From positions 1 to 53,408 of the forward strand of contig JBIIGV010000005.1 in NCBI GenBank assembly GCA_044236265.1: a DNA stretch of 53,408 bases, in the 5' to 3' direction. This document shows, piece after piece, positions 1 to 53,408 of the stretch. Position numbers and translations under genes: made by a program. Position 1 is the stretch's first letter. Each line of letters starts with the position of its first letter. This stretch comes from Oligoflexales bacterium. Its GTDB lineage: Bacteria; Bdellovibrionota_B; Oligoflexia; Oligoflexales; RGVZ01. The notes beneath the pieces are model-generated. The model was not told where the DNA came from. It did no database searches and saw only the letters and a program-made list of their open reading frames with translations.

Positions 1-1
1 C

Positions 2-157
2 CAGGTCACCACGGATTTGGCTGGATTTTGGCAACGCGTCTATCCATCACTTCGTAATGAATACCAGCGCAAATATCCTCGGCACGCTTGGCCCGAAAAC
101 CCTCTGACAGCTGAGCCCCCACCTCCAAAGCCGCCGCGTAGGCCGTCATCACGCTAA
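2..157 (+). CDS. hrpB: ATP-dependent helicase HrpB, C-terminal fragment (5' truncated by window)
   Basis: Manual translation of frame +2 gives [34 protein letters not shown]...*, matching the HrpB C-terminal signature QVT.DL..FW...Y...R.E...RYP(K/R)H.WP.(D/N)P. TAA at 155-157. Not in the supplied ORF track. Confidence 0.85.
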
Positions 158-187
158 ACAAAATCATCCTTAAACGAAAGGACCACT

Positions 188-1336
188 ATGAAGCCAACAG
201 ATAACAACCACAATTGGGCATCACCAGCAACCAGTCTTCAACACGCTGGCAAGCAATTCCGATTGGGCCGAGGCCTTATTGGAGCTACCGAATCATCGGT
301 CACATTTTCAACCCCGAACATCGAAGACACACCGGTCTATAGCCGACTTGGTAATACGACCAATCACTTCGAGGCGGAAGACCTTATGTCTCACCTGCAC
401 CGGGCGCCTGCATCCATCGTTACAGGAAGTGGCATGGCTTGTCTTAATCTGATTGTTATGACGCTACTTAGACCAGGTGATCACGTTTTGGTTTTGGAGT
501 CCTGTTATGGTGGAACATATCAGATGATGATAAAAATATTTTCCGCATGGGGTATTGAAACGACGTTTGCGCCAATGTCTACATGGGAGAAACACAAAAA
601 ACCAAATACTCGAATGGTCCTATTTGAGAGTATTACGAATCCATTCTGTGAGCCTCAGGATATTGGGCGTGCAGCTCAGTTTGCTAAAACGCACAAGCTG
701 ATCAGTGTTTGTGACAATACATTTGCAAGTCCAGCTTTATGTCAGCCTTTGTCACACGGAGTTGATCTTGTGTTTGAGAGTGCCACCAAATATTTGAATG
801 GTCATTCAGATGTCATTGCCGGGATGATTGCCGGGTCAAAGGATCTAATCGATAACCTACGTAGCTTCCACTCCTATCTCGGAACCTTTCTTCCACCGCA
901 ACAATGCATGCAACTTCTGCGCGGCATGCGCACCTTGGACATCAGAATGAAGCAGCACTCAAAGACTGGCTTAGCCTTTGCTGAGGCGCTGCGTTCTTCC
1001 GGTGTTGCGGAGTTGGTGAGTTACGGCGTTCAAGCGACAAATCCAACCTTACGTTATTTTGCAAACGGCTTTGGTGGCATGGTCTCTGTCAGGTTTTCAA
1101 AAAAGGTGAATGTCAAAAAATTATTAACCCTCACCCGCCTTGTCACAAATGCGCCAAGCCTGGGAGGCACCGAGTCGACAGCGACGATGCCTGCGTTCAC
1201 GACAAATTGGTTTATGACAACGGAGCAGAAAAAAACTTTCGGAATTGATGAACAGCTTGTTCGCTTTTCGATCGGACTTGAAGAGGCAGAAGACATTGTT
1301 CAAGATGTGCTGGCCGCTGCGAAAGCCAGCATGTAA
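188..1336 (+). CDS. Cys/Met metabolism PLP-dependent enzyme (cystathionine gamma-synthase/lyase or methionine gamma-lyase family)
   Basis: Motifs YSRLGN, SGMA, YGGT, ESITNP, DNTFASP, SATKYLNGHSDV (PLP lysine), SLGGTES, RFSIGLE; AGGA RBS upstream. Confidence 0.92.
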   Translation: MKPTDNNHNWASPATSLQHAGKQFRLGRGLIGATESSVTFSTPNIEDTPVYSRLGNTTNHFEAEDLMSHLHRAPASIVTGSGMACLNLIVMTLLRPGDHVLVLESCYGGTYQMMIKIFSAWGIETTFAPMSTWEKHKKPNTRMVLFESITNPFCEPQDIGRAAQFAKTHKLISVCDNTFASPALCQPLSHGVDLVFESATKYLNGHSDVIAGMIAGSKDLIDNLRSFHSYLGTFLPPQQCMQLLRGMRTLDIRMKQHSKTGLAFAEALRSSGVAELVSYGVQATNPTLRYFANGFGGMVSVRFSKKVNVKKLLTLTRLVTNAPSLGGTESTATMPAFTTNWFMTTEQKKTFGIDEQLVRFSIGLEEAEDIVQDVLAAAKASM

Positions 1337-1338
1337 CG

Positions 1339-2052
1339 TCACCAAGCGTATCCGAGTGCCAGGTTGGCAAAGCCAAGAATCTTGAGCCCTTCAAGATTAC
1401 TGCGAATCCGCTCCATCTGGGTCCCAGAGATTGAGGTGTAGGTGCCGCGAAGATTTTGCCCGTAGTAAAACGATATCAGGGTCCATTCCACCCAAAGGCC
1501 TGATGAGAAAATATGACTCATAACAAGACCACTGCCTAGATATGCCGTCTCTGCTTGATAGTCCCCCATACTGCCCGTTTTTGAAGTCAACGTCCCGGAG
1601 GATCTCTCCAATGAGAGTACGGCGGAAAATGCGAATGGGAAGTAGGGATTGGGCCACCAAAGATAACGGCCCGAAGCCGCGATCGTCTTAGCGCGATTTT
1701 CGAACCAAGGCTCTCCTTCGTTTTGCTCAGCCGTTCTAAAGTCACCCCGAGCGATGGCCAAAGAGAGCGCCGTCTGCTCACCTCGAGTTTTCTGCCAGAT
1801 AAACCCACTAGCCGAGTGTGGCGTCGCCTCACCAAAGCGAATCCCTAACGCATTCTTCCTTGTAACACGGATGTCGGCTTGGTCATTATCATCAGCACCG
1901 CCAGAATCCAAGTCACCAACCATAGCTTGCTCGTCTTCTGGCGTAGCCTCTGCATTCAACGGATCATTGCTATCGTCCGGTGCAAAATCCATGGCATGAG
2001 CCATTTGACTGGCGCAAACAAACGAAATAGCAACGATAAATGTCCTGTGCAT
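1339..2052 (-). CDS. Hypothetical exported protein, probable outer-membrane beta-barrel
   Basis: From ATG 2052: signal peptide ending AHA, acidic linker, amphipathic beta-strands, and C-terminal LALGYAW resembling a BAM beta-signal. Confidence 0.6.
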   Translation of the reverse strand: MHRTFIVAISFVCASQMAHAMDFAPDDSNDPLNAEATPEDEQAMVGDLDSGGADDNDQADIRVTRKNALGIRFGEATPHSASGFIWQKTRGEQTALSLAIARGDFRTAEQNEGEPWFENRAKTIAASGRYLWWPNPYFPFAFSAVLSLERSSGTLTSKTGSMGDYQAETAYLGSGLVMSHIFSSGLWVEWTLISFYYGQNLRGTYTSISGTQMERIRSNLEGLKILGFANLALGYAW

Positions 2053-2182
2053 AATTAGACGAGCTTCCTCGGTTCTCAACGTGGTCTGATAATTTCAATC
2101 AAGATGACCATAAACAGATATTTTACTGTATAATATCAAAGTTAACACCCAGCACAGAACTCAATTTTTCTGAGGCCACACC

Positions 2183-2731
2183 ATGAGTCGACGATCAGAC
2201 CGCTACGGGTCTTTTATCTATCTGTTTTCTATGGCGCTCATGCTGACGATCAGTGTCGCCTCACCGGAAGCACATGCCCTTGAGGTGGCTACCGGTATCG
2301 GTGGTGTTGAGGAAGGCGATGACAGAGGGCAAACAGCTGCCATTCTTCATCTGGGACTTTCAAGTCAATGGTATTCGCGATTTTATATCTGGGGTCGAAG
2401 CTACGGACCGGTCACAGAGACTAATGGAATCTTGGCATTTGCAAAACAAACCGAAATTTTTGGATCCAAATCTCTAACAGCATCCGCAGGATTTAGTCTG
2501 ATGGCCAATCAGACGTCCATATCCTACAAGGACTATCCCCAAGAAAACTCTTCATTTACAAACACAAATATCGGACTTCTCCTTGGTCTGCGCTACAACA
2601 TCGTTGCCACGAAAAGCTTTTCCCTGACTGCATCCTGGGATTCGCACCTATTTGCAGCTGGTGATGCCGTGCTGTTGCTGGTCACCGGGCGTAAACAGAT
2701 ACTCGGTCTGACAGCAGGTGTAGCGCTATGA
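2183..2731 (+). CDS. Hypothetical exported protein, beta-barrel-like
   Basis: Signal peptide ending AHA, alternating hydrophobic strands, ends LTAGVAL; ATGA overlap with the next gene. Confidence 0.55.
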   Translation: MSRRSDRYGSFIYLFSMALMLTISVASPEAHALEVATGIGGVEEGDDRGQTAAILHLGLSSQWYSRFYIWGRSYGPVTETNGILAFAKQTEIFGSKSLTASAGFSLMANQTSISYKDYPQENSSFTNTNIGLLLGLRYNIVATKSFSLTASWDSHLFAAGDAVLLLVTGRKQILGLTAGVAL

Positions 2732-3189
2732 AAAATCCTTGCCAAAAACTTTTGAAAAACATTGTTTGCTCCCTGCTCCTGGTCGAGCTGCTTTCTATTT
2801 CACAGCAAAGCTTTGCCGGAACACTGACCCTGCGTCTTGGTCCTCCTTCGGTCGGACAAGGTGGCGCAAACCCGCTTGGATTACCTCCTGGCCCCGCTGA
2901 CATGGAATTTGCGTGGATCACTGAAAGCCAGTGGGAGACAAGCTTTTCGGTTTCCCCAGGACTTCTTATCGGTAAACGTCACAAGTGGGGAGGTCTCTAC
3001 ACCGGTATAGGCGGCGGCATTATTATCAGCTCCAACGGCGTTGGTCTTGGCCCTTATACATCATTTGGCTGGGAGTCCTCGGGAACATTGCTGCGCTACG
3101 GCATCGAATACAAACAAGCACTCGGGATGGTGAGCAGCGGATTGATTAGTCCCTACGCTGTGCGCGCCGGTCTTGGTATCGTCTTTTAA
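2728..3189 (+). CDS. Hypothetical exported Gly-rich protein, beta-barrel-like
   Basis: Signal peptide ending SFA, Gly/aromatic-rich strands, C-terminal AGLGIVF with terminal Phe. Confidence 0.55.
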   Translation: MKNPCQKLLKNIVCSLLLVELLSISQQSFAGTLTLRLGPPSVGQGGANPLGLPPGPADMEFAWITESQWETSFSVSPGLLIGKRHKWGGLYTGIGGGIIISSNGVGLGPYTSFGWESSGTLLRYGIEYKQALGMVSSGLISPYAVRAGLGIVF

Positions 3190-3201
3190 GGAGATTGCAT
3201 C

Positions 3202-3981
3202 ATGATGCATCGTCTAATGCTTTGCGGATTAATTTTGGTAACCCCCAGCCTAACGAGCTTTGTTTTGCTCGGTAAGGTTACGGCTAAGTTACCGTCTACA
3301 CCTGAGTCGCCAAATATTACATTCCACTGGTCTTCAGACGGTAAAGCTCCGGAACTAACCGAAAAAGAAAAATTTAAAGACGGCGTCTATGCCGCCTACT
3401 CCGATGCAGAATTAACTCCGATTCTCATTCAGGAGGCTATGGATCAGTGGAACTCGATTCGAGGCTCCTATCTGCGCTTTCAAATGACCACAGAAAGTGG
3501 AGAGTTGGCTATCGACAAAACAGATAAGGTGAACAACATTATCGTAAAGGACGCCGGCAATGCATCTATGGCGGCTTACGCGGCTCCCCAGGTCGATGAT
3601 GACACATCTGAAATTTCAGATTGCGATATTGTAATTAATGACAACAAGGTCACAGTTCTAAACTTTATGGAGACCATGACCCATGAACTTGGTCATTGTG
3701 TTGGACTGGGCCATCCGCACACTCACTACGGCGCCATCATGAGTTATTCGCGCGCAGGTCAAAGCTACCGACTCTCTGCTGACGACAAGGCCGGCGCAAT
3801 CTATCTTTACCCGGACCCCACCTACTCCAACGGCGAAGAGGAGCACCTGGTTGCCTGTGGTAGCATTCGTGGAGCGGGAAAAAGCCACGGCGGTCCATGG
3901 CTTTTTTGGGCGCTAAGCTTACCTGTGTTTGCAACACTGCTTCGCAGACGGAAGGTTAGCAATTCACAGGTTCGTCAATAG
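3202..3981 (+). CDS. Matrixin-family (M10-like metzincin) metalloprotease with C-terminal membrane anchor
   Basis: HELGHCVGLGH (HExxHxxGxxH), Met-turn AIMSY, LSADDKAG; signal peptide; tail ACGSI followed by a hydrophobic stretch and RRRK; AAGGAG RBS. Confidence 0.88.
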   Translation: MMHRLMLCGLILVTPSLTSFVLLGKVTAKLPSTPESPNITFHWSSDGKAPELTEKEKFKDGVYAAYSDAELTPILIQEAMDQWNSIRGSYLRFQMTTESGELAIDKTDKVNNIIVKDAGNASMAAYAAPQVDDDTSEISDCDIVINDNKVTVLNFMETMTHELGHCVGLGHPHTHYGAIMSYSRAGQSYRLSADDKAGAIYLYPDPTYSNGEEEHLVACGSIRGAGKSHGGPWLFWALSLPVFATLLRRRKVSNSQVRQ

Positions 3982-3995
3982 AGGTCAATTTTTGA

Positions 3996-5357
3996 TTAGG
4001 GTCTTGGAGACGAAGAGTCAAAATTCGACAGAAACGAATACTCAGACAACTGAGATACAGATTTTTTCTCAGCATCCTTCATTATTGAAGTTGAATAAGG
4101 ATTCTCGTAAACAGCTTCTCCAAGTGTAACAACTTCGACCACACCTCGACCCTTTAACTCCACCGCTCTCAAGTCTGTCCATGAGAAGCTATTTTCAAGG
4201 AATGGAACGACGGCGCGACTCAGGACAATCTCTCCCGGACTGGCCATAGATTCAAGCCGGCTTGTTATGTTTACGGCATCGCCCCAAATATCGAACGATA
4301 TGCGTTTGTCACAAATCACACCCGCCACAACTGACCCGGTATGGATTCCGATGCGCAAATTAATTGCCGTATCGTACGTACGGTTGAAATCTTCAAGGCT
4401 ACTGCGAATAGCTAGCGCAAAGTATGCCATACGCTTTGCATGGTCCGGGGTGGGGTTTGGACAGCCAGCAACCGCCATGTATGCATCACCCATGGTCTTG
4501 ATCTTTTCAACACCGTAGGCGTCAGCTAGAACATCAAACCGAGTGAAAAGATCATGCAGCATTCTGATTAACCTGGCCGGCGGCGTCTCAGACGCCAACT
4601 TTGTAAAGCCAACTAAATCTGCGAATAAAATCGAAACATTTGAATGGGCGCTTGCAATATTCGCACCTTTGCTCTGCATTTCCTCGACAATACCCTTCGG
4701 AAAGACTTTTAGAAGCAAATCGTCTGCAAACGATTTTTCCTTTGCCAGCTGCTTTTGCAGCTTAAATTCACGCCTTTTCAAGACCGCCGTTTCGTAAGCA
4801 ACAAAAGCACCAATTAAATTCAAAACAAATAGCTGAAAAAAATTCTGAATCTCCGATAGTTGATCGAAGTATACATGATATTTCCTCATTACGAATGCAA
4901 CGCAGCTCGCCAACACAGCCGAAATAAAAGCCATTAACGGTGACAACTGCTCCAATGTGTAAATAGACAGAATAATCAATGCTGAAAATATTTGTGACTG
5001 CAGAGCAAGCTCTCGGTTCGGCAGATGGAAAACGAAGTATTTAAAGAAGCAATACATTGCAATCGATGGCAAGATATTGCCGATATAATTAACAACTATC
5101 CTTTGATTCCCTTGCACTCTAAGTGTTAGAAAAATACCTAGAATAAAAATCTGAGCGATGAGAAATATTGGAAGAAAGTCGATCGTTAAATTTTTTGTTC
5201 TTAAAACAAGATATCCGATCCAAATGATTAACGATAATATGACCAGTCCAGCTTTAATAGCCCGCCCCATGGAACCATATTGTGATTCCTGAAACTCGCG
5301 CTCCTCATCTGAGTTCAAAACGCCAAGTGGACCAGTGATATAGCGTAATTTAGGCAA
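3996..5357 (-). CDS. Membrane-bound class III adenylate cyclase
   Basis: About 6 TM helices, then FADLVGFT, KIKTMGDAYM, LRIGIHTG and FDIWGDAVNITSRLES, with all canonical D, D, K, D, N, R residues. Start reassigned to TTG 5357 behind GGAGGAGG. Confidence 0.92.
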   Translation of the reverse strand: MPKLRYITGPLGVLNSDEEREFQESQYGSMGRAIKAGLVILSLIIWIGYLVLRTKNLTIDFLPIFLIAQIFILGIFLTLRVQGNQRIVVNYIGNILPSIAMYCFFKYFVFHLPNRELALQSQIFSALIILSIYTLEQLSPLMAFISAVLASCVAFVMRKYHVYFDQLSEIQNFFQLFVLNLIGAFVAYETAVLKRREFKLQKQLAKEKSFADDLLLKVFPKGIVEEMQSKGANIASAHSNVSILFADLVGFTKLASETPPARLIRMLHDLFTRFDVLADAYGVEKIKTMGDAYMAVAGCPNPTPDHAKRMAYFALAIRSSLEDFNRTYDTAINLRIGIHTGSVVAGVICDKRISFDIWGDAVNITSRLESMASPGEIVLSRAVVPFLENSFSWTDLRAVELKGRGVVEVVTLGEAVYENPYSTSIMKDAEKKSVSQLSEYSFLSNFDSSSPRP

Positions 5358-5779
5358 GACGACCTCCTCCGAGGCAAAACCATTCCCGATCGATGGGGTT
5401 TGGTATCGGTGGCTTTTCGCTTTACGTAATGAGGGCTTGAAAGCCGGACCCAAAAACCGCAAGGAGCATCGGTCACGGGAAAACGTCATTGCTGCTGTTA
5501 TCGTTAGTTAAACGTTTGATATTTTCTGGTTTCAAAAGACACCAGCCGTACATATTTACTAGCATGAAATCCCGAAACACATTTGGCACGCCGGCAAAGG
5601 CTCACTCTAACGATATGAACTAAAGGACAACATAATGGGTTAAATCTGAATGAAATCGAGACGTCACGCCTATTTTAGAACCCTAAGATAATCGCACACA
5701 TCCGAGTCATAGAGACAACCGAAGCCAGAGAATAGCGCGGGTAGAGTCAACCCATCGAACTCGTGATTCGAAGACACAA

Positions 5780-6235
5780 TTAGTCCTCATAACCTTCAAT
5801 AAATTCTACGCTATAACATGTCTCAATATTTCTGAACTGAACAACCCTCGTAAAGCTCATAGTCTCACTAAAAGAGTGTTCACAATGCTGCAAGCGATCG
5901 GACTTTAATAAAAATCTAAAATCAGAAAGTCCAATTTCTATATTTTGATTCAGCGTCTCTGCCTGATCTGAATTAGCCCAGTCCATCTCCTTAATAAGTT
6001 CAGTCAAATAGCGTACAGCATCTTCTCTTGTAGCGGGCCTGCAGACCATCTCTGGACTAGCCACAATGTTTTCGCGCCACCCGAAATAACTCATCTCTGG
6101 ACCTTCACCTGCGACTTGAGACATTACTGTTAGCAATTTGGATAATCTCGTGCTGGACCGAATCGTGTCGAAGTCAGCAAACCCAACGCAGAGCATAATT
6201 AATAGATTCAGGCAGGTTAATCTAAGTAATCTCAT
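5780..6235 (-). CDS. Hypothetical exported protein
   Basis: ATG 6235 with AGGAG RBS, N-terminal basic plus hydrophobic signal; no recognisable domain. Confidence 0.6.
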   Translation of the reverse strand: MRLLRLTCLNLLIMLCVGFADFDTIRSSTRLSKLLTVMSQVAGEGPEMSYFGWRENIVASPEMVCRPATREDAVRYLTELIKEMDWANSDQAETLNQNIEIGLSDFRFLLKSDRLQHCEHSFSETMSFTRVVQFRNIETCYSVEFIEGYED

Positions 6236-6632
6236 TCTAGCTCCTAATAAGCCTCCCAAACCACTCAAACAAATTGTCTTGTAGGCGTTATACTACCCGC
6301 GGCTGACTGCGATGACATTAACTTGTCACCCGCCGAATTCAGCTGATCATTGCCATAGTCGACGCCGGATCGCAAGCAAAACTAGGCCTTATCATACATC
6401 ACCACCCAGGACATCTCGCTTAGTAAAAGAAAAGCAGATTAAGAAGGTCGTAAGTGTTGGTCGAAGAAAGATTTTCTAAACTGGGATTTCTAGAATCTTC
6501 CACAAATCGCAACACATGCAGATTTTGAATCAAGGTGCGCGAAATCGTGAAGGCTCAGGATATATTTTAAAGCCAGCCCACCCAATCCTACGGCTCCCCC
6601 GCTTATAAAATATCAATCCACCACCAAAATTT

Positions 6633-6645
6633 TAAATCACTGATA
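6633..6645 (-). promoter_or_regulatory. IHF-like site
   Basis: Minus strand TATCAGTGATTTA fits WATCARnnnnTTR, within an AT-rich divergent intergenic region. Confidence 0.3.
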
Positions 6646-6792
6646 TCATTAGTTTTTTGTTGATGTGCTCTACAATTTCTTATCAGATCTTCACTCTTTT
6701 GGCCTTTGGTCCGATAACAACCTGGCAAAAAAACTCAATTGTTTAAGCGAGCCGTCAAGGTTTGCCGTTTCGAAGTGCCTGCAGGGGAATGT

Positions 6793-8136
6793 GTGAAATC
6801 TTTTTCGTTGCTAGCTGAGCCAACATTTTCAAACAAGCTTGAGTTTGAATACTCAATGACGGCAATCTCATTACGAGAGCGTGAATATGCCAAGGCATAT
6901 TTCATTTTAGCGCTCGCCTCCCCTTTATTTCTCACTGCGCTTTGGTGGCTTGGCTTAATCGGACCGGAAGAATTTTATTTTGTGGGGATTGGGCAAATTC
7001 TCCAGGCAATGGTCAGCATATATTTTTTGACAACGAATCACTCAACCAATTTGATGCGATTTGCCGTGCTCTATCTGCTAATATTTAGTCAAATTATTTG
7101 GACAGTCGGTGCACGAATTTCCATTGCTGACGGCGTTGCTAGCCAGTGGTTTGCGGGTATCTGGATCGTTCATATATTTTTTGGTGGTCTAGTTTTTCCG
7201 TTTAGAAGCCATGTGCATCACATTTTATTTGCATTCATCTTCGGAACAACCTGCTTCGGACTTGTCGGTTATCCAGATTTATATTGGGGGATCGGATCAT
7301 TATTTATAGCGCAGATTACTGGCCAAAATATTCAAATCTTAGCGCAACGCTTTTTGAAACGAGCCTCCATCAATAGATACAGAGACGAATCCCGTTACGT
7401 TCCGCGTTACGTACTGCTAAAGGCTTCACGAGAGCAAAAGAGCCTCGAAACCACTTTTGTGCCAAAAAACCGCTTTTGTATCTGCATTTGTTCGGATTGG
7501 AGAAACTATCAATCACTAGCTAGCGATGAAAATCCCCAGGTATTGGGAGAGCGGCTTGCTCACTACTACGGGCGTATCACAGACAGGCTTAACAAAGACA
7601 TTCCCGAAGGGAATTTCTTCATGGACTGGATTGCTGATGAGCTTTTTGTCGTTATTTTCTCAGAAAGTGACAAGCCAGATTTAACGCTTCTTGATAAGGG
7701 CTTTGATTTTAGTGTGTGGCTCCTCTCAAATCGTCGAACTTTTGCGCGCGAGTTTGGCTACCCTTCTGGTATAGACGTCGGCATGTCATGTGGGGTCGCA
7801 TCCGTTGGAATATTTGGTCCGATCGGTGGCGTGAAGGCCACTGCATTTGGGGCCATACCTGGGTATGCACGTCGACTAGAGTCGGTCGCAAAGCTACTTC
7901 GCTCTAATTTTGGCGATCAAGACCGCTTGGTACTTTCACGGACGGCTGGTGATTTGATGCAGCTTGACAACACCCAGTTTAGTCGTTTTCTTTTATCGGG
8001 ACATTACGCGACCAAGGATATATCGGATGCTGATGTCTACGTTTGGCCAAAGCTACCTCCGCTTGCAACAGTGGCATCATCGCCAGAAGATGAAGAGGGC
8101 GAGACTTGGAAAGATCAAATCGCAAAAAGAGCCTAA
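6793..8136 (+). CDS. Membrane protein with degenerate class III nucleotide-cyclase-like domain
   Basis: About 6 TM helices, then CSDWRNYQSLA, DWIADELF, IDVGMSCG.A.VG..G and ATAFGAIPGYARRLES in cyclase motif order. Start is GTG 6793 (after GGGGA) or TTG 6739. Confidence 0.75.
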   Translation: MKSFSLLAEPTFSNKLEFEYSMTAISLREREYAKAYFILALASPLFLTALWWLGLIGPEEFYFVGIGQILQAMVSIYFLTTNHSTNLMRFAVLYLLIFSQIIWTVGARISIADGVASQWFAGIWIVHIFFGGLVFPFRSHVHHILFAFIFGTTCFGLVGYPDLYWGIGSLFIAQITGQNIQILAQRFLKRASINRYRDESRYVPRYVLLKASREQKSLETTFVPKNRFCICICSDWRNYQSLASDENPQVLGERLAHYYGRITDRLNKDIPEGNFFMDWIADELFVVIFSESDKPDLTLLDKGFDFSVWLLSNRRTFAREFGYPSGIDVGMSCGVASVGIFGPIGGVKATAFGAIPGYARRLESVAKLLRSNFGDQDRLVLSRTAGDLMQLDNTQFSRFLLSGHYATKDISDADVYVWPKLPPLATVASSPEDEEGETWKDQIAKRA

Positions 8137-8204
8137 ACCACGCTCACTATCAATCTTTTTCGAATTCTTCATGCCTTTGAATCGGATAAATCGGGGACAC
8201 TTAA

Positions 8205-8271
8205 TTGGTGCCACCCGACTGATTCGCATCTACTATTTATTGGTAAATGCGAATCAGTCGGGTGGCACCAA
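8205..8271. repeat. Long palindrome, REP/REPIN-like element 1
   Basis: Perfect 25-bp arms 8205-8229 (TTGGTGCCACCCGACTGATTCGCAT) and 8247-8271 with a 17-nt partly pairing loop; an extra AAATCGGGGACAC lies at 8188-8200. Confidence 0.9.
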
Positions 8272-8398
8272 AAAGCCACAGTTGGGTAACACCAACGATT
8301 CCCATAAGTCGGCACATCCGATTGCGCGCTGATCGGCATACGTCTTGCTACTTACGTAATGGGCCAGAGCTTTCTTAAGCCTAGAAGAGGGGAATCCA

Positions 8399-9937
8399 AT
8401 GAATAAACAAAGATCTTCCATGCCGATGTTCCTGATGGCAGCCGCTGCAGCTTCATGTTTTGCAGTGGGTGCTGGGGGCAGGCCCGAAGTGGGCCATGCA
8501 GCACCGTTTGTGCCAAATCCATCTAAGAAGGTTGCTCTCTCGCTTGCGCAAAAAGCTGAGAATCTGCAATCAGACCTTTCAGGAGATGGATACGATGTGA
8601 TGAAAGGCAACTTTCACCTATTCACAATTGAAGACTGCAAATATGCGATCGAGTCAATCGGTAACTGCCTCGGAAATAATCCGACAGCTCCTTATGTCAT
8701 CCCTACACTGCCACAGTGGCAAGACGAGTTTGTTGACGCACACATGAAGAACATGCTTGGCCCAGTGCCGGACAATGAAGGCTGGACATATCGGCTTGGT
8801 GAACAGGAAGCTATTATCATTTTGGCAAAGCTACCCCCGCCAGGACGATACTTTGGTATGCAATCCTATGTATTTTCCCGGGACGTTAGCGTCAACTTAA
8901 CAGATTCTATCTATGAAACTCTTGATGACGCGTTCATGAAAAGTATTCTATTTATGTCATCACCTAATCCGTCGCGCCAACTGCTGTTTTCAAGCATCGG
9001 AGACAGTGTCAACAACGTTGTGATCGAGAGACAGTCAGGTGATGCTTTTGAACAGCAACGCTTTTTCATCATCACCGCGAACACAACATTGGCACAGGAG
9101 TTGAGCGACGCCCTGTTGAATGCCGGTGTTACTGACCGCCAGCAAATTTTTATTGAGCGGATATCCCCGGGACTTGCGCGACTTGGACACACTTCTGCAT
9201 CGGATGACTTCATGATGTTGATACGCTATGCATTACCAACAGACGAGGTCGCTGGGGATCAATGGCGTAAAAAACTCCCGATGACCGTTCTGAGGGTGAG
9301 GAATAAAAATCCCTCGCCCCAATATCAAGTCTATCTGCCGCCTGTGCGCGAACCCCGGATCGCCAACTCTGAACTTGGCCTGGAAAGAAGCCTCGATGAT
9401 CTCGTAGCGGCAGTCAAAGACAAGTGGGGACAGCCGTCGGCGCCAGACTCAAATTTTTACAGCCTTTTGGAGAAAGTTGATCTTGTGGGTGACCATTGTA
9501 TGCGACGTCCGATGAACTGTTTGGGAGACACAGGAGATGCTGACTATCAGATTAGTCAGACTGTTGATCTAGACTCCGACGTGGTTCTCGCCGCCGTTGG
9601 AACCCTCGGCACAGCAACCGGTAACGCCGTTTATACGAGTCTATCAGCCAATCAGATTCCCGAGCTTGTAGGTGTTGCAAACCTTACCGACGTGGACTTG
9701 GCGGGCTCCACCTCCGCCTTCTCGGCCTCGGTGGCCAATACCGAAAAAATTTATCTTCAATATTTCGCCCGGGATTGTTCGAATTTGCCACATTGTCTTG
9801 AAGTCTCAGAGCAGTTGGTTCCCAAGGGAGACAAACTCAAAATTATTCAGCGAAACTACATTGTGCCAGGATCAGCCCGAGGACCAGACCCGACGAAGCT
9901 TTTGAATCCCAGGTTAATAATTCTAAAGAAGCAGTAA
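8399..9937 (+). CDS. Hypothetical secreted protein, 512 aa
   Basis: Long ORF, GAGGGG RBS, N-terminal signal-like segment, three apparent Cys pairs; no family recognised. Confidence 0.75.
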   Translation: MNKQRSSMPMFLMAAAAASCFAVGAGGRPEVGHAAPFVPNPSKKVALSLAQKAENLQSDLSGDGYDVMKGNFHLFTIEDCKYAIESIGNCLGNNPTAPYVIPTLPQWQDEFVDAHMKNMLGPVPDNEGWTYRLGEQEAIIILAKLPPPGRYFGMQSYVFSRDVSVNLTDSIYETLDDAFMKSILFMSSPNPSRQLLFSSIGDSVNNVVIERQSGDAFEQQRFFIITANTTLAQELSDALLNAGVTDRQQIFIERISPGLARLGHTSASDDFMMLIRYALPTDEVAGDQWRKKLPMTVLRVRNKNPSPQYQVYLPPVREPRIANSELGLERSLDDLVAAVKDKWGQPSAPDSNFYSLLEKVDLVGDHCMRRPMNCLGDTGDADYQISQTVDLDSDVVLAAVGTLGTATGNAVYTSLSANQIPELVGVANLTDVDLAGSTSAFSASVANTEKIYLQYFARDCSNLPHCLEVSEQLVPKGDKLKIIQRNYIVPGSARGPDPTKLLNPRLIILKKQ

Positions 9938-9945
9938 ACGGAAAT

Positions 9946-10014
9946 TGGGGCCACATAACCGAATGACTATTGATTGAACTGCAACATCAATAGTCATTCG
10001 GTTATGTGGCCCCA
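9946..10014. repeat. Long palindrome, REP/REPIN-like element 2
   Basis: Perfect 29-bp arms 9946-9974 (TGGGGCCACATAACCGAATGACTATTGAT) and 9986-10014 with an 11-nt loop, 8 nt after a stop codon. Confidence 0.92.
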
Positions 10015-10111
10015 TTTATTAGAGATGCGTTAATTTGCGCAGATTTAGTGATTTGATCGAAGCGCAAAACTTTATGAGATTTCAAAATCCAATGTTTACG
10101 TGACTTTCGGA

Positions 10112-10127
10112 TGGCACAGTTACTGCT
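10112..10127 (+). promoter_or_regulatory. Sigma54 (-24/-12) promoter
   Basis: TGGCACAGTTACTGCT has exact GG-N10-GC spacing against TGGCACN5TTGCW, about 48 nt upstream of ATG 10175. Confidence 0.65.
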
Positions 10128-10132
10128 AGCGG

Positions 10133-10162
10133 TTTTCTAGAACTGGAAAAAGTTCTAGAAAA
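10133..10162. promoter_or_regulatory. 12-bp inverted repeat at the promoter/5' leader (operator or leader hairpin)
   Basis: TTTTCTAGAACT-GGAAAA-AGTTCTAGAAAA immediately before the AGGAG RBS. Confidence 0.55.
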
Positions 10163-10174
10163 AGGAGCAAGACA

Positions 10175-10540
10175 ATGAAAAATATCGCGTGCGGGCTAAT
10201 TTTTGCTGTCACGACCATCACTGGATCAAATTTAGCTAAAGCGGAAGAATGCTATTGGGACGGTTACCAGCTTGGCATCATGGAAGCAGACAGTTTTTGT
10301 GACGTGTGGGAACGCATGTATAACGATGACGTCGTTGTTATGCCCTACTCTATGCATTCAAAACTTTGCGAGTATGAATTAGTAAGTGCTTGCAAACATG
10401 CGATGGCCCAGCAAGCCAGAGAAAATTATCCGCTGTGCACATGGCTAGTACGAAGCGGTTGGCGCAACAACCAAGGGCAAAGTGCCACGCAAGCTTGGGC
10501 CAGCTGGCAGCGAAATGCGTGTAATGTTTATATTCCGTGA
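10175..10540 (+). CDS. Small Cys-rich secreted protein
   Basis: AAGGAG RBS, signal peptide ending AKA, six Cys in the roughly 98-aa mature region. Confidence 0.78.
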   Translation: MKNIACGLIFAVTTITGSNLAKAEECYWDGYQLGIMEADSFCDVWERMYNDDVVVMPYSMHSKLCEYELVSACKHAMAQQARENYPLCTWLVRSGWRNNQGQSATQAWASWQRNACNVYIP

Positions 10541-10581
10541 CGATACAACACTCACGTAATCAGTCGAGTGGCAGTAATGAG

Positions 10582-11478
10582 CTAAAACGACCCCGCGATC
10601 ATTGCCCTAAGCCATTTTTGAGCGGGGTCGTTATGGGTTCTTGCGTGCCAAATTTGAAAAATCTCTAACTGAGGCGTCTCTACGGGGGTCTGAAACTCCC
10701 TTAGCGATAGGCGCTCAGCCATCTGATCAATAACCAAGCCTGGCGCCGTTAAAATTAAATCAGAGTTTGCTACAGCCCATCCAGCTGAAAGAAAATTTGA
10801 CGATCCCACGGCGATATGGCGAGCTTTTCCAAGCCGTTCGAGTGACTCGTCGACGATGCCATGCATGTCGCCTTTCGGGGTCATCAGAATGTGAGGATAC
10901 TGAGTAAATTGTTCAACCGTGAAGCGCTTTGCGGGGTGACTTGATCGAACCACTGAGCGGTAGGTATCTGTCAGGATCTTTTGTGTGTAAAAGCCTTCCG
11001 GAATACGCTCAAAAACACCTAATATGGCTAAATCGACATCGCCTTTTTCAAGACTTTCGCGCGGAATACCGCCAACGTTTGTTCTGAAGTTAAGGGATGC
11101 GTTGGGAGCCTCCCTGAGGATTTTTGGTATTAATCTCTCGGCGGCCGCTGATTCAAAATAATCTGTCGTAACGATTGTGAACACTCGCTCAAGACGCGCC
11201 GGGTCAAATTTCCCGGAGGGTTCATAAAGGTGATCTAAATGATCAACCATGGAGATTATTTCCGAAGCCATCTCGCTAGCGCGCGCCGTGGGGCTCACAC
11301 CCTTAGAGCTTCTGACAAAAAGAGGATCGCCAAACTCTGAGCGCAGGCGGGACAGCGCCCTTGATAGAGCCGGCTGGGTCATGCCGAGGGCCTGAGCCGC
11401 CTTGGTGACATTACGATCACGCCAAAGGGCAGCAAATACTGGCAATAAATTTAGATCTTTACCTTTAATATGTCTCAT
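10582..11478 (-). CDS. LysR-family transcriptional regulator
   Basis: DLNLLPVF..L....NVTKAA..LGMTQPALSRALSRLR..FGDPLFVR HTH; C-terminal WH.RTHNDPA.KWLR. Confidence 0.95.
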   Translation of the reverse strand: MRHIKGKDLNLLPVFAALWRDRNVTKAAQALGMTQPALSRALSRLRSEFGDPLFVRSSKGVSPTARASEMASEIISMVDHLDHLYEPSGKFDPARLERVFTIVTTDYFESAAAERLIPKILREAPNASLNFRTNVGGIPRESLEKGDVDLAILGVFERIPEGFYTQKILTDTYRSVVRSSHPAKRFTVEQFTQYPHILMTPKGDMHGIVDESLERLGKARHIAVGSSNFLSAGWAVANSDLILTAPGLVIDQMAERLSLREFQTPVETPQLEIFQIWHARTHNDPAQKWLRAMIAGSF

Positions 11479-11496
11479 ATGATATAGCTATCATAT
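11477..11496. promoter_or_regulatory. Probable LysR operator dyad
   Basis: ATATGATA-TAGC-TATCATAT dyad containing T-N11-A, overlapping the LysR start in the divergent region. Confidence 0.5.
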
Positions 11497-11583
11497 TAGC
11501 TATTCATTGGCAAGAATCGATTCCTTAATTTAAATCAACCCAGTCAAAGATTGCACCCAAACACACAACACAAGGGAGGATTT

Positions 11584-12537
11584 ATGAAGGCAGTCGTTAT
11601 GAGTGATTACGGAACCAATGATGTACTTAAGGTCGCGGAACTACCCATTCCTCAGCCTGGACCAACTGAAGTCCTCGTTCGTATTCACGCCACAGGTCTA
11701 AACCCTGTTGATTTCAAGATTCGTGAAGGCCATTTAAAGGAACTCTTCCCCGTCGAGTTTCCCCGAGTCCTAGGGGGAGACATCTCAGGAGTGGTGGTTG
11801 ATGTTGGCGCTTTGGCAAAAGACTTTAAAAAGGGTGACGCCGTTTATTTCTCAAACCCTCTAGACCGCGATGGCGGCTTTGCAGAATTCGTGACCGTCGA
11901 TCAATCCATCGTTGCACTGAAGCCTAAAACCTTAAACCACATCGAAGCTGCCTCGTTACCAGTTGTTGGCCTGACATCTGTGCAGGCGCTCAGAGATTTT
12001 GCCGGCGTCAAAAAAGGCGACAAAGTACTGATTCACGCTGGGGCTGGTGGAGTTGGGTCGTTTGCCATACAATACGCTAAATATTTAGGGGCTGAGGTTT
12101 ACACAACCGCAAGTAGCCAGCGCAGCGACTATCTAAGGTCCCTCGGCGCGGACCGCGTCATTGACTACAAAACAGAGGACTTTGTCGACGTTGCTCAGAA
12201 GACTGGAGGAATGGACGTTGTGTTTGAGTCCATTGGTGGCACCAATTATCTTCGTAGCATTCTTGCGACCAAAAAGGGCGGCGCCGTTCCGGCCGTTGTA
12301 AATCCACCGGATGCCGAGACAGAGTCATTAGCCAAGGAGAAAAACATAAAAACAAGCTTTATGCTACTTCAGGGCTCTCGGAAGGACCTCAACCACATTG
12401 CCGATTTGATAGATCGAGGGATCATCAAAACAAGTGTTAGCAAGACGTTTGGCTTAGACGATGTGGCGTTGGGACTTGCAGAACTTGAAAAAGGTCGAAC
12501 CCAAGGTAAGCTGGTAGTAGAGATTCTGCCAAACTAA
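11584..12537 (+). CDS. NADP-dependent oxidoreductase, MDR/quinone reductase (zeta-crystallin-like) family
   Basis: GLNPVD.KIR.G, LGGDISGVV, VLIHAGAGGVGSFAIQYAK, LGAD.VIDY, GR..GKLV; ATG 11584 behind GGGAGG. Confidence 0.93.
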   Translation: MKAVVMSDYGTNDVLKVAELPIPQPGPTEVLVRIHATGLNPVDFKIREGHLKELFPVEFPRVLGGDISGVVVDVGALAKDFKKGDAVYFSNPLDRDGGFAEFVTVDQSIVALKPKTLNHIEAASLPVVGLTSVQALRDFAGVKKGDKVLIHAGAGGVGSFAIQYAKYLGAEVYTTASSQRSDYLRSLGADRVIDYKTEDFVDVAQKTGGMDVVFESIGGTNYLRSILATKKGGAVPAVVNPPDAETESLAKEKNIKTSFMLLQGSRKDLNHIADLIDRGIIKTSVSKTFGLDDVALGLAELEKGRTQGKLVVEILPN

Positions 12538-12550
12538 CGAGGCCAACAAA

Positions 12551-13510
12551 TTGGAACCATCCTTGGATAATCGTCGGTTTGATCGAGCAGCCGCCACTGC
12601 ATTTGTAGCGAAGCTTCTTGATCAGGCAGAACAACGCGGCCACCCTACCCGTGATTGGATTGTTGATCACGTTTGCTTTCGCACCGAGACTTTGACGGAA
12701 TACCAGTCATCAGTTGCTGCGATTTCAAATCCAACCCATGATCTATACGGAACCGTTTTATCTCATGCGGAAGTCAATGGTCGCCCCATCACGACAGTTA
12801 GACTGAGCGAACCATTACAGGTCAGAGGCAAATGGATCGAGGCGATCGAAATTCCTGCGCCGAAGGAAAATCAATTTTATAAATCGGGATATGAGCACAT
12901 TGAGGTGCTGGTCACACATGATGTAACCGAGTCCAGCGTCACTCTCGACGACGGTAAAATCAAATTTCACCATCTTCCTCTCTCGTCAACGATTGCGATT
13001 GAGAATCATGTCATCCTGAGCCAATGGCTTGCACGCACCAATATTTTGCTGGTTTTAAAGCCGTGGATGCCACTTCTATCTGGTAGCATTCCCTTGGAGA
13101 TTGATCTGCCAGGTAGTGATCTAGATATTCTACTGGGCGCACCCGACCTCGACGTGGCCGCGCAGGAAATCAGTCAGAAACTAAGTCAAAATCAAATCTC
13201 AGAACAGATTTCCTGGAAGACGTCTCAGACCCGACACGGAGGATGTTTAACGGCTAGTATCATGGCAAACGGAATTGAAGTGGAGCTATTTTTATCAACC
13301 GTCAACCCCCTCGATCAAAATAGCCATCGGCATTTACTGTCCGAGTACTGCTTACTCGTACAACATGGAGAAACCCTTAGATCTCGGGTGAAAAGCCTAA
13401 AAGCCAAAGGCTTCACCACCGAAGAGGCATTCGCGAAGGCGCTGGACTTGAAGGGTGATCCATATGATCTGCTTCGTCATCCTGAAGTTTCCGGATTCCG
13501 TCAAAACTAA
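12551..13510 (+). CDS. YecM/VOC-family domain fused to DUF4269-like domain
   Basis: N-half DHVCFR, VNGRPI, IEIPAPK, GYEHIE, IKFH (YecM-like). C-half GSIP..IDL.GSDLDI, QNSHRHL..E..LL, LK..G..TE.AFAK.L.L.GDPY (DUF4269-like). TTG start is uncertain. Confidence 0.78.
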   Translation: MEPSLDNRRFDRAAATAFVAKLLDQAEQRGHPTRDWIVDHVCFRTETLTEYQSSVAAISNPTHDLYGTVLSHAEVNGRPITTVRLSEPLQVRGKWIEAIEIPAPKENQFYKSGYEHIEVLVTHDVTESSVTLDDGKIKFHHLPLSSTIAIENHVILSQWLARTNILLVLKPWMPLLSGSIPLEIDLPGSDLDILLGAPDLDVAAQEISQKLSQNQISEQISWKTSQTRHGGCLTASIMANGIEVELFLSTVNPLDQNSHRHLLSEYCLLVQHGETLRSRVKSLKAKGFTTEEAFAKALDLKGDPYDLLRHPEVSGFRQN

Positions 13511-13545
13511 TCAGTTATACCGATTAGCGGCACCAATTAAGAAAG

Positions 13546-15810
13546 TCACACCGATTTTGACTCGGAGATAATCGGTGACATCAGAGTGATAGACATCACC
13601 CAAAGCTGGTGAATGGCGCGCGTTGATGCAACGTGTAAAAGCCGGCGTGATTCTGGAGTGTCGGGATAAGAATTAGGCGTCGCATCAGGGATGACGACGT
13701 AATCAAACTCAAGACCCTTGACCTGACTAACCTCGACCACATCCACACCCGGTCTAAACTCAAAGGCTCCGTCTTCCACCAATCTGGCATTGGAAACGTC
13801 AGATAGCATCTTATAAATACGCTGCGCCGTCTCCGGAGTACGAGTGATCACTGCAACCGATGCCAAGGGCTCTGCCACCATCAAATCACTGAGCGTATCC
13901 GCAAGGGATAACATTAAATGACCTTCATTAGGACACAGGGTGACTGTGACCGGAACACCATCTTTGATTGATTTAGGCATCTCGCGGGGGGCATATTTGC
14001 CCAAAACCTTGTGCGCAAATTCAGCCACCGGTTTTGGCGAACGATATGTTGTTGTTAGGTGCTGCGCCTGCACACGCGGCACGCCAATTTGATCCAACAC
14101 TGCATCCCAAGAATCGAAGGTCGTTGAGGGATCAATTTGCTGCGCACTGTCACCAGCAATGGTCACCGAGCCATCTTTTGATAAAGCTGCTCCCAAGGCC
14201 GCGAGTTCGATCGGCGCCAAGTCTTGGGCCTCATCAATCACTAGATGTAAAAACTGATGCAAGCCCTCATCATCTCCGCGCTGTAAGCCAAGTTTTAGAC
14301 GTCTGATCTCATAAACGATCGCAAAATCTTCCGGATCAATCGTCTGCGCGATGTCATCCACAAACTCGTCGGCAAGACTTCCACCATCGACGGTCTCAAG
14401 TTTCTCAAGATCAACCCCGGCATAGCGTTTCGCCGCAGGATCTGCAAACTGATCAGCACTGTGCCGGTATACGACATCGACGGCTGAATGAGCAATCTGC
14501 CCATTTGAAAGATCGACGACCCGTCGCAACAAGTCCTTATTCATGAAAAAATCGACCCGGTCTTTGGCAATATCCATCACCCGCTTCTCAAGCTCCGGGA
14601 ACAGTTTGATATCACCTCTCACGGCTGACAAATTGACTCCCTGCTCGTAAGCGCGGCGCGCTTTGGCAAGCCGCTTTGTCAGTGGGTACTTCGTCTCCTC
14701 AAGCATGATGCGCGCGGCTTCTGGGCAGTCCGGAATTTTATGCGCCATCTCGTGAGCAAATTCTTTGGCCTGAAGTTCAATAAATTCTTTTAAGACCGTC
14801 CTCAAGGCCGGGTGACGTTTAAAGTAAGTAGCCGTGCTTGGTGGATTGTCACAAATTTTATGCGGCAACCGGCGAATGATCTTAAACACACGCTCAGGGA
14901 AAAACTTGTCAAACGAGCTGACCAGTACTCTTGAGAGTCCAAGGCTATCAAGTAGTTTGCGACTAAGTCTAACTAAGCCTTCATCGGGAACAATAACGGC
15001 CATCTTGTGCTGCGCAAACCGCTCGCGACTACGGTAATTGAGCGTCGCCAGTCGATGCAGAGCCACCGTCGTTTTACCGCACCCTGCTCCCCCAAGAACG
15101 AGCACAGGGTCATCCTCGTGACTCGAAAGCGCTGAGTATTGATGGGAGTCAAGCAGTGCGGAGACTTCAGGTGATGGCCGACCACTTTGACCGGTGCCAA
15201 GGGTAAAGCCTCGACTTGCTGAACCACTGCCTCCCGCAAGTTTCGGATTACGCGCACCGGTGTCTTCACTCCACTGACCCTGAGCATCTTTGCGGTAAGC
15301 CTTTTCAGGTGTGCCGACAAACACCAAAACGCCGTCTTTAATCGTTAATAGATGACGTTTGCGCACAATGCCGCGCGCAATGCGTCCCGGAAGCTCAGCT
15401 TCATATTCTTCACCCTGACGGTAATTAAAAAACACAGCCGCAATGGGAGCGTTACGCCAATCGTTTACAGGAGCTCCCGTCACATCGAGGAAACTGCGGT
15501 ATCCGATGAGAATGTCCTTCAGCTTTCCGTTCTCTTCGAGCTGCATATGTGCAAAGTATGGAGATCTAGAGTCCGGCAGTTCGTCGACCTGGGCTTGTTC
15601 AATCAAAGCGCGCTGGTTGTTCATTTGGTCAAACAATGCGGGTAAATCCTCAGCTCTAGCCGCCGCAGCCTGCTCACGCAGCTGTGTCAGGCGAGTCCCA
15701 AGGTCATGCAGATCAAGACGCGACTTTCCACGTGCAACACGCAGGCCGTCGAGGACCATCTTAAGTAGATCCTCTTCTTCTTGTAGTAGCTTTAATTCCT
15801 CAGGACTCAA
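13546..15810 (-). CDS. HelD-like superfamily 1 (UvrD/Rep-type) ATPase/helicase
   Basis: SPYFAH, DWRNAPIA..F, Walker A GGAGCGKTTVALHR, VIDEAQD, AGD.AQ, L...YRS, KGLEFD.V, LHVA.TRA...L. Confidence 0.85.
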   Translation of the reverse strand: MSPEELKLLQEEEDLLKMVLDGLRVARGKSRLDLHDLGTRLTQLREQAAAARAEDLPALFDQMNNQRALIEQAQVDELPDSRSPYFAHMQLEENGKLKDILIGYRSFLDVTGAPVNDWRNAPIAAVFFNYRQGEEYEAELPGRIARGIVRKRHLLTIKDGVLVFVGTPEKAYRKDAQGQWSEDTGARNPKLAGGSGSASRGFTLGTGQSGRPSPEVSALLDSHQYSALSSHEDDPVLVLGGAGCGKTTVALHRLATLNYRSRERFAQHKMAVIVPDEGLVRLSRKLLDSLGLSRVLVSSFDKFFPERVFKIIRRLPHKICDNPPSTATYFKRHPALRTVLKEFIELQAKEFAHEMAHKIPDCPEAARIMLEETKYPLTKRLAKARRAYEQGVNLSAVRGDIKLFPELEKRVMDIAKDRVDFFMNKDLLRRVVDLSNGQIAHSAVDVVYRHSADQFADPAAKRYAGVDLEKLETVDGGSLADEFVDDIAQTIDPEDFAIVYEIRRLKLGLQRGDDEGLHQFLHLVIDEAQDLAPIELAALGAALSKDGSVTIAGDSAQQIDPSTTFDSWDAVLDQIGVPRVQAQHLTTTYRSPKPVAEFAHKVLGKYAPREMPKSIKDGVPVTVTLCPNEGHLMLSLADTLSDLMVAEPLASVAVITRTPETAQRIYKMLSDVSNARLVEDGAFEFRPGVDVVEVSQVKGLEFDYVVIPDATPNSYPDTPESRRLLHVASTRAIHQLWVMSITLMSPIISESKSV

Positions 15811-15987
15811 ATTTCACTCCAGCAGCTGATCAATATAATAGTCTCACCTATTTCCCCCCCTATCTCAACCCCTAAACTCAAGATATGACTGGGTAGAAAT
15901 GCACCAAACAAGATGCGATCCTTCATTGACAGCCGATGCACTCCCCATCATCATAAATCTAAGTGGTTCTGTTTTTTAGGAGCTCAC

Positions 15988-17082
15988 ATGACCATCGAAC
16001 GATCATGGCCTCATTTTGTTGCTTTTGGATTGAGCATGAGCTTACTGCAGGCACCGCAGCTGTTTGGTGCTGACACCGCAGGTTGGCGAGAGATCAAGTT
16101 GGCGGGCGAGACAGCCTGTGCCGATGGCTCGCCCTTTTCAATCTTTGTTCACGAGGGAACTTCTGGAAATCTTGTGCTTGATTTTATGGGTGGCGGTGCG
16201 TGCTGGAATGCTGAAACGTGTGGGCCTAATTCGTCTTATTTTCGCCGCCGAGTCCCTGACGTCATTAACGACTATATCGCTACTGCTGACGGCATTTACA
16301 ACCGGCAACATGAGAAAAACCCGTTCCGCGATGATACACACGTGATTATTCCTTACTGCACGGGAGACGTGCATTGGGGCATGAGTGACGAGACCTACGC
16401 CGTTGACGGCAGCCATGACGTCACAATCCTCCATCGCGGAGCGATCAACGCTAAAGTGGCAATTGCTGAATCGCTCAACCACTTAAGCCAATCACCAGAT
16501 AAGGTCTTTGTTACCGGATGCTCGGCGGGAGCTTATGCTTCGATCTGGTGGACGCCATACATTCGTAGGCTTTATCCAACTGCTCAAATGGCCCAGTTTG
16601 GCGACAGTGGCGCCAGCATTCTGACGCGCGACTTCCAAAAAAACTGGCTTTCCCGTTGGCATATTGAACGCTCTGCGCCAGCATGGATTCCTGACTTAAA
16701 CCCTAACGAGCGGGACTTGACTGATCTCACTAGTGATGCCGTCTACACAGCCATCAGCAAGGCCAATCCCGACATTCACTTTAGTCAATTCAACTATCTA
16801 AACGATATCGTCCAACGTTGGTTTTTTGCAGCCATGGGTGGTCAGCAGGCAACATGGGCACCCCAGATGCGCTTGACGATGACCAAGATTGCGTCTCAAG
16901 CGCCAAACTTTAACTATTACACGGCACCTTGGGACGGGCACTGTATTTTACCGTTCCCGGAATTTTACAGCGCATCCGCACCAAACGACGGTTTAATGCC
17001 GTTTACGCACTGGTTTGATGGTTTGATTGGAAGAGACAATGCGGTTAATGAGCCATGTGACAATTGCGCTCAGGAACCGTAA
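15988..17082 (+). CDS. Pectinacetylesterase-family (Notum-like) secreted hydrolase
   Basis: C.DGS, GGGACW, IPYCTGDVHWG, nucleophile motif GCSAG, C-terminal GHC; ATG 15988 behind AGGAG. Confidence 0.88.
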   Translation: MTIERSWPHFVAFGLSMSLLQAPQLFGADTAGWREIKLAGETACADGSPFSIFVHEGTSGNLVLDFMGGGACWNAETCGPNSSYFRRRVPDVINDYIATADGIYNRQHEKNPFRDDTHVIIPYCTGDVHWGMSDETYAVDGSHDVTILHRGAINAKVAIAESLNHLSQSPDKVFVTGCSAGAYASIWWTPYIRRLYPTAQMAQFGDSGASILTRDFQKNWLSRWHIERSAPAWIPDLNPNERDLTDLTSDAVYTAISKANPDIHFSQFNYLNDIVQRWFFAAMGGQQATWAPQMRLTMTKIASQAPNFNYYTAPWDGHCILPFPEFYSASAPNDGLMPFTHWFDGLIGRDNAVNEPCDNCAQEP

Positions 17083-17084
17083 GT

Positions 17085-17774
17085 TTATTTGCTGACAGAA
17101 CTGCTACGCGACCGTTCACAACGCTTAAACACAATGCGCTGCTCCTGATCTGGCATGGTAAAGTCATTAACTTCCTCGGCTTCATCCAGAGGACCTCGGC
17201 CCTTGTTTTGTAAAATTTTTCCGTAAAAATAAAGCTGCCGCTCAATTTCAAGAACCATTTCGCAATTTAGATGAAAACGGTCGGCTTGTTTTAACTGATA
17301 GTCCCATGCTTCATATTCAACGCCTGCCTCATAAGAGCGGTCGCCCAAGATGCGTGCTTGAGGCCCCATCACCACAGCTCGGATGTACATAGACTGCCGC
17401 GTATGGAAATTTTCATGCTCAATGATCGAGGCGAGCCACCCAGCGTGAGGTATCCCCAAGAAGCTAAACGCTCCAGGATAGAGAACAATTTTATTTGTGT
17501 AAGGGTACGTGACCGCTCGCGCGCTTTTGGACTCGTCTGGACTTACTCCCATGTTCTTGCATTGCAACGCGAAGTGAGCACAGGTTAGCTGAAGAGCCTC
17601 ATCAAAACGCTCAGCGTTAACCGCCTTGCGAAATATCTCGTCAAATTCATTTGTTTTGGTCAAAGCATCCTGAGACGCGTCTTTCAATGTGGCAGCCTTA
17701 TGCTTACAGCTGGCCAACAGAGAAAGACCTGCCAGGACTAAAATGCAAGTCCTAGAACGTTTAAATTCCGGCAT
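17085..17774 (-). CDS. Lipoprotein with HExxH zinc-peptidase-like motif
   Basis: Lipobox LLASC; IIEHENFHTRQ followed by E.EAW.YQ, a gluzincin-like third ligand; overlaps the upstream gene by 14 nt. Confidence 0.65.
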   Translation of the reverse strand: MPEFKRSRTCILVLAGLSLLASCKHKAATLKDASQDALTKTNEFDEIFRKAVNAERFDEALQLTCAHFALQCKNMGVSPDESKSARAVTYPYTNKIVLYPGAFSFLGIPHAGWLASIIEHENFHTRQSMYIRAVVMGPQARILGDRSYEAGVEYEAWDYQLKQADRFHLNCEMVLEIERQLYFYGKILQNKGRGPLDEAEEVNDFTMPDQEQRIVFKRCERSRSSSVSK

Positions 17775-19062
17775 AGTGCGCCAAATACGCCAGTCCTAGT
17801 TTTGCAAACGCAGACACCTGAGTCATCGCACCCGCCGACTCTAAAGAGTCATTACTGGTGTGAATTGCACGGTTATAGGCACCTGGATCTTCAAATGGGA
17901 AGGACGTCACAAATCCCTGACGCTTCCACGATGTATGATCACTGTCACCGCCAGAAAGACTCTTTTTACCCCAAGCCACGCCGACATAGCGGTCAATCAT
18001 TTCGCCAAGGGCGTTGTTGAATGTATCGACTGTGTTATTGGATACAAACCAAATTTTATCTGGGGCGCCCTGAGCCTTGTAAAGGTTCATGTCGTGCTGC
18101 ACCATCGTGATCACGTTCTTGCCAGCGGCCTTATATTTCTGAGCCATGTCCTGGCTTCCAACAAGACCGATCTCTTCTGCAGCGTAACCATGAATCTCGA
18201 TGGTTCGCTCGGGGCGAACACCAGATGCCATGAGCACGCGGAAAATTTCGAGGTTGGTTGCCGTGCCGCTAGCGTTATCGTCAGCACCAGGAGATCTGGA
18301 AGATGACCCAGACGACCAGTTAACACTGTCAATATGGCTTCCAAGGACTACGACTTCGTCAGGACGAGACGTTCCGCGAATACGCACAACCACGCTGTCT
18401 TGCGACGTCTTGCTACCGTGATCAAAAAGCTCGACGGTCACATCATCACGACCTGCAGCGATCGTTTCATACTTTTGTTTCAATGTTCCTGCGAATGCTT
18501 GCCCTGTGGAAGAGCCATGAAATCTTGTGTGAATCGAGCTGATATCACGGATTGTCTGGAAAATATTTTCTCCAGACACCTGCGAAACCATATCTCTAAC
18601 TTCAGCGAGATCATTGGATACCGGAATCACAGGTTCACCTGCGCCAGCCGGAACCTCACGCACCATGGTGTCACCTTCAAGACGCATCACGGCACCGCAA
18701 GCAATACCTTCGTGATGCATCAAGTGTGACAACGTTGCCACCTTGGACTCGTCTTCAACACGCACCAACACAAATTGCTCGGGCTCAAAGTGCATCACTT
18801 CGCCCAAACGCTCGACGAAAAAAGGTAACGTCTTTTTGCCAGGCATGCGCACGACATAAAGATGATTGAAGTCGCGATCGACAGCGTCAAAACGGCGCAT
18901 AATAGACACACCGTTTTCTTCAAAGATCAGACTGTTGCCGTGTTCACTTAGACCTGCGACAAATCCTGCGGGAACAATCGTCACTGGCATGCGCTCACGC
19001 ACATGTCCCATCATGAACAATGCCGACATGCCGGCGCCTGCGATCAATAGCGAACGTTTCAT
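17761..19062 (-). CDS. Secreted M28-family leucyl aminopeptidase
   Basis: GSHIDS, PGADDNASG, YAAEEIGLVGS, QHDM, SDH.SW, IHT..D; N-terminal pro-region. Confidence 0.92.
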   Translation of the reverse strand: MKRSLLIAGAGMSALFMMGHVRERMPVTIVPAGFVAGLSEHGNSLIFEENGVSIMRRFDAVDRDFNHLYVVRMPGKKTLPFFVERLGEVMHFEPEQFVLVRVEDESKVATLSHLMHHEGIACGAVMRLEGDTMVREVPAGAGEPVIPVSNDLAEVRDMVSQVSGENIFQTIRDISSIHTRFHGSSTGQAFAGTLKQKYETIAAGRDDVTVELFDHGSKTSQDSVVVRIRGTSRPDEVVVLGSHIDSVNWSSGSSSRSPGADDNASGTATNLEIFRVLMASGVRPERTIEIHGYAAEEIGLVGSQDMAQKYKAAGKNVITMVQHDMNLYKAQGAPDKIWFVSNNTVDTFNNALGEMIDRYVGVAWGKKSLSGGDSDHTSWKRQGFVTSFPFEDPGAYNRAIHTSNDSLESAGAMTQVSAFAKLGLAYLAHYAGI

Positions 19063-19256
19063 AGCACTTCTCCCTTGCCCTGTGTTTGGGGGCTTTTCGG
19101 ATCGCAGAGGTTGCGGTCCGATGTTTAACCGATTCCTCTATTCTACAGGGCTTTGGCTGATTGGCCAAAGGTGTGAGGAATGACGCCCACATCATTGGTT
19201 ATGGTGAGTTTGCGCCTCGTCAACGAGGCCATTAGAATCGAGATGATGTGGGAAAC

Positions 19257-20699
19257 TTAGGACTGCAGACGCATCTGCACAAGAAACTGACTTCCGCGGC
19301 CGGGTTCACTGGCCACCGAAACTTTGCCGTTCATGGCACTCACAAGATGCTTAACAATGGAAAGGCCCAAACCGGTGCCCCCATCTTCACGACTACGATG
19401 TTTATCAACGCGGTAAAAGCGCTCAAAGATCCGAGCATGATGCTCAGGAGGAATTCCAACGCCAGTATCTTCGACGGTTAGCTGAGCAACATCGCCCTGG
19501 CGATCAATACGAAGACTGACTTCACCGCCCGTTGGCGTGTATTTAATGGCGTTTGTGAGCAGGTTATCCACCACTTGACGAAGAGCCTCACGGTCACCTT
19601 GCACAACGATGTGATCTGCGACATTGACCTTCAAAGAAATATTTTTACTTGCGACCGCATGCTCGTGATGCACCAAAGTCTGTCGAGCAACAGCACCCAA
19701 ATCCACTGCTGACTTTGCAAGAAGACCTTCCTGATTTTCAATGCGGGCCAACGACAGAATATCTTGAACCAATTCCACGAGGCGAACGATGTTCACGTCG
19801 ATGCGCTGAAGAAATCTATCAAGAGTCGCCGGATCAGCTTTAGCGCCAGACTGCAGGGTTTCTACGTAGCCTTTGATGCTGGTAAGCGGAGTTTTTAACT
19901 CGTGGCTGACGTTGGCAACAAAATCACGGCGCACCCGCTCAAGGCGTCTAAGTTCGGTGACATCGTGTAACACCACGACGACACCCGCCGTTTGCTCGCC
20001 CTTGAAAGGAGAGGCATGGGTTTCTAATACGACCAGTTGTTCGCCATCGGTGACGGTCAACTCAGTATGCTTGCGCTTTTTCTCTGTTCGACATCGGATG
20101 ACTACAGGAAGAACCAGTCCAAGACCGGGTACGTCACTGATCTGTTTACCGCGAGACACACTGGCGCTTGCTTTTAACAGCTTGTCGGCAGCACCATTGG
20201 CGAACAACACACGGTCATCATCACCAATCGCTACAATTCCTTCGACCATACCACCAAAAAGAGCCGCAAGCTGCGTACGCTCTTGGGATAATGTGGCCAT
20301 ACGCTCCGAGAGTTCTTCTCCGAGCAGGTTCAACGTCAGTCCGAGCAGCCCAAACTCGTCATCACCCAAACGTTTCACTTTGGCTGAAAAATCCCCGCAA
20401 GCAAGGCTTTCGGCGACGCTGGTGAGCTCGGTCAGAGATTTATGAACGCTACGCGCCAGTAAAAAGCCAACACCCATCGCCACAGCCACACCAGCTAATG
20501 TGGCGACGGCCAAAGATGTGAGAAGTTCATAAGTCTGTTCAATCTTGAGTACGGGAGAACGAAGCAAAAACACTGCAGCTACAGTCAACAGCGCTGTAAA
20601 TACGGTGATCGCTGTGGCGCCAAACACCTGCCAAAGCAAGTGGCCGCGGAAAACCGCACGAATACTTATTTTTGGCAGCTTGCTTATACTTCGCGACAC
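19257..20699 (-). CDS. phoR: Phosphate regulon sensor histidine kinase
   Basis: 2 TM, HAMP, PAS, RRDFVANVSHELKTPLT, NLLTNAIKY, DTGVGI, IFERFYRVDK.RSR..GGTGLGL; context next to pst genes. Confidence 0.88.
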   Translation of the reverse strand: MSRSISKLPKISIRAVFRGHLLWQVFGATAITVFTALLTVAAVFLLRSPVLKIEQTYELLTSLAVATLAGVAVAMGVGFLLARSVHKSLTELTSVAESLACGDFSAKVKRLGDDEFGLLGLTLNLLGEELSERMATLSQERTQLAALFGGMVEGIVAIGDDDRVLFANGAADKLLKASASVSRGKQISDVPGLGLVLPVVIRCRTEKKRKHTELTVTDGEQLVVLETHASPFKGEQTAGVVVVLHDVTELRRLERVRRDFVANVSHELKTPLTSIKGYVETLQSGAKADPATLDRFLQRIDVNIVRLVELVQDILSLARIENQEGLLAKSAVDLGAVARQTLVHHEHAVASKNISLKVNVADHIVVQGDREALRQVVDNLLTNAIKYTPTGGEVSLRIDRQGDVAQLTVEDTGVGIPPEHHARIFERFYRVDKHRSREDGGTGLGLSIVKHLVSAMNGKVSVASEPGRGSQFLVQMRLQS

Positions 20700-21421
20700 T
20701 TGTAACCAACTCCGCGGACCGTCTGAATAAACTCAGCCTCTTCGTCCAGCTTTTTACGCACCGCTCGTACGTGAACATCCACGTTCCGATCGATGACGTA
20801 AGTGTCTGCACCGGCCACTCGTTCGAGAATCTGATCACGTGTGAATACACGTCCTGGCTTACTGATTAACGTTTTTAGCAAATTGAATTCTGCAAGCGTG
20901 AGCACGAGAGGTCGACCCTTGACCCAAGCCTCATGCTTTTCAAGATCCATCTCGATTGGACCAACTTTTAGCATGTCGCCTGTAGAGACTGGCGCTGCGG
21001 TCGCTCCAGCACGAGTTATTTCCTCCGATGCTCGTCTGAGCACGGCGCGAATTCTTGCAACAATTTCTTTCGGACTAAAGGGCTTTGTGACGTAATCGTC
21101 TGCTCCAAGTTCCAAACCAACGACGATATCACTTTCCTCGCCTTTGGCCGTTAACATGATCACGGGAACGTTCTTCAGAGGACTGGCTGCTTCACGCATG
21201 CGTTTCAATGCCGTGAGCCCATCACACACCGGCATCATGATATCCATCAAAATTAGATCGGGAGTTTTCGCTAAGGCTGCATCTAATCCAACAGCACCAT
21301 TGATGGCGGTTCTCGTTTTGTAGCCTTCGCGTTCAAGATTGAATTGAATCAATTCACGAATGTCGGCTTCGTCTTCGATGATCAGAATGTCACCTGCGGT
21401 CGATTGAGTACTCGTAAGCAT
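20684..21421 (-). CDS. phoB: PhoB/PhoP-type response regulator (OmpR family)
   Basis: IIEDE, LILMDIMMP, MLTAKGEE.D...GLELGADDY.TKPF, winged helix R.VDVH...RKKL...TVRGVGY; ATG 21421 behind GGAGG. Confidence 0.9.
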   Translation of the reverse strand: MLTSTQSTAGDILIIEDEADIRELIQFNLEREGYKTRTAINGAVGLDAALAKTPDLILMDIMMPVCDGLTALKRMREAASPLKNVPVIMLTAKGEESDIVVGLELGADDYVTKPFSPKEIVARIRAVLRRASEEITRAGATAAPVSTGDMLKVGPIEMDLEKHEAWVKGRPLVLTLAEFNLLKTLISKPGRVFTRDQILERVAGADTYVIDRNVDVHVRAVRKKLDEEAEFIQTVRGVGYKCREV

Positions 21422-21474
21422 CAACAATTCCTCCAAAAGTTCAGGATTAATTTAGACCCCAAGTTTATAGAGCA

Positions 21475-21558
21475 TTTATGTTAAAATTTAATAAATTTCA
21501 AGAAAGAATATAGTAAAATCGGCTATTTTCAATGGACTTTAAGAGATCTTTACATAAA
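21475..21558. promoter_or_regulatory. Putative Pho boxes in the divergent phoB/pstS region
   Basis: 11-bp-phased half-sites on + at 21526 (TTTTCAA), 21537 (CTTTAAG) and 21548 (CTTTACATAAA); a near copy TTTAACATAAA on the minus strand at 21475-21485. Confidence 0.5.
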
Positions 21559-21665
21559 TTCCCTCGTCCCTTGGGCAGCGCAGGTGTATGATGGTCAGTC
21601 GGTTTTATGAATAGTTTTCGGTAGTTGACATCATTTTCTGCGCCCTTTTGACCTTGGAGAATGTT

Positions 21666-22601
21666 ATGAATATTAGACACTTAGCTCTCTTTTGCGGCAG
21701 TTTTGCATTCCCAGCCCTTGCCGCTCCTATTAACGGCCAAGTCCGTTTGGATGGATCAAGCACCGTATTTCCTATCAGCGAAGCCGTAGCCGAAGAGTTT
21801 GGCGCTATCAATAAGTCTGTACGCGTCACTGTGGGTACCTCTGGCACCGGCGGCGGCTTTAAAAAATTCTGCGCAGGCGAAATCGACATTAACAACGCCT
21901 CCCGTCAAATTAAGGATACTGAGATCTCAGAGTGTAAGAAAAAGAAAATCGACTTCATTGAATTACCAGTTGCGATCGACGGGCTATCCATTGTCGTGCA
22001 TCCGTCAAATTCATTTGTAAGTAAAATCACCAAAGACGAGCTAAAAAAAATCTGGGAACCCGGATCCAAAATCAAATTGTGGTCAGACCTGAATCCATCA
22101 TGGCCCAAGGAAAAAATCGCATTGTTTGGCCCTGGTCCTGACAGTGGAACATTCGATTATTTTGCTGAAGAAGTTGTTGGCAAAGCCAAAGCTAGTCGTA
22201 CCGACTACACGGCATCTGAAGATGATAACGTGCTATTAAAGGGTGTGGCTGCCAGTAAATTTGCTATGGGTTATTTCGGCCACGGCTACTACATGGCCAA
22301 TAGCAAAAAGGTCAAAGGCGTAGCCGTTGATGGCGGCAAAGGGGCAATCGAGCCCACTGAAGCAAATGTTGCTAATGGGACATACCCTTTATCCCGCCCA
22401 CTTTACATCTATGTGAGCGCGGCATCCGCTGCAAAACCTCAGGTCAAAGAGTTTGTGAAGTTTTATCTTGAAACCGCTAAGCGCCTCTCAACTGAAACAG
22501 GCTACCAGCCCCTAAAAGATGATGGCTACAAATCTGCTTTAGACCGCTTTTCCAAGGGAGTTACCGGTAAAGCGTCTACGAAGCCGGGGTCAAAATCATA
22601 A
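21666..22601 (+). CDS. pstS: Phosphate ABC transporter substrate-binding protein
   Basis: [46 protein letters not shown]. Confidence 0.96.
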
Positions 22602-22628
22602 GGCCAAAGTTGTAAAAAGGATTCTCAT

Positions 22629-23570
22629 TTGCCAAATGACACTGCAAAAGTCGCGACCGCTGGCAGCAGCCTCCAAGATCAGGCGCTGCTGAAGATCCGA
22701 TGGTCGGAAATTGCCGTCGTCAGATTCTTGCAAGTTTGCGCATGGATTTCGGTGCTCACCACCGCCGCGATTGTGGGTATTTTAATCCTTGAGTCCTCGG
22801 CCTTTTTTGCCGTGGTCTCCATGGGAAGTTTTCTCACGGGTACGGAATGGTCTCCGCTGATTGAACCGCGTTCATTTGGTGTGGTTCCTCTGATTATGGG
22901 CACGGTTGTCGTGTCAGTGGGTGCGTGCATCATCGCTGTTCCCATCGGTCTGGCCAGTGCCATTTATTTGGCTGAGTATGCCAGTCTTCGCGTGCGACGG
23001 TTTCTAAAACCGACCATTGAGCTCCTGGCTGGGATTCCGTCCGTTGTTTTCGGTTACTTTGCCGTCACCAGTGTCACACCATTTCTACAGTGGTTTCTAC
23101 CGAGCACAGAAGTTTTCAATGCAGCCAGTGCGGCCATTGTTTTAGGGTTCATGGTGCTACCGATGGTCACATCTCTTTGTGATGACGCCATTCGTGCCGC
23201 ACCGCGATCCGTGCGCGAAGGCGGCTTTGCTCTTGCGGCAACCAAGGCTGAAGTATCCATTGATATCTTATTGCCAGCATCCATGAGTGCAATCATGGCG
23301 AGTTTTATCTTGGCCTTTGCACGCGCCATCGGTGAAACCATGGCGGTCGCTCTTGCGGCTGGTAGCACACCCAACATGACCTTGAATCCACTGGTCAGCA
23401 TGCAGACTATGACCGGCTACATTGTGCAGGTGGCCATGGGTGACATCCCCCATGGAACGATTGAGTACCAAAGTATCTTTGCAGTAGCCGCAACGTTATT
23501 CGGCATCACGCTGTCCTTAAACCTATTTAGCCAAATGATCGTGCGCCGTTTTGCACGTCACTGGGAATAA
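22629..23570 (+). CDS. pstC: Phosphate ABC transporter permease PstC
   Basis: AIYLAEY, ELLAGIPSVVFG, ARAIGETMAV; TTG start is uncertain. Confidence 0.95.
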   Translation: MPNDTAKVATAGSSLQDQALLKIRWSEIAVVRFLQVCAWISVLTTAAIVGILILESSAFFAVVSMGSFLTGTEWSPLIEPRSFGVVPLIMGTVVVSVGACIIAVPIGLASAIYLAEYASLRVRRFLKPTIELLAGIPSVVFGYFAVTSVTPFLQWFLPSTEVFNAASAAIVLGFMVLPMVTSLCDDAIRAAPRSVREGGFALAATKAEVSIDILLPASMSAIMASFILAFARAIGETMAVALAAGSTPNMTLNPLVSMQTMTGYIVQVAMGDIPHGTIEYQSIFAVAATLFGITLSLNLFSQMIVRRFARHWE

Positions 23571-23584
23571 CAAGGATCGCCACG

Positions 23585-24508
23585 ATGAACACTGAAAAAC
23601 CAATCAGTCCTGAAACTTCCGTGCGCGAAGCCATATTAGACACACCATTTAAAGACAATCTCGACAGCAGAAACTTTAACGCCAAGATTTTTAACTTGGT
23701 TATTTTGCTGGCAACTTGTTTGGCCATGCTCATTCTCGGGCTTCTGTTGTGGCGGATCGGCGAGCAAGGGTTGCCGTGGCTCAATTGGAATTTCATCACA
23801 AGCTTTCCAAGTCGCATGGCTGTTCGCGCTGGAATTTTCAGCGCACTTGTTGGTAGCGCTTGCATCATTATTTTGACCGGCATCATCGCAGTGGTGTTGG
23901 GCGTCAGTGCAGCAATTTACTTAGAAGAGATGTCTCCGAAGAATCGAATCAATCAGTTAATTGAACTTAATATTGCCAATCTCGCTGGAATCCCGTCGCT
24001 TGTATACGGAATGCTCGGACTAGCGGTGTTTGTTAGATTTTTAAACTTTGGGCGCAGTATTATGGCTGCGGCATGTACCCTGGCGATTATGATTTTGCCG
24101 GTCATTATTATTTCCAGCCGTGAAGCGCTGCGCACAGTGCCGCCAAGCATTCGGCTTGCGGCCTTGGCGTTAGGCGCAACTAAGTGGCAGACCACATGGC
24201 ATCATGTGTTACCGGCTGCCATGCCAGGCATGCTGACCGGAATTATACTGGCGATTAGCCGTGCTTTGGGTGAGGCTGCGCCATTGATTTTGGTTGGCGG
24301 GGTGACCTACATCGCCTTTCTACCAAACTCCGTCTACGATTCCTTTACAACCTTGCCAATTCAAATTTTTAATTGGGCCGGACGGCCACAAGAAGAGTTT
24401 CAGGCCATCGCGGCGGCTGGAATCATCGTATTACTTGGGCTTGTACTGTTCACCAATGGTATTGCCATTTTGATCAGAGCCCGTCTTGAAGACAAAAACA
24501 GGTGGTAG
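23585..24508 (+). CDS. pstA: Phosphate ABC transporter permease PstA
   Basis: [39 protein letters not shown]. Confidence 0.95.
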
Positions 24509-24513
24509 TTGAT

Positions 24514-25260
24514 ATGGTTATCGCAGCTCAAGATTTGACGTTAGCTTACGGTGATAAAAACATCGTCAAGAAGGTCTCCCTTGAGGTAGGCCCGCGCACA
24601 GTGACAGCACTGATTGGACCCTCTGGCTGCGGCAAGAGTACGCTCCTGCGCACGTTTAATCGCATGAATGATTTTGTGCCTAGCTTTCGTCTCGTGGATG
24701 GCAAAATCATGTATCGTGATCTCAATGTTTACTCAGATGATGTCGATCCTGTTTTTATCCGTCGACGGGTTGGCATGGTGTTTCAAAAGCCAAATCCATT
24801 CCCCTCAAGCATTTATAAGAACATCACATGGGGCCCTTCTATCAATGGCTACACAGGTGATTTCGATCAACTGGTGGAGAGTTCCTTACGCCGCGCAGCA
24901 CTTTGGGATGAGGTCAAAGATAAATTAAACTCGTCCGGACTAGCTCTTTCGGGAGGCCAGCAGCAGCGGCTTTGTATTGCACGAGCCATTGCCATGGATC
25001 CAGATGTGATCTTGATGGATGAACCGTGTTCAGCATTGGACCCTGCATCGACTGCACGGATTGAAGACCTGATCGGTGAATTGCGGGAGCGTTACACGAT
25101 TCTGATTGTGACCCATAACATGCAGCAGGCGGCGCGTGTGTCAGAGCATACGGCATTTATGTTCCAGGGTGAACTGATTGAACACGCTGTCACGAAGCAG
25201 ATTTTCAATGCACCTAAGCATAAACTGACAGAAGACTACATCATGGGCCGTTTTGGTTAA
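24514..25260 (+). CDS. pstB: Phosphate ABC transporter ATP-binding protein
   Basis: [53 protein letters not shown], ends GRFG; alternative GTG start at 24502. Confidence 0.97.
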
Positions 25261-25267
25261 GTCCATC

Positions 25268-25948
25268 ATGGAAGATATTCGCGGCACCATTAAATCAGAG
25301 TTAGCGACGGGAGACCTTCGCACGTATGTCGACGATCACGCGGCAAGCCCACACCCCTACCTCGACACTATTCGCCAGCGATGTCTTCAACACAAATGGA
25401 ACTTTATGCTGACCACTCCTGATCAGGCGGCGTTTTTATACACACACGCCAAGATGATCGGTGCGAGCAAGATCTTTGAAATCGGGACGTATTATGGTCA
25501 TAGCACCTTGGCTTTGGCCGCCGCGCTTCCGGAAGCAGGGCGCCTGATTTCTCTGGAGCACAATCCAAAGTTTGCAACCATCGCCAAAGAGCACATGGAG
25601 ACCGCAGGCGTCAGCGCTAAAGTAGAAATTCGTGTCGGTGAGGCGCCGCTTCTCATTCCTGATATAGAAGCCGAGCATAAACAAGAGTCATTTGATTTAG
25701 TTTTTGTGGATGCAGATAAGCGTCACTTCAAAGATTACTGGGAGGCGAGCCTTAGACTTGTACGCAAAGGCGGAGTCATCATTTTCGACAATGCTCTTGC
25801 TCGCGGCGAAATCCTTAATGAGTCCCCTGATGCTCCTGACCACATCGCTGCGGTGCGTGCATTCAACGACTTCGTCAAATCCGATAAGCGCGTGTTTTCA
25901 TATATCGCCACTCTCGCCGACGGCATGCTAACAGCCATCAAACTATAA
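25268..25948 (+). CDS. SAM-dependent O-methyltransferase (caffeoyl-CoA/COMT-like family)
   Basis: EIGTYYGHS, FDLVFVDADK, GG.IIFDNAL.RG, DG.L; begins 7 nt after the pstB stop. Confidence 0.92.
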   Translation: MEDIRGTIKSELATGDLRTYVDDHAASPHPYLDTIRQRCLQHKWNFMLTTPDQAAFLYTHAKMIGASKIFEIGTYYGHSTLALAAALPEAGRLISLEHNPKFATIAKEHMETAGVSAKVEIRVGEAPLLIPDIEAEHKQESFDLVFVDADKRHFKDYWEASLRLVRKGGVIIFDNALARGEILNESPDAPDHIAAVRAFNDFVKSDKRVFSYIATLADGMLTAIKL

Positions 25949-25955
25949 ATAATTC

Positions 25956-26008
25956 GGGGACACACGACGTAATTGGTTAATCAATAACCAATTACGTCGT
26001 GTGTCCCC
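25956..26008. repeat. Long palindrome, REP/REPIN-like element 3 (may also act as a bidirectional terminator)
   Basis: Perfect 24-bp arms 25956-25979 (GGGGACACACGACGTAATTGGTTA) and 25985-26008 with a 5-nt loop, between convergent genes. Confidence 0.92.
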
Positions 26009-26015
26009 AATTTAA

Positions 26016-26888
26016 TTAGAGGCAGTAGGAGTTGTAGTCAGCTTCGCCTAGATGCCAAGGACGACCGAGGGCGCATCCAAAGGAGGACATGAAGCGTTTG
26101 ACCGCTTCCGGCTGTTGCTTTTGAAGTCGAGCGTATGTGTCGGCATCGCAATACAAGTTAGATGCCATCAGCACCGTTGCACGAGTGTCAAAGGCAGGCG
26201 AGCGCGTGCCGGCACCGCCAAACTCGCGGCGGTAAAACTCTTGCTCCCCTGGACCAATCGTTAGCGCTTCGGAGACATGACGCTTCAACCGCGAAAAGTC
26301 ATTTGAGCGAGAACGCGCATTGTCCGCAACCAGATCACGCTCTTCGGCTGTGTTCCAGATCTGCTCGAACAAACTCCAAAACACCAGCGGTAACATGCGG
26401 CCATCAATAATCTCGCGCTCGTTGGGTGGCAACGGTTTTCCATCAGCACCCGTTCCCGGATCAGAGCCAAAGATCATCACATCGCCGTAATTCGACGTAG
26501 ATTTTAAACAAGAAAAACGAAGACCAACGTTAGCACCTGCACCAGAAGGAGCACACGTCAGTCCGCTTCGTAAAGACTCCCAAGCAAAGCGAATGTTGCG
26601 GCTTTCCAGGGTCTTAATGACTTGCGGCGGAAGCGCGCTTAAGTTGCGTAGCAGCGCCAATTTGCCCTCTGACTGCAGCTCTGTTTCATTGGCCAGCCAT
26701 TTCTTGAGCTCAGCGCCCTCAGCCTTTTGATCTTTCAGATCTGCACCACAACTACGGACATCAGCAAGCTCTGCCAGTCGCTCGTCTTTTTGAGCGGAGC
26801 GCTTCTTGTAAACAATCCATGCCGTGGCAGCGACGCCAACAATAATGACACCTGCAATAATGGACTTTGGAGATTTAGATAAGCTCAT
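26016..26888 (-). CDS. Membrane-anchored hypothetical protein, possible degenerate anthrax-lethal-factor-like (ATLF) fold
   Basis: ATG 26888 overlaps the upstream stop (ATGA); single N-terminal TM. LSALPP..IKTL....I and LYC......LQKQQPE...F recall ATLF-like domains, but there is no HExxH. Confidence 0.55.
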   Translation of the reverse strand: MSLSKSPKSIIAGVIIVGVAATAWIVYKKRSAQKDERLAELADVRSCGADLKDQKAEGAELKKWLANETELQSEGKLALLRNLSALPPQVIKTLESRNIRFAWESLRSGLTCAPSGAGANVGLRFSCLKSTSNYGDVMIFGSDPGTGADGKPLPPNEREIIDGRMLPLVFWSLFEQIWNTAEERDLVADNARSRSNDFSRLKRHVSEALTIGPGEQEFYRREFGGAGTRSPAFDTRATVLMASNLYCDADTYARLQKQQPEAVKRFMSSFGCALGRPWHLGEADYNSYCL

Positions 26889-27709
26889 TGACGCTCTCCT
26901 TCTTTTTTCTTGGGCGCAGCCGCTGATGCCGAAATACAAGAGCCTCGCCCCCACAAACAAGATTTATCTTGTCCACACTCGCGTCGCTCAAAACGAGCGC
27001 ACTCACCTAGTACGACATCCACTGAAGGCGGAGTCTGATTACCAGGAATCACGACGAAAAGATTTCTAGCCAAATTCTTCTTGGGCTTTGCTTTGGCGGA
27101 TTGATCAGCGGCATAAAATTGCTCACTGGCAGCACAGGTTCCTGATGCCTCACAACTCAAGGCCACAGCCACCTGACGATACATTTCAGGCTTTAACTCA
27201 TCGACACCGTCCGTCATATTCCAATAAAACTGAGCCTTCGAAATATACTGCTCCATGGCAGGATCTGACATTGCTGTTGATGGCTTGCAAGGCTCGAGTG
27301 GTATGGTGGCTTCAGACTGGTTTGTCTCGCGCATGTTCTTTTCCACCATCTTTTTCATGTCGGCATAGCCTTGTTCACAGGCTTTTTTATCAAAGGCAAT
27401 GACTTGAATGAGGCCACCGCGAAATTGACGACCTAGGACTTTGCCCTTAAATCCAAACTTACCCGGCTCATAAACTGGCTTTACACCAAATGGCAGTCGC
27501 GCGGACGCCACGTCAATGATGTCAATATCGCGACCGCTACGCTTGGCTGAAAAGGTCCAGTCCACCTCTTGACCAACCGTCACCGCAAAGGAGGACCCTT
27601 TGGGTTGAACCTCAATAGCCGGAAGTTTCCCTCCCGAACCAGAGCACGACATAGCGATCAACCCGCCGAGGATCGTTGTCACGAAGATCTTCGGATTCAC
27701 AGCAACCAT
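26885..27709 (-). CDS. Hypothetical lipoprotein
   Basis: Lipobox-like IAMSC; beta-rich N-domain; Cys-rich C-terminus C......C.....C......C. Confidence 0.65.
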   Translation of the reverse strand: MVAVNPKIFVTTILGGLIAMSCSGSGGKLPAIEVQPKGSSFAVTVGQEVDWTFSAKRSGRDIDIIDVASARLPFGVKPVYEPGKFGFKGKVLGRQFRGGLIQVIAFDKKACEQGYADMKKMVEKNMRETNQSEATIPLEPCKPSTAMSDPAMEQYISKAQFYWNMTDGVDELKPEMYRQVAVALSCEASGTCAASEQFYAADQSAKAKPKKNLARNLFVVIPGNQTPPSVDVVLGECARFERRECGQDKSCLWGRGSCISASAAAPKKKEGERQ

Positions 27710-27718
27710 CTCAACCCC

Positions 27719-29281
27719 CTATTTTTTGGGACTTTTGACCCACTTGGCGCGACTGATATCAGGATCTTTACCCGGGTCTCCGACTACCACAACGCCCGAT
27801 GCTTCTCGCGCCAAGAGGTAATTGGAACCAAACTGTCCCACCGCCACTATATTGTAATCGGAGAGTGGCAGTTTATCAATATTGGCAATGATTGCTTGTT
27901 GTTGCGGCGTGACCCATTCGGCATCAGCCATAGCCGATAACTGTTTTAAAGGTCCCTTTAACTTAGGCGGCATTGCAAAAAACTCTTCATACGCACCTAG
28001 CAAGGATTTAGCCCAGGACGCAGCTCCCTTGTTTGTTTCAATCCGAGCAAAAACCAAATCATAGGACGACGCTTCTGGTTGCTCCCCTTCCGACTCTAGT
28101 ACGATGACGCTGTCAATTCTGTAGTTGGACTTTAGTCTTTCGGCAAAACGCTCTAGTACCGGTGTGATGTCGTTGTCATCAGGCGCAAAGATCTTGATCG
28201 GTTTTGTAAGCGGCTTTGTCTCATCAGGCTTGGTGGGATCAGCAGTCAAGCCAATAGCTCGCCTAGCCTCGAGTACCGATTCAACATTTAGGTTGGGCCA
28301 TTGTCGGACCACTGGAACGCCTGCAGCATCGACAAATGACAGAGGAATCAGGCGGTACATAGGGGCGAGGTAACTGGAGCCTGGAACCACAGACGCCAGT
28401 TCACCGCGATTGATAGCATGGTGCACAAAGGCTGTCTTCGCCCCCGAAAACGAACCTTTCGGAGAAATAAAAATATACCAAGCCGCAGTCTGCATAAATG
28501 AGTGCTCACCGCTCGTATCCACTGGCTTAAGCGTGGGATCAACGGATGCGTCAACATAAGATAATTTTCCCTCAGTAAAAAGATCCTGAGCGACTCCTTT
28601 TGAGGATTGTTCGGCACGCACACGTCCATAACGAATCAAGCTCTTATCAAAGTCACGCCAATACTTGTTGCGCTTTAATCGAAGCTCCAGGTTGTCCTTG
28701 ATCACCGTAACCCAAGGGCCGTCACAAGGCCCAGAAAGCTCCCGATCCCACGACCAAGCTTGCGAAGTCTCTTTTAACGGAGAGATCCAAATGGATGAAA
28801 GGACGCGAAGGTCAAGCGACTCATTAACCTCTCCGTCGAGCTCGACTTCAAATTTTGAGGTGTCAACAGCTCGTATTTCAAGAATGCGACTGAACATTGG
28901 GCTTTTGACCGACGACTTCCGGTAGCTCCACGCTTTCACAAAATCCTCAGAAGTCAGAGCATTGCCATCACTCCACCGAGCCAAGTCTCTTAACTCAAAT
29001 TGCCAAACTCGATTATTAATCTGTTTAATTGATTTAGCGCCCAGTGGCATTGGTGCCAAGTCTTTGAGGGAGGATCCCATCATCTGCTCATGACATTGTC
29101 GGTGGGCCCACATTGCATCCGGTGATTCATCTGGGGACTGATCAGCGCTCTGGCGCCAATCTTTGATCAGGATAAATTCCCGGTTCGCAGGACTTAAAAA
29201 CCACTCCCAAACAAACCAAGCTGCCATCAAAGTTACTGCTACCAAAAAAATTACATTTTTTTGAAGATTTGAACGCACCAT
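27719..29281 (-). CDS. Divergent OppA-like (SBP family 5) solute-binding protein
   Basis: W.F.LR..ARWSDG..LT.EDF..AW, GPW, L.RN.YW, AINR.EL; N-terminal TM; no permease genes nearby. Confidence 0.72.
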   Translation of the reverse strand: MVRSNLQKNVIFLVAVTLMAAWFVWEWFLSPANREFILIKDWRQSADQSPDESPDAMWAHRQCHEQMMGSSLKDLAPMPLGAKSIKQINNRVWQFELRDLARWSDGNALTSEDFVKAWSYRKSSVKSPMFSRILEIRAVDTSKFEVELDGEVNESLDLRVLSSIWISPLKETSQAWSWDRELSGPCDGPWVTVIKDNLELRLKRNKYWRDFDKSLIRYGRVRAEQSSKGVAQDLFTEGKLSYVDASVDPTLKPVDTSGEHSFMQTAAWYIFISPKGSFSGAKTAFVHHAINRGELASVVPGSSYLAPMYRLIPLSFVDAAGVPVVRQWPNLNVESVLEARRAIGLTADPTKPDETKPLTKPIKIFAPDDNDITPVLERFAERLKSNYRIDSVIVLESEGEQPEASSYDLVFARIETNKGAASWAKSLLGAYEEFFAMPPKLKGPLKQLSAMADAEWVTPQQQAIIANIDKLPLSDYNIVAVGQFGSNYLLAREASGVVVVGDPGKDPDISRAKWVKSPKK

Positions 29282-29356
29282 GTCCTGTAAACCCTCCCTG
29301 GGCCAAGGCGTAATGATACACCTACAGAAGTTTAGCAGGATTTTAGTAAATTGGAA

Positions 29357-29911
29357 TCAAGGCGCAAAACCATCGATACTGACTAGGGTGATTTCAGCGT
29401 AAAGCTTAGCATTCGGCGGAATGTTGGGCGCGACACCGTTGGCGCCATAGGCTAAGTGAGACGGAATCCATAAAGATCTCTTTCCACCCTCTGCCATGCC
29501 GTAAAGACCATCGTTGATGCCGGTCAGGATCGAGCCATCCCCAACAGTCCCCGTCCAGGGACGCCCTTCTGCGATAGAATCAAAGACTTTTTTTCCATCC
29601 TCAAGCTGAATAACTACGTGAAATGATACCTTGCTGCCTTTTGTGACAACCCGTTCAACATCGCTCAGCTTTTCAATGTCTTTTTTTAATGTAAACTGGG
29701 TTTTCTCTTCAACGGTTAGCTGCCTATTTCCATCGACGACGTTGGACGCGAAATACCTGGTGGACGAAACAGTTGAAGGTAGGCCACTCGATGACGAATA
29801 ATCATCCCCAAGAGCAGCCGAAAGAGAGGGCCACGCAGTACACAACACGAAAGCAAACGCCTTCAGCATTACACTGAAGTTATACAAACCATCTTTTGCT
29901 GTTGTCTTCAT
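29357..29911 (-). CDS. Exported FKBP-type peptidyl-prolyl isomerase
   Basis: DGKKVFDS, G..L.GI..GL.GM.EGGKR.L.IP.HLAYG..G....IPPNA.L..EI.L; signal peptide. Confidence 0.9.
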   Translation of the reverse strand: MKTTAKDGLYNFSVMLKAFAFVLCTAWPSLSAALGDDYSSSSGLPSTVSSTRYFASNVVDGNRQLTVEEKTQFTLKKDIEKLSDVERVVTKGSKVSFHVVIQLEDGKKVFDSIAEGRPWTGTVGDGSILTGINDGLYGMAEGGKRSLWIPSHLAYGANGVAPNIPPNAKLYAEITLVSIDGFAP

Positions 29912-29938
29912 AAGTATCCCCACATTGATACGATCAGG

Positions 29939-32900
29939 TTAATCAATAGATAGCGTTTGGTTAGTATTGGTGTCATTGTAATCATTCCAACTGTCTACTG
30001 ACACAGTTGCGGATCCAGAGGCACTACCAATGTAAACTTTAATGGTGGAATTCGACCCTGGAGAATTCCTGTATAGAGCCAGATAACCATAGAAGGAGGC
30101 CGATGTATCAAGTTGCGATCCATATCTGAACACTCTGGAGGCTCCATTGCTTAATGTCGGGCTGCCAGTCTGAACACAGTTATTATAGTTTGGTGTCGAT
30201 GTAGTCCCATTACATGTTAAATTTGCATTACCGGTCAAAAACTGCCATGAAAAGCATGACGATCCGTTCCAGTTACAAATCCCAAAAAATGGATTCGCAA
30301 CATGATAGTTATGAATCTTTTCAGAACCATTTGCTTGAACGAATACTTCAACAGGAACATTTGTACCCGCTGCCACATTTGAAACTGTAATCGTCGTTTG
30401 TGAATTTGGCACCGTAGTGAGAGTGACACCTCGGATATTTAAAGTCGGCGTGACCGTTGTAACCTCAGAATCAATATAACCAGCCGCACAGGCGATGGCC
30501 TTGAAGGTCGTCGTGGCAAAAATTCTAAACGGTACAGAATACGCCGTACCCGAGCAAGTAGGCTGCGTTCCATTTGTCGTATAATAAATCGTAGCCCCAC
30601 TTGTAGACGAACTCATTGAAACAACCTGGGTCGTCGTGTAGGTACCGGTTCCCGGTGAAATAACAGGCGCGGCTACTTGAGGGATGTCGTAAACAAACGA
30701 ACCATAGGCTCCACTCGATTGGTTTCCTGCAAGGTCTAATGTGAATATGCAAACATAATATGTCCCCTCAACTATTGATGCCAATGTTTTTGAGGTCGAA
30801 TTACCGGCCAGCTGAGTACTATTTGAACTCTCATAGCTTTGCACAATTCCATTTGTACAAGTAGAAGATGTCGTCGATACGAACATGTGGATTTTTGATA
30901 CATCACCAGCAGGGGCCGACCATTGAACCGTGGGCGTGGCTGAATTAATTGTTCCGGTTGGACTTGAATAGCTAACATCCGCCGGCACAATCGTATCCTT
31001 CACCCATGTATAAGACGTTGTCGTTGTCTGTAAGTTATTCGCCACATCCCGAGCCTTCATGCAAACCGTGATATTTCCCTGAGCAAGTCCCGCAATATTG
31101 TCGGTGATGTTTGTGGTGTAATCTCTTGTGTTACCAATGCTCGAACAGCTCGCTGCTGTACCCGATACAACCTGGTAGTCATATTTTGAGGTGTCGCTTC
31201 CGCTGACGGCGATATTAAGACTTGAATTAAAGTTTGACTGTGCTGCAGGCAGACCAGAAACAAACGCGCCAGTCGGTGGGCTCGTATCACGAGTCAGATT
31301 GGTTGTGTTCTGATAAGAGACGTTGCCATAATTGTCGGTCATCCGTGCGCAAACTTTGTAGGTATTATCCACAGTCATATCAGCACGAGTGGGAACCGCA
31401 GACGATGAGTAGGACTCACCACTACAAACAACCCAAGACTGGACCATCTTGTAGAGGATCGTTGAGGTCTCGCTTGGCGTAATAGCTGAAAGCAGGGTGG
31501 TACCAGCCGCATTTTCGGTGATATTCAAGTATCCGTCCGCTGCGCCATTAAGGCCTGTCGTATCGCCAGTCCACTGGAATCCGCTTAAGATCGATGGCGC
31601 ACCTGTATCGACGACGAACGTAGTCGTCGCGCCGTAGCTAGTATTTCCTGCGGCGTCAAATACCTTAACGCAAATTCTCCAGTCAGTCGCATCGGCATTG
31701 ATTATCCCCGTGTTCATCGCTGGTATACTTCCGCTGTATCCAGTTGCTGCGGCACAGTTGTTCGACGCAACGCGAGTCGCCGTATAATTGATTGTTGCCG
31801 TGCCATCATTGACTGTGACCGCAGACGATAGAATGCCTGATGTCAGGCCACGTTCAGTTGCATTAAGACCATTTGCCGCAGCTGCAGCCAAGGTTGGCCC
31901 CGCGGTGATCAAAGGGGTATTTGTGTCTAACTTAATTGAGGTTGCGGATGCCAGCGCATAACCAACGTTCGATGCTAAGTCAATAAATCGGATACAGATC
32001 ACGTAATTCACATCACCAGCATTGAAATCCGAGCTATTCGCTTGAGGGATAGACGTGCCAAAGCTCAATGCAGAACCACAGGTAGTACCTTCTGTTATAA
32101 GCTTATAGTTGGCACCGTTCGTCAGATTTAGAGTTTCGTTACCAGAAACATTGGTTAGCATCGCCGTCGCAAGCGAGCGTTCTGATGAGTTAATGCAGTA
32201 GTCATCTGCCGGCGACTGATAACTTGCCGTGCCTAAGCCTGGATTTACAGTGTCGATCACAACAGCTGAACTGAGAAGCGCCGAAGCTCCCGCGGTTGGT
32301 GCGCCGGAGTAGTTCGCGTTGTTACCGGAACCAATGTTGTCCTTGAACGAGCCAGCCGTAGTGAACGCTGAGGTACTTGAGATGTTTAGTGTCTGACCAG
32401 CCTGATATGCAGAGTTATCACCGGAAAGTACTGTGTATGCGAATTCGATTTCCACCCCGTTACCATTGCCGGTGTTCGTGAACGTTCCCGCTGACACCGA
32501 GCCAGACCGGCTGGCTCCTTGAATGTTGTATGCGAGGTTTGCAGCCTGCGAGAGCGTCAAACTAAACGTGTTTTTGTTTGGGTTGCTTGCACTCTTAGTA
32601 AATCTAACCTTCACAGGGATAGACTGCCCAACGGAGTAGCTTCCCGCTGTCTTATTAGCGAAGACGGCCGAAATACTAGGAGCCTCTTGATCCCAGGTCA
32701 GAACAAAGCTTTGAGACCCGGAGTTGGTCGCTGTATCCGTTGCCGTCAATGTGATCGTTGGTTGACCCCAGCTGTTGGTGCAATTCGATAACGATATGGT
32801 TGGATTCAGCGCAGTTGTAGAGCTAAAGGCCACTGTACAGCTGTTACTCGGTGTCGCAGTCCATGAGTAGGAGACTACAGACCCTGAGGGAGCACTCGAG

Positions 32901-35900
32901 TCTGTGACTGTTGGCGACGTCGAATAAGTTGCATTTACGGTGGCAGCCGAAAGACCTGTGACACTTGGCGCCTGCGTATCTTTGTACCATGTGTGTGATG
33001 TAGGTGTCGCCTGAACGTTCTCAGCTTCATCAATTGCAATAACACAGAGAGTATACTGACCGTCTGCTCCAATAGCGTTGGTGATATTTGTGGTCTGCGC
33101 CGTTATGGATCCATAGGTTGGGCTTCCGCATGAGGATCCACTGACAATGGCGTGGCGGTAGCTGAGCACCAAGCTTCCTGATACTGTCACCCCTAGAGCC
33201 GTGGCCTTAGAATAGTATGAGCTACTCAGCAACACACCTGGCAACGACGACAAAGTCGCGGTAGGCGCGTTGAATTTCCAGGTGAAGTTTTTGAAGTGGG
33301 CAGTCAATGCATTGTTTGACAGGTTACCAGAGCCATCAGTTACCCGCGCTGTAATCGTGAACGCTGACGCATCACCGCGGGCGGTCATGTTCGCATCAGA
33401 TATATCGTAGTACCAACTCGTCGTTCCGGTCGCAGCAACCCATGTCTCGCTCGATACCCAAGATGATCCGTTCCAGTATTGAGTTCCCTGCTGCAATCTT
33501 ACTTCCACCAACGATACACCTGCCGTTGCATCGCTTGCGGTTCCGGTGAAGCGGGTGGACGACCCAGAGCCCATCGTTGTTGTTAGCGGACCAATATAAG
33601 TCACAGACGATGCAGGGGCGGTTATCGTCGCTGTTGGCAATGTATTGTCAATAATGAGATTATAGGAACCATTTGTCGTTGCGTTTGTGTTTGGAGAGCC
33701 TGGTGATACGCCCGTATATCCGTTTGCACGGATACAGATGTAGTTTGTACCGTTCAAACCAGCTGTAATATTCGCGGCCGTCGCAGAGGTCGTTGACATG
33801 GTGGTACTACAAGCAGTCGTCGTACCATAAGACACCGTATAGTCTCTGGCTCCGGCTGAAGCACTCCATGAAATCGACACCGTATCTTTGACCTTGCTAC
33901 CACTGCTTGGCGAAGCACCGCCGATAGCAAATGATCCGGGATTAACCGTCACGTTCTGAGTCTGGGCAGCCAACACCGCGTTACCACTTGGAGTCGATGT
34001 CGCCATCAGCGTGATCGTCGAAGTATTGGCCTGTGTATCTTTATAGTAGAAGGTATCGTTTGCAACTCCTGCTAGGAGACTGCGATTCGTAATCGCTCCT
34101 GACGAGCAGCCTGAGTCTGTATGGAACGTGCCCGCAGCACTCGACTTAGACAGGTAAACCGTCGAGGATGACGTTGGCGTTGAATTATTTTCCCACTTAT
34201 CCTGGAACTTGTAACTTAGAGTTGCGCAGGTACTGCCAGCAGAGCCAACAGCATTGATGGTCGGTGCCGATGATGTATAAGCGAATCGTTTCGCTGGACC
34301 TGGGTTGATGGTGGCGTTGATTGTAACGCTCCAGGAACCGCTGATTGCTGTGATGGTCGCCGCGTTTGATGCTACAGCAGTCCTGTTTGAGTACCACACT
34401 TGAACTGTCGATGCATTTGCCAGCATGGTCGCATTGCGATTACCTGCACTGCCAGCAAGTGAGGTCGTGTGGAATGTTCCAGTATTAACCGTGGCTCCGT
34501 TTCCACCTGCTTGGGCATTCGTACACTCGGTCTGGCTGGCATAGAATTCACCATTTCCGCCTGAAGAGGCAAATGTGATCGTGGTATTAGCCAACACCGG
34601 AGACGGGTTATCCCAGCGGTCAAGACTTTGCACCTGGATTGCCTGACAGGTCTCAGTATCTTGACTGAAGTTATTTGCAGGAGTCGGCACAATATAAACA
34701 AGTTTGTTGATTGAACCCACTGTGGTCGTCACTGTACCACTCGTATCGGCGATACAGCCAGCCGTTAGACCCGTACAGGTTGCTGTAAAGGTACCGGTTC
34801 CCGCTGTCCGCGGCTGCATTTGGGTGAAGTTACTCGATGCCGGATCAAAAATGGTATAGATGATCGAATAGAGCACCCCTGTACCAGACCAATCAACTGC
34901 AAACGTATTACCCTTATAGTTTCCATACGCATCGAACATGTGAGCAAAGAGGTTCCTGCTGTTGTCGACGCTCATGGTAAACGCAGTCCCACCAAGCTGA
35001 GCGCCAGCACTATACCCTGCAGTTGATGTGACCTTTACATAGCCATGACTAGCATTTGGCTGCGTTGTAAAATTGAGAGTTGTCGACAGAGCGGATCCCG
35101 ACAAGGTATTTGTATTGGACCCCGATACAGTTAATGTCGACACTTCCTGAGGAGACAGGGCCGTCAAATTAGAGCGGTATAGAACAAAAGGAGTACCGGA
35201 TGTGCTGTATGCACCAATACTGAAGGTACGGCTTTGTGTCGCGTAGGGAGGAGGCGACAAAACAGACGACGTCTTAGGATTGGCAATGCTGGAACTCGCA
35301 CCAGCCGTCCAGCTATAAGTCAACGTATCGCTTGGCCACGAGGTAGCAATGTTATCGAACTGATCACGCGCGGTAACCGTGACATCAAATGGCACACCGG
35401 CCTGTGGAGACGTGGTTGCCGTCGTAATCGAGTATTTGTTTGGCTTACCATGGGATACCATCGAGCTGTAGCCGCTAATCGTTTTCCTGGTTCCTAAAGG
35501 CCCGGTACCGCCGTTACCTGAAGCCGCGACCGTATAATTATCCCGAACGTCGAAAGTTAAAAATTCAACCTTCTTGAACGTGACGGTCAAATTGCTTGCA
35601 CGTCCGCCACTGAAAGTAAGGGAGCTTGCCGCCGCAGGATTCTGATTGTTTGGATACGTCGTCGTCGCACCATTTGGTGCAGCTGTATGCGTTGACCATG
35701 TATAAGATTGATTATTTAAATCAGTATCGATACCAGTTGCAATGTTGTTACCATAGTCATATGCCACGAGATTGAACGTGTCAGCCACGCCAGCCTCATT
35801 GGTAGGACTAAAGTTTTCTAATGCATAGTAGTAAACCATGTCCTTATGCGCTGAATAGTTGTGGAAGGTCTGCGTATAGTACCCAGCATGAGTGTGACCC

Positions 35901-38900
35901 TTCACTTCGTACTCAATCACATGGTTACCACTGCGGTGGAACATGTTGGACATCGTCGTACCACCAGCTTGATTGGTGTCAACTGAGAAAATTTTGTTTG
36001 TCACGAGCAAGGTCACAGGATTCTGCTCAAGGAAACCAGCATTTGTCGCTGTGCCGGAAACATACTTAGGCTCTACCGTGGATGATGACTGTCCCGATGC
36101 CTTAGGGTTGCGATACTGGTCATAGGCCTGGATGACCAAGTTGAACTTATCCGAAGCTGACGCCACCACTGACGCCGGTGTTCCACTGGTTCCCGTACAA
36201 TCTGCAGCGTTTGACACTTTGTTACAAGTGATTGAGTATTTGAGAGTCGTACCTGGCGCCACAGCCGTTGCATTGGTTGTATTTGCTGACTGCAATATTG
36301 GCGACTGGTCGTCTTTGATGTTCAAGTAAAGATTTGACTCAGCCTTCGTAAATCTCAGGGTTGCCAACGCTGTACCAGCTGCAAAAGAAAGCTTCGGACC
36401 AGCTAAGGTTGGAGCCGAGGAGTCGGGGGCTAGATGAGCCGCCGACATCGCCAAGCCCGCGCCATCAATCCATGTGAAATTAAGATTATTCAAATCCGTA
36501 TCAGCACCGACGACCGTTGCATTCGCATTATCGCGGGCAAACACCTGCACAATCACATCTTGACCCGCCACGACGTTGTTCGGTGCATTCACGACGTAGT
36601 TCTTAACGGTTTTCCGTGACGCTTCGGCGTAAATCAGCGTAGATACTGGAGCAGGCATACTGCTCTTTGATCCATCCGTCGCATACACATAGAAGCTGGT
36701 ACCACCAAAGTCTACGGCAAGATTGCTGACAGTCACACTATTTGCATTATTTAGAGAGGTTGCTAAGCAAGCAGTGTCATTGGCTGGTGCAGCGCAGGCT
36801 GGCAGTCTTGACAACGCCGTGGCACCATCACTCGCAACCAGGCTTAAGGTTAAATTCTTCGTTACAGCAATGTCGTTACCGTGTAAATCTCGAGCCCTAA
36901 CGGCAATATTGAATCGATTTCCGCCAGCACTGACCAATGTATTTGTGGACCCCAAAACCGCCCAACCTCGAGTGCTATTTGGCTGCGGTGAATTTGATAG
37001 TCCGGAACCAATGGTCGCATAGTGATCTAGCCCAAGGGCGGCCACTGTAAATCGCCTTAAACCTGATCCAGGAATACTCTTGTTTTGAATTGGATCTGAG
37101 TACGACAGAGATAGCGCATCAGCTGTCAAATAGCTTCCGACACTCTTAACTTTAGCGTAAATATTTGCACAACCGGACGCAAACTGAATATCCCGCGGCC
37201 CTAGTCCAAAGATCTTGCCTGCCGTATTAAAATCAGCGCCAGTTCCAGTAGAAAATTCAATGGCTCGACCCTCAGCGTTCGGTAGAACGACGCCAGACGA
37301 GAATGTGATTGAAAGCATGGCGTTCGGATTTGTAATCACAACGTCATCACTCGTTGTCACAGTGTTTTTGTCATCGATCACAGGATCAACAATGGTCGTT
37401 CCAGCTGCATCGGCCATACAAATCTCCACCGGGAATTCATCGCCGGCGTTGAATGCGACACTTCCTGAGGTTGGAATTGCTGATGACGAAATCTTAAACC
37501 TTGTGAGCGGTGAAACAGTAATTTTTATCGGATCACTCACACCAGTTATACCGTCTTTAACGGACTGAATTTGGAAGGTCCCCGAACGCACCGGGTACCA
37601 CGTAAAATAGTTTTCATTTTTAAACGACGTACTGATCAATCCTGTTCGCGATGCGTTGACAACCGAATAATTGTTACCGCCATTACAGTTACCAAGGTTT
37701 CCAAGTGCATCGTAGTTACAAGCATATGTGGTAATGAAGCGACCAAGGTTTGGCTCTAATGGATAGACAAAGCCCATCGTCGGATTGTAATTGAAGATGG
37801 CATCGTAATTCGCAGTCAGATAGTGCAACGATGTCTCAGCCTGTCCAGACATCACTTTTGTCGCTACAGAAGGACCCACAATAGGCGTCAGAGGAACAGC
37901 TTGACTAATCGCTTGCACGCCAGTTGTAGGGCAGTTACCAGCTGTCTGACACCAGGCTATTGACGCATCATCAATCATTTTGAAATTCAATGTTGCCGTC
38001 GCATTAGCACGCGGTAAACGAGACTTTTCAGCAGGATTGGTTTCGTTAATGATGTGAACGACTGACGACCATCTCAATGGTTTTGGAATAGATCTGCTAA
38101 TCGCAGTGGCCTCGGAATCATGAATACCGCCCGAGTCACCAATTAAAATTGGCTGAGTTCCATCCGGAGCGTTCGAAGGTGTTCCGGACCAATAAACTTT
38201 AAGCGTTCGATTCACTGGATAATAGTATCCGTCTCCGGTCAAGTTATTGTACTGATCCGCAAGACTAACGGAGAATCCAAATTCACTCATAGCTGTCAGC
38301 GTAGGATCGCCCGTACGGTTAATATTCAAATGGTGACCAGGCCCCGGAACGCCGTACATATATAGTGGCGTTGATGATGGAATCTCGGTATTAGCAATGT
38401 CGATTTGGTGAGATCCGGCCAATCGTATCGTCGGATCATTGAAAATGTTGATTGCCGCAGACCCCAAAGCACCTGGTGTACCGACTGTCAGCTGAGCAGC
38501 TGGAAGTGTTGTCGAAGAAACCGTAAATCCAGCCGTTGAACCTGGCTTAATGTAATTGTGCTCGGAGTCATGCGTATGCCAGTATACTGTCTGCTTACCG
38601 CAAAGTCCCCCAAAGCTTGAGCCCGCAATTGTTGGAAGAATACACTTGTCAGTCGTTCCGATCTCCAGCTTGTAATAATACTGATCAGAGAAAACAAAGT
38701 TCGGATTCAGCACACTGTCGTTCATAACACCATGCAAATGGTGGGCACTTCTTCTAAACGTGGTGAAATAATCTTGGTGATTGTGAGCAGTCGCGATACT
38801 ACCGATCGTTGTGTTGCCAGGACCTTTAAATTGAATCCCAGCGCCACGGGAGACAAGTTGCGGGAAAGTCTCTCCAGCGAGGACGATTTGCGGCAACTCA

Positions 38901-41900
38901 ATCTGCAGATATCGATCCGTACTTGGATTTGCTGTATTGTAATTAGAAGCAGTCTGCCCTACCGGCAGACAAATATTACCTGGCATCACAAGCTCACCAG
39001 ACGCAACTGTCACGTTACCATACCACCAATCCTTGATTTGCAGCCCTAGAATTGCGTCGTTAACTCCGCCCCCCTCAGAAGCTTGCGCATTTGGAATCGA
39101 GAAACCAGGGGCGAACGGACCTGGAACATCTGGCTTGTTGTGGTTTGCATAGTAGCTATTTGACTGAGCACCTTGCTGCATACTGGTGAGGAATGCAAAA
39201 TCACCTGCTTTGTCATCCGCCATACCTGTGGGATTCAATGCGTCAGGCTTGATTAACTTCATGGCAGCCTTGACCACCGTGGAATATTGAGTAATCTGAT
39301 TATGCTTGCGGTCGTGAAGAAATACTCGAACCTTGTTGCATTCACCAGCTACGATGTTGGCGTTGTTGCGGGATGCATTTGTTGGGTCATACATCACCAC
39401 TTCGGTGTGCTCAACCTGACCAGGCCTTAACTCAATATATGGCGAAGGCCAGGCGATAAGACTTGAGTTTGCTGCCGACTTCGCCACTGCATAACCTAGA
39501 CCCGTGCGATTTTGAGGAACGAAAACTGTTGTATAAAGAGTAGAATTGCGATTGCCTGCTACGGTTATCGAGCTTGATTCCGTAGCGGGATCGTAGAACT
39601 TCTTGGGTGTTGCCAGCAGTCCATCGGCTGGATTTGCGTTGGCAACAAAAAGATTGGCCTGAGGATAAGGTGTTGCTGACCACTCACCGGTCTGATCATT
39701 GAAATAAGTTGAATAAACTCGGTCATTTGAAATAAATCCATCGTAAGCAATTTGGTCTGACACAAGCGCATCGCGGACGTAATTTCCAGCCACGTCTGCA
39801 ATGGCAATAGCAAAAGGGATTTCCTGATCTGTGGTAATAGTATATCCAGCAGTCAATGACTGTGGAGTGCGAACGAGTGCTCCAGCAGTCGGTCCACCAC
39901 GCTTATCCGCGAAGAAAATGCGCTTTTCGGTACCTAGCGATGCGGGAACCAGTTTTGCCCAAGCGCCCGTGATCTCGCCGGCTGGAGTCAACTGCTCAAC
40001 TGAGATCGATGCTGACGCACGAACATCGGTCAATTTATAGGTTGAAGCGAATGTGCAAAGGCCGCTTGCAAAAGTACAGGAGACAGACCCATTTGGAAGT
40101 GTCGGCGCCAGTCCAGCCCAGCTCGGCGCAGCCGAACTTACTACATCAAACGTCTTAGCACCGACATAAGCTGGCACAATTGTGTTAGTTGCATCAAGTG
40201 CTTGCAGCTGAATCTTAAATTCCAGTCCGGCTGTTATCGGTAGTGTCAGCAACGAGTTGTCTGATGCCTTGAGGAATGCTAAACCAAATTTCACCGCAGC
40301 ACCGGAGGTGAACTGCAGCGCAGGACTTAAAGCCGCTTTTACATTGGCCATTGGTTGCTGCGTCACTGTATCAAACGGAATTGCTAATATGCGCCCCTGA
40401 CCAGCTATACCAACAGATTGCAACTTGCTGGATGTGCTGATCTTGTTAGACAGACCGCGGTTGAAACCGCAGAAAACCTCATTTTTATTCGCAGTGATAG
40501 GTTGGTTCGAACTGTCCGCGTTGGGTGTCGGACATGTTGTTCCATCATTATAACTTGATGGGTTCGCGCTACCAAGCACCGTCAATGCGGCGGTTAAGCC
40601 AGAGCTTGCCGATGTGGCGGCCGAGTTGTCGTCGTAGGAATCCCTGACACCCCAGAATTTCGCAGTCACTTCTCCGGTATAGTTTGCACCGGCATCGTAG
40701 CCAGCAGCAAAGAAGTCGTATCGTTGGTCATTGTTCAAAGCAAGATCTGATCCGGTCTTATCCCTCCAGTTTGCACCAAAGCCACCGGCTGCTTCACGAA
40801 GAATTGTCTGAGTTGTCGTACCCGGCACAATGGTCACCGTCTTAGGCGTACGCATAACAAGGTTTGCATTTGATGCCGAAACAAAGTTGATCTTCGGCTG
40901 GCTTTCTCCGGCTTGCAAATTCGGCACTTTACGAACTCGGAATGTACCGGTCGTCGTCGCCACGCCATTGGCAAACGTCAATGGAGTCGTCACATGATCG
41001 ACCATTGTCACATCACTCGCCAATGCAGTAATTCCGGTTGGTGGTTGCGGATTAAAGACGGGACCAAGCGTCAGGGATAAAGCTTGTGAACCATTGTATT
41101 CGTTACATTGGTTGTATTTAGCGTCAAATAGTGTCACGACAGCTTTAAAATCAAACGCAGCCTTCTCACTACCCACACTGGCATAGTTTTCAGAGACGGC
41201 CTCAATAACCTTGGGCGATCCAGCCTTTGCTGTCATTGTCACAGTACCTGCGAACGATTGCCTACCAGATCCATCTACATTAGGACAATTGGTAGGGCTT
41301 GCCGCACAGAATGTCATCGCCGTCTTATCCTCCAAAAGGAAGTTAAGGGTGGCAACTTCGTTTGCTTTAGCAATGCGAGTGTAGTCAGCGGACTGTGAGT
41401 TACTTAAGCTAAACTGGAGGTTCTGAGTTCCGGACAAGGTTATTGTTCTGGTCACGGGAGACGCAGCTAAATAGTCGCCACCACTTTGACCTGCCGTAAC
41501 AGGCTCTGTTCCATCTGGGGAGGTCGAGATCGCTGACGACCAGTAAATCTTCAAGTTTCGTTCAACCGGGTAATACTGATAATTACCGGTCAAGTTGTTG
41601 TATTGATCCTCAAGACGAATATCAAATCCAGAGCTCGTATCGGTGGTAATAGGTGTCGCACCGGTGCGTGTGACAACCATGTGATGGCCTGGGCCAGGAA
41701 TTCCTGTGAAATAGTAAACTGAACCAGGTTTACCTGCAGCGGTAAGCTCAGAGTTGCTCGACGTGACGGAATGATCCCCGGCGGTACGGCTCGAAGCGCT
41801 CGAATACAAATCAATGGTTCCAAAGCCACTAGCGGATCCAACGGTATATTCCGCGGACTGTAAGCTAGCGGACGACGTCACTTGGAATCCAGTTGGGTTC

Positions 41901-44900
41901 CCAGGACGCAGATAGTTGTGAGCCTCGTCATGGGTATGCCAGTATATTTTCTGGGTACCGCAAATGGACAACGGACAGGCCTGTGACACGCCCATCGCCA
42001 CTCTGTTGCTCACGCTGTTGAAGTTTGCAACCAAGTTCGGTGTCGTAACACTGGATGCAAAGGCTGGGTGCAAGTGATGAATAGTTCCACGCTTAATGAT
42101 CAATTTGTCAGACGTATGAGTATGTGGAGTGGCACCACTTATTATATTTCCCGATGGGCCTGTAAATGTCAGACCCGCACCGCGAGACGCTATCGCAGGC
42201 TGGGTACTAATAGCCTTCAAGTCAACCTGCAGATATCGCCAGTCTTGAGGGCTGCCCGAACCAAATGTATCCGTGTTTTGACCAGAGTAGAGGCACAACT
42301 GGCCAGGCACGTCGATGACTCCGCCAGAGGTCAACATCAACTTGGAGTACCAATCTTTAATTGGCAGACCGGAGCCGGACCCATCATCGTATGCGTAGCC
42401 ACCACCATCACTAGCAACAGCGCCAGGAATTACAAATGATGGACTATAAGGTCCGGGATAATCTGGTTTGTTGTGGTTGAGGTAATAATCACGAGACTGA
42501 GTGCCATCTGCCATTGCCGTGATGAAGTCAAAATCCATTGCTTTTAAGTCTGCAACACCGGATGGATTCGCATTATTTGCTTTAATGAGTTTTAAAGCGA
42601 CGATGTTTGAGCTTGGATAATTGCTCACCAAATTGTGCTTGCGGTCGTGGAGGAAAATTTTGACCTTATTACACACTCCAGCCGTAATGTTAGAATTATT
42701 TACGCTAGCATCTGACGCGTTATAAACTTTTGTCTCGACATGTTCGACAGCACCCGGCACGATTTGGAACCATGGTGAAGGCCAGCTAATCCATGCAGGA
42801 TTGTTTTGCGAACGAACCACTGCATATCCCTGTCCCACCCGGTTTTGCGGCACATAAACCGCCGTATAGATAAACGGTGTTGCCTTGAATGCTGCGGTTT
42901 CGATTATTGATGCATCTGTAGCATCTGCCGGATTGTAGAATTTCTTAGGCGTTGCCAACAATCCAGCGGCCGGTGATGAATTCGCCACAAACAGATCGTC
43001 CACTGCGTAGGAATAACCTGCCGCCCAGTTACCAATATCTTGATCGTAAATTCCCTCGAGGCTATTGCTGCTGTTGCTAAATCCTTCAAAAATCAGCTGG
43101 TCGGTCGTGATATCTGCATTGCGCAGATAGTTTCCGGCAATGTCGGTTACGGCTACTGCCAGAGCAATCTCCTCAGTAGCCTTCTTCTCACCAAATCCAG
43201 CGGGGCGTTTTGTGGCTGTTTCCACAACTGCACCGGCCGCAGGACCGCCTTTTTTACTCGCGAAGAATATGCGCGCCGCCACCGTATCTGCAACGACATC
43301 AAATATTTGATTATTCGACGACAACCCTCCCTCACCGGGCAGTACAACTGCCATGGTCGGGTCAGTGGATGCATCAGTAAAATAATAGTCATTTGGAAGT
43401 GAACATACACCCTCATTGAATGTACACGTGAAGGTTCCGTTAGGCACGCTTGCTTTGACATAGCCCCAGCTGCGCTCTGCTGCAGTTGTAAACGTCAAAC
43501 TTCGGGCACCCGAATAAGTACGAGAGTCTACCCCTGCATCATCAACAGCATGGACAAACACTTTAAATTTCTTACCTGCGGTGACGGCAGCTGGTATAGT
43601 TGTGATACCGTTCGACTCACGAAGCTCAATAACAAATCTCGTCGCAATACCTGAAAGGAAAGAAATCTCGGGAGACAGTGCCGTGCTAATCGCATTTGAA
43701 TCAGGAATTGCCAAAACGCGCCCCGTGCCAGAGATACCAGCTGACTTCAAGATTGTGCTTGCTCCTGCTTTAGTCTGCAAGCTTCTATGAGTTCCGCAAT
43801 ATAACCGGTTACCCACAGGCTGATTCGTTGGTCCAACGTCAGGCACTGGACAATCCTGTGCTGTTGAGTAAGAAGACGTCTCAGCCCGTAATAGAGTAAT
43901 CGCTTCTGTCAGTCCAGATCCAGCTGCGTTTACATCGTTGAAGGACGACTTGACACCCCAGAACTTCGACGGAACATCAGCTGTATAGTTTCCGCCAGCA
44001 TCATAACCAGCTACAAAGAAGAAATACTGCAAATCGTTTGACAACTCTTGCGGAGAGGTCAAAGACTTCCAAATTGTTCCCTTTCCACCAGCTTCCTGGC
44101 GGAGAAGTGACTGCGATGTTGGACCTGGGACAATCGTTAACTGCATTGGTTTGCGCATATTAAGTGCGCCGTCAGCATCACTAACTAACATAATCTTCGG
44201 ATGAAGCTCTGCGGGTGTTGCTGTTACATCCGGAACTTTAGAGACCACAAAAGATCCTGGGGTCGTACCCGTTCCGTTCGTGATAGTCATGCCCGTCGAT
44301 GTGTAATCCAAGGTCTTAACGATCGTGATGGAATTAGTTACGCCTACAGGGGGAGCTGGCGTATACGTGTTATCCAACTCAAGCTTAACTTTAATCGTTC
44401 CTGAGAAGCTATTGACTGGATTGTATTTGTCGTCGAATAAGCTGACAAGACCCTTAAATGGCACTGTCGCCTGCTCAACCATTACCGTGCCAACGGCGTG
44501 CTCTGGCTTGACTTCGATGACTGCGGGCACACCGTGCAGCGCGGTCAGATTCAATGTTGCACTCACCGACTGAACACCAGATCCCGCTGGCGAGGCACAT
44601 GCATTTGCCAAACCACAGATTGGCATCGTAGATGTGTCTGTTAGCTTGAACGTAATACTTACCGACTCGTCTGACTTGACAATCTTTGTGTAATCACTAG
44701 CCATTGTCGGACTCAGGATATAATCAAAGTCATTGCTACCTGTCAGTGCGACCACTCTCTTCGTAGCATTCGCCAATGTCGTACGATTCGTTCCAGCCAC
44801 ACCCATCAACGTAGGAACTGTTCCATCTGGCGAGTTGCTTGGAGATACTGATTCATTGGTCTTAGTCCAATACAATGCCAACTCGCGGTCGGCTGGGTAG

Positions 44901-47900
44901 TAATCCTTATTGCCGGTGATGTTGCCATACTGATCACGAAGCTTGACCGTAAAGCCGATTGAGTCGTCTGTCGTGAAATTTGGCTTAGCTGGGTCAACAA
45001 TACGCGCTACATCTAAAGTTTTTCCAGGACCAGGTATACCCGTAAAGTAGAGCGCACTGGCGCCAGCAGCGACCTCATTGTTGCTGACAGCGAGATTGTG
45101 TGACCCTGACATACGCGAAGGAGCATCGTAGATTTTCGTTGCGACTGAGCGAAGTGTCGTCGTTGTATTAGCTACTTGTGTAAACTGTGCGCCAGGGAGA
45201 GAGCTTGTGACATTAAATCCATTGCTCGCACCTGGACTGACATAGTTATGCGCAGCGTCATGCGTGTGCCAATAAACGGTTTGGATGCCGCAACGGCCAA
45301 TTCCTGTGTGACAAACGTTTTCAACACCAATTTTGACAGGAGCCTTTTGAGCATCGTTATAGTTTGCGACGAGATCAGGCGTCATCATATCGTTATCAGT
45401 AAATGTCGCATGCAAGTGGTGTTTTGCACCACGAAGAATCGTAAACTTATCACCATGGCTATGGGCTGTCGCAACACTGCCGCGGTCCGCATTTCCTGGA
45501 CCCTTATAGACAATGCCTGCACCACGGGACGTCAGCGCTGGGAAGTTACCGGCGGTAAATGCATTACTTGGCAGGTCAACCTGAAGAATCCGCTGAGTCG
45601 AAGGATTTGATTGCGCCTGATTGGCTGCTGTCTGGCCCGAATAGAGACAAACTGACCCAGGCATCACGATCTCACCAGCCGATGCCGCCACCTGACCAGA
45701 CCACCAGTCTTTGATCTCTAGACCCGTGAAAGCCGGATGTGTGAATATGAAGTTACCACCGGAATTTGCAGCAGCACCGACAATCTTAAACGCAGAGTTG
45801 AACGGACCTGGGATTTCCGGAGCGTTGCGTGTTTTGTAATAGTCACGAGCAGCATCATTACCCGATTGCATGGTCGACATATAAGAGAAGTCACCTGCAT
45901 ATGGATCATCCATCCCCGTTGGATTCGCCGCGTCTATTTTGAAAAGTTTCAACGCAACTTGTGTGGCACCGGTATAATCAGTTCGCAAGTTGTGCTTTTT
46001 ATCATGCACGAACACACGCACTTTGTTACATTCGCCAGCGACAACATTTCCGTTATTGCGAGAAGCGTTGTTTGGATCAAATAGGACCGTCTCAACGTGC
46101 TCGATAGCACCCGCAGTCACTGTTATCAAAGGAGATGGCCAGGTTTTGAGAGTTCCTGACTTCACAACAGCGAAACCGCTGCCTGTTCTATTTTGAGGGA
46201 CATAAACTGTATTATACGCTCCAGTGACCTTAAATGCAGCAGTTGCTATCGATGCCCCTTCGGTCGACGGATCGTAAAACTTTTTGGCCGTCGGTAAGAG
46301 ACCCGCAAGCGGGCTAGAGTTGGCAACAAAAAGATCACTCACCGTGTATGTCGTCAGCCAATCTCCGGTTGCAGCGTCGAATAGACCTGAAAGATTACTG
46401 GATGACGCACTCAAGCCCTCGTAAACCAGGTTGTCTGATGATGTCGCTTCTCTGATATAGTTACCGCCAACGTCCGTGATCGCAACGACGAACGCCTTTT
46501 CATCATCTGCAGTTAAGGCAATACCGCCTGGCGTCGTGCCTGGAGTTAAAACTTTAGCCCCTGAATTCGGGCCACCATTCTTGTCGGCAAAATAAATGCG
46601 AGCCGCGGTAGAGCCGGTCGCAGGAACCGTAGTCGAAGCTGCTGGTATCGTCGTTGTCGGACTGGTTTGGGTTACTTGGATCGTCGCATCGTTTACGAGC
46701 GGGGTCACCACCAGATTCTTAACGGTGGTTACTACGTAGCTACCAGGTAGTGTACATATACCACTCGCAAACGTACAATTCATTGACCCACTTGGTAAAG
46801 TCGGTGCTAGCTGTCCCCAACTCTGCGGGCCAGCCGAGACAACATTGAATGTCTTTTCACCAGAATAACTGATGGCGATGGTCTCCGTGCTATCACGAGC
46901 TTGAATGCGAATCTTGAATGGGGCTCCGGCAGGAATACCACTCGCATAGACGTTATCAGTTGTGGCATCACGGAATTCAAAAGTGAAATGATCAGCGACA
47001 CCGGCCTCAAAGCTCATCAAAGGAGACAGCGTGGCTTTGGCGCCGCTATTAGGAATAGCGATGATTTTACCCGGGCCAAAGTTTCCGACAGACTTGAACT
47101 GGGACATCGTGCCCGTACTTGTTAACAATCCTCGATGAATTCCACAGAAGATGGTCGTGAAAAGGGCTGCAGACTCATTAGGATCAGGGCATGTCGCCGT
47201 TGTTAAATAATTTCCTGGTGCTTTACCACTCAGCGTAGTAACCGCAGTATTGAAGCCTGACCCGACTGGGTCATTGTCATCGAGGCTTTGATTGACACCG
47301 AAGAATTTACCCTCGACATCTTGCTTAAAGTTAGCCGCGGCATCGTAGCCGGCCAAATACCAGCGGTAGTTGACGTCGTTGTTAATTGTGATCTGTCCCA
47401 AATCTTTCAGGATAGACCCCTGACCAGACCCAGCGTCACGCAAAACTGTTTGAGTGACTGGACCAGGAACGATCGTCACAGTTGTTGGATTGCGGACTGT
47501 GAGCCCTGCTGTCACGTTTCCAAGAATAATTTTTGGATGAACTTCGCTTGCACCAGAATTAGGAACTTTCAGAACCGTGAACTCTTGAGTGGTTGTACCC
47601 TGACCGGCTGCAATTGTGATCGGTGTACCCGTGTGATCAAGCTCAGAATTAGCCGTGGCAGTCACGCTAAGACCCGTTGGAGGCACTGGTGTGTAAACCT
47701 GGTCGAGCTTAATCTTCACGCTAAGCGGATCATTGTAGGTGTCTGCTAAATTGTACTTCTCGTCAAACAGGGCCACCTTAACATTAAACGGAACGGTCGC
47801 CTGTTCGATAGCGATGGTCCCATTGATCCTCTGTGGTTTCAGCTCGACCACACTCGGGGTACCGTGCTTAGCGGTCAGAGCAATCGATGACGAGACGGTC

Positions 47901-50900
47901 ATAGGTCCACCGGCAGGAGCCGAAGGACAAGCACCAGCCGTAGCGCACAAAGTCACCGGCGCGCTGTCTGTCAATTTGAAATTCAGAGTCACGGCTTCAT
48001 TAGTCTTTGCCAACTGGGTTGCGTCAGAGGCATTAGCAGCATTTAATGTGTAGTCAAACTCAACCCCTGGATCGAGACTGACTGCTTTTGAAACTGCTTT
48101 GGCAAGCCCGGCACGGTCCCCGCCCACTTGACCGAGTAACGTTGGTTTTGAACCATCTGGAGAGTTCGAGGGATTCGCTGTCCAATAGGCAGCAATCGTA
48201 CGATCGACAGGGTAGTATTCCTTGTCACCGGTAATGTTACCGTAGGTGTCGAGTAATTCCAGTTTGAAACCAATCTTCTCATCAGTGGTAAAGTTAGGAG
48301 TAGATCCACCAACGCGAGTCACTCTCAGACTAGCACCGGGTCCGGGAATACCCTTCATGTGTAAAGAGCCGGGATTAGCAGACGTCGCCGTGTTGCTTGC
48401 GGTAATCGTGTGACTACCCGCGGTGTGAGCTCCGCTTGTATTGTAATAAATTTCGGAATACGGCGATCCGCCACCATTTGTTACACTCCTGAATTCTGCC
48501 CCAGGAAGGGTGCCGGGGGACGCCGTAAAGCCCGCAGCTGAGGTTGGTCCAAAATAGTTGTGCGCAATATCGTGCGTATGCCAGTAGACCTTTTGGAGAC
48601 CGCATTTGCCGATTGAAGCAACGCATGGATCGGTCACACCAATTTTCAGAGGATTTTTTGCGGCATCATTGTGACTATCAACAAGCACCGCACTGACTGC
48701 ATTGTCCACGAACGTCGCGTGTAAGTGGTGGGCAGACGTACGTTTATAGACCGTGAATTTGTCTTGATGCAGCACATGGGCGGTAGCGGTGCTACCGACA
48801 GTGGCACCGTTCTTACCAATGAACGTAACGCCCGGTCCGCGAGATACTAGTGCCGGGAAGTTAACACTACCCATGGTGTTTGCTGGCAAATCAACTTGCA
48901 GGAATCGCTCTGCAAACGGGGCCGCGTCACCACGGTTAGCCGCAGTTTGGCCGTCGTATAAACAAACCGATCCAGGAACAGCAAATTCGCCAGAGGCAAC
49001 TGTTACATCACCCGACCACCAGTCTTTGATCGGTAGACTTGTGAAATTTGGATGCGTGAAGATAAAGTTACCACCCGAGCTCGCTACAGCATTAGGAATA
49101 TCAAACGCAGGACTGTATGGACCTGGAAGCTCTGGAGCGTTGTGAGTTGCATAGTACTCACGGGCCGCCGCGTTGCCTGCTTGCATTGCTGTGATCGCCG
49201 CAAAGTCACCGGCCTGGGCATCAGCAACACCTGGCTTCATTAACTTGAGGGCAACTTTCGTCAGACCCGAGTAATTTGTCAGGATGTTATGTTTGCGGTC
49301 GTGAATGATTACTTTAACTTTGTTACACTCGCCAGCAAGAACGTTCGAGTTGTTGCGCGTGCCATCGGTAGTACTGTAAAGAACCGTCTCCACATGCTCA
49401 ATCGCACCAGGGGTGACCGTGATTCGCGGCGATGGCCAAGAAATAAGTGAATTAGATTTTACAATAGCGTAACCGCTACCTAGACGATTCTGTGGTACGT
49501 ACACCGCATCGTACAGAGCCCCATCTTGCAACGCAGTCGTTTGGATGGCAGGCAAATCAGCAGCGTCACTCGGGTTATAGAATTTCTTAGGAGTGGGAAC
49601 AGCGCCGTTCGCCGTGGACGGGTCTGCGATAAACAAGTCACTAGCAGTGTAGGTACCGGTCCATTGACCCTGAATACTATCGAAGAGTGACGCAATGTTA
49701 GCTGTATCAGATTTATACCCTTCAATGCGGACGAAATCAGCTGCTGTTGCGGCACGGAGATAGTTACCACCAATGTCTGTCACGGCGATGGCAAAGCCCT
49801 TCTCCTCATCAGCTGTAATGGTGTATCCTGCCGGAACCGTGTCCGGTGTGAGGACGGTTGCACCATCTGCAGGAGCCCCTAGCTTACTTGCAAAATAAAT
49901 TCGAGCAGGATCACTTTTCTGAGTGAATATGTCAAAGGACCATTCCCCTGGGACACCGCCAGCCGTGGATTCTGCAACGGTGATCGTTTCCTTTTGATCA
50001 AAGTTAGCCACTTTATAACCAACACCGGCAGCCGGACCAGGAATCTCACATACACCGGCGGCAAATGTACAGGTCTTCAAACCATTTGGGAGAACAGCTT
50101 TGATTTTACCCCAGCTTGCGACTGGCGTATTTGAAAAATTGAGAACTTTGATTCCATTGTAGCTAACAGCATCAGAGTTGTTTGAATCCTTTGCATGGAC
50201 AATAATCCTAAATTGCAGACCAGCAGGAATCGGAGACGACAACGCCTCACCCGTCATCTTCTTATACTCAAGAGTGAAGTGAGTCGGCATACCCGTAAAG
50301 TCAAAGATCGGTGAGAGCGCCACTGCGATCGAACTTGTGGTAGGAATCGCAAGCAGGCGTCCTGGGCCTTTATCACCAATTGATACAAACTCAGCGGAGA
50401 CGCCTTCAAAATTTATCAAGCTTCGATGCACACCGCAGAAGAGCTGATTGCTCAGCGGTTGGTTGGTCGGGTTTGTTGCAGAGTCAGGATCAGGACACTG
50501 AGCTATCGATCCGTAATAAGACGGCCCGTTGGCATTGCCACGCAAAAATTGCGCGAACGTATTCAAAGTGGTTAGACTTGCGGTCGCGTCACTGAACGAT
50601 GGAGCGATACCCCAGAATTTTGACGGGACATCCGCATTGTAGTTACCTGCAGCGTCAAATCCAGCCACATAGAAGCGATAGTTTGTGCTTGGAGAAATAC
50701 CCAAACGATCATTAGCAGCGATGGACTTCAAGATATTACCACCATTGCTGGCAGCATTGCGCAGAACGGTTTGAGTAATTGGACCAGGTACGATCGTTAC
50801 ACGGGTAGGATTGAGCAGCGTATAACCGGCCGTCACATCTCCCAACAATATCTGTGGGTGAACTTCATTCTGAGCTGCATTCGGAACTTTCTTCACAGTG

Positions 50901-53407
50901 AATTGTCCTCCGGACAATCCATATCCATTGGATATTGTCATCGGTGTCGTAGAGTGATCAATGACATCGACGAGTGAGGTCGCATCAGTGATTCCAGTGA
51001 CAGATGTGAGGTTTGGCTGGTAAACTGGGTCTAGCTTGAATTTGATCGCAAGACCACCAGAGTATGTCGTTGCAGGGTTATATTTCGCATCAAAGACATT
51101 TACATGAACTTTGAACGGGACTGTGGCTTGCTCTTCAAACTTGCTTCCGACCCTATTCTCTGGTTGAACTTCGATAACCTTAGGCACACCGTGACCAGCA
51201 TTCAGATTAAGAGATTTTGTAAAGCTCTGAGGACCTGGGTTGTCATCAAGCTTGAAGTTTAAAGTCAGATTTTCTCCGGCCTTGGCGATTTTGGTCCAAT
51301 CCGTTGATAGCGTTGGGCTGAGTGAAAGCTCCATCAATTGACCCGTGGTCAGCACAATGTTGCGAGTCACTGGTGAGCTGATGGTGTGCACGCCGCCAAC
51401 TTCACCCACCAGGACAGGCGTGATTCCCCCGGGCGAGTTTTGTGGATTAGTTGTCCAGTAAGTCGAAAGCCTGCGATCGACAGGGTAATATGTTTTATCA
51501 CCAGTCACGTTGTCGTATTGGTCGTATAGTTTGATCTCGAAGCCCAACGAGTGATCAGTGGTCAAAGTCTCACCCTGCGGAACCCCCGTCATCACAACAT
51601 CAATGTGATGACCTGCACCGGCAATCGCATCGAAATAAAATTTGTTTTCCTTTGCCCCCAAAGCTGTGTTTTTTAATGTCACATCATGGAGCCCAGACTG
51701 TCTTGACGCACCACTGTAGATCACTGTTGACGGCGACCCAAGTGCACCAGGCGTGCCTATGGCCGCCTGCCCAGCCGGTAGTGTTGTCGTTAAATTAAGA
51801 CCAGCTGTTGCTGCAGGTCCAATCAAGTTGTGTGCTTCGTCATGACTATGCCAGTAAAGGGTCTGCGATCCGCAGATACCGCCAGCGTTTGTAATCGTCG
51901 AGGCACAGGACTGGTCAACCCCAATTTTGACGCGGTGGTTGGTCGCATTATTGTGACTATCGACTAGCTTTGGATCAGCAACGTCGTCTTGGAATGCGGC
52001 GTGCAAGTGATCAACAGCCTTTCTGAATACCTTGAACTTATCGCCATTGTTATGTGTGTGCGCAGTCGCAGCACTACCCATTTGTACATTACCTGCACCC
52101 GTGAATGTCACACCTGCACCACGAGAAACCAGTTTTGAAAACACCACACCGTTAAGCGTCACAGCAGGTAGTTCAACCTGGAGGACACGTTCGGTAAATG
52201 GAGCAACAGCCCCGGCTGCGTAGCTAGACTGGCCAGAGTACAAACAAACATCACCCGGCACTTGGAGTTCACCTTCCACCACCTGGGTAGCCCCAGTCCA
52301 GAAGTCTTTTATCGGTAACGATGTGAAAGATGGATGACTGAAAATAAAGTTACCGCCCGACGATGGGTCAGGATCGACGACGCTAAAGGCGCTATTGTAT
52401 GGACCAGGAACCTCAGATTTGTTCTGGTCTGCATATAGATCACGAGCCGCAGAGGTGCCCTGCTTTAGACCGTAAATAAAATCAATGTCTCCACCTTTGG
52501 TATCAGCAGCACCAACTTTAAAGAGTTTAAACACAGCCTTTGACACTGGGGTCGTATAGGTTGTGATGACGTTGTGCTTTTTGTCGTGAAGAAAGACTTT
52601 AACCTTGCTGCATGATCCGGCCTGAATTGCACTGTTGTTGGGTGTCGCATCCGTTGGACTGGTCATCGCAATCGTCTCAATATGCTCAACATCACCAAAG
52701 TTGATCGTGATAAGTGGCGACGGCCAGGCGATAAAAGTTGGGTTGGCAGTGGACTTAATGACTGCAAATCCGCGTCCGGTTCTGTTTTGCGGGATTAAAA
52801 CGGTTGAATATAAACCAGTGTTCTCGTTGTTTGCGTTTTCGATGACATCTTTATCTGCCGTGCTGGTTGGGTCATAAAATTTCTTTGGCGTTGTCGATCC
52901 AGCGATGAATAATTCACTTTCCGTGAACTGTGGCTCACCGTTAGTGTAGGCCTTCCAATCACCAGTAAGATAATTGAATTGATCTGCATACGTTCCATCA
53001 GTTGTGGCAAATCCTGTAAATGAAAGGCCATCAGCACCATCAGCGTTGCGAAGGAAGTTACCGGCAATATCGGTAACAGCCACCGCAAACGGCATCTCCT
53101 CTGTTGTCTTCATCGACAAGCCAGCAGCAGTCGTCTCAGGCGTCAGGGCTTTCGCGCCGGCGTCTGGCCCACCCTTTTTATCGGCGAAGAAATAGCGGCC
53201 AGCGACACCAACTTGCACTGGGACAAGGTCACTGTATGCGCCACCGGGAGACGGATTAACACCAGCATCCCATGATAAAAGCTGAATCGTAATTGATGTG
53301 TCCGGTGTGTTTGGAAATGTTGCTGCGGGGTAGCTTGCAGCCGAGAACCAGTAAGGACCGCCCGGCAAGGTACATTTACCGTTTTCAAAGGTACATTCTA
53401 AATCACC
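29939..53407 (-). CDS. Giant repetitive surface/secreted protein, at least 7,822 aa (start lies beyond the window)
   Basis: No stop over 23.4 kb. The frame stays open past the called TTG at 53368 to the window edge (GDLECTFENGKCTLPG). T/S/G/A/N-rich, Ig-like D-x-x-G-N strands, Fn3-like and chitobiase-C-terminal-like domain near the C-terminus. Confidence 0.93.
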   Translation of the reverse strand, partial: GDLECTFENGKCTLPGGPYWFSAASYPAATFPNTPDTSITIQLLSWDAGVNPSPGGAYSDLVPVQVGVAGRYFFADKKGGPDAGAKALTPETTAAGLSMKTTEEMPFAVAVTDIAGNFLRNADGADGLSFTGFATTDGTYADQFNYLTGDWKAYTNGEPQFTESELFIAGSTTPKKFYDPTSTADKDVIENANNENTGLYSTVLIPQNRTGRGFAVIKSTANPTFIAWPSPLITINFGDVEHIETIAMTSPTDATPNNSAIQAGSCSKVKVFLHDKKHNVITTYTTPVSKAVFKLFKVGAADTKGGDIDFIYGLKQGTSAARDLYADQNKSEVPGPYNSAFSVVDPDPSSGGNFIFSHPSFTSLPIKDFWTGATQVVEGELQVPGDVCLYSGQSSYAAGAVAPFTERVLQVELPAVTLNGVVFSKLVSRGAGVTFTGAGNVQMGSAATAHTHNNGDKFKVFRKAVDHLHAAFQDDVADPKLVDSHNNATNHRVKIGVDQSCASTITNAGGICGSQTLYWHSHDEAHNLIGPAATAGLNLTTTLPAGQAAIGTPGALGSPSTVIYSGASRQSGLHDVTLKNTALGAKENKFYFDAIAGAGHHIDVVMTGVPQGETLTTDHSLGFEIKLYDQYDNVTGDKTYYPVDRRLSTYWTTNPQNSPGGITPVLVGEVGGVHTISSPVTRNIVLTTGQLMELSLSPTLSTDWTKIAKAGENLTLNFKLDDNPGPQSFTKSLNLNAGHGVPKVIEVQPENRVGSKFEEQATVPFKVHVNVFDAKYNPATTYSGGLAIKFKLDPVYQPNLTSVTGITDATSLVDVIDHSTTPMTISNGYGLSGGQFTVKKVPNAAQNEVHPQILLGDVTAGYTLLNPTRVTIVPGPITQTVLRNAASNGGNILKSIAANDRLGISPSTNYRFYVAGFDAAGNYNADVPSKFWGIAPSFSDATASLTTLNTFAQFLRGNANGPSYYGSIAQCPDPDSATNPTNQPLSNQLFCGVHRSLINFEGVSAEFVSIGDKGPGRLLAIPTTSSIAVALSPIFDFTGMPTHFTLEYKKMTGEALSSPIPAGLQFRIIVHAKDSNNSDAVSYNGIKVLNFSNTPVASWGKIKAVLPNGLKTCTFAAGVCEIPGPAAGVGYKVANFDQKETITVAESTAGGVPGEWSFDIFTQKSDPARIYFASKLGAPADGATVLTPDTVPAGYTITADEEKGFAIAVTDIGGNYLRAATAADFVRIEGYKSDTANIASLFDSIQGQWTGTYTASDLFIADPSTANGAVPTPKKFYNPSDAADLPAIQTTALQDGALYDAVYVPQNRLGSGYAIVKSNSLISWPSPRITVTPGAIEHVETVLYSTTDGTRNNSNVLAGECNKVKVIIHDRKHNILTNYSGLTKVALKLMKPGVADAQAGDFAAITAMQAGNAAAREYYATHNAPELPGPYSPAFDIPNAVASSGGNFIFTHPNFTSLPIKDWWSGDVTVASGEFAVPGSVCLYDGQTAANRGDAAPFAERFLQVDLPANTMGSVNFPALVSRGPGVTFIGKNGATVGSTATAHVLHQDKFTVYKRTSAHHLHATFVDNAVSAVLVDSHNDAAKNPLKIGVTDPCVASIGKCGLQKVYWHTHDIAHNYFGPTSAAGFTASPGTLPGAEFRSVTNGGGSPYSEIYYNTSGAHTAGSHTITASNTATSANPGSLHMKGIPGPGASLRVTRVGGSTPNFTTDEKIGFKLELLDTYGNITGDKEYYPVDRTIAAYWTANPSNSPDGSKPTLLGQVGGDRAGLAKAVSKAVSLDPGVEFDYTLNAANASDATQLAKTNEAVTLNFKLTDSAPVTLCATAGACPSAPAGGPMTVSSSIALTAKHGTPSVVELKPQRINGTIAIEQATVPFNVKVALFDEKYNLADTYNDPLSVKIKLDQVYTPVPPTGLSVTATANSELDHTGTPITIAAGQGTTTQEFTVLKVPNSGASEVHPKIILGNVTAGLTVRNPTTVTIVPGPVTQTVLRDAGSGQGSILKDLGQITINNDVNYRWYLAGYDAAANFKQDVEGKFFGVNQSLDDNDPVGSGFNTAVTTLSGKAPGNYLTTATCPDPNESAALFTTIFCGIHRGLLTSTGTMSQFKSVGNFGPGKIIAIPNSGAKATLSPLMSFEAGVADHFTFEFRDATTDNVYASGIPAGAPFKIRIQARDSTETIAISYSGEKTFNVVSAGPQSWGQLAPTLPSGSMNCTFASGICTLPGSYVVTTVKNLVVTPLVNDATIQVTQTSPTTTIPAASTTVPATGSTAARIYFADKNGGPNSGAKVLTPGTTPGGIALTADDEKAFVVAITDVGGNYIREATSSDNLVYEGLSASSSNLSGLFDAATGDWLTTYTVSDLFVANSSPLAGLLPTAKKFYDPSTEGASIATAAFKVTGAYNTVYVPQNRTGSGFAVVKSGTLKTWPSPLITVTAGAIEHVETVLFDPNNASRNNGNVVAGECNKVRVFVHDKKHNLRTDYTGATQVALKLFKIDAANPTGMDDPYAGDFSYMSTMQSGNDAARDYYKTRNAPEIPGPFNSAFKIVGAAANSGGNFIFTHPAFTGLEIKDWWSGQVAASAGEIVMPGSVCLYSGQTAANQAQSNPSTQRILQVDLPSNAFTAGNFPALTSRGAGIVYKGPGNADRGSVATAHSHGDKFTILRGAKHHLHATFTDNDMMTPDLVANYNDAQKAPVKIGVENVCHTGIGRCGIQTVYWHTHDAAHNYVSPGASNGFNVTSSLPGAQFTQVANTTTTLRSVATKIYDAPSRMSGSHNLAVSNNEVAAGASALYFTGIPGPGKTLDVARIVDPAKPNFTTDDSIGFTVKLRDQYGNITGNKDYYPADRELALYWTKTNESVSPSNSPDGTVPTLMGVAGTNRTTLANATKRVVALTGSNDFDYILSPTMASDYTKIVKSDESVSITFKLTDTSTMPICGLANACASPAGSGVQSVSATLNLTALHGVPAVIEVKPEHAVGTVMVEQATVPFKGLVSLFDDKYNPVNSFSGTIKVKLELDNTYTPAPPVGVTNSITIVKTLDYTSTGMTITNGTGTTPGSFVVSKVPDVTATPAELHPKIMLVSDADGALNMRKPMQLTIVPGPTSQSLLRQEAGGKGTIWKSLTSPQELSNDLQYFFFVAGYDAGGNYTADVPSKFWGVKSSFNDVNAAGSGLTEAITLLRAETSSYSTAQDCPVPDVGPTNQPVGNRLYCGTHRSLQTKAGASTILKSAGISGTGRVLAIPDSNAISTALSPEISFLSGIATRFVIELRESNGITTIPAAVTAGKKFKVFVHAVDDAGVDSRTYSGARSLTFTTAAERSWGYVKASVPNGTFTCTFNEGVCSLPNDYYFTDASTDPTMAVVLPGEGGLSSNNQIFDVVADTVAARIFFASKKGGPAAGAVVETATKRPAGFGEKKATEEIALAVAVTDIAGNYLRNADITTDQLIFEGFSNSSNSLEGIYDQDIGNWAAGYSYAVDDLFVANSSPAAGLLATPKKFYNPADATDASIIETAAFKATPFIYTAVYVPQNRVGQGYAVVRSQNNPAWISWPSPWFQIVPGAVEHVETKVYNASDASVNNSNITAGVCNKVKIFLHDRKHNLVSNYPSSNIVALKLIKANNANPSGVADLKAMDFDFITAMADGTQSRDYYLNHNKPDYPGPYSPSFVIPGAVASDGGGYAYDDGSGSGLPIKDWYSKLMLTSGGVIDVPGQLCLYSGQNTDTFGSGSPQDWRYLQVDLKAISTQPAIASRGAGLTFTGPSGNIISGATPHTHTSDKLIIKRGTIHHLHPAFASSVTTPNLVANFNSVSNRVAMGVSQACPLSICGTQKIYWHTHDEAHNYLRPGNPTGFQVTSSASLQSAEYTVGSASGFGTIDLYSSASSRTAGDHSVTSSNSELTAAGKPGSVYYFTGIPGPGHHMVVTRTGATPITTDTSSGFDIRLEDQYNNLTGNYQYYPVERNLKIYWSSAISTSPDGTEPVTAGQSGGDYLAASPVTRTITLSGTQNLQFSLSNSQSADYTRIAKANEVATLNFLLEDKTAMTFCAASPTNCPNVDGSGRQSFAGTVTMTAKAGSPKVIEAVSENYASVGSEKAAFDFKAVVTLFDAKYNQCNEYNGSQALSLTLGPVFNPQPPTGITALASDVTMVDHVTTPLTFANGVATTTGTFRVRKVPNLQAGESQPKINFVSASNANLVMRTPKTVTIVPGTTTQTILREAAGGFGANWRDKTGSDLALNNDQRYDFFAAGYDAGANYTGEVTAKFWGVRDSYDDNSAATSASSGLTAALTVLGSANPSSYNDGTTCPTPNADSSNQPITANKNEVFCGFNRGLSNKISTSSKLQSVGIAGQGRILAIPFDTVTQQPMANVKAALSPALQFTSGAAVKFGLAFLKASDNSLLTLPITAGLEFKIQLQALDATNTIVPAYVGAKTFDVVSSAAPSWAGLAPTLPNGSVSCTFASGLCTFASTYKLTDVRASASISVEQLTPAGEITGAWAKLVPASLGTEKRIFFADKRGGPTAGALVRTPQSLTAGYTITTDQEIPFAIAIADVAGNYVRDALVSDQIAYDGFISNDRVYSTYFNDQTGEWSATPYPQANLFVANANPADGLLATPKKFYDPATESSSITVAGNRNSTLYTTVFVPQNRTGLGYAVAKSAANSSLIAWPSPYIELRPGQVEHTEVVMYDPTNASRNNANIVAGECNKVRVFLHDRKHNQITQYSTVVKAAMKLIKPDALNPTGMADDKAGDFAFLTSMQQGAQSNSYYANHNKPDVPGPFAPGFSIPNAQASEGGGVNDAILGLQIKDWWYGNVTVASGELVMPGNICLPVGQTASNYNTANPSTDRYLQIELPQIVLAGETFPQLVSRGAGIQFKGPGNTTIGSIATAHNHQDYFTTFRRSAHHLHGVMNDSVLNPNFVFSDQYYYKLEIGTTDKCILPTIAGSSFGGLCGKQTVYWHTHDSEHNYIKPGSTAGFTVSSTTLPAAQLTVGTPGALGSAAINIFNDPTIRLAGSHQIDIANTEIPSSTPLYMYGVPGPGHHLNINRTGDPTLTAMSEFGFSVSLADQYNNLTGDGYYYPVNRTLKVYWSGTPSNAPDGTQPILIGDSGGIHDSEATAISRSIPKPLRWSSVVHIINETNPAEKSRLPRANATATLNFKMIDDASIAWCQTAGNCPTTGVQAISQAVPLTPIVGPSVATKVMSGQAETSLHYLTANYDAIFNYNPTMGFVYPLEPNLGRFITTYACNYDALGNLGNCNGGNNYSVVNASRTGLISTSFKNENYFTWYPVRSGTFQIQSVKDGITGVSDPIKITVSPLTRFKISSSAIPTSGSVAFNAGDEFPVEICMADAAGTTIVDPVIDDKNTVTTSDDVVITNPNAMLSITFSSGVVLPNAEGRAIEFSTGTGADFNTAGKIFGLGPRDIQFASGCANIYAKVKSVGSYLTADALSLSYSDPIQNKSIPGSGLRRFTVAALGLDHYATIGSGLSNSPQPNSTRGWAVLGSTNTLVSAGGNRFNIAVRARDLHGNDIAVTKNLTLSLVASDGATALSRLPACAAPANDTACLATSLNNANSVTVSNLAVDFGGTSFYVYATDGSKSSMPAPVSTLIYAEASRKTVKNYVVNAPNNVVAGQDVIVQVFARDNANATVVGADTDLNNLNFTWIDGAGLAMSAAHLAPDSSAPTLAGPKLSFAAGTALATLRFTKAESNLYLNIKDDQSPILQSANTTNATAVAPGTTLKYSITCNKVSNAADCTGTSGTPASVVASASDKFNLVIQAYDQYRNPKASGQSSSTVEPKYVSGTATNAGFLEQNPVTLLVTNKIFSVDTNQAGGTTMSNMFHRSGNHVIEYEVKGHTHAGYYTQTFHNYSAHKDMVYYYALENFSPTNEAGVADTFNLVAYDYGNNIATGIDTDLNNQSYTWSTHTAAPNGATTTYPNNQNPAAASSLTFSGGRASNLTVTFKKVEFLTFDVRDNYTVAASGNGGTGPLGTRKTISGYSSMVSHGKPNKYSITTATTSPQAGVPFDVTVTARDQFDNIATSWPSDTLTYSWTAGASSSIANPKTSSVLSPPPYATQSRTFSIGAYSTSGTPFVLYRSNLTALSPQEVSTLTVSGSNTNTLSGSALSTTLNFTTQPNASHGYVKVTSTAGYSAGAQLGGTAFTMSVDNSRNLFAHMFDAYGNYKGNTFAVDWSGTGVLYSIIYTIFDPASSNFTQMQPRTAGTGTFTATCTGLTAGCIADTSGTVTTTVGSINKLVYIVPTPANNFSQDTETCQAIQVQSLDRWDNPSPVLANTTITFASSGGNGEFYASQTECTNAQAGGNGATVNTGTFHTTSLAGSAGNRNATMLANASTVQVWYSNRTAVASNAATITAISGSWSVTINATINPGPAKRFAYTSSAPTINAVGSAGSTCATLSYKFQDKWENNSTPTSSSTVYLSKSSAAGTFHTDSGCSSGAITNRSLLAGVANDTFYYKDTQANTSTITLMATSTPSGNAVLAAQTQNVTVNPGSFAIGGASPSSGSKVKDTVSISWSASAGARDYTVSYGTTTACSTTMSTTSATAANITAGLNGTNYICIRANGYTGVSPGSPNTNATTNGSYNLIIDNTLPTATITAPASSVTYIGPLTTTMGSGSSTRFTGTASDATAGVSLVEVRLQQGTQYWNGSSWVSSETWVAATGTTSWYYDISDANMTARGDASAFTITARVTDGSGNLSNNALTAHFKNFTWKFNAPTATLSSLPGVLLSSSYYSKATALGVTVSGSLVLSYRHAIVSGSSCGSPTYGSITAQTTNITNAIGADGQYTLCVIAIDEAENVQATPTSHTWYKDTQAPSVTGLSAATVNATYSTSPTVTDSSAPSGSVVSYSWTATPSNSCTVAFSSTTALNPTISLSNCTNSWGQPTITLTATDTATNSGSQSFVLTWDQEAPSISAVFANKTAGSYSVGQSIPVKVRFTKSASNPNKNTFSLTLSQAANLAYNIQGASRSGSVSAGTFTNTGNGNGVEIEFAYTVLSGDNSAYQAGQTLNISSTSAFTTAGSFKDNIGSGNNANYSGAPTAGASALLSSAVVIDTVNPGLGTASYQSPADDYCINSSERSLATAMLTNVSGNETLNLTNGANYKLITEGTTCGSALSFGTSIPQANSSDFNAGDVNYVICIRFIDLASNVGYALASATSIKLDTNTPLITAGPTLAAAAANGLNATERGLTSGILSSAVTVNDGTATINYTATRVASNNCAAATGYSGSIPAMNTGIINADATDWRICVKVFDAAGNTSYGATTTFVVDTGAPSILSGFQWTGDTTGLNGAADGYLNITENAAGTTLLSAITPSETSTILYKMVQSWVVCSGESYSSSAVPTRADMTVDNTYKVCARMTDNYGNVSYQNTTNLTRDTSPPTGAFVSGLPAAQSNFNSSLNIAVSGSDTSKYDYQVVSGTAASCSSIGNTRDYTTNITDNIAGLAQGNITVCMKARDVANNLQTTTTSYTWVKDTIVPADVSYSSPTGTINSATPTVQWSAPAGDVSKIHMFVSTTSSTCTNGIVQSYESSNSTQLAGNSTSKTLASIVEGTYYVCIFTLDLAGNQSSGAYGSFVYDIPQVAAPVISPGTGTYTTTQVVSMSSSTSGATIYYTTNGTQPTCSGTAYSVPFRIFATTTFKAIACAAGYIDSEVTTVTPTLNIRGVTLTTVPNSQTTITVSNVAAGTNVPVEVFVQANGSEKIHNYHVANPFFGICNWNGSSCFSWQFLTGNANLTCNGTTSTPNYNNCVQTGSPTLSNGASRVFRYGSQLDTSASFYGYLALYRNSPGSNSTIKVYIGSASGSATVSVDSWNDYNDTNTNQTLSID
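37880..53395 (-). repeat. Tandem intragenic super-repeats of about 3.3 kb (about 1,100 aa)
   Basis: Anchor motif CTF..G.C begins at 53395, 50071, 46777, 43426 and 40078, giving spacings of 3324, 3294, 3351 and 3348 nt. A fifth copy is partial, to about 37880. Protein motifs are conserved while codons have diverged. Confidence 0.93.
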
Positions 53408-53408
53408 A

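Follow-up and report, generated by a model that had tools for sequence, protein, structure and literature searches.

A giant, putatively lipid-anchored protein of a lake-water Oligoflexales bacterium laid out in repeated blocks of seven predicted Ig-like domains

What kind of protein does a bacterium build from tandem repeats of about 1,100 residues each, and how far does such a protein extend? The window analysed here, a stretch of 53,408 nucleotides from an Oligoflexales bacterium (genome G000), is the entire contig C64, and it carries such repeats in a single minus-strand frame that is 5′-open at the end of the contig (Table 1). The initial annotation, which gave the array as 37880..53407, had recognised a real frame but ended it 2,650 aa too early. 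Anchors of the form CTF..G.C lie at aa 5, 1113, 2211, 3328 and 4444 of the frame, and their spacing bears out the reported units of 1108, 1098, 1117 and 1116 aa plus a partial one, put at ~730 aa and measured by us at ~727 aa. The 15 motifs listed as ordered landmarks of the four complete units were found as written in 57 of 60 instances, the exceptions being TAKKFY for TPKKFY in unit 3, the absence of ATVPF from unit 4 and TLSP for ALSP in unit 2. The repeats are thus real but their register has to be moved, since the CTF..G.C anchor falls midway through a predicted domain, the natural unit beginning ~370 aa earlier. Pairwise amino acid identity between units was 41.5–47.7% over all ten pairs, and the local alignment of units 2 and 3 scored 2578, the maximum of 100 shuffles being 90.

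Table 1. Features of the giant gene and its surroundings (positions in the window, contig G000:C64, unless another contig or residue numbering is given)
Feature	Position	Strand	Remarks
N-terminal 854 aa of the giant protein	G000:C106 (L001:1652-4213)		signal, ~three domains, unit 1 domains 1-3
Giant ORF	29939..53407	-	read 53407 to 29939; 7,822 aa in the window; likely ~8,670 aa in total
Unit 1, second part	51197..53407	-	end of domain 3, domains 4-7
Unit 2, natural register	47870..51196	-	seven predicted Ig-like domains
Unit 3	44540..47869	-	the unit folded
Unit 4	41228..44539	-	
Unit 5	37883..41227	-	complete in natural register
Linker domain (one) and block C'	34688..37882	-	C' ~945 aa, seven strand-B motifs
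Distal Ser/Thr-rich stalk	30686..34687	-	common to relatives; weak Big_13 and Big_3_4 matches
CHB_HEX_C_1 / Fn3_assoc domain	30440..30685	-	starts at the junction where the relatives' beta-propeller begins
Orphan C-terminal tip	29942..30439	-	166 aa, four Cys; candidate binding domain
HxH...HxHD patch, domain 6	45257..45418	-	unit 3 shown, in all five units; candidate metal/ligand site
Neighbour cluster	26016..29923	-	FKBP PPIase, SBP_bac_5-like protein, two unknowns
Domain borders of unit 3	~aa 1-134, 135-287, 288-419, 420-585, 586-812, 813-945, 946-1110		

That the contig ends inside the array could point to an artefact of assembly. At the DNA level, the likeness between units is confined to patches of ≤240 nt with 65–87% identity, and agreement of third bases at identical four-fold codons was 0.29–0.34 vs 0.26 expected. 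Half or more of the words of the stretch were present in 8 of the 24 sequencing runs listed, all 8 from lake water. In run X1, possibly the source run, a single contig spans 38584-52708 without any difference, and three of the four junctions between units are crossed by contigs from X2 and X3 (28 of 113 pieces examined). Of 123 differences in the four runs compared, 40 were examined and 29 of these were synonymous, as expected for a gene under selection. The array is therefore old and real, and an assembly artefact is rejected. None of the listed runs holding the stretch is an RNA run, neither the window nor locus L001 gave an Rfam match, and scans for promoters and terminators around the 3′ end of the gene remained near shuffle level.

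The open 5′ end had suggested that more copies lie upstream, which is most likely wrong. When the genome was searched with the units, one more unit piece was found, at the end of contig C106. Its frame encodes 854 aa from a Met, with a lipobox-like Cys after a hydrophobic stretch at the start, and breaks off three residues short of an anchor; inspection of the flanking contig, as the initial annotation had advised, thus supplied an N-terminus with a lipoprotein-type export signal. What precedes C64 is most likely just the rest of unit 1 and an N-terminus of ~440 aa. The would-be overlap between the ends of C106 and C64 is 11 bases long, with 3 mismatches. In runs X2 and X3, contigs match L001:4166-4209 and then pass without a gap into the start of C64; the X3 contig is collinear at L001:3500-3546 as well. 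Depth in X1 is halved across L001:2263-3593 and across window positions 52679-53404; together with the mismatched ends, we read this halving as two haplotypes of the N-terminal region, of which one was taken per contig. In the second haplotype nothing is missing between the N-terminus and the window, the join of C106 to C64 being seen for this allele only. The gene product most likely has five whole units of ~1,110 aa within a protein of ~8,670 aa.

We then asked what a unit looks like. The initial annotation had proposed to predict the structure of one unit, and an AlphaFold2 model of unit 3 from 28 aligned rows reached a pLDDT of 88.1 and a pTM of 0.57, with strands nearly throughout. In this prediction one unit is a chain of seven Ig-like beta-sandwiches. 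The seven domains were marked from the start and end points of fold matches (range ends at ~134, 288, 419, 586, 814 and 946), and the borders in Table 1 were drawn from these ranges, DSSP and sequence motifs rather than by viewing the model coordinates; at this pTM, the overall shape of the block may be either a rod or folded back. The top VIA fold match was FdeC, an invasin-like adhesin, aligned to residues 1-419 (domains 1-3) with Z 8.9, rmsd 7.2 and 285 residues aligned, a score barely above the level of a common arrangement in this tool (Z near 8) and tied with the Ig domains of GH2 glycosidases (Z 8.1-8.8). Intimin D0-D1, LigA (Z 6.9) and S-layer Ig domains followed lower down, and domains 4-6 were hardly tested singly in this search. 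Foldseek with the whole unit returned generic multi-Ig chains only (TM 0.10-0.18).

Sequence comparisons gave a similar picture. The sub-domains of the unit match each other in profile-profile comparison (up to 96.6%) and have in common a hairpin D-x-x-G/H/Y-N, and HMMs of domains D1-D7 match in one order in every block. Domain size is 130-230 aa, with long insertions in domains 2, 4 and 5. Scans of the units against Pfam, NCBIfam, PHROGs and PDB sequences gave nothing usable (best MTTB, E 0.3, and uridine kinase, E 0.33), and no enzyme domain was found with Pfam or NCBIfam. Proteins matched distantly by single sub-domains had weak Invasin_D3, Filamin, FlgD_ig and CARDB matches of their own; the atlas likewise pointed to Big_1, Invasin_D3 and Filamin at 0.83-0.91, a weak lead as its recognition score was low. 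The unit had been suggested to be a module of many domains and not a simple stalk; the first half of this holds, but the domains are predicted to be seven related Ig-like ones of stalk type, and many of the conserved motifs correspond to the strand-B D-x-x-G-N hairpin, Gly/Pro turns and Cys pairs of Ig-like domains.

Conservation inside the block was marked. Each unit has ten near-fully conserved Cys, eight of them kept in at least 22 of 22-23 rows and the remaining two in 13/13 and 8/8; they fall into five within-domain pairs, which probably form disulfides. In domain 6, residues H818, H820, H868, H870 and D871 (unit 3 numbering) are invariant in 20-21 of 20-21 rows and are spaced i, i+2 on a pair of predicted strands. 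Histidine makes up 1.9% of the blocks vs 0.5% of the distal stalk. Complex prediction with two copies of domains 5-6 and zinc scored 0.00, which weighs neither way. In total, 123 columns of the block are near-invariant, six of them His and most of them Gly, Pro, Asp, Cys, Phe or Asn, and this number may exceed the needs of a passive stalk.

To place the protein, we searched for homologues. A profile of the unit found 48 matches among 1.84 billion representative proteins, 16 of them at E≤1e-30, and within the order the block was present in 11 of 94 genomes, in 8 over most of its length. A word-index search of 7,998 candidates revealed no homologue of greater length, which is weak evidence because the profile search did find homologues. 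The top named homologue of the window protein was L012, from Oligoflexales, phylum Bdellovibrionota (34% identity). Close homologues follow a common plan: a lipoprotein-type signal, three N-terminal domains, the seven-domain block of ~1,110 aa (hereafter BA, present five times in the window protein), a linker domain, a different block of ~930 aa with seven conserved strand-B columns (C'), the distal stalk and a tip. By pattern and hydropathy, a lipobox-like Cys follows a hydrophobic stretch in all 17 close N-termini. The close full-length homologues, of 4,617-7,605 aa, have BA once in 10/10 and C' one to four times: once in P0002, twice in G021 and G036, three times in P0005, P0010, P0011 and P0012, and four times in G001, P0003 and P0007. 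These ten rows are kin rather than independent, since G001/P0007, G036/P0005 and P0010/P0011 are close pairs. The window protein has C' once and BA five times, so that repeat number (BA 1 vs 5, C' 1-4) differs between species, the only level at which it was compared.

Quick trees indicated how these numbers may have arisen. The five A parts of the window form one clade (SH-aLRT 94), as do its five B parts, the one on C106 included (SH 85), and their branches are as long as those between species. The lone C' of the window is placed beside the final copy of the proteins that have four (SH 98), and C' has been amplified more than once; G005b and P0012 are long branches. Genome G005 has two A pieces on two contigs, 33% identical, which may reflect either two units or a paralogue. 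In G033:C26, a distant relative, the repeated block has ~380 aa, about three domains, and an unrelated giant lipoprotein on C202 of the same genome as the window has a 752-aa unit with seven domains, counted from the alignment. Neither the family nor any bacterial surface protein with super-repeats of seven domains was found described in the literature, in a coverage that was thin for subscription journals; the figures and supplements of a survey of RTX adhesins (10.1101/2025.09.30.679566) and of a giant-gene preprint may show larger blocks. We conclude that the family, of ~4,600-8,700 residues, is undescribed and unannotated.

Differences concentrate at the far end. All ten close relatives end in a conserved C-terminal domain of ~330 aa, predicted to be a beta-propeller (pLDDT 81.7, pTM 0.84), whose top fold matches include the lectins PHL and PLL, with CylK, integrins, glycoside hydrolases and lyases at similar scores. 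At the same junction the window protein swaps the propeller for the CHB_HEX_C_1/Fn3_assoc domain and the orphan tip. The tip had no usable atlas match, found its own protein only among 3,014 candidates and occurs in 1 of the 94 genomes, its own; no known adhesive domain was recognised in the window protein. Among five further homologues, P0054 repeats the end of P0012, P0027 is weakly similar, P0056 breaks off early, and the ends of P0019 and P0020 are different.

The neighbourhood is partly shared. Downstream of the giant gene, the SBP_bac_5-like gene and the two unknowns are found in G000, G001, G021 and G036, with the cluster in opposite orientation in G001, G021 and G036; the FKBP gene adjoins the giant gene in G001 as well. 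On the upstream side, G000, G001 and G004 have a divergent gene for a TPR/PEGA lipoprotein, and the ~218-aa protein that follows it in G000 and G001 looks like a small outer-membrane barrel. On contig C100, a secretin and a T2SSE-family ATPase share one operon, which reads like a type II secretion system. Type II secretion systems can display lipoproteins. A SlipAM (Slam) search of the genome gave no match, and its control gave no match anywhere either.

Taken together, we consider it probable that the protein is a lipid-anchored fibrillar adhesin, an Ig-like stalk with a far binding tip, lengthened by duplication of whole blocks; an undescribed surface fibre, which the initial annotation had thought possible, is also our best reading, and no Pfam, NCBIfam, PHROGs or PDB-sequence family covers the unit. 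The protein would be exported by Sec/SPII, its disulfides would form in the periplasm, and its N-terminal lipid would hold it in the envelope, with delivery to the surface most plausibly by the genome's own type II secretion system. The stalk would comprise ~60 Ig-like domains, of which BA supplies 35 and C' 7, the remainder being estimated, and the fibre would measure ~240 nm if extended, at the 4 nm per domain given for titin (PMC7427331). Its length may have been gained long ago through unequal recombination duplicating entire blocks of seven domains, and duplication of several domains at once is described as the common way in which repeats grow (PMC1553488). The tip would adhere to particles, algae or other cells; binding-region swaps are described in RTX adhesins (10.1101/2025.09.30.679566).

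Other readings have to be weighed against this one. Each block might be a working cassette in which the HxH...HxHD patch, exposed on the surface of domain 6, binds a metal or an acidic ligand, five copies making the fibre multivalent along its length. The invariance and strand positions of the patch, the histidine content of the blocks, the long insertions and the retention of an intact, ordered BA by all ten full-length relatives would fit; but the clustering of the histidines is inferred from predicted strands rather than seen in coordinates, other residues dominate the invariant set, and the relatives live with one BA and lengthen C', which has no patch, so that we find the cassette possible but doubtful. 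To an enzymatic reading, a catalytic assembly-line module, we give next to no probability, as we do to the artefact dismissed above. Modules of NRPS/PKS are similar in size to the ~1,100-aa unit, which is what could recommend it, but the units gave no Pfam or NCBIfam enzyme match and are predicted to be an all-beta Ig chain, and it was rejected.

It is also conceivable, and in our view improbable, that the seven-domain period is itself under selection, as would fit a periodic partner or bundling in register, cf. titin and the thick filament. Seven domains were counted in BA, in C' and in the C202 unit, in spite of their different lengths, and an equal number of domains would result in a similar period of ~30 nm; titin D-zone super-repeats also have seven domains (PMC7427331). 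These are just three cases, however, counted by us and two of them from one protein family, G033:C26 repeats about three domains, copy number ranges from 1 to 5 across species, no periodic partner is known, and duplication of several domains requires no such selection (PMC1553488). A general ~30 nm rule for the fibres of these lake bacteria, by lattice match or bundling, as a counterpart of the titin ruler in which a His metal site would mark each period, is a speculation to which we attach little probability. Nor do we think it likely that a predatory cell uses the fibre as an apparatus dedicated to prey contact, a proposal of the initial annotation for which we found no support. The best named homologue does come from Bdellovibrionota, Bdellovibrio is described as recognising prey with chimeric fibres (PMC10769870), and a variable tip would fit target switching. 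Against this, predation by Oligoflexus is described as predicted and unconfirmed (PMC10385382), few genomes of the order have the block, and lytic or hydrolase domains were not found, unlike in the giant proteins of Omnitrophota (10.1101/2023.11.21.568195).

On the reading as a lipid-anchored adhesin, the family is a natural experiment in the growth of giant bacterial surface proteins: orthologues have become very long by multiplying either of two seven-domain blocks, and the tip is exchangeable. It raises the question of the export route of a ~0.9-MDa, cysteine-paired lipoprotein, and the tip, the propeller and the histidine patch are testable handles on target attachment by an uncultured freshwater lineage. 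Should the seven-domain period prove functional, the molecular-ruler idea would extend from muscle to the bacterial surface.

How does the protein compare with known systems? It is a member of none of those tested, namely Lig, intimin/invasin, RTX, Periscope, MAT and NRPS. NRPS/PKS are recognised by condensation, adenylation, ketosynthase and carrier domains, and such domains were not found by Pfam, NCBIfam or the unit 3 model. Bdellovibrio MAT fibres are trimeric and phage-tail-like with a chaperone domain; there was no such match in Pfam or PHROGs, and the model is an Ig chain. Inverse autotransporters have an N-terminal outer-membrane beta-barrel, and the N-terminus on C106 had no Pfam match at E≤0.05, its lipobox being followed by unit-related domains. 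The protein resembles intimin and invasin in the FdeC fold match of its domains 1-3, its D-x-x-G-N hairpin and the weak Big_1 and Invasin_D3 leads, the FdeC match being tied with GH2 Ig domains and the atlas score for a Big_1-like stalk low; it differs in that no barrel was detected and in its larger domains with long insertions.

With RTX adhesins (LapA, SiiE, AhLap) and Periscope proteins it shares giant chains of Ig-like extenders, differences in copy number and swapped binding regions, and repeated extender pairs are described in Bordetella RTX adhesins (10.1101/2025.09.30.679566). The RTX/T1SS tail is absent, with a lipoprotein-type signal in its place; neither a beta-roll/T1SS signal nor an N-terminal retention module gave a Pfam match in the whole frame or the N-terminus. 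Repeat number does vary among homologues, between species, but a fast Periscope-type repeat is rejected: amino acid identity of 42-48%, near-saturated third positions and the lack of long, highly similar DNA repeats do not agree with that high-identity, fast-changing type.

Lig proteins have about a dozen domains, and the repeats of LigA and LigB are of Big_2 type in Pfam; the units had no Pfam Big match at E≤1 and no PDB sequence match, and homology with Lig was thus not found. Leptospira Lig proteins are surface lipoproteins with tandem Big domains (PMC3133549), and the protein is like them in its lipoprotein-type anchor, its tandem Ig-like domains and the appearance of LigA in the fold search; it is unlike them in its ~60 domains, seven-domain blocks, conserved Cys pairs and swapped tip. 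Fibrillar adhesins at large are described as an anchor, a stalk and an adhesive tip (PMC8286594). Like these, the protein is one giant chain that has a terminal anchor, as the lipobox-like pattern suggests, a tandem Ig-like stalk that forms most of the chain (35 predicted domains in five blocks) and a variable far-end domain, an orphan in the window and, in the relatives, a propeller with lectins among its tied matches. Unlike these, its stalk domains lie outside Pfam and each repeat strings seven diverged domains together in a set order. For this layout the counterpart is the titin A-band super-repeat, and nebulin, in which domains come in an ordered seven-domain tandem block and each is more similar to its counterparts in other blocks than to the domains beside it (PMC7427331, PMC1553488); the order D1-D7 in every block is of this kind, although a bacterial, extracellular protein for which no periodic binding partner is known makes it an analogy only. 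Our best reading is that the protein works like a lipoprotein-anchored, Lig-like fibrillar adhesin and is laid out like the super-repeats of titin.

The genome carries a second giant lipoprotein gene on another contig, whose product reaches at least 15,150 aa in a frame that is still open at the 3′ end. Across the repeats, this protein shows no sequence relationship to the giant protein of the window. Its repeat unit of ~752 aa comprises seven Ig-like domains (Pfam Big_5) and is present in ~19 copies that are 52-68% identical, with every other unit being more similar than adjacent ones. Nine more large frames of 1,385-2,472 codons were found in the same genome (contigs C13, C32, C53, C143, C168, C178, C185 and C200), two of them being neighbouring paralogues on C13. 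Judged by eye, their N-termini are mostly lipoprotein-like. The genome is rich in large envelope proteins.

Coordinates of the features described in this section (G000, genome of the window; C, contigs; L, retrieved DNA pieces)
Feature	Location	Remark
Second giant lipoprotein gene	G000:C202:33698-79186 (L041, L043)	3′-open
FKBP PPIase, SBP_bac_5-like protein, two unknowns	window 26016-29923	
TPR/PEGA lipoprotein and ~218-aa protein genes	L001:171-1553 (G000); L016:9124-10468 (relative G001)	divergent, upstream of giant gene
Strongly diverged allele patches, lake runs	L001:2155-4209; window 52679-53404; window 35640-36651	
pstSCAB-type operon, divergent from phoB/phoR-like genes	window 19257-25260	
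HelD-like RNA polymerase recycling helicase gene	window 13546-15810	
Distant relative's giant lipoprotein gene	L027:9724-19998 (G033:C26)	
Type II secretion-like operon	L042:2-7567 (G000:C100)	

The FKBP PPIase gene starts 15 bases past the stop codon of the window's giant gene and is followed by the SBP_bac_5-like gene and the two unknowns, a cluster that also flanks the giant gene in relatives, in reversed orientation. On the upstream side, the divergent TPR/PEGA lipoprotein gene is found in G000, G001 and G004, and the ~218-aa protein, which ends in a C-terminal aromatic residue and resembles a small outer-membrane barrel, in G000 and G001. Both are possible helpers of export or display. 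The pstSCAB-type and phoB/phoR-like genes and the helicase gene are ordinary content.

In the lake-water runs, the diverged patches of the giant gene showed halved depth in run X1, 87 differences in one X3 contig and 75 in one X2 contig, while most of the remainder of the gene was near-identical across runs. This patchy divergence suggests that alleles are exchanged by blocks.

The relative G005 holds the A part of the repeat unit in two divergent copies, 33% identical, on contigs C335 and C334 (L006, L024); the extra copy may belong to a further repeat unit or to a paralogue, or its contig may have been binned wrongly. The giant lipoprotein of the distant relative has a repeat period of ~380 aa, about three domains.

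The type II secretion-like operon encodes a secretin, an ATPase, a platform protein and a pseudopilin, together with two GspC-like proteins.
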